NCBI GenBank assembly: GCA_965644265.1 | Contig: OZ286464.1 | Coordinates: forward strand, 100,440,001-100,504,000 | DNA length: 64,000 bases | Origin: Glycera tridactyla | Lineage: Eukaryota | Direction of reading: 5' to 3' | Shown here: piece by piece, positions 1 to 64,000 of the stretch | Position numbering within the stretch: position 1 is the first letter of the stretch | How the letters are laid out: every line of letters starts with the position of its first letter | Made by a program: the position numbers and the translations under genes | The notes under the pieces: generated by a model | Databases searched by the model: none | What the model saw: the letters and a program-made list of their open reading frames with translations, nothing else | What the model was told of the DNA's origin: nothing

Positions 1-1085
1 ACAATTTCCGTCATGCATATGTCAAATATCCATCTATGGATACCATGCTTTAATGATGGATAAATATAACCCAATCTCCATCTCAGACAAAAAGAGGAAA
101 TCATCCAATCTATCTGAAAGTTTTGTTCAACAGAAAATACAATAAATCAGATAGTACTATAAAATATATATCAACAAACCACATATTGAATAATATCTCT
201 CTGTGACGAATGGTAGTGACATGAAATAGGCAATCTGAGGCATCATTTATTATTTCTGAGTGCTGTCATCTTGACAATGACGCTCTATCCAAGATTAGTG
301 TCAGGTATATTTTCGATGGTTACATATGCCATGAATTTCTTTAGATAAAAAAGTGAGATTCATATCAGGAATAGCTCTGGATTCCCAATGAAATGTTGTG
401 AGATGTTACCATAGAGTGGTAAGAGTATTTCAATGAGGAGGAAGTCGCTGAAACAGTTGAAGGCATATGAAGCCAGCTGGTCACTTGCTGGACTGATTGT
501 AGGTCAGTGTCAGATCGAGGTCAGCTCCGTTACATGAGCAAGTTGGCTGCAGGTGAGTGAGAGTATCAGCATTGTTTTATCAGTCGGAATAAACTGACCT
601 CCTACTCACAACCAAAGTGAGGTTGCGGCTAGAACCTCTAGTCCTCCAACTCTCTGACCTGATTCTAGCTGCGACATCACTTTCGTTGTAAGTACGAAGT
701 CCAGTTTTTTAACTTATCTATCCATATTGGAATCCGACTGGATGACTGAGAACATTCATCAAGAAAATAATGATGATAATGATAATCATGATAATGATAA
801 AAATAATGATGATAATGATATTTTTCGAATCTCTTGAGCCAGTATGGGATCACAATATGTAGGTGACTCCTTTGCACCCAGTGACCTGTTCCAGCACAAT
901 GTCCTCTGTATGCCAGTTGAGATTTGCCTAATCGCCTCTGTGACCACCAGTATTATTACCTGCAATGAGGTGGGCCTCGGTGGGCCTCATACCATGGATG
1001 TTGGCTTTGATCGACCAAGTAGACGTTCAATAGAATCGTCGCCTGGACCACTAATGGACACCTGAATGCCATTTTGTTTACCTAG
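1..1085 (-). pseudogene. Decayed NACHT/NLR-like coding relic, upstream of gene A
   Basis: Minus-strand reading through stops and frameshifts gives RRLGKSQLAYR..HWVQRSHLHIVIP (Walker A-like plus following strand), then EILLPLYG and LRNNK*CLRLPISC. DNA block 340-570 is shared with 15225-15460. Family assignment is manual. Confidence 0.4.
765..820. repeat. (GAT/AAT)n microsatellite
   Basis: aataatgatgataatgataatcatgataatgat... Confidence 0.9.
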
Positions 1086-1103
1086 TCATCCGTGGCTGGA
1101 GAA

Positions 1104-1340
1104 ATAGAGAGCAAGAGACAGAGAAGGAGAGGGAGAGAGAGAGCAAGAGAGGGGGCAAGAGAGAAAGAGCAAGAGAGAGAGCAAGAGGGAGAGCAAGGGA
1201 GAGAGAGCAAGAGAGAGAGAGCAAGAGAGAGAGAGAGCAAGAGAGAGAGCGAGAGAGAGAGGGCAAGAGAGAGAGAGGACAAGAGAGAAAGAGCAAGAGA
1301 GAGAGAGCAAGAGAGAGAGAGCAAGAGAGAGAGAGAGCAG
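1104..1340. repeat. GA-rich low-complexity repeat (AGAGC/AGAG)
   Basis: Purine-only tract; accounts for the spurious ORFs at 1078-1417. Confidence 0.95.
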
Positions 1341-1695
1341 CAATAGCAGACTCCTTGTCTCCTCGCTCTGCGACAAGCGTTGGTACTTGTGGATCTGTAA
1401 ACGACTGATCTGTTCAACGACTGAATGGCATTCCCAGTTTAGCGTCTGATATGACGCACAGGTTACTTGCTATCTTCTACAAACAAGCCCTGATTATATG
1501 TATTCAATCAAAGATCACAGGCTTCGGGGGTCGTCTGAGTGTCATTTCCGACATGTTGATACTATGGAACATGTCATGGTCCATATACAGATGACATGTA
1601 GCAACCCTGTCCCTGGGATAACCACGAAACTAGACCAATGAATTAGGTATATTTGTACATATTTCCTGCTAGGATGAAATCTATGTTTGAAAATA

Positions 1696-1858
1696 CAGTC
1701 GAACCTGTCTATAAAGACCGCCTTTGGTCGCATCAAATAGCGGTCTTTATGGGCGGGAGGTCATTTACTGTTAAAAATGCTACCACGGTCGCAGCTCAGG
1801 TGGTCTTTATAGAGAGGTGGTCTTTATAGAGAGGTGGTCTTTAGAGCAGGTTCGACTG
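1696..1858. mobile_element. Tc1/mariner-pogo-type MITE, 163 bp
   Basis: TIR CAGTCGAACCTG...CAGGTTCGACTG, TA on both sides (1694-1695, 1859-1860), internal ggtctttatagagag repeats. Confidence 0.9.
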
Positions 1859-2194
1859 TATGTGATTCACTGTGTTTGTGAATATCTAATACGCCACAGT
1901 CTATGCAGTCTAAGCAGATAAATCCCATCATATAGTACAAAGTTTCTCACCCATTTTGAAGCGCATACGAAGATGCTCATGATATACATTTCTTCACTGA
2001 TGTTTCATTATGATAAATCCATATGAGATGTGGTGTTGTTCACCTGATTATTCCTGAGGCAAATCTGACAGTAGTGCTCATCCCACCTGGGATCAATATA
2101 TAGAGCACTTCATGCCGTTAATGGTAGTGACTCATCAGAATGTTCTGATCAACAATTGACCTGTGCAGAATTCATCTTGCGACAAACATCCAGG

Positions 2195-2350
2195 GCTGGT
2201 TGCCTGCATGTTCTATGCCAGACAAACACCATGTGGGCTATATCGAGACCCTCATAAAATGGGCATGGGCAGTATCAACCAGGAAAGACTTCTTCAGGAC
2301 CCCCAATGATAAGTGGACGTTCATGAAATTCATGAACACTTGAGGTATCA
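2195..2350. repeat. Old dispersed SINE-like family copy
   Basis: ggctatat...catgaaatgggcatgg core shared with 14830-14910, 22040-22200, 40296-40440 and 60395-60530; the last two start with (TGTT)n/(TGGT)n, consistent with a minus-strand tail. Confidence 0.5.
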
Positions 2351-2617
2351 TTTCTGGTGAGCCTGTCGTGGGGGGGGGGGTAGAATGCAGTACAATCCAT
2401 TGTCAGAGGGAGTAATGCAATTCCAGGAATCGGGACATTGCAGGTGGTGGAGAGCCGAAGGACTATGATTGGTCAGTATGATGTATGTATGTATGCAGAC
2501 TGCATCAGGTGCATAGAACAGCATCAAGTGACGACACTATGATATAAGTGTCTGCTTTCTGCTCCACCATAAGAAAGTCCACATGCAAGCTAACATTTCA
2601 ACCGATCTCTACTGAAG

Positions 2618-2945
2618 ATGAGCAGAAAATGGCCTCACCCTCTTCTGCTGGCACTACTGTCTTCAGCTTCCCTTACATCTTGTTTCAATGAGCAATATTT
2701 CCAGATGATTGATGGAATTGAAGGCAAGTTACCAAAGCAGTCATTGATGGAGGGTCGTTTAATTCAGGAGAGGATTGTCCGAGCACCAGAAGAATGTGCT
2801 CTCAGATGCATAAACTACCCTCTCTGTCTATCATTCGAGGTTATCCCTTCATCTGAAGGTTGGTCATGTCGTCTCCTTGACAACATGGTGCTACATCCAG
2901 ATCTATTGACACATCAGGTTGAAGGAGCCATGTACTTCCACAAAG
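2618..2945 (+). CDS. Gene A exon 1: signal peptide + PAN/Apple domain
   Basis: MSRKWPHPLLLALLSSASLTSC leader; C-x3-C..CLSF..WSCRL cysteine pattern; donor AAAG|GTGAGT at 2946 (phase 1); 328 nt, same as gene B exon 1. Confidence 0.9.
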
Positions 2946-3289
2946 GTGAGTTGTTTATTGTTTTATGGATTTTCTGCTGCACTACAACATAGGATATACA
3001 TTTCTTATCGGACTTTGAAGCTTTTGCTCTACTAATGATGGACAGAAGGAGTTGTGCCTTGGGTTGTTATTCCCATATATCACAGCCAGGTAGGAACCAT
3101 AAAAAACGGACAAAATAATCACTAAATCACCCACACAATCACACACTCAATCACTCTACTCATTCTTTATTCTTTTCATTCATTCTTCCATTTATTCGTC
3201 CATCCATCCATCCATCCATCCATCTATTCATCGATATATCTATCTGTCCATTCTCCATCGATGTTCATCTCACCAAAGTTGTTGCATTT

Positions 3290-4200
3290 TTGAACACATC
3301 AAGACTTTCCAACTCAGTTGTTGTAAAGACGACTAAAGCAATTAGTTTTGAGATGAATCTTATTTATTGAAAGATTATACTCATGCAAAATATCCATTTA
3401 GATGCCCAATATGGCCGAGAATGGTGGTGGTTCATCTGATGGTCAATCACAAGTTATAACAAACCCATCCTCTGAATTTCATTCCTGTCTAGATGGCCTC
3501 TCAGACACCCCGCCATCTGTCCAAGCTCATAGAAGTATCAGACCTTATGGGGATAAAAGCACTTGACTGATCATTCTAAAAAGCGTTCTAGCACGGAGTC
3601 AGTGGTGCTTGGCAGTCTCTCTGCTTGGCAGTCCCTGTGCTTGGCTTGGGAGGACCCTTCAAGGGACATTCCCTATCCTCTGCATAACAATTCAATTGAA
3701 CTTGGGGTCTCCACCTTGTGTCCAAGTACTCAAGGTTGTCTTGGATTTATCATGAGGTATGATCATCTCGAAAACCCACAGCGATGATAACATTCGGGAT
3801 ATATGATAACGATAAGAATGGAATGGGGTGAGAGTATTTCACGTGATTCTCTCGGCGTGTAAAACTGTTCATTTGAATATATTATCTCCTCACCCAGGTC
3901 ATGTCATCTGCAACATGCTAGTCCATGGACTATTTCCCTGTCAAACTCAAATATCTGAGAAAAGTTACTCAAATCTTAATTGATGACTTTGAATCATGTA
4001 TTCATCACTGGTTCCCATGTGTTTTGATGAATTTTCACGTTTCATTGATGGATCATATATTTTGAATGGAATATCGTATGTCATCTAGCGAATGGAGGCG
4101 GAGTATCATTTCCACTGGTTCCAACAGGTGTCACTCTTAGCAATAGGCACCTCACTGAATGGCAGTGATGTCTATAGCAGGAAGATCCATTCATCTCATT
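3290..4200 (-). pseudogene. Decayed NACHT/NLR-like relic in gene A intron 1
   Basis: One minus frame reads, with stops, IVHGL..EILSPHSILIVIIYP..CGFS..ETPSSIELLC..RLPSTTDSVLERFLE..YELGQMA..QRMGLL. This order matches Walker B, sensor 1, PxxxxxxC helix and winged helix. DNA homology to 23150-23600 and 25380-25530. Confidence 0.5.
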
Positions 4201-4410
4201 TACTTCATAATTTTCATCCCTCGAAGTTGGTGAATAGATGAAGAGAAACGTGATTTCCAGGAACAGTCTGCATGGTATGCATGATTATGTACCACCCTGC
4301 TGCCATCAGGATGAGGTTTGGATCAATTTTTCTTTGGGCATCTCGACTCCCAGGAATCACGTGAAATGAATATATCAAAGATAAATACTGTTATTCGTGA
4401 AGCCAGAAAA

Positions 4411-4895
4411 CCACAAAGAATACAACAAAATCAGAAGAGAAAACAAAACCATTCTTCGAGATTCATTTTTTCAGAACAATGATTGTCTAGACTGCTGACT
4501 GAATAAGTCAGTAACTATTCTGTAATTCCACAAAATAAGATGGGGAAGTGCCCTGGTAGGAGTTCTCTATTCTTTAGCCGATACATTTTTATGAAGCAAA
4601 ATTGAGATCCACCACAAAGAATACAAACAAATCAGAAGAGAAAACGAAACATTTCTCAAGATTCTATTTTCAGAACAATGATTTTCTAGACTGCTGACTG
4701 AATAAGTCAGTATCTATACTGTATGCACCTGAAAGATTCATACTGTAATCCCGCAAAATAAGATGGGGAGGATCCCTGGCAGGAGTTCTCTATTCTTCAG
4801 CCCATAGATTTTTATGAAGAATACAAAAAATCAGAAGAGAAAACAAAACCATTTTTCAAGATTCTTTTCTTTTTCAGAAGACTGATTTCCTAGAC
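4411..4895. repeat. ~200-bp tandem repeat, ~2.4 copies
   Basis: aagaatac...atcagaagagaaaac recurs near 4417, 4617 and 4817. Confidence 0.85.
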
Positions 4896-5182
4896 CATGT
4901 TCTAGAACAAAACCATGAATTCATTCTTAGAAAATCCTGCCTGAGTTAAAGAGACGTCTAGCCCTATTCAATCATTTAGTCAATCCAATTGGGGGCATCA
5001 GTAGTTCTGGGTATGTAGGTATGATTCTTGATCTCTGTTTGAAATTAATCACCCACTAGCGAAAGCTTACATGATTGTTTTCCCATGTTTCTGATGTTCA
5101 TCCTGATTCTAATCACAATATTCGGGTTAATCCATGTAGTAAATGTCTACAAACACCTGTCCTGGTTTGTTCTGATTGACAG

Positions 5183-5322
5183 CTATTCCTGAATATGTAG
5201 CTTATGGCTGCTATGAGCATACTAACCCTTCCTTGCTGAAATATGTCGAAAACTTGAGAACAGGGCCTAACATGCAATCAGAGTGGGCACCATATTTAAT
5301 CACATTGGACTATCTTACTCAG
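5183..5322 (+). CDS. Gene A exon 2: WSC-like domain, N-terminal half
   Basis: acag|CT acceptor, (A)IPEYVAYGCY..VENLR..W..YLTQ, CAG|GTGAGT donor; 140 nt, phase 1 to phase 0. Confidence 0.9.
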
Positions 5323-5469
5323 GTGAGTGTGAAGAAATGGACCGCTCATTGGTTCCTAGATATGTGGGCAAACGTCCTTGTGAGAAGGGCAGAGCAGGCA
5401 AAGACAGACAGTGATACAGAAAAAACAGAGACAGACAGACAAACACTGACTGCCTGAGTGACAGATATG

Positions 5470-5730
5470 CAGCAAGAACAAAGCCATGATAAACGAAAAT
5501 TGACCTACTTTGAAATGATTTGTCGAGACAATTCACAATGTTTTTACAACTATCCTAGTAGTCTTGATCATCTGATGGATTCAGTGGCTTTGGTCAAAAT
5601 ATTGGGAATCGTCTGAACAACATGTTCCATGGTAGATCAAATTCTGTCCATCATGGATCATCTTTGATTCAAGAACAATATAGCAAGACTAAGTGGCACC
5701 TCACTGACTGGCTGTGATGTCTTCGGCCTC
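5470..5730 (-). pseudogene. Short NACHT-like relic fragment in gene A intron 2
   Basis: gcacctcactga.tggc.gtgatgtct shared with ~4145-4175; minus reading DKSFQSRSIFVYHGF (Walker B-like). Confidence 0.35.
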
Positions 5731-7169
5731 ATGACATTCGGCGAAATGCGGACCAAGTTTGGTAATGCGTTATTACTTCACGGGCATTTAGTCTTGCTTT
5801 TATCACATGGATTGAGTAATAATATGGATTTTGGAGAGGAGCTGGCGGCGAACAATGACAAAGCCTGGCAATACAAGTGGCAGGGTCAGTGAAGCGCTGG
5901 TTCTTGTGCGAAAGTCGGCGGCATTATTGACACTGAATTTAGCCTTCCCTAGTGAAAAGAGATATACAAACAGTACACCTGATAGAAGCACAGCATTCTG
6001 AGAGGATGACTGGAGTATTCGTGAGACACAGGAAATTGTATCATGAAAGCCACGAAGGCAGGGGCTACATTCTTGGGCAAAGTACTACTTTTATGGTGGA
6101 GGACACCCAATAATCTGCACACTTGTGACCTGGTGACGTGGTCACGTCCAGACGGGTAGCTTGACGCGCAAGGTACTGCAAAAAGAAAGGTGTCAAATAT
6201 TAATTTATCATGAATATCGAGCATGTCAGGGGACAAATCATCACCAAGAACAATCGCTGGATACTATTGACTACTTTCACCTTAGTCCAGGCTCGTAGGG
6301 GAGGAATCACGCAGATTCTTCTAAAAGCGTGAAATTTGGCACAGAGGTAGCCTAGGACATAATAATTGCATTTCTGATGGGCGCCCGAGACGGCGCCCAC
6401 TGGGGCTGCCATATTGGCCAAATCCAATATGGCCGCCAGTAGCTACTCCATTTTCTCATAGCTTCAAAATCAAACACTGCAGAATCACCAATGAAGGCTC
6501 TTTTCATACAGTTTCCATCCCAAGGATTCCAAATCTGAACAGTACTTTGACATGGAAGTAGAAATTTTCCTCACAGGGGCTGCCATACTGGAAAATCCGA
6601 TATGGCTGCCGGTCACTCTTTGATTCCCCATAGCTTCCAAACAAAATATCGTAGAATCATGAGTGACGGCTCTTTGTATACATTCTCAACTCCAATGAAT
6701 CAAAATCTGAACAGTATTTTGACATGAAAGTTATACAGATATAACAGTTAAAACAGCTAGTACATTGATATGTCTTATATAGCTGTCAGTCACTATTTGT
6801 TCTCCAATCAAATCCAAATGGAACAATGTGTGATTATGGATGAGGCCTCTTTTAAATAGGACTCTGACTTAACATATGTCAACTATGAAGTCAAATTGAA
6901 GTCAGGATTCGGGATGAAGTGATGTTTTCCTTCAATAGGAAAGATTTTCTTAGGAATGCTTTGACAAATAATCTTGCTATCAAAAAGTAAAAGAACTAAA
7001 CATAGGCATGAATCTCAATTATACATTGAACATGGTCATGTGTATTCTGTAAGGGTCATCATTGTTCACACATCCACCATCAAATTTGGATATATTTACA
7101 ACCACTTCACCAGGGGATGAAATATATTTTCTTCAAGATTTGTTATCTTTGTTGACATGTCAACCCTGA

Positions 7170-9400
7170 CATTCATATAACCCGGTGCAGCAGATTCCAA
7201 CTCTGATGCATTTACAGTTCCCATTGCAAGACCTTTCACTACCACAATGCAGCAGGATGGAACATGCCTTCAAGTGTTGTCCAGTGTGGTGACCAGGTAC
7301 CATTGCCTCCCTTCTGCCACCCTATTCTGTGAAGTCAAGAATTTTCTGATAAACTGAAGTTGCCTGATTCCAGCAAAAGCATGCATGAAGCAATGCCCTC
7401 TTCAAGCATTTAAACAATTCTGCTTGGTCAGGTTGTATATTCCCCATAGTATTTTCATCACAATGTCTGGCTCCATTGACCTTAGCTAGACCACACTCCT
7501 TAACTTCCAGTTTCACACCCAGTGACAGAGATTTGTGTGGGCCCAGCCTTGGAGAAAGATCATATAGATGAAAACATCATGGCGTTTCTTTCCATTTCCT
7601 GAAGAGATCAAAAGGTCTTCAAGACCAAGTGTTGGAAAGAAGCAGATGGCAAGAACCACCACAACACTCTCATTAGTTTGACTAAATGCAATCTGGTGGC
7701 CGTGTGTTGCAGTATGTGTCAGATGGAAGAATATCCTTGCATCTGCATCAGAATGGATGTAGGGCTAGAGAGTTGACAGGTTACATGGTCTGCTAGAAAG
7801 AAAACTCTCCAATTTTGTGCTAAGAAGGAGTACCCCACCTAGATCTATCTTCAAAATCTCCTCAATGAGGAAGACAAATAGTTCCTTTTTGTTTTTTTCA
7901 TTGTTTTTCAGGACTCCACTGTTCCAGGCATTTTTGGGGATTAGTGTGTGACCATGCCATATCCTTGTCTGTAGTCCTGTACTATGTCACTGGTGTTGGA
8001 CTTTAGGTCATCTTCAGATTAATTGTCCCATATAGCATCAATCCATACAAATATCTAGGTCATTTGAGACTTCTGGGATGGTACCATGTGTTGTGTGACA
8101 TACTCAGTTAATGTCCTTGCTGATGTGGGTTGAACATGAGCCACAGGTGCCATATCTAGCTCAACAATTTAGGCTAATCTGGCTGGCGCTGCATGACCAA
8201 TTGGTGTTTCGATACATTCTGGAATGTCAGACACACTGCCAGATCGATGAGTACCAAGATCTGCCAAACTTGGTGGTTTATTTGGTTTTGAGAGCAAAAG
8301 AATTCCTTTATATCCGCATAATGTTTTGACTGTAGTGAAAGGAGAGTTCTGTTATTTTTCTTCTGCATTCCATCTGCTGAGTTTCCTCTTTTTGTAAATA
8401 TAGGACAATTCACAAATGTGATAATCTTATTGCATTTGATTGTGGCCCAGTTGGCTTGTCCAGCACTTGTTAGATGCACTGTGCATGAAGGTCTTGCCTA
8501 CTCCACTGACCTGAGAAAATGAGTTAACTGTTTAGTGCCGCAAGCTCAGAACGACTAGCAAAAGAATTTGCAAACTATTCAACAATCTCAACACTCGACT
8601 GCTCAATGCTTTGCTGCCTGCTCATGATGGACTGAAGTTGAATCTGGTGTGTCTGAGACAGCTTCAAACTCTTCAATACACCACAAGCAATCAGGACCTG
8701 TCAACATGAAGAGTATGAATGCCTTAGGATTCTCATACATCCCAACTGCTTTACCATGTGCCTGAAGACACTTATTGGACTGTTTATGTGACTGGTTCCA
8801 ATAAGGCTGAATTGGTGAGGTGATAGCTAAATCATGCCTCGCACATGAATAGGCAGTCATTGGGCATAGTTAGTGTGGTCCATCACATGAAACCATGGGC
8901 AGAGCTCTTCATATACTTCGATATAATGAAGAAAGTCTCCTTCACATAACAACCTAATGGTTTGTGACTCTTGTGGTCCATGGACATTAGAACAACAGCT
9001 GAAATATTTGCTTGAGGAGGAAATGTAAATGTAAATGTAAATGGAAATGTTGAGGTTTTAGGTCCACTTTCTGCACTTGAATAGACTAAATCAGACCACC
9101 TGCCAAGGAGGAGCGAAGATGAAGGGTGAAACGTTCCTGCATGGTAGGACCGGGGATTGAACCCCAGACCCATTGCACGCCGGCCCAGCACGCTACCACT
9201 GAGCCACCAAGGCAGGCTTTTGCTTGAGGAGGTGGAGAGATATGGCAGATACCTGGTGAGTATAACATGTATGCTCCATATAATGCTCATTAAGAACTGA
9301 CTGAGCCTAACTCGATGTTAGGACCTCTGCCTGAGAAAGCACTGTGGTGCTGCCTGAATCACACAACTTTCAAATCATGTGATGATATTTGTCTTTGATA
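7170..9400 (-). pseudogene. Academ-type transposase relic
   Basis: Fragments DHTNYAQ*LPIHVR, NQSHKQSNK..GKAVGMYENPKA..GPD..IEEFE, LKRALLHACFCWNQ..E*GWQK..WSPHWTTL, and a Cys-rich C-terminus (SCNGNCKCIRVGICC); many stops and frameshifts. Confidence 0.7.
9021..9218 (-). mobile_element. tRNA-derived SINE nested in the transposon
   Basis: Minus strand: A box TGGCTCAGTGG, B box GGTTCAATCCC, (CATTTA)n tail; 14-bp TSD TTTGCTTGAGGAGG (9007-9020, 9219-9232). Confidence 0.92.
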
Positions 9401-10678
9401 GGCAATGCTTCCATCATTAGAACCAATTTATATTCTCCTACAATACCTGGAAATATCCATTGCAATTGCACTGCTATGGCACAAATGGGCTGATATGCAT
9501 GAGGAACACCAGGCTGACCTGGATTCAGGAACTCACTATCCTGCAAAGTGATAAGCATGGCATGGTTCATCATAGTAGGAGAAGCTGCTTTGTCTGAAGA
9601 GTGGGAAAAACTCCTATCACTGCTTCTGGCTTCAAGAATACCTCATCTTTTCAAGTTTCATCCCTATTCAACCCACTGTCCCTTGAATCTTATATTATGT
9701 ATTACTAACCAATATGGGTGCAATCCATGTACCAGCCTTCCAAGCCTTATTTTAGGAAATAATTTGGAATGGCCGATCTTGAGATGCAAAGTGTGGCCAT
9801 ATTGGATCTGCCAAAATGGCAGCCCCTGAAAGTGAAATTTGCCAAATTTCTAATTTTATGTCAAAGTGGCGGCCATATTGGATTTGCCAGTATGGCAGCC
9901 CCTGTAAGGAAAATTTCTACTTCCATGTCAAAGTAGTCAAGCTATGAGAAAATGAAGTAGTGACTGGCAGCCATATTGGATTTGGCCAATATGGCATCCC
10001 CAGTGGGCGCCATCTCTGGCGCCCATCAGAAATTGAATAAGTATGTCCCAGGCTACCTCTGTGCCAAATTTCAAGCTTTTAGACAAATCTGCGCGATACC
10101 CCCCTGTGGGTCCCTAAGAGCCTGGACTACCTTACATTTAAATGTGTTTCATCCATGGAACTCCGAGAAATCGATGTTGAATCGAACCATTGAATGCTGC
10201 CATTTGCCAGCTGTCATTCGTTCACATTACGAGCGTGTGTGTGAGATTCTATTCTAACATTGATTCAAACTTTGCTCTATTAGCTTCAAATTGCTAGTTT
10301 ATGATACACATAGGGCATTTTCCATACAAATTCCGTGTTTGCTAGGCTGTGCAGGCATTGAAAAATGGGAACTACGTTTCGAGACAGTTTGTTTTCATTC
10401 GACACGACGACAGTGACAGCAAACAAGTAAATGTGTACTTACCTGCCCCCCCCCCCCCCCCAGCAGTAATGAGAAACATGAAAAATGCTTTTTTTCACTC
10501 ACTTATTGTGATAGAACACATTCACTGGTGCATTTGTTGAGAAATAAAATGCCTATCACAAGCGCCAACATAAATCTTGTTCGAGCTATTCCACTGTTTT
10601 AATGGTGCCAACTCACGGTGATGATTTGCTGAGTGCAACATGGTGCCTGCATGACAGAGCTTGCTGCTTGTTCGACAG

Positions 10679-10813
10679 ATGGGTGTCACAATGGCAAGTG
10701 CGCAAGGTTATGATCTGATGGGTGTGGACCTGAGCATGTGGACCACAAGCTCGGGCTGTGTGAGGGACGTTGGTGAACAAAACCACATCTACCTGCTGGG
10801 GGTAGATTCCTGA
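10679..10813 (+). CDS. Gene A exon 3: shortened WSC-like C-terminal half
   Basis: acag|ATG acceptor; MGVTMASAQGYDLMGVD..GCVRDVG..IYLLGVDS*; homologous to 37483-37659 with a 42-nt in-frame deletion. Confidence 0.8.
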   Translation: MGVTMASAQGYDLMGVDLSMWTTSSGCVRDVGEQNHIYLLGVDS

Positions 10814-11856
10814 ACTTTGAATGGCTTATAATGAAAATGCAAATGTAGCAGTTTATGTTCATGATCTGCTACCCTTAGCAAGTTCAGTTGCCTTTCAAAT
10901 TACATCCCTTGGCAGGTCATTTCAAACATTAGCCTCCCTCATCTCCGTGGAATGTATGCAACCATAAATACAGAATTGACTGCCTGGGCTAAGCACACCA
11001 CAATCATCATCACCGCCTATTGCCAAGAAATATCCATTCACACCTGGATAAATTTGACTGGGGAAGTACGGCTGTTCCACCTGCTTATCTTTACACAGTA
11101 GTGGCTCTTCGATGGGAGGCACAGATCATACAAATCTGCTTCATGTTGCAGGCCCAGTATTGAATGGTGAACCATGTTCATTTTAGTCACCCATTCAAGT
11201 AGGATGCCTTGCTCATAGTTGTGAACAATATTCTTTACTTGAGGGCTGAGTCTCAAAGACATTGAAAGACTGTGATATTGGGCTCTGAGAAATGGCTAAT
11301 GTCTGTCATTCCAAATTGTATGGCTTCATTTTCCGTATGAACATCGTCAAATACCATCAAGTTGATAAACAATTCACTGACTCTGTTGACATCTCTGACA
11401 CCTGTTATGTGATTACGATTATTGTATTTCTTCCACAAGGAGGGTGTTAGGTAAAATACATCAGTTGTCTAAGCGAGCGTATCCTTAAGTTTCATTGTAT
11501 TGGATATAGCTTCCGACTACATGAGGTAGAGCTACGCCATGTTATATCACTGTAATGTTCATTCGTTTTCTAATGTAATTCGCCTGTTTAACACTGTGAT
11601 GATACACTAATGAGCCGGGAGATGTGTTCAAGATGCACCTCATGAACAATATGCAGCCTTAAATGCAGAAAGGACCGAAACAACATACGGATCGAAACAA
11701 CACGCATCATCTTCTTGATTGAGATTCATCTAAGAGAAGTGATTCTACCATCAGCACTGTTGGATGCCGATATTTCAGCCACCACCATCAACACCGCCGT
11801 ATCTTTTGAGAAACATGCATTTTAATGATGCTCACGTGATTTTCGTGCAAATAAAT

Positions 11857-12984
11857 GTCTGATTAAGATTGTATCTTGCATTTATCAGCACACTGTGAAT
11901 CGCTAGCTACACATCTTACAGACGTTATATGGCCTTGTCATTACTGGGCTGTCTGATCAATATTGTAACTTGCATTTATCAGCACACTGTGAATCGCTAG
12001 CTACTCATCTTAGAGACTTTATATGGCCTTGTCATTACTGGGCTGTCTGATCAAGATTTTATCTTGCATTTATCAGCACACTGTGAATCGCTAGCTACTC
12101 ATCTTACAGACGTTATATGGCCTTGTCATTACTGGGCTGTCTGATCAATATTGTAACTTGCATTTATCAGCACACTGTGAATCGCTAGCTACTCATCTTA
12201 GAGACTTTATATGGCCTTGTCATTACTGGGCTGTCTGATCAATATTGTAACTTGCATTTATCAGCACACTGTGAATCGCTAGCTACTCATCTTAGAGACT
12301 TTATATGGCCTTGTCATTACTGGGCTGTCTGATCAAGATTTTATCTTGCATTTATCAGCACACTGTGAATCGCTAGCTACTCATCTTACAGACGTTATAT
12401 GGCCTTGTCATTACTGGGCTGTCTGATCAATATTGTAACTTGCATTTATCAGCACACTGTGAATCGCTAGCTACTCATCTTAGAGACTGTATATGGCCTT
12501 GTCATTACTGGGCTGTCTGATCAAGATTTTATCTTGCATTTATCAGCACACTGTGAATCGCTAGCTACTCATCTTACAGACGTTATATGGCCTTGTCATT
12601 ACTGGGCTGTCTGATCAATATTGTATCTCCCATTTATCAGCACACTGTGAATCGCTAGCTACTCATCTTACAGACTTTATATGGCCTTGTCATTACTGGG
12701 CTGTCTGATCAAGATTGTATCTCCCATTTATCAGCACACTGTGAATCGCTAGCTACTCATCTTACAGACTTAATATGGCCTTGTCATTACTGGGCTGTCT
12801 GATCAAGATTGTATCTCCAATTTATCAGCACACTGTGAATCGCTAGCTACTCATCATACAGACTGTATATGGCCTTGTCATTACTGGACTGTCTGATCAA
12901 GATTGTAACTTGCATTTATCAGCACACTGTGAATCGCTAGCTACTCATCATACAGACTTTATATGGCCTTGTCATAATTGGGCT
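11857..12984. repeat. 94-bp minisatellite, ~12 copies
   Basis: ttgcatttatcagcacactgtgaatcgctagc recurs at 11876, 11970, 12064 and onward. Confidence 0.97.
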
Positions 12985-37954: not shown

Positions 37955-39633
37955 CCACTAATACTGCTAGAAATGGAGATGGACTATTATACTGCTAGAA
38001 ATGAAGATAGACCACTAATACTGCTAGAAATGAAGATAGACCACTAATACTGCTAGAAATGAAGATGGACCATTATACTGCTAGAAATGAAGATAGACCA
38101 CTAATACTGCTAGAAATGAAGATAGACCACTAATACTGCTAGAAATGAAGATGGACCATTATATTGCTAGAAATGAAGATAGACCACTGATACTGCTAGA
38201 AAGGAAGATGGACCACTAATACTGCTAGAAATGAAGATAGACCACTAATACTGCTAGAAATGAAGATGGACCATTATACTGCTAGAAATGAAGATGGACC
38301 ACTAATACTGCTAGAAATGAAGATGGATCATTATACTGCTAGAAATGAAGATGGACCACTAATACTGCTAGAAATGAAGATGGATCATTATACTGCTAGT
38401 AACGAAGATGGACCACTAATACTGCTAGAAATGAAGATGGATCATTATACTGCTAGTAACGAAGATGGACCACTAATACTGCTAGAAATGAAGATAGACC
38501 ACAAATACTGCTAGAAATGAAGATGGACCATTATATTGCTAGAAATGATGATAGACGACTGATACTGCTAGAAATGAAGATAGACCACTAATACTGCTAG
38601 AAATGAAGATAGACCACTAATACTGCTAGAAATGAAGATGGACCATTATACTGCTAGAAATGAAGATGGACCACTAATACTGCTAGAAATGAAGATGGAT
38701 CATTATACTGCTAGTAACGAAGATGGACCACTAATACTGCTAGAAATGAAGATGGACCATTATATTGCTAGAAATGATGATAGACGACTGATACTGCTAG
38801 AAATGAAGATGGTCCACTAATACTGCTAGAAATGAAGTTGGACCATTATACTGCTAGTAATGAAGATAGACCACTAATACTGCTAGAAACGAAGATGGAC
38901 CACTAATACTGCTAGGAATGAAGATGGACCATTATACTGCTAGAAATGAAAATAGACCACTGATACTGCTAGAAATGAAGATGGTCCACTAATACTGCTA
39001 GAAATGAAGGTGATCCACTAATACTGCTAGAAATGAAGATGGACCACTAATACTGTCAGAAATGAAGATGGACCACTGATACTGTCAGAAATGAAGATGG
39101 ACCACAAACAGGAATGAAGATGAACCACTAATACTGTCAGAAATGAAGATGGACCACTGATACTGTCAGAAATGAAGATGGTCCACACACAGGAATGAAG
39201 ATGGACCACTAATGCTGTCAGAAATGAAGATGGACCACAAACAGGAATGGAGATGAACCACTCATACTGTCAGAAATGAAGATGGACCACTGATACTGTC
39301 AGAAATGAAGATGGACCACAAATAGGAATGAAGATGAACCACTAATACTGTCAGAAATGAAGATGGACCACAAACAGGAATGGAGATGAACCACTAATAC
39401 TGTCAGGAATGAAGATGGACCACAAACAGGAATGGAGATGAACCACTAATACTGTCAGAAATGAAGACGGACCACTAATGCTGTCAGAAATGAAGATGGA
39501 CCACAAACAGGAATTGAGATGGACCACTAATGCTGTCAGAAATGAAGATGGACCACAAACAGGAATTGAGATGGACCACTAATGCTGTCAGAAATGAATA
39601 TGGACCACACACAGAAATGAAGATGGACCATTA
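37955..39633. repeat. 28/29-bp minisatellite with 57-bp dimers and a variant distal half
   Basis: ctaatactgctagaaatgaagatagacca / ttatactgctagaaatgaagatggacca; ctgtcagaaatg and caaacaggaat variants appear after ~39050. Confidence 0.96.
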
Positions 39634-39931
39634 TGTACAAATAACGAACGAGATGAAGCAATCTCGGATGAACCCATGCTCTTTACCGGTCACATATCCC
39701 TTATTCAAGCTGCATTCACTGGCATCCATACGAAATATAGTCAGAAGTAGAAAATCCAGCCTTGGTATCATACAAATATATATTAAAAGTTCATTAATCG
39801 CATCTTCCTGATCTATGAAAGGTGTATGGTCTGTTTTCATAGGAATTTCTCCCAAAAAACCCAAACAGATAATGAAGCAGTGACAGAACGCTTGTTAAAT
39901 GCGAGAAGCCGTTATTTAGCCATCGACCCCT

Positions 39932-39934
39932 CAC

Positions 39935-39974
<40 letters not shown>

Positions 39975-39999
39975 ACACACACACACACACACATACACA
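39932..39999. repeat. (CA)n microsatellite
   Basis: Direct reading of the sequence. Confidence 0.97.
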
Positions 40000-40295
40000 A
40001 AAAAATTGAACACCTTTTCCTTCTATTCATAGAATGAATGCAATGGAATCTATTGATGGGTAGCATTGATAAATATGTAACTAGTTGTGGGGCTGACACT
40101 CAAGTCCTGAACAATGCTTTACACAAAGCACAGTATCTGTATGAGACTACATAACCGAACCGAGATGTTCAATAATAAAGTGCTGATCTCGAACCAGTTC
40201 ATCTCTGCCTATTGAATGCATACGGAGAAATGTCATCACACCCACTAGTGAATCTAACCAGAGTGTCGGTAAGCAAGAGCCGATGTTCTTGATAC

Positions 40296-40440
40296 TGTTT
40301 TGTTTGTTTGTTTGTTGGGGCTTTTACGTCACGTCAGCTGCATCTGTGCTATATTGTATCGCCCATGCAATGGGCATGGATTGGATCATGGGTGAAATTC
40401 AGAGACACTAGAGGTGTTATTTCTATCTTGTTCTTGGTAC
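40296..40440 (-). mobile_element. SINE-like 3' end with (CAAA)n tail
   Basis: Minus strand ...gacgtgacgtaaaagccccaacaaacaaacaaac; core shared with 2195, 22040 and 60395. No A or B box found. Confidence 0.5.
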
Positions 40441-41004
40441 CCGCTTCATGTATGAAGACAAGAAAAAGACCCGATGTTTGCGTTATTTGGGTTGAAAATC
40501 AGCTCCACAGAAATACAAGGATAGGCTTTAGCGTCAGCTGAAATATTGGGGTTGACATAGTTGCATATCAACTCTAGCTTAGATGCGCGCACACCTGTAC
40601 TGCAAGAGACTATTGTACTGGTCAGGCTAGGTTAGTAATGCTGATCTTATTGATTGGCTGGTTATGCAAAAGCACTGCCACTGTAACCATGCACGATGGA
40701 ATTAGCACATACATTGGATATCCATATGGCACGTGTGTATCACACGTCAGTAGTGGTCTATCATAGGTTCTTGGCTCTATGCCTAGAACAATTCATCTCT
40801 GGGTGGGTGAACCCGATCTATGGTGTCTGGATGTGTTGATTATGACTCAGCTGCACTAAACAAGATCTACAGGGAGACATGGTCGTATAGTCGACATCAG
40901 CGTTGAGACCAAGTCTTGTGATGTCTTGTGATGAGTCCCTCGGGTATCAGGCTGATTGCTGGCACAACTGCAATATGTTGTGAATGGTCTGAGAATAAAC
41001 ACTG

Positions 41005-41157
41005 GAAACCCGAGGTACGTCGTCTCTTATCCCTGTGTTGCTAGGGAAGTGTGATGCCTTGATTGAGCTTCCTACAAATATGTGAAACCCGAGGTACGTC
41101 GTCTCTTATCCCTGTGTTGCTAGGGAAGTGTGATGCCTTGATTGAGCTTCCTACAAA
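41005..41157. repeat. Direct duplication, period 79 bp
   Basis: gaaacccgaggtacgtcgtctcttatccctgtgttgctagggaagtgtgatgcc occurs twice. Confidence 0.95.
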
Positions 41158-41559
41158 GATGTGGGATCCCAGAATGCCCTACGTCTTAAGAGCAGTTCAA
41201 ACACAACCAACCCACAGCCATCTACGAACCAAGGGAAAACCACTTTCGGGATAAACAAGGCGTGAGTGTACTCCGCCGCCCCCCCCCCCCCCCATATGGC
41301 CATTGACGTTCCTCAACCAACTTGACAGTCCATTAAATGTGTTAAACCCTACAAAGGGGTTTCTTTTATGAAGTGGTAGCCAAGGTGTTTCTGATGGTTC
41401 CAGTGTTGGCTGTCGTCGGAGTCAGTGGTGAAGGGGATGGTCATAGCAGCGGCAGTGATGTTGGTCTCCTTGGCCCAGAACACGTTTTTCTCTGATATGA
41501 TATTCAGCAAAAATCTAAATTTCTTTGACACGAAACCAAGTGATATCTGCCACTTGAGC

Positions 41560-42785
41560 CCGATAATCTCTCCCATAGTTTGTCAAATCTGCGGAACGCC
41601 TACATCTTCTTTAACTACAATAAAAGTATGCTCTCCCTCAGATTGATCCTCAGAAGCAACTGGGTCTGCCTCATTTCTGGGTCTCTTACGCTTGAGGTCC
41701 CTTCAGTGCTATCCGGGAAGTGCAGTGAGTATGGAGGAAATCAATGGATACGTGTCGGGGCCATTGGATGGTGAGATAAGGGCTACAGGTCTGCCCTAGG
41801 TGCTGAATCTGCACGCGTGGTATCTCTCGGGCATGTCAAAAAGGGGTTTTACACAAGGAGCTGTTGACAGGATCGTTAAGTCAACCAGAGCCTCACCCTC
41901 AAGAGTATATGATGCGAGATGGCTAACATAGCAGTCTCCAGCCCATTATACATCCAGAAGCACCCCTAGTGACTAATATTACCGACTTTCTCATTGATGC
42001 ATGGGATTCTTGGTTGTCTTTGGAGACTGTGAAGGGTTACAGATAAGTCATCTCTTCTCTTCTGTCCAGGTCGGGAATCAGGATTGCCAGTTCACCGGAG
42101 GTGATGGATCGCTTTAAGAATTTTGCTCTAGAGAGACCAGTTTCTAAGAAGTTGGTTCCTCAGTGGGATCTATCTATTGTTTTACCGTAATTGAAGGAAG
42201 AACGATTTGAGCCTCTAGAACAGACAGCTCTTATGAATTTGGTGAAGAGAGCTGTTTTTCTATTGGCTTTGGCGTCCGGTCATCGTAGAGGAGATTTACA
42301 CGGTCTCTCCGGCCGTCCGGAGGCAATCAGGTCTACCCGAGATCTGTCTAGAGTTACGTTGATTTCAGAGCCAGGAGTATTGGCAAAGAATCAAGCTGCT
42401 GACAGGTTATCACCAATGATTGTGATACCTTCTAGGTGTGGAGACCCTGATTTGTCCGGTAAGGGCATTAGAGTGTTATGTTAGAAGAGTAGCGTCTGTG
42501 TACGGGCTAGTAGACGCAAGCTCTTTATATTTCCTTCTCCCAGACTGTCCAAGGAGATCCGATGTGACAGGATCTCTACGTGGATTGTAGAAGTGGTGAA
42601 GGAAGCATATGTCAAGGCAGAGGTACAGAGACGAGAAGGAATACTCTGTGCTCACCAATTGAGGGCCATTGCGTCTTCTCGGAGGTTCTTTAATTGTTCT
42701 TGTGCTCAGTCGTAGGTGAATGAAGGCTGGTGGCCCTAACATACAAAGGAGTTGAATAAAATTTCAGTATTTGCACACATTGAAT
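41560..42785 (+). mobile_element. DIRS-type tyrosine-recombinase retrotransposon relic
   Basis: LHAWYLSG..RVYDARW; ERP..VPQWDLSIVL; FLLALASGHRRGDL, LAKNQ, RISTWI, AHQLRAIAS (R, K and HxxR residues); stops and frameshifts. Confidence 0.85.
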
Positions 42786-43053
42786 AGAGATTCTGTATTC
42801 ACTCCCTGGTCACGTGATCGAATATCGACGAATCACATTCAACCCCCACGAACAGCAGGCAGAGCGAGAGAGAGAGGGGGGGGGGAGCAGACAGAGAGCG
42901 AGAGAAAAAGAGAGAGAGTGTGTGTGTGTGTGTGTGTGTGTGAGTGTGGGTGTGTGCTTCACACTTGCGGGAGAAAAGCGGGAGACTCGGGATTCTGTTT
43001 GTTTACGTTTGCATGCAGTGTGTTATCAGCGTCGGCGGGATGCACTCGTTCAG

Positions 43054-43210
43054 NNNNNNNNNNNNNNNNNNNNNNNNNNNNNNNNNNNNNNNNNNNNNNN
43101 NNNNNNNNNNNNNNNNNNNNNNNNNNNNNNNNNNNNNNNNNNNNNNNNNNNNNNNNNNNNNNNNNNNNNNNNNNNNNNNNNNNNNNNNNNNNNNNNNNNN
43201 NNNNNNNNNN
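43054..43210. other. Assembly gap
   Basis: Run of N. Confidence 1.
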
Positions 43211-43391
43211 CATAGCCACAAGGACGCGGGATTTGGTTTGTTCACGTTCGCACGCAGTGCGTTATCAGCGTCGGCTCCTCTCTCTCCCTCCCTCTCTCTC
43301 TCTCCCTGTCTCTCTCTCTCCCTCCTTATCCGAATGGAAAATGTGAATGAAGAAAATCTTCTGGAATATTCATATCAGATAATAAATACTG

Positions 43392-43535
43392 AATGCAACT
43401 CGTGTTATGTACGGGAGGCTGTATACGTCTCGTGCTTCAGGCCTACGAAGCACTCGTGGCCTCCGGCCACTGGTGCCTCGCACAGCCTGGAACACTCGAC
43501 CCATACAGCCTCCCGTACACAACACACGTTGTATT
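43392..43535. mobile_element. Palindromic MITE-like element
   Basis: 33-bp arms with 29/33 match (43392-43424, 43503-43535); CTG on both flanks; internal gtggcc-tcc-ggccac hairpin. Confidence 0.7.
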
Positions 43536-45384
43536 CTGTATATGTATCTCACCTCCCATATCACCTCGGACCATATCCATATCTCCCATATTACACCCCA
43601 ACCGTATCAACCATATCACATCCAAATCATATCCACCATATTCAACCCAGATCATCTACCATATGAATTAGGGTGTTTCAGAATCTCACTTTTTTGCCGT
43701 ATCAACTTGCTGAGCTAGATTGGGGTGAGGCCTGGGTCCAGTAGCACCCATGAATTTTTTTGAAATATTTTGAAATTTTTAAGTTGGTGCCTTTTTGACG
43801 GCGACAGGCCTCCCGTCAGTGCCCTGCAGCCTTTATGTGAAAATGTCAACTTGTATAAACATGAACAATAGCTTATTTTAAAGGTCCTTCTATACTCATC
43901 ATTTCTCATCAAGAACCCATGGTCTAAATCCTCATCTTCTTGGTGTTATGTTCACATGAAACCAAACAGTTTGCACTGCCAATGACAGTTGGGCATGAAA
44001 TGTATACCATCTGTTAGCCCTGAGATTCATGCCAACACCTCACCCATGAAAATGTCTAGACATAGCAAAATATCTCTTTCCTAGGTAAGGATATTACTTT
44101 CATATTCAGCAGAAACCCTTACTTATTTCAGACTTAGTGGTGGTGGGTTGGTGGTGGTTACGGATTTCAAAACTGCCATATAATTCTGATGGTGATGGGT
44201 ATAGAATAACTTGCATTATCATTCAAGTGCTTCTCTTCGTTTCACAGGTCCTGAACTCCTGATATGGCTTAGCAAGTGACTAAGAATACTAGCTGCTGAG
44301 CAGCGTATGGAAAACAAGACTAGTGACTAATTACTAGAGAACTGGACAATCCCATCACTGACTGCAGAATATAATATGGATGCCGCTCTTCATTCTCCAG
44401 CAGCCTGAAGCCATTAGAGGCCAAAGAGGCTCCAACTGATCAAAAAAAGGAGCAGCAGATTCAGTTGCTGAAATGCCCGCCAGACCACCTGGGAGGCCAA
44501 AGAAAGACGTCTCACAACCTAGTAACAACACTAATGCTGAGAGACCACTAGGTTGACCTCCAACTCGTAATGATGAGCCATCACCTTGCACTTCCATCAA
44601 AACCTGAAAATCATCTGCTGTGCTTGGTCCATTACTGCAATGATAGAAACGAGTGATTGCACCGAAATGCTGGACTCTTTTAGTGCTTCAAGGCTTCCTT
44701 CCAACAGAATTGCGATGCAACAATATCACACGCTCAAATTGGATCATCGAAACCTGATCCCCATGTCGGATATTGCGAAGACTCTGTACAGAGAAATCAA
44801 AATGATAAGGGACAAGGCATTCCTGACAAAAGTTTCGGATAATACTTGGATTTCAAGGATCCAAATGTTACTGGGGTCATGGGAGAAGAAGCAATATAGG
44901 TTAATGAAGCCATGATCAAAGCATATGGATTCATACCAACTCCTGCTTGATCAACTCTGTGATCTGGCACCCCCAGAAGATGAACTTCTTAGTATTCTGC
45001 AAGGGACCAGATGGAAATTATGGCGAATGTATTTTCAGTTCTATAAAAACATGAATTCTGTACCACAAGTGGAATGTATGGGCACTTTGGGCACTGTCCT
45101 ATCTAAGAAACTGTAAAGAGTAGGAGAAAGAAGTGAAGAACAGCTGAAGAGGCAGAGGAGGGAGAGTGGAGAAGGCTCCTTGATGATCAGAGTGGTAGTC
45201 TGGGCCTATTGGATGATCCAGATAATGTGAATGACCTTGTTGCAGATACACTTGGCAACACAGGATGTGATGTTTCAATTGGGCAAATCAGCATTGAAGG
45301 TGAAAGCATAGATGGTAGCACACACACACAAATACACACATACAACCCCAAAAAACCACACGTTCACAGACACACACATGTTTG

Positions 45385-45536
45385 NNNNNNNNNNNNNNNN
45401 NNNNNNNNNNNNNNNNNNNNNNNNNNNNNNNNNNNNNNNNNNNNNNNNNNNNNNNNNNNNNNNNNNNNNNNNNNNNNNNNNNNNNNNNNNNNNNNNNNNN
45501 NNNNNNNNNNNNNNNNNNNNNNNNNNNNNNNNNNNN
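45385..45536. other. Assembly gap
   Basis: Run of N. Confidence 1.
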
Positions 45537-46176
45537 GGTACACAGGTACACAGGTATTACATGTATTACAGTAATCAAACAGCCGGTGCAAACACAGTGT
45601 ACCAATATTCGTATGCAGATGATGATCGATCATAGGCAGATGAAGGTTGCACTTTGTAATGACTTCCTCATTGAATTCCCGATGAAAACACTCTGACCAA
45701 CCATTATGAGCTTCAATATGATCTGCTACTTGACATATATCTCAATATAAATATTGAGATTCACTCCTTGTTTGTTTGAAACGATTTTATTTACACATAA
45801 GCATCGACAGAATGAGTCGTATAACATGCTAACGTGGGCAAGATCATAATTACAAGAATATGGTGCAGTACAGTACAATTACAAAAGGTAAGTGGCATGG
45901 AATATAGAACACAAAATGGAAATAGCAACGCATGAAATGTGGACAGGCGAGTTATGGGATGAGGCAGTAAATAAAGATGGAGGATGTAAGCGAGACAATA
46001 TGATGGCTAGTGATGAATGATAGGGGCGAGACTGTCAAAAGTACAATACAGTATGAGTAATCACACAAAAATAAAATGATATGATGTAATATGATAACGG
46101 GCCTCATTTGTTGGGTGGTCGAAGATGGACGTTTACGGGCAACCATCATGCAACGACCCTCCAATGTACAAATCTC

Positions 46177-48621
46177 TCAGGTGATTGGATGCATGGCAAA
46201 AAATTTCTTCAGCCCTCGCTTGAAGGCTGCTATGGAGGGACACTCACGTAGTGCCACCGGACAGATATTCCAGAGCTGGGCACCTCTTATCAGTGTGTTT
46301 CCAGCTGCAAACTGGGTACGTGTGCGGATTACCTCCAAATCTTGTTGTACAGTTTGCCTAGTGACTCGCTGAGAGACCTCTGAACGCATGTGTAAGCCAT
46401 ATACAACATGACCTCCTCCGATTTTATTCACTACCTTATAAATTTCGCACAGCAGGTGCCTTTGGCGCAGTGTCTCCAGGTAAGGAAGTTTCAAAGTGAT
46501 GTGACACTCGCTGGCAGAATAACCCAGAGGGTTATTCCTTACCACCCTGAGGCAGCGGTTTTGTAGCATCTGCAGCTTATGTTTAGCCTGTGCCGTCATA
46601 CTCTCATAGATAAAATCATTATAACAGAGCATTGATTGAATTAGTGAATGGTATATGAAGAGGGCACGTTGTTGGCTCAAGTAGGGCCTGAGGTGGGACA
46701 GAGCGGAACGCCGGCATGTCACTTTCTGAACCAAGTAGTTGGCATGTTTGTCAAAGCTAAGCCCACAGTCAAGAACTAAGCCCAGGTATTTGTAATGGTC
46801 AACCTTACAGATACGCTTATCATTAAATAATAGGCCTTGCATACTAATACGCTGAGACTGTTGACGGGTGCCGAAGATCATCAAGGATGACTTTTCAACG
46901 TTCAGGGAAAGTTTCATGAAACTGAACCACTTTGCAACAAGATCAAGGTCAACCTGCAGTCTACGAATTAGTTCCTCCTCATTATTTGCACTTGCACATA
47001 TGGCCGTGTCTTCAGCATATAGGAATGCCCTAGTGTTCTCAAGAATGTTTGGGAGCTCATTAATATAGAGCGTGAAGAGCAGAGGCCCCAGGACAGAGCC
47101 CTGGGGCACTCCGCATGTCACCTTGTGCTTCATCGAGATTATGTTTTCAAACTTGGTTGACTGCGTGCGGTCACTCAGATAGGAGGCGAACCATGAAACA
47201 GCACTGTTTCGAAATCCCAACTCGCGCAATCTCTCAAGTAGTTTCTGATGATCCACCGTGTCAAACGCCTTCTTCAGATCCAGGAAGAGCACTCCAGTGG
47301 GACGAGCCTGATCAGCCTCCCGGTAGATGTTATCCAGGAAGCTGGTGAGGCATGTCCCAGTTGAGTAACCCTCCCTGAATCCAAATTGGGCGTCCGACAG
47401 AATTTTGTTCCTCGACAAATATGCATAGGTTTGAGAGTGGGCAACTTTCTCCATTACTTTTCCCAGAACTGGTAAGATTGATATCGGGCGGAAGTTACTA
47501 ATTCCCAGATTACTGCCACCTTTGTATATAATGGTGATTACTCCCTCCTTCCAGTCTGCCGGAAAAGTTTGGGTGCGTATGGAAAAGTTGCATAGATGAC
47601 ATATGGCAAAAACAATGTTGTTGGGGACCCATTTCAGAAAACTAGAAGTGATGCAGTCCCTGCCAGCTGATTCTGTCTTCTTCAGGTTCTTAATAATCTC
47701 ATGGATTGATTCAGGGGTTGTCTCCACTAGTTCAAAGACGGGGGGCCGCATATGGATATTTAGAATGGGATTCTGTGTGTCGGGAATCTTATCTGCTAAT
47801 TCACTCCCTATGGTACTAAAGAAATTATTGACTTCTTCAGCACAGTCAGTGTGTGTCTTAGCCTCTAGTTTGGGCGACTGCACAGAAGACTTCTGTAGTG
47901 GCCATATTTTCTTCAAGGCTCTCCACAGCTTTTTAGGATCGTCACTGTGTCGTTCAACAGTATTGTCCACGTGATCCTTGATGAGTCTCCTTTTAAGAGC
48001 GCATTTACGACGGATGGCTTCCTTTTTCAAGGCTAGGTTCATATCGGAGGGATATTTATCTTGGAGTTTTGACCGATACTCCACCAGGTCTATCATGCTT
48101 AGATATTCATTGTCAACCCAGGGCTGCGTTTCCTCCCTGAATGATTTCACCTTTGTTGGGGCATGACGGTCGATACAGGCACCAATTGTCGCTTCGAGAT
48201 TCCGGACTGCCAAATCGAGGTTAGTCGCATCAAGAACTGATGTTAGATCTATTGACGCTAAGTCATGAATGTAATCGTTTCGCACAAAATTCCTATAACT
48301 GCGATATTTTATGTTTTTCCATGTTTTAGGTATCTTATTGCGATTTCGGCAGACAAAAGCAAGGGCATGGTCACTCAGACCTGGGTTGACTACGCCAGAC
48401 CTGTTGTAATATTCAGGATTTGAGACTACAATATGATCAATAACGGTCGAACTTGTGGTGGTTACGCGGGTGGGAGTGTCTATCAGCTGAGAGAGAGCCC
48501 TCTCGCGGAGAAATGCTTTGTAAGAGTTAGTGCGATCACGGCGAGTACTACAGAAGTCGATGGTAATATCTCCTAAGATGTTGAGGTCAAAGACACTAAA
48601 GTTCTCATCAAGGAAGTCCAT
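46177..48621 (-). CDS. LINE ORF2 (APE C-terminal part + reverse transcriptase), 814 aa
   Basis: SDHAL, NFRPISIL, QFGFR, FLDLKKAFDTVDH, GVPQGSVLGP, YAEDT (catalytic YADD altered), YKYLG. Confidence 0.92.
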   Translation of the reverse strand: MDFLDENFSVFDLNILGDITIDFCSTRRDRTNSYKAFLRERALSQLIDTPTRVTTTSSTVIDHIVVSNPEYYNRSGVVNPGLSDHALAFVCRNRNKIPKTWKNIKYRSYRNFVRNDYIHDLASIDLTSVLDATNLDLAVRNLEATIGACIDRHAPTKVKSFREETQPWVDNEYLSMIDLVEYRSKLQDKYPSDMNLALKKEAIRRKCALKRRLIKDHVDNTVERHSDDPKKLWRALKKIWPLQKSSVQSPKLEAKTHTDCAEEVNNFFSTIGSELADKIPDTQNPILNIHMRPPVFELVETTPESIHEIIKNLKKTESAGRDCITSSFLKWVPNNIVFAICHLCNFSIRTQTFPADWKEGVITIIYKGGSNLGISNFRPISILPVLGKVMEKVAHSQTYAYLSRNKILSDAQFGFREGYSTGTCLTSFLDNIYREADQARPTGVLFLDLKKAFDTVDHQKLLERLRELGFRNSAVSWFASYLSDRTQSTKFENIISMKHKVTCGVPQGSVLGPLLFTLYINELPNILENTRAFLYAEDTAICASANNEEELIRRLQVDLDLVAKWFSFMKLSLNVEKSSLMIFGTRQQSQRISMQGLLFNDKRICKVDHYKYLGLVLDCGLSFDKHANYLVQKVTCRRSALSHLRPYLSQQRALFIYHSLIQSMLCYNDFIYESMTAQAKHKLQMLQNRCLRVVRNNPLGYSASECHITLKLPYLETLRQRHLLCEIYKVVNKIGGGHVVYGLHMRSEVSQRVTRQTVQQDLEVIRTRTQFAAGNTLIRGAQLWNICPVALRECPSIAAFKRGLKKFFAMHPIT

Positions 48622-48801
48622 AGAGGATTCAATATGTTCAATGAAAGCTGGGATTGCTCCAGATGGGGGGGCGATATATCGCTCCGAAAACTGTTGGTCG
48701 GCAGTTTTTTAGGGAAAGGGTACACCAGACTGATTCTATGTCCCTATTACAGGTACCTAGGCCAGTCAAGCTTTCGATAGCATATTGACTCCCATCGTAT
48801 A

Positions 48802-49122
48802 TTATAATGCCACCCCCCCCCCTGACTTTCCACTTTCTGCAGTTCGATCCTGTCTGAGAAAGTTGTACCCAGGAATATGAAGTTCTTCGTCGGCAATGCT
48901 GTCGTTTAGAAAAGATTCGGTGAGTATTAATATGTCAAGTTTGCTATGATGAAGGAGGAGTCTTATGTCATCTATCTTGCGCGTTATGCTCTGTATGTCA
49001 AGTGTAGCTATGCTTATTCCCGGCAGATTAGAGAGTGCGGCTGTGCTGTATTCGAAATCTGAGAGACTGGTATCTGTGGGGAAAATGTGGGTTGCCCTCC
49101 GTCTGTTGTCATTTATGGGCAT
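48802..49122 (-). pseudogene. LINE APE endonuclease N-terminus, separated from the RT ORF by two frameshifts
   Basis: LDILILTESFLNDSI..IPGYNFLRQDR..SGGGV; same frame as the RT ORF. Confidence 0.88.
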
Positions 49123-50217
49123 TGGAAATGATTCTTATTTCAGATTACAGAGAGGTAAAGGATACAACACTAATGAGTGCACACAAAAACCCAAGGTGGG
49201 ATTACACACGAGTTCCAAGAGAAGCATGTATGAGTGGTCAAAGACACCTTGTTGCCAGCCTGGTCCCAAGATGTCTTGGCTAGATCCTCAATTAATGGGA
49301 ACCCACACTTACTTAGTGCCAGGCACAGGTAGAGCCGGGTAGACTCTATTAAGTCTATATAGGAGGGTCGTCTATCTACCATCGGTTTTTGCAGGTAGCC
49401 AAGAGTCAGATATTGAAAACTTATTGAGTAAGTACTGGGGCATCTTGTCGCCAGCCCGGTCCCGAAATGGCCAACAGCAGGTATAGTGTATCACATTTCC
49501 GGTGCTGTGTCTCACATAACAACCTTGGGGCACACAACAGGGGCAGACATTTTCAATAATCATTGTATAAAATCATTAAGATTTAAAATCACTCCACCTG
49601 GGACCCATTGCCCCTGTTTCTCACTGAACAGCTAGAGAAAGATTAAACTCAAGCAAACATAAGTGTAGACACCCAATGTATATCTGACATACATATGCGC
49701 CTTATAAGTTTGCCAAGTACATACACTGTTATTATTTGGTACTTCGACTCAAGCATATTCTCACTCCTGCGCATACACACACACCCAACACACAAACATA
49801 TCTAAATGCCGAAATGGACACACACACAGATAAACAGATTAACACACACACACACTCAGGCATCTTCTTGGGCTACAAGAACACTTCCAAGCTAAGATAT
49901 GCATGCCATCTGTGACTTACTATGTGACAGCAGTTACCAATAAATAATTCTCATCAATGCCTCAATGATATATTTGTCAATGAGGTCCAGTCACAGTAGG
50001 TCCCATTACTTCTCTAATAAATCAAACACTGATAAACCTGCAAAACCAAATAACAAAAGCTTGGTCCGCTGTCGCAATTCGTCTCACTAATCACATGCAA
50101 TCGAGATTGAGTGTAATCAGACAAGTATCTGCTTAGGTCAGTTCCTTGCTGGCAACTTATCTAAAAATAACTCAGAACCCGTAATTCGAGACTCGAAACT
50201 CGAGACAATCAGATCAG

Positions 50218-50360
50218 AATAAAGCATTTTCAAGCACCTAAACCTAAACCTAAACCTGCCAGATAGGTATTGACGTAAATCAAAATAAAGCATTTTCAAG
50301 CACCTAAACCTAAACCTAAACCTAAACCTAAACCTGCCAGATAGGTATTGACGTAAATCA
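50218..50360. repeat. Two tandem units containing (CCTAAA)n tracts
   Basis: aataaagcattttcaagca(cctaaa)n cctgccagataggtattgacgtaaatca twice, with n=3 and n=5. Confidence 0.9.
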
Positions 50361-51909
50361 CTAAGCTCTCATTTACTCAGACAATCAATGTCAACAGTGA
50401 TGTCAACGCTGGTTCCCCTTTTATACGTTTGGGGGGTGAGATAGGCAAGTCAGAGTCCAGCATGAGACAGTGCAGATGGTCGAAGACCTAGATAAAACTT
50501 GACATTTTTACGGTGAGAGTGACAAGACAACATATATACATGTATACAAGTAATATCGAGTTCATGGTTACTCATGCTTGGATAAGACTCACAACCTGGT
50601 TCCAGGTTCGAAATTGGCACACCACAGGTAGGTTCCATACACACGCTAGGATGCGAGTAAGTGAGCCACATGAGTCACTAACACGAACACAGATGCGTGC
50701 TTTATTAGGATATTACACACCACCAGACAAATTTGCATTTGATTCCTATGATTCTTCTTACCCAAAGATTGCGCAACTCTTGATGTAAGAAGTGGGTATT
50801 TAGTTAACACAGCGCGTTTGTAGCTGCTGGGCTGATATGTGTAAGTGTGGCCATATGTAAGCAAGTGAGCAGGAGCACGAACGCTTGTGCGTTCAACATG
50901 TGTCAGCATGCGCATGGAGTATCCCAGTGCCTATGTGCCTTTGAGCACTGTGTTGGTGCATGCACAAGCGATTACATTTGGGTGCATACACCTTTCACTG
51001 AGATCGAGAATTGGCCATAAGCAATGTTTGGGCATATAGCAGATAGTAGGATGTCATAGGAATACACATGATGGTGTCACTTGTTCTATTGGTTCCAGCC
51101 TCTCGTCCCAAGCATGATCGGTTACTTTCATGACACTGACACTTTAGGTCACGTTGGGACACCTCATGACCTTAGCATGCTTCACTGGAAATAAATCGAC
51201 ATGGTCTTGGTTAACAGTTGATCATAGTAACCCAACCGTGAGGTCCCTGCCTAGTCAACCATTTTCTTATCACTGATGCCTGATCTACACAGTATAACAA
51301 AACTAATGTACCAGCCTGGCTATGCAGACATGTGGCTTAGGATGCAATGAGTATGACATTAGCTATGAGATGTGGTGATAGTGGGGAGAAGTGAGATGAT
51401 ATGAATGGGATGTGGTGAGAATGGGAATGAAAGTGAAAATGAAAAAAAAAAAAGATGAAAAAAATTGAAGATGAGGAGAAAGGATGAATTAATGTGCGGT
51501 CACCGCCGTGTTGTCAGAGTGTCGGTAGTGTAGGGGACTCATATGTGCTACACATAGAGATGAGATAGCTGTTTTCGTTCAGGCAATAGGGCGTCGCATG
51601 GCGTATCACAGTTCCTTCATCAGTAGGTGATCGGACCACTCGGTTGACAGTTCCTCAGTTGATGCCAGCTGAACTGGGATGGGGCATAACCATCTGTGGG
51701 TAGCATCTGTGGGGTGTTGCGGGATTGCTGACCTATCAGAGCGAGTGCCAGAAGGGGTTAGAAGGTATTGCCAGCAGTGTCAGACCTGATAACAAGCCAT
51801 TCACCATGATGTTGTAACGTTACGTGTTGGAATGGCTAACCGGCAAAACTGGTGCCAGATGCTTAGATTCGTTGTGATATTTCAACACACCGGGAGCCGA
51901 GTGTGATAC

Positions 51910-52378
51910 ATACACTAGATGTCGCCAGCACGGTCCCATCTAGGCATGACCAACAATCTGTGACCGGGTAAGAGCTAGTACACGCAGGAGTTGTGACGTT
52001 GTGACATTTCAAACCAAATGGAGCCGACTGAGATTGATACACAAGATGTCGCCAGCACGGTCTCATCTAGGTATGACCGACAATTTGTGTCCAGGCAGAA
52101 GTAGTACAAGCAGGGATTGTGACGTTGTGACATTTCGAACCAGATGGAGATTGATACACTAGATGTCACCAGCATGGTCTCATCTAGGTATGACCAACAA
52201 TTTGTGTCCGGGCAAGAGGTAGTACACGCAGGAATTGTGATGTTGTGACATTTCAAACCAAATGGAGCCGACTGAGATTGATACACAAGATGTCGCCAGC
52301 ACGGTCTCATCTAGGTATGAATGACAATTTGTGACCAGGCAAGAGGTAGTACATGCAGGAATTGTGACGTCACATTTC
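51910..52378. repeat. 115-128-bp tandem repeat, ~3.7 copies
   Basis: gatgtcgccagcacggtctcatctaggtatga recurs. Confidence 0.9.
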
Positions 52379-52692
52379 GTAGTTGATTCACTTTAACTAG
52401 ACCTTCTCGTTGTAGTAGCGTCTACGGCTACACTTCCACCAGTCCATCACGACCGGCAGGATATCGCTCAATAGTGTGAATTTTCCATCGTCATTGAGAT
52501 GGATATTATCATTGGCCATGAAAGCGCTTATCACATCTTTGCGTTCGTCCGACGCTGGATAGTATAGAGACTTGGTATACAATTGGCGGGTACAGTGGGA
52601 CTTTTTCAGTGTGGCGTACATATGGTAGTCAAGCCATTTCGCTACCTGCATTGCATCACTACACCACCATGATCTGCGAAGAATAGGCACAA

Positions 52693-53758
52693 CTCACAGC
52701 TTGGTTGTAGTCACCCCAGATATGTCATGTAGTCGAGGGTAGGTACCCTCACAGCTTGGTTGTGGTCGCCCCAGATATGTCATGTAGTCGAGGGTGGGTA
52801 CCCTCACAGCTTGGTTGTGGTCGCCCCAGATATGTCATGTAGTCGAGGGTAGGTACCCTCACACCTTGGTTGTAGTCACCCCAGATATGTCATGTAGTCG
52901 AGGGTAGGTACCCTCACAGCTTGGTTGTGGTCGCCCCAGATATGTCATGTAGTCGAGGGTAGGTACCCTCACACCTTGGTTGTAGTCACCCCAGATATGT
53001 CATGTAGTCGAGGGTAGGTACCCTCACAGCTTGGTTGTGGTCGCCCCAGATGTGTCATGTAGTCGAGAGTAGGTACCCTCACAGCTTGGTTGTGGTCGCC
53101 CCAGATATGTCATGTAGTCGAGGGTAGGTACCCTCACAGCTTGGTTGGGGTCGCCCCAGATGTGTCATGTAGTCGAGGGTAGGTATCCTCACAGCTTGGT
53201 TGTAGTCACCCCAGATATGTCATGTAGTCGAGGGTAGGTACCCTCACAGCTTGGCTGTGGTCGCCCCAGATATGTCATGTAGTCGAGGGTAGGTACCCTC
53301 ACACCTTGGTTGTAGTCACCCCAGATATGTCATGTAGTCAAGGGTAGGTACCCTCACAGCTTGGTTGTGGTCGCCCCAGATATGTCATGTAGTCGAGGGT
53401 AGGTACCCTCACACCTTGGTTGTAGTCACCCCAGATATGTCATGTAGTCGAGGGTATGTACCCTCACAGCTTGGCTGTGGTCGCCCCAGATATGTCATGT
53501 AGTCGAGGGTAGGTACCCTCACACCTTGGTTGTAGTCACCCCAGATATGTCATGTAGTCAAGGGTAGGTACCCTCACAGCTTGGTTGTGGTCGCCCCAGA
53601 TATGTCATGTAGTCGAGGGTAGGTACCCTCACACCTTGGTTGTAGTCACCCCAGATATGTCATGTAGTCGAGGGTAGGTACCCTCACAGCTTGGCTGTGG
53701 TCGCCCCAGATATGTCATGTAGTCGAGGGTAGGTACCCTCACAGCTTGGTTGTGGTCG
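52693..53758. repeat. 55-bp minisatellite, ~19 copies (unrelated to the 25.7-kb unit)
   Basis: Unit cccagatatgtcatgtagtcgagggtaggtaccctcacagcttggttgtggtcgc. Confidence 0.97.
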
Positions 53759-54330
53759 TCCATCCAAGGACGAGCAGCAGCGACAGGCCTTGTATTCATC
53801 AGGCAGCAACGAGGAGGTACCTTGAAGCAAGCACACATAGGACGACAGACTCACTGATCGTGTCTAATATTGGTTTTTGTTTGTTCACAGATGGCATGAG
53901 TTGAGAGTATACAGCCTGTTGAGGAACAATATGCTTTGAGACAAAACGTCAAGATGGGTTCATTCATGAAAAGCAACCTTAATATGCATCACGCAATAGA
54001 TAGCAACAAGGATATCCTGTTTGATAACCCGTCAATATCTACGTAGATATCACCCGTAGGCCCTGATTCTCACGGAAACGCCCGGAAGCAAACAGTGAAA
54101 TTGATATTAGGCTATACTGAAAACAAGTGAGCAATGATGCTGTAATTATGTTATAGCAGTACAGGGAGATTATGTGATTTGTCAACACAGATGTTAGTTC
54201 CTCCCGGAAGTAGTTTTCCATTATGTATGGTTGCATCCAACTATGCAAATACTGTCGCCCAGTACACGCTGGTCTGATCCTTCACAAGAGAGCCCAGTCT
54301 TCTGACTGCTGGCTTTTGAAGAGGGCGAAT

Positions 54331-54661
54331 ATGAGTGAGATGCATACAGCGCTATTTCTTCTCACATTACTATGTCCTGCCTCAGTTTTGCATGGTCTTG
54401 ATCATGGATACTTCCAAATGATTGATGGTATGTCGGGCAAGTTACCGGAGCAGTCGTTGATGGAAGGCCGTCTCATTCTTGAGAGGACTGTCCAAACTTT
54501 ATTAGAATGTGCCTCCGGATGCATCAGCCACGCCCTGTGTGTATCATTTGAGGTTATCCCCCATCAAAATGGAGGATGGTCGTGTCGCCTCCTTGACAAC
54601 ATGGTGCTCCATCCAGATCTATTGACACATCAGCTAGAAGGAGCCATATACTTCCACAAAG
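54331..54661 (+). CDS. Gene C exon 1: signal peptide + PAN/Apple domain
   Basis: MSEMHTALFLLTLLCPASVLHG leader; same four PAN cysteines; donor AAAG|GTAGGT; 331 nt (one extra codon). Confidence 0.88.
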
Positions 54662-55599
54662 GTAGGTCAACATACACTATTATACCATATCTCCTCTACC
54701 TCGACAGGGCAATTCCAGATAATTACTTTTAACTATGAGCCTTTCTTCCATAAAAATGACCAAGAAGAGCAACATATTTTTGTATCATTGCAATTGGAGA
54801 AAAGTATGGGGCACACAGAAACCTAGATGAATAAAGATAAATTGACTCTAATATCATGTGCCTTTCATCCATGGTGGTAAGACACAGGGTGAACTTTCAT
54901 CATCTGTGTCGTCATCACCATTAGGTCATTCACAAATCGCATGAGTTAAGAGCACGCAATGCAGCTTGTCTAGGAGGCTATACTGAGCATATCCCACCAG
55001 TTATCACTTTGGGAAATCGTCAAAACGAGTTCATTCATGAAAAGCAACTTAATTCTATCATAAAAGTGACAAAATGGATAGGTACAAGTTGATTATGATG
55101 ATACACACGCAGAGTATATGGGACAGCCATTATCATTATATTGGGAGACGTGGCAAAACGTCTGTCCTGGAGGCCGATATGCGGATTTATTTATTTATTT
55201 ATTTATCTATCCATTCATTTATTCATTTATTCATCTATTAATTCATTTATTTATCTATTCATTTACCTATCTATTTATTTATTCATTTAATCATTTATTT
55301 ATCCATCCATCGAAGTCCAATTCCAAAGAATGCATGATATATTGAGATATCACGAGTTCTGCATGTTCGGCTGTCGGCGACCTATTGAAACTAAGATGCA
55401 TTGCTCTCAGGATTCTTTCATATTTGAAGCACCTTATTTTCAAGCTGTGTCAGGACCACCTGAAGATGATTCGGATAATAGGGTTCCAGGAGTACCTGCC
55501 TTTTTGGTTGCTTCCATAGAGATCCTGGTTCAAGGTGATTCAAAATTGTCATCAAAATATAAGAAGGATAATTCCCTCTCTCCTCTCAATGGGTTTTGA

Positions 55600-58500
55600 G
55601 ATTACCCTGACAGGATACATTAACTGATAGGGTCCATCTGTAAGCAATCTTCCATGTAATGGATTCCCTAGAAATTGCAGGTCTCAAACGGAGGAGAAAG
55701 ATTATTTTGTAGGCTTACAAAATGGGGTTTCAATTGGTTGGTATATCTATTGGTGTTCTTATTGTCACTTCAAAACTAAATTATATCATTGAGTGTATTT
55801 CTTCAATGAATTTTTGTTATCCTTCGTATTCATGTGGGAGCATACTCCTCAGGCTCGTGCTCTACAAATTGGAGTCTGAACTTTATGCTATGGTTACTCC
55901 TAAGATGAATGAATATAAATCCATGGTATAGAGTTTCACATCTCAAGGGAAAGCACAGGGGCGGGAAAGATTGTGGCTTCTGGATATGCATAGAATGTTC
56001 TCATGGGGGCTGTTTTCTGTCCTTCATATATATTGTTTGATACCGATATTCCATGTGAAGCAGGATTCAAGATTACTGGAAATGTCGGGAATATCAAATA
56101 TATGGAATTTCAACATATAAGTAATAGTCTCTTCTTATGTTTGTATTTGTTGACATTCCAATATTGAAGAAAGAAATCTATGAGAATGTTCAAAATAATC
56201 ACTACCTCGAATTATCCTCCATGGGTTTTCACCTTATTCCGATACCAATTTGCGATGCTAGGGTGAAAAAATGCTCCCCTTTTGGCCTTGACAGTTTTCA
56301 GTACCGTGTCAAATTGGCATTTCAGCGAATAGCCTTTCTTTAGCATTACCACCACTACTTCTATTAGCCATTATATAGCCAATAAGCATCAATCAATTGA
56401 AAAGAAGTAGATTATGCCTGGCATCATCAGGAGATATTTCTATCTTTGTGCATGTATGGCTGTCAGCCAGGTAGCCAAGTAAACGTATAGTAGACACCAA
56501 CCGATATGAATCATACATTTGTAAGTGTTTTTTATTTGTTTGTGCTTCAACAGCATGTGTGAGCCAAGATGTTTATGTATCCCGTGAGCTCCTCATAAAA
56601 CTAACTGTTCTGTGTCCTGCAGGCATCAATTCACAGACCCTGAGCACATGATGATGGGGACCTGAAAGGATGTCAAGTGGAAGTGGCTGGGGGTTCAGAC
56701 ACACCTCTGCTTACTGAACATAACTTCATAAACCTATATCACATCAAAATCTGTAATAGACTGGAAGCTATCATTTAAGCATGATGGCAATGCAGTGCAG
56801 CATTGGGTTCGCAGAATAGTGTTCATTTGTGTTCAATTTTGAACTGCTCCAAACCAACTTTACAATTATGCCGTACAATGCCGTCACACAACCTATTCGT
56901 AGCCCGAGTAACCCAAAACTGGCGTGACTGGTGTGCACTTTCTGCCTATTGACAATATCCACCACAGGCAAACCGTCCGTGACTTACACCTGAGACCATT
57001 TCACTGAAGAAATAAGAAAGAGGAGCTCAAGAGGTATAGAGAAGAGGTGACAGAAGAAACCTGGTGATAGTTTTATCCTGGTAGAGAAAGCCTGGACACA
57101 GATGACAACAAACTTCGAATATGTTCCCAACACCAAGAGCTATTGGGATAAAAGAGAAGGGATGATGCTACACCTAGGCCAGATCATCCCCCATGACCAC
57201 CCTTCAGAATAAACGTCCCAACGTCCATTGGCGACTACCATCAATAGAGACCCTGGATTGCCACCCTGAACATACACATGTAATTGGACAAGACAGACCT
57301 GACGTATGCAGTGCACACATCATATGCAAGGACAAAGCCTTTGTTGTAGCCTACATACCTGGCCGACTATTTGATCAAGGTAGACTGATGTAGGCGACGA
57401 CGGATGCAACAACAAAATTGACTGCCCAGGGAGACTCCTTTAGACAGATAAGCAAGGTCAGCAAACTGGCAGTTACCTTCACCCAGTTGCTCTAAAACTC
57501 AATTCTGAAAAAGAATACCAAAATACTTCTGTCCTGTGAAGTACATGTACAAGTGTGATTAGAAGAGACGACCTGCCTCTAACACCAATAAGTATAATGT
57601 GACGAACACACAATGTACGGAAACAGATAAATGATGCACAGCTGTCATTTTCGAACAAGCCGTATGTATCGTGTTCGAATTCGCATGCATATAACCATGT
57701 GCCATCATCTTCAAATCTGTTTCTGGCAAAACTGTCACCAACCGATCTTATCCTATCCGATATTTGAAAAAAAATCGTCCATCGTGGAGATTAAGCAGAC
57801 GGGCAATTGAAGAGATTCAGTCTACTGATTGCCTCGTCTTTGGTACTTATTACCAAACAACACAGCGTTTTTCAGATGATGCCCAAGTACCATAGTCCCC
57901 TCATATTTGCATGAGCAGGTCCTGGTGAGATTTCGCGGCAGGATCAACAAGGGCAATATGTTTAAATTTCATTCATTCTACATGAATCCCTTATTTTATT
58001 CTACTGATATATCATATGTGGACAGTTTATCCGGGCGTTCGGTCAGTCATAGTGCTAGTGATGCGTGTATGGATACGCTAATATTCAGCTATATCACTGG
58101 GGGAAGAGATGAGTGGACGGCATCGGCAGCCAGAAATTGTCGCATTGAAGGCAGTCAGCAACATGTGGGACCATGTCCAAATACCAATCATGCAAGATTC
58201 TATCCGGCAGGTTTGGTCCTCTTGTATATGAGTATTGTGGAGATTGTATGTTCTGGCAGCTAAGACTTAGAATGACCAATAAGATAATTCCACGCCGTCT
58301 TATAGGTCAAGTGATTTATACCATGAACGAACCTGACTTGATATGCTGGCAAGACCTTTGTCAAGGCTGCTAAATTCCATGATCTTAGTGACTTGTTTAC
58401 TCAACTTTTTATTGGTAGACACCAATCCTGTATACGCATCTGATGGTGGACTTTACTGTACACTAGCTCTGTCCCTTGATGTTCCTTCGCTGCGTTGAAG

Positions 58501-58770
58501 ACTAATCCTGTGTACGACAAGCTTTGTATTGACATTAGTATTGTTGTACAATTGAGCTGTTCTGATGAGCTGATCATGGTATGATCCATATATGGAAAGT
58601 ATGGGTGTTTCTGGATTCCTGAACAATGGGCTGACAATATAACTCTTTCAATATGGCGAAATGACATTGAACCACAGCCACTCAACCAACCAACCACCTT
58701 GAATTATCTCATCTGTCCAAAAGACGGCCTTCAATTTTATGTATATTGCTGCTGACTGGGTTCAAATCCT
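55600..58770 (+). pseudogene. Two plus-strand NACHT-like relics in gene C intron 1
   Basis: YLLVFLLSLQN, IHGI (55920-55935, reverse complement of the 25525 motif), PSYILFDTDIP..FKITG; the second unit is collinear with 32550-34650 (MYIAADWV). Confidence 0.4.
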
Positions 58771-59717
58771 GGTTCACACGCTCACCCAAATCCATGAGTT
58801 CATCCCTCGGCAGGCCTACTCAGGCTTGGACCATTCTCATTTCGAGACACTGTGTAACTTCAAGCAATAGATTCATCTTGCTTACCGTCAACAGCCAAGT
58901 CAAGTTCCAAATCCGAACTGACTCAATTCAAGTGGTAAGGTACCGAAGCTCTACATTATACACAGATGTCCATCCCGGGTGATCTCTTTTGGTATGCCAT
59001 CAGTTCTGTCCTCTACAGGAGTCACTCCCACAATCCCTGCATACGAAATGATGGGAACCAGAAACATTGTCAAGTGGTAGTAGCTGACAGTCCAGACACA
59101 CCACTCCCTCTCTTACAAGAACATTGTGAACGTGAAGATGACATATCTGAATTCATCATCCGATATCGAGTCTAGGGTGTAGGTAACCCTGTCGCCTCAC
59201 GAGCAAAATGCACATGTGTTCTTTTGGAACAGAAGACGTATCACCATGGTCACATGATGGGTACACGTCATTGCTGAATTGCCAGAAAACAACCAAGGTC
59301 AAGGGTCAACAGGTACTTTCATAGCATACAGAGAGACGTGGTGACAATAGGCCCATCATACGTTTCGCCATTCTCAATGGGATTTTCAAGCTCTGAAGGT
59401 TTTTGAATTTTGAATTCAATTTGTAGCCACAGGTATTCTTTATAAATGTAACTGGCAGGAAGCTTTCACTCAGGCCTGATAGCAATGCATCATTTTGAGC
59501 CAAGAGTGGTGCTTGTAACAGAGGAAAGCTTCAGGTGTGGGGTGAGAAGGATGGGGGGATCATATAGATTGGTGCACTGGTGAAGGTTTGGTATTCAATC
59601 ATGAACCTTTGAAGCCTTCAGTCACGTTACCTGATAAACACTATTCTGTTCATGTCAGCTGGAGTACAATCATGGACAACTGTTCATAACCCATCTATCC
59701 TCTCCTCTGATTTACAG

Positions 59718-59857
59718 CTGTTCCGGACTTTGAAGAATATGGCTGCTATTCTCAACTTAATCCCATGATGACAGTGATGGTGGAGAACTTCAGAGTGGAT
59801 ACTAATCATCAGATGGTGTGGATGCCATGGCCGTCAGCAATGAATTATATTGCTCAG
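59718..59857 (+). CDS. Gene C exon 2: WSC-like N-terminal half
   Basis: tttacag|CT; (A)VPDFEEYGCYSQLNP..VENFR..PWPSAMNYIAQ; CAG|GTGAGT; 140 nt. Confidence 0.9.
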
Positions 59858-59925
59858 GTGAGTTGTACGGGCTGACCATTAAGACAGACAGTCTGGCAGA
59901 CAAGCCAGATATACAAACTCACAAA

Positions 59926-60183
59926 NNNNNNNNNNNNNNNNNNNNNNNNNNNNNNNNNNNNNNNNNNNNNNNNNNNNNNNNNNNNNNNNNNNNNNNNNNN
60001 NNNNNNNNNNNNNNNNNNNNNNNNNNNNNNNNNNNNNNNNNNNNNNNNNNNNNNNNNNNNNNNNNNNNNNNNNNNNNNNNNNNNNNNNNNNNNNNNNNNN
60101 NNNNNNNNNNNNNNNNNNNNNNNNNNNNNNNNNNNNNNNNNNNNNNNNNNNNNNNNNNNNNNNNNNNNNNNNNNNNNNNNNNN
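59926..60183. other. Assembly gap
   Basis: Run of N. Confidence 1.
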
Positions 60184-61229
60184 TCATTTTTGTTTGTTTG
60201 TAAAGACTTTTATTTGTTGCATTGACAAGATTGTCACAGTGGATGTATACAAAACAAATGATAAACCCAACTAAAGCGATCAGAAGATCGGCCAAGTTGG
60301 ACACGTCCAAAATAATGGCATAAAAAAATAAATTTTCTGAATGATACTGGAAAGAGGAAGAAATTAGCGCTAGAGAGACTAATCTGGCTAGGATGGTTGG
60401 TTGGTTGTGGTTTAATGTCACGTCAGCACCGTTTGAGCTATGTCATGATGCCCATGCAAGGAGAATGGGTGCTATCTTCAAAGACCCTTCCGTCTGGGTC
60501 CCAGATTTATGACATTCACAGACACTATCTGGTCAGGAGATGAGTTGTTTAAATATAAGTGAGTTACTTTTTCTTAAGACACATACACAAGTTCGAGTTG
60601 TGTATTGCACTGAAAATTAGGCTTATTCCATAGATGCATACCGGTAACTTCGTACACAAGTTTTATAGTGTAAGCAGTGACGAAAATACTAGTCTAATTT
60701 AATGGTCGTTGGATAGAGTACCTAGCAGATGAAATACATAATCAATATCTAGTTTGGGAACTAGTTCTTTACCTTGATCCTCAAACCAGTTTTTGAATTG
60801 ATCTCCAGAATACTTATGAATATACGGTTCCAAGGAGCGCAACTCGTAGGTGGAAATTTGCACTTGCGAAGGTAGTATTAGATAAATCAACCTCTAAATG
60901 GCCTCCAGTGCATTGCCTCCTATATCTGGTACTTTCATCGCCAATTGGTGTAAATATATATGTTAGTGACATTTCGGATGCTTCATTGTGAAAGGTGAAC
61001 ATCGATAACCACATTACGGACTCTGATTATATATAATAAAGGAATGTCAAGTTGATCATGTAAAACTACTCACTCACACCGGCAACGCTTCGCTGACAGT
61101 TGTTCTGCGACACCTGTAACTGATTTGCATGAGTGATATATGTGCCATCATGATGTACTCAAAATTAGGATAGCTGGGGGGGGGGGTTATAAGTGTATAA
61201 TACCATTGAATGGACACGTTCTGTGGAAA

Positions 61230-61700
61230 GATACTTTCGTATGCAAGCTAGTTCTCCGACGTGAATTACTATGTTGCTCAAACAAAAGGTTCTCATCCAA
61301 CATAATAGCAGGGTATTTGTATGTAGCAACACGTCGGATCTCCTCTTGGTTAAATGTGATCCCAGTAGTATTGATGGCATGGACTGGCAGGCGGTACCCA
61401 AGAACATGAGATTCGATTTCTAATTCTGAGTGGTGTATTGCGTCGTAGCCTATGTCCTGTTCCAAAAAGCATCACATTAGATTTTTCAACATTAACTGTT
61501 AATTGGTGAATGTTGAGCCATTTTGAGATGATTCCAATTTCGAAGTTCAATTTTACACTAACCTCAGCTGAGTTGCTGCCACTTACAAGCAGAGCGGTAT
61601 CATCTGCGTATAAGAAGGGTCGTGATTGTTCTGTTACATTAGAGATAACATTCACATATAATGAGAATAATAGGGGCCCCAGGATTGATCCCTGGGGTAT
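61230..61700 (-). mobile_element. Old LINE RT fragment
   Basis: IPQGSILGPLLFSLYVN..LYADDTAL..LTVNVEKS..YKYPAIMLDENL. Confidence 0.88.
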
Positions 61701-61708
61701 ATAAATTC

Positions 61709-64000
61709 CCCCACCAGGATCTCTGACCAGAGCTCTACCTGTATTGACCTCTTCATGAGTAACAGACAAGAAGCAGTGAAGTCCTGCGGTGTATGTCCCA
61801 TAGGAATCAGCGACCACTATCTGGTCTTCATTCAGAGGAAGATTTTTAAAGATAAATCACCAGCAAAATTCATTAAAATTAGATCAATGAAAAATTACAA
61901 CGGAAATCGTTTTCGGCAGAAATTACTGGAAATTAACTGGTCAAATGTTCTCGATGAACCTGATATTAATGTAGCTTGGTCAAATTTCAAAATATCGTTT
62001 CTAGATGTATGCAATATGGTGGCTCCTTTTAAAACAATCAAAGTCAGAGGCGAATTGCCACCCTGGATGACCCAAGACTTTCTATCTGCCAGTGATGCCA
62101 GAGATGAAGCCAAGCGTAAGGCCGATCGCACGAAAAACGAACTGGATAAATTCCAATATAGATCTCTCCGAAATTCAACAAATACCCTTCGTTATAATTC
62201 GAAAAAAGATTATGTGAAAAATAGTCTTGAGGAAAGTAAAGGTAACATGAAGAAATTGTGGAAGCTTATTGGTAAGTTAATGCCGAATAAAAAGAAACCT
62301 AGTGCAACTTTCTCTATTGAAATAAATGGGAAATCTGATGACACAGAAATAGCACAGGAATTTAACAACATGTTTTGCTCCATCGGCGAACAACTCGCCT
62401 CAAAAATCCCTGCCGTAAATTCTAACCTCTTACCGGACATCATCTCTTCAGGAAATACTTTTTCTTTTCATCACATAACTGCAGGGGAAATTGCCAAAAT
62501 GTTGAAAAAAATGAATGCTGCTAAGGCAACAGGTATTGATGGGCTCTCACCCAGATTAATAAAGGCAGCGCACTCGGAAATAGCCACCCTTATCGCATAC
62601 ATCATTAATTTGTCACTTGATAATCAGATTTTTCCCTCTGACTGGAAATTAGCTAAGGTCTCACCGTTGTTCAAAGATGGTTCAAGAAATGAGACTGGAA
62701 ACTACAGGCCCATCTCTATCCTTCCTGTTATGGGCAAGATTCTGGAGCACATTGTACATGATCAACTACAATCCTTTTTCGATGAAAATGGCCTTTTTAC
62801 TCCAGCTCAAAGCGGTTTCAGAAAGAACTTCTCTACCATTACCTGCTGTAGTACTGTTCTCGATTTAATCTATCATGGTTTAGATCAAAATTATGCCACT
62901 GGCATCGTGTTCTTGGATCTTAAAAAGGCGTTCGACACTGTCGACTACAACATACTCTGTGAAAAGCTCGCAAAGTATGGGGTGGCCGATGGTGCAAATG
63001 ACTGGTTTCAGGACTACTTGAGTAACAGAAATCAAATTACTAAATACAAGTCGGCTCTATCTGATTCAAGATCTATAAGATGTGGAGTACCACAGGGCTC
63101 GATCCTGGGTCAATATTTACATCAATGACTTGCCACTAGTCCTCGAAGATTGCAAGATAGCAATGTACGCAGATGACACAGCTATTTTCTATACCAGTCC
63201 CTCGACTGAGGCTATAAAAAATTGTCTACAACACGATCTGAATATTGTAAATATATGGCTCCAAGCCAACAAACTCACCCTGAATGTTGGGAAAACAAAA
63301 TCAATGCTGATATCCTCTTAATATTATAAGGATTGTAAATCCCTAGATCTAACACTAAATGGTGAAGAAATAGAGCAAGTAAGGTTTTTCAAGTATCTCG
63401 GTATTTTTCTAGACGACAGGTTGAACTTTGAGAAGCATATTGATCATATCACTCGGAAAGAAATATGGAGCTATTTGCCATATCCGGAAATTTCTGGATC
63501 AGAACACCTGTTTCATGTTATATCAAACAATGGTTCTACCACTATTTGATTATGGTGACACTATATATTTGCACACCGCTCAGACCCTACTCGACAGGCT
63601 CCAGGTTCTTCAAAATAATTTTTTAAGATTGATCCTGAGATACGGTAAAAGGCATCCCACAGATGTTATGCACTCTGAACTAGAAATTGTGAAATTAGAG
63701 ACTCGTAGATCTTACCATACCAGTTGCTTGATGTATAAGGTAGTCTTAGAGGGAAATGGGAATCATGTCCTGAGTCACATGTTCACTTCAATTAAGGATA
63801 ATCAAGATAGAGACACGAGATCGAGAATGAGAGGTGATCTGAAAATAAATCGAACAAGGACCAATTATGGCAGGAAATGTCTATCTAACTTTGGAGCCGG
63901 AAATTGGAATAATCTCTCGACTGATATTAGAAACTCTAAAAGTTTAAATATTTTTAAGAAAAGTCTCAAGTTTCAACTGAAAGAAAACACTGGTTCACTA
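61709..64000 (+). mobile_element. 5'-truncated CR1/L2-group LINE with disrupted ORF2
   Basis: PTRISDQSSTCIDL..ISDHYL, NYRPISIL, QSGFR, FLDLKKAFDTV, GVPQGSILG, frameshift near 63110, YADDT, FKYLG; runs off the window. Confidence 0.92.

Follow-up and report, generated by a model that had tools for sequence, protein, structure and literature searches.

The 64,000-nt stretch of Glycera tridactyla DNA analyzed here (GCA_965644265.1, contig OZ286464.1, forward-strand positions 100,440,001-100,504,000; hereafter, the window) carries three genes, A, B, and C, belonging to a tandem cluster of six same-strand, three-exon genes (Table 1). The original prediction had recognized in the window a tandem family of small proteins, which was corroborated; the size given for the cluster, three paralogs, was not, with three extra plus-strand copies being found upstream of the window genes. 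One upstream copy is compact, its entire gene covering 2.7 kb within L018:5000-8400. A distant paralog is located 7.8 Mb away, and a broken copy of the family on another chromosome (C28), bearing a frameshift and an AG-to-TG acceptor change, is a clear pseudogene. Within the cluster, the most divergent copy is gene C (as judged from exon 1).

Table 1 Features of genes A, B, and C and assembly gaps (window positions)
Feature	Position	Strand	Remarks
Gene A exon 1	2618..2945	+	ATG, signal-peptide-like N-terminus, PAN/Apple module; phase-1 donor GT, 1 base into codon
Gene A exon 2	5183..5322	+	Encodes YGCY and the first part of the WSC-like module; acceptor AG, donor GT; intron 2 in phase 0
Gene A exon 3	10679..10813	+	Stop TGA; 14-codon in-frame deletion
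Assembly gap	21660-22005		Intergenic, A-B spacer; 460 nt upstream of gene B ATG
Gene B exon 1	22465..22792	+	A-type
Gene B intron 1	22793..35335	+	12.5 kb; hybrid junction; free of assembly gaps
Gene B exon 2	35336..35475	+	C-type
Gene B exon 3	37483..37659	+	C-type; stop TAG
Assembly gaps	43054-43210, 45385-45536		Intergenic, B-C spacer
Gene C exon 1	54331..54661	+	110 full codons plus first base of split Ala codon
Gene C exon 2	59718..59857	+	Last gene C exon within window
Assembly gap	59926-60183		Inside gene C intron 2, 69 nt past exon-2 donor
Gene C exon 3	67308-67484 (window-equivalent; L023:3308-3484)	+	3.3 kb past window end

The exon coordinates, splice signals, and intron phases proposed earlier for the three genes were confirmed, with a GT donor and an AG acceptor at every junction and with junction positions and phases identical in all six cluster copies. 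Exon 1 is 3n+1 bases long, which places intron 1 in phase 1, and in every copy the codon split by this intron reads GCY (Ala); exon 2 finishes at a codon boundary, and intron 2 is hence in phase 0. The phase-1 intron directly follows the PAN exon, and the phase-0 intron falls inside the second domain. Summed exon by exon, the products have 200 aa (A), 214 aa (B), and 215 aa (C), in agreement with the lengths first advanced (200, 214, and at least 157 aa), that of C being now complete with the exon 3 outside the window. The sequence suggests that A, B, and C are expressed and spliced in this manner, including the joining of exons 1 and 2 of gene B over 12.5 kb.

All family exons are free of assembly gaps. 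The three intergenic N runs lie outside the exons and introns of A, B, and C and are crossed by no reading frame. The one in the A-B spacer stops 59 nt short of the region upstream of B that is homologous to A and, ending this near the start of B, may leave the promoter side of this gene incomplete. Owing to the gap in intron 2 of gene C, the link between its exons 2 and 3 crosses unread sequence. An Rfam scan of the window gave no matches. In four of the six copies, no canonical poly(A) signal (AATAAA/ATTAAA) occurs in the 1.5 kb that follow the stop; neither these signals nor TATA boxes were informative for the family genes.

In gene B, the open frame extends 60 codons upstream of the ATG. 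This extension would fit a situation in which the three exons belong to the interior of larger genes, e.g., multi-module PAN proteins, with the ATG and stop being incidental. However, all six copies and the C28 relic retain the ATG, the hydrophobic leader, and a stop immediately following ...LGVEA, the copies are spaced by 17-32 kb with retroelements in between, and homologs of exon 1 from a metagenome likewise begin with a Met and a leader. We regard such larger genes as very improbable.

Exon 1 had been predicted to encode a PAN/Apple module. Its residues Cys60, Cys64, Cys70, and Cys84 are invariant in the seven copies aligned, with the spacing C-x3-C-x5-C-x13-C, the last interval being x14-x16 in C and in the distant paralog, which have extra residues in that loop. 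From their arrangement, these cysteines would pair as two nested helix-to-central-strand disulfides. The A-type copies have a ninth Cys close to the leader. With Pfam, exon 1 of gene A matched PAN_1 (PF00024) at 16.1 bits (E 0.01), under the 21.4-bit gathering cut-off. PAN_1 was matched at E up to 1 in five of seven copies (best E 0.0029, below the curated cut-off) and not by exon 1 of gene B; the best E for PAN_4 was 6.6e-4. PAN_1 also made up 29 of the 30 Atlas feature matches of exon 1, and the exon-1 profile picks up multi-PAN proteins. In the AF2 model, the exon-1 core (pLDDT 83-89) comprises a strand at residues 47-54, a helix at 57-66, and four further strands, i.e., an antiparallel sheet cradling one helix, while the leader is modeled as a helix. 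Nearly all top rows of the Foldseek and VIA comparisons were apple/PAN domains (Z 6.0-7.0, rmsd 2.5-2.8 A, 58-62 residues), a fold match which, with Z under 8, is supportive and not decisive alone. Overall, the fold, the cysteine pattern, and the weak profile matches agree with the PAN/Apple assignment, but the Pfam score does not reach the level at which it would be called by that database.

The four-cysteine core is shared with known PAN/Apple domains (apple domains of factor XI and prekallikrein, N domains of HGF and plasminogen, apicomplexan microneme lectins such as SML-2 and TgMIC4), and the five-strand sheet predicted around one helix is alike. Compared to apple domains, the exon-1 module is minimal in that it lacks the outer third disulfide. 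The family also differs from PAN/Apple proteins in having a WSC-like partner within ~200 aa and no repeats, kringle, or protease attachment.

The second module, encoded by exons 2 and 3, holds four cysteines, one in exon 2 and three in exon 3, which map to WSC Cys 1, 2, 4, and 6. Pfam, searches, and folds were run exon by exon; the AF2 model of exon 3 alone was unusable (pLDDT 46). Exon 3 alone matched Pfam WSC (PF01822) at 21.2 bits (E 3.4e-4, HMM positions 30-69 of 82; gathering cut-off 27.8 bits), and a PF01822 match at E up to 1 was obtained for exon 3 in seven of eight copies; no Pfam match was found with exon 2 alone. In gene B, exon 3 displays the WSC-like core (helix Cys, GECYAG strand, and loop Cys), and 28 of its 30 Atlas feature matches were WSC. 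When the exon-3 alignment was compared by hhalign with three genuine single-exon WSC domains from this genome, they aligned over 40 columns with the cysteines in register (probability 70%, E 4e-5), and the GCY of exon 2 was colinear with the WSC start, albeit weakly (E 0.03). The GCY Cys is invariant, as is the loop Cys, which aligns with the matching Cys of the genome's own WSC domains; the strand-1 (GCY) to loop disulfide (C27-C86 in Wsc1) is thus probably present. The aromatic content (F/W/Y) of the module is 13-14%, and 11% in A.

WSC is a variant of the PAN fold, defined by eight conserved cysteines in four disulfides (PMC9024836). The module has only four of these cysteines and no C-terminal intra-loop disulfide with CGG, the protein stopping ~17 residues past the loop Cys with no further Cys. 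For both reasons, it counts as WSC-like and reduced rather than as a standard WSC domain. The earlier assignment of a WSC domain should be amended in this sense: it is WSC-like by profile and feature matches, but falls short of the Pfam cut-off and of the full cysteine complement. In common with the WSC domain (PF01822) as found in the yeast Wsc1 CRD, human Kremen1, fungal WSC lectins, and copper-radical oxidases, it has the YxGCY start, a predicted bond between the helix Cys and the G-x-C strand, and a C-terminal-loop Cys positioned for pairing with the first one, together with an aromatic-rich composition and a presumably extracellular setting; the profile matches are weak yet consistent. 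Two cysteines of that domain, the second of the helix and the second of CxC, are absent, as is its C90-C98 loop with CGG, and the family lacks any transmembrane or enzyme partner.

Because WSC is a PAN-fold variant, the protein is in effect made of two PAN-fold modules, and whether the second one is WSC or PAN becomes a question of degree. That it could be a second, very divergent PAN/Apple domain, its WSC likeness being convergent or trivial, is suggested by the four-cysteine complement with no CxC pair or CGG loop (PMC9024836), the subthreshold Pfam WSC score, a PDB sequence search in which the exon-3 profile retrieved nothing, and an intron near WSC HMM position 28/29, unlike the breaks near 45-47 of many WSC pieces in this genome. 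We nonetheless deem this alternative unlikely: exon-3 profile and feature searches choose WSC over PAN, and the YxGCY start and loop Cys fit the WSC-specific C27-C86 disulfide, which is missing from canonical PAN.

A signal peptide and the lack of a transmembrane segment, both part of the original prediction, are in line with hydropathy, by which the N-terminus resembles a signal peptide and no other segment is hydrophobic. In five of the six copies, the Kyte-Doolittle mean of the leader over 19 residues is 1.1-1.7 at residues 4-5. It is weaker in B, where the exon-1 maximum (1.29) sits in the PAN core. Hydropathy in exons 2-3 never exceeds 1.05.

Gene A departs from the other copies in exon 3, where the 14-codon in-frame deletion takes out the GEC strand and the first Cys is changed to Gly. 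The two changes remove both partners of one predicted core disulfide; the deletion is thus paired with the loss of the exact partner cysteine, and no odd Cys is left in the module.

On its sequence, gene B is a hybrid with an A-type exon 1 and C-type exons 2-3. At the amino acid level, its exon 1 is 85-88% identical to those of A and the upstream copies and 64% to that of C, whereas its exon 2 is 76% identical to that of C and 41-46% to the others. The dS values are in line: for exon 1, they are 0.26-0.43 relative to A-type copies but 0.77 relative to C, and for exons 2-3 they are ~0.2 relative to C and exceed 1 relative to the others. The same junction is apparent in intron 1, with a 5' part homologous to intron 1 of A up to ~24078 (repeated to ~27519), a part homologous to intron 1 of C from 32174 onwards, and a 3.4-kb duplicated block with 55-bp minisatellites between them. 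Lepore-type hybrid genes are made by unequal crossing-over in tandem arrays. Gene B resembles them in that its 5' and 3' parts derive from different paralogs and, the break being inside an intron, in that the frame is kept. It differs in that its origin may be a crossover, a deletion, or gene conversion, and in that its expression is putative.

Across the cluster, the exons are more conserved than their surroundings. A-type copies share 79-93% identity in exons versus 42-79% in the 250-nt flanks; between A-type and C-type copies, the figures are 56-73% and 40-49%, respectively. There are no indels in exons except two, both in frame. Pairwise dN/dS is 0.22-0.41, with values reaching 1.2 for exon 2. 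The branch leading to gene A carries 13 synonymous and 16 nonsynonymous changes, compared to the ~1:2.9 expected under neutrality, and the changes unique to the lineage of gene B exon 1 are five synonymous and three nonsynonymous. By these counts, the lineage-unique changes of gene A and of B exon 1 are not neutral, and the six copies look like real, selectively maintained genes.

The substitution ratios bear directly on whether some or all copies are decaying relics, with A disabled by its deletion and B consisting of two orphan pieces that are never spliced. Such decay would be in keeping with the fact that the second module of A has lost its central strand and a disulfide pair, with the B halves coming from different subfamilies and lying 12.5 kb apart with duplicated minisatellite DNA between them, and with the existence of a true pseudogene of the family, on C28. 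However, neither ratio (13:16 or 5:3) is that of neutrally evolving sequence, the open frames, start, stop, and splice signals are intact in all A and B exons, and the 14-codon deletion preserves the frame and leaves no Cys of the module unpaired. Moreover, a search of the long intron of B and of the spacers gave no convincing relic exons, nor were the "missing" exons found as relics near B. Decay appears quite unlikely.

The family has few detectable relatives. Among 1.84 billion protein representatives searched by profile, the only hits were three exon-1 fragments, from a single, unrelated metagenome, and no full-length relative was recovered; the fragments have the same phase-1 donor and begin with a Met and a leader. 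No transcript-derived member was found in the large protein collections, nor did word-index protein searches with exon 1 or the exon-3 alignment produce any match. Neither a small animal PAN+WSC protein nor the metagenome sample was found described in the literature searched. The earlier statement that no named gene has this architecture is consistent with the profile search, which returned none named or full-length.

A parallel exists in the fungal AA5_2 copper-radical oxidases, where an N-terminal PAN_1 or WSC serves as a secreted, glycan-directed targeting module (PMC11611005). The same two module types are involved, and the PAN of a Colletotrichum oxidase (6ryw) is among the exon-1 fold matches. 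In the oxidases, however, the modules are appended to a large enzyme, whereas here they constitute the whole protein, in an animal, and the kinship is only fold-deep.

Taken together, the data are best accounted for, with a probability of about 70%, by a six-gene tandem family of secreted two-module PAN-fold proteins that has grown by duplication and intron recombination and whose products are proposed to be soluble binders. Each gene would give rise, from three exons, to a secreted protein of ~190 mature residues with two small disulfide-stabilized PAN-fold modules. Exon 1 would provide the signal peptide and the minimal four-cysteine PAN/Apple module, and exons 2-3 the aromatic-rich WSC-like module, with a core helix-to-strand disulfide and the WSC-specific strand-to-loop disulfide. 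Tandem duplication, together with recombination events falling in the phase-1 intron, would have enlarged the family. Carbohydrates or proteins are ligands of WSC and PAN modules (PMC9024836; PMC11611005), and by analogy the products may be extracellular, soluble two-site binders of glycans and/or proteins with a lectin-like, matrix, mucus, or defense role. A more specific possibility, which we find rather doubtful, is that of a fast-diversifying recognition repertoire of this invertebrate lineage, made up of soluble two-module lectin-like binders and generated by tandem duplication, rapid exon-2 surface change, and swaps of the PAN exon against WSC-like exons via the common phase-1 intron as in B, for defense, mucus, or symbiont handling.

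The present value of these findings is chiefly in annotation. If expressed, the genes would represent an unannotated animal protein family in which a minimal PAN/Apple module and a pared-down WSC-like module make up the whole protein. They would also offer a small, tractable case for learning which WSC disulfides and loops are dispensable, the family being a natural "two-disulfide" WSC variant and A a one-disulfide variant. Gene B provides a clean example of a hybrid gene formed within a phase-1 intron. As to the biology of the host, the cluster would be a further member among several PAN-based secreted families.

The window spans positions 100440001-100504000 of chromosome C13 (G000:C13) in the 2.04-Gb host animal genome. 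Translation of A, B and C showed open exons bounded by AG...GT. Exon 1 measures 328 nt in the family copies and 331 nt in C, in both cases 3n+1, so that intron 1 is in phase 1 and in every copy splits an Ala codon (GCT or GCC); exon 2, of 140 nt, ends with a complete codon, which places intron 2 in phase 0, and exon 3 reaches a stop immediately after ...LGVEA or a near variant. Positions and phases thus agree with the original prediction. The predicted product lengths of 200 aa (A) and 214 aa (B) also stood as exon-by-exon sums, and the "at least 157 aa" given for C extends to 215 aa with its third exon, which lies outside the window.

Family copies were located by searching the host genome with B exons 1 and 3, followed by tblastn on the fetched flanks. 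The tandem arrangement was borne out, the number of paralogs being six rather than three: six plus-strand copies lie on C13, with identical three-exon plans and splice signals. An unlinked copy on C28 is a pseudogene, given a frameshift in exon 1 and an AG-to-TG change at the exon 2 acceptor; the opening 14 codons of its exon 3 are present three times, 140 to 150 nt apart. A distant paralog at 92.66 Mb on C13 (31 to 46% identity) keeps the family exon plan. Its last exon continues past the usual stop of the family, adding a tail of some 25 residues rich in Ser and Pro and suggesting a possibly older, stalked form. A short stretch similar to mid-exon 1 sequence (GRIIQERL...) is seen about 360 to 400 nt before the ATG in two cluster copies (window 22105-22143 and about 4904-4993 of the fetched stretch L018) and about 740 nt before it in the C28 copy (L025:3101-3139), and is perhaps the remnant of an old partial duplication.

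Family exons and surrounding features. Positions are counted within the window (negative or >64,000, window equivalent); L023, L025, L026, and L027 are genome stretches fetched from outside it.
Feature	Position	Strand	Remark
Upstream copies, exon 1 starts	-44689, -26664, -9207	+	
A, exons 1 to 3	2618-2945, 5183-5322, 10679-10813	+	
B, exons 1 to 3	22465-22792, 35336-35475, 37483-37659	+	
C, exons 1 and 2	54331-54661, 59718-59857	+	
C, exon 3	67308-67484 (L023:3308-3484)	+	outside window
C28 copy	L025:3844-4172, L026:5018-5155, L026:6232-6697		G000:C28:53.35 Mb
Distant paralog	L027:3136-3471, 8152-8289, 9286-9519		G000:C13:92.66 Mb
GIY-YIG endonuclease ORF	19665-20723	+	Penelope-type
Reverse-transcriptase ORF	46177-48621	-	open, 814 aa
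Reverse-transcriptase ORF	61755-63128	+	within C intron 2
Long minisatellite arrays	11856-12984, 15390-18893, 25752-26361, 29458-30286, 35751-37032, 37950-39608, 52693-53758		
Assembly gap (N run)	21660-22005		A/B spacer
Assembly gaps (N runs)	43054-43210, 45385-45536		B/C spacer
Assembly gap (N run)	59926-60183		C intron 2, 69 nt past exon 2 donor

Retroelements occupy the family spacers and introns, and the minisatellite arrays are built from units of 94 bp, 69 bp (51 copies, 3.5 kb), 55 bp, 59 bp, 29 bp, and a different 55-bp unit; no Rfam families were found within the window. The spacer gaps are crossed by no family exon, intron, or reading frame. The A/B spacer gap stops 460 nt before the B ATG and 59 nt before the upstream homology of B with A begins, so the promoter side of B may be incomplete. 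Further family copies may lie inside the assembly gaps.

Coding status was judged by comparison among copies. Pairwise Nei-Gojobori dN/dS, calculated per exon and then pooled, was 0.22 to 0.41 for all 15 pairs, exon 2 being the fastest-evolving part (pairwise 0.18 to 1.22). Lineage-unique synonymous and nonsynonymous changes (A, 13:16; B exon 1, 5:3; third upstream copy, 8:6) are far from the neutral expectation of about 1:2.9. Exon identity is 79 to 93% among the A-like (A-type) copies versus 42 to 79% in the 250-nt flanks, and 56 to 73% versus 40 to 49% across the divide between A-type and C-like (C-type) copies. Flank alignments are full of gaps, while the exons show just two, both in frame: a deletion of 42 nt in A and one of 3 nt in C. 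These patterns argue for real coding exons.

Exon 1 encodes a minimal PAN/Apple module, as had been proposed, even though Pfam PAN_1 scores below its cutoff on A exon 1 (16.1 versus 21.4 bits). PAN_1 matches in 5 of 7 copies (best E, 0.0029; PAN_4, 6.6e-4), and 29 of 30 matches by language-model features are PAN_1 clusters. Four cysteines are invariant (C-x3-C-x5-C-x13-C); C and the distant paralog have additional loop residues that widen the last spacing to x14 to x16. An AF2 model computed from the aligned paralogs is confident in its core (pLDDT 83 to 89, residues 50 to 90), and its best PDB matches (Z 6 to 7, rmsd 2.5 to 2.8 Å over 58 to 62 residues) are nearly all apple/PAN domains: prekallikrein, factor XI, Sarcocystis lectin SML-2, TgMIC4, plasminogen, and HGF N. 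The A-type copies have a ninth cysteine at the leader end (residue 22; window 2681-2683 and 22528-22530), not present in C or the distant paralog. If kept after cleavage, Cys22 would be unpaired and could form disulfide-linked dimers.

A seven-copy exon 1 profile run with hmmsearch against 1.84 billion representatives reached an E value of 1e-3 or better for just 15 proteins. The best three are 121- to 138-aa ORFs on 0.6- to 1.2-kb contigs (L029 to L031) of a single environmental metagenome assembly, ENA ERZ23486739, and the weaker matches are generic multi-PAN proteins. Each metagenome ORF has a Met, a leader, and a PAN core, and ends in ...Y(F/Y)(H/Y)(K/T)-G|gt followed by intron read-through; all three share the phase-1 donor position with family exon 1. 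They are distinct exon 1 homologs of eukaryotic source, with exons 2 and 3 absent from these short contigs, and they indicate that the exon 1 end is conserved in another organism.

Domain 2, searched exon by exon, is WSC-like, as had been proposed, but falls short of the eight-cysteine WSC definition. Exon 3 as a single-exon query matches positions 30 to 69 of the 82 in the Pfam WSC HMM (best E, 3.4e-4; 21.2 bits, cutoff 27.8), with matches at E up to 1 in 7 of 8 copies; of 30 exon 3 matches by Atlas features, 28 are WSC, and exon 2 alone has no Pfam match. Bona fide WSC domains were collected by a PF01822 scan of the host genome, and three single-exon ones served as an aligned reference. Against these, hhalign of the exon 3 alignment gave a probability of 70% (E, 4e-5; 40 columns), in a register pairing the first Cys of exon 3 with the first helix Cys, GECYAG with GxCYCG, and the last Cys with the loop Cys; YGCY of exon 2 gave a weak, though colinear, alignment to the beginning of the WSC domain. 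The WSC domain is a PAN/Apple fold enwrapped by a long loop, in which the core disulfides of Wsc1 (C49-C69 and C53-C71) are common with PAN while C27-C86, and C90-C98 around the CGG motif, are WSC specific (PMC9024836). Of these four bonds, the family module is predicted to keep the C27-C86 type and one from the core; the other core bond is missing, as is the entire C90-C98/CGG part. It is aromatic rich (13 to 14%, 11% in A), a property tied to function in fungal WSC domains (PMC9024836). Host WSC domains (28 places, e.g., L032 to L037) are often intron split near Pfam position 45 to 47. The family intron falls near position 28/29, so the family module is no recent copy of these host domains.

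In A, a 14-codon in-frame deletion in exon 3 takes out the ...EFYGECYAGH... strand, and the first Cys is replaced by Gly. Together these changes remove both partners of the core disulfide that the family is predicted to keep, leaving the second module with no odd cysteine; with a central strand gone, this module may be impaired. Constraint is still visible on A's own branch, and A is possibly a functional variant, possibly a young pseudogene.

B combines both types. Its exon 1 is A-type (85 to 88% aa identity and dS 0.26 to 0.43 to A-type copies; 64% and 0.77 to C), whereas exons 2 and 3 are C-type (76 to 83% and dS about 0.2 to C; 41 to 64% to all other copies, where dS exceeds 1). The 12.5-kb intron 1 aligns in its 5′ part with A intron 1 and in its 3′ part, from 32174, with C intron 1; in the middle lies a 3.4-kb duplicated block, free of assembly gaps, (23128-26508 and 26569-30235) with two arrays of one 55-bp minisatellite unit. 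Relics of the "missing" exons were looked for near B, and none were found. On its sequence, the simplest reading is a predicted hybrid, in which an A-type gene and a C-type gene were joined within their common phase-1 intron, by recombination or by a deletion, with the frame preserved. The 55-bp arrays may have favored unequal recombination.

The family is assembled from two known module types, and no named gene with this architecture emerged, in line with the original prediction. None of the 15 profile matches is a full-length relative or has the PAN+WSC layout, a word-index protein search with exon 1 (lengths 101 to 322 aa) gave no match, and neither did a word search with the exon 3 alignment, whose 32- to 101-aa length range is blind to full-length kin. 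In fungal copper-radical oxidases, PAN and WSC modules occur separately, as appendages (PMC11611005), and our literature search found no description of a small animal PAN+WSC protein. As far as the searched protein collections and literature show, the family is hence unannotated and narrowly distributed. A hydrophobic leader with no further hydrophobic segment suggests that the products are secreted. By analogy with glycan-binding WSC and lectin-type PAN modules, they would most likely act as soluble extracellular binders with two sites for glycans or proteins.
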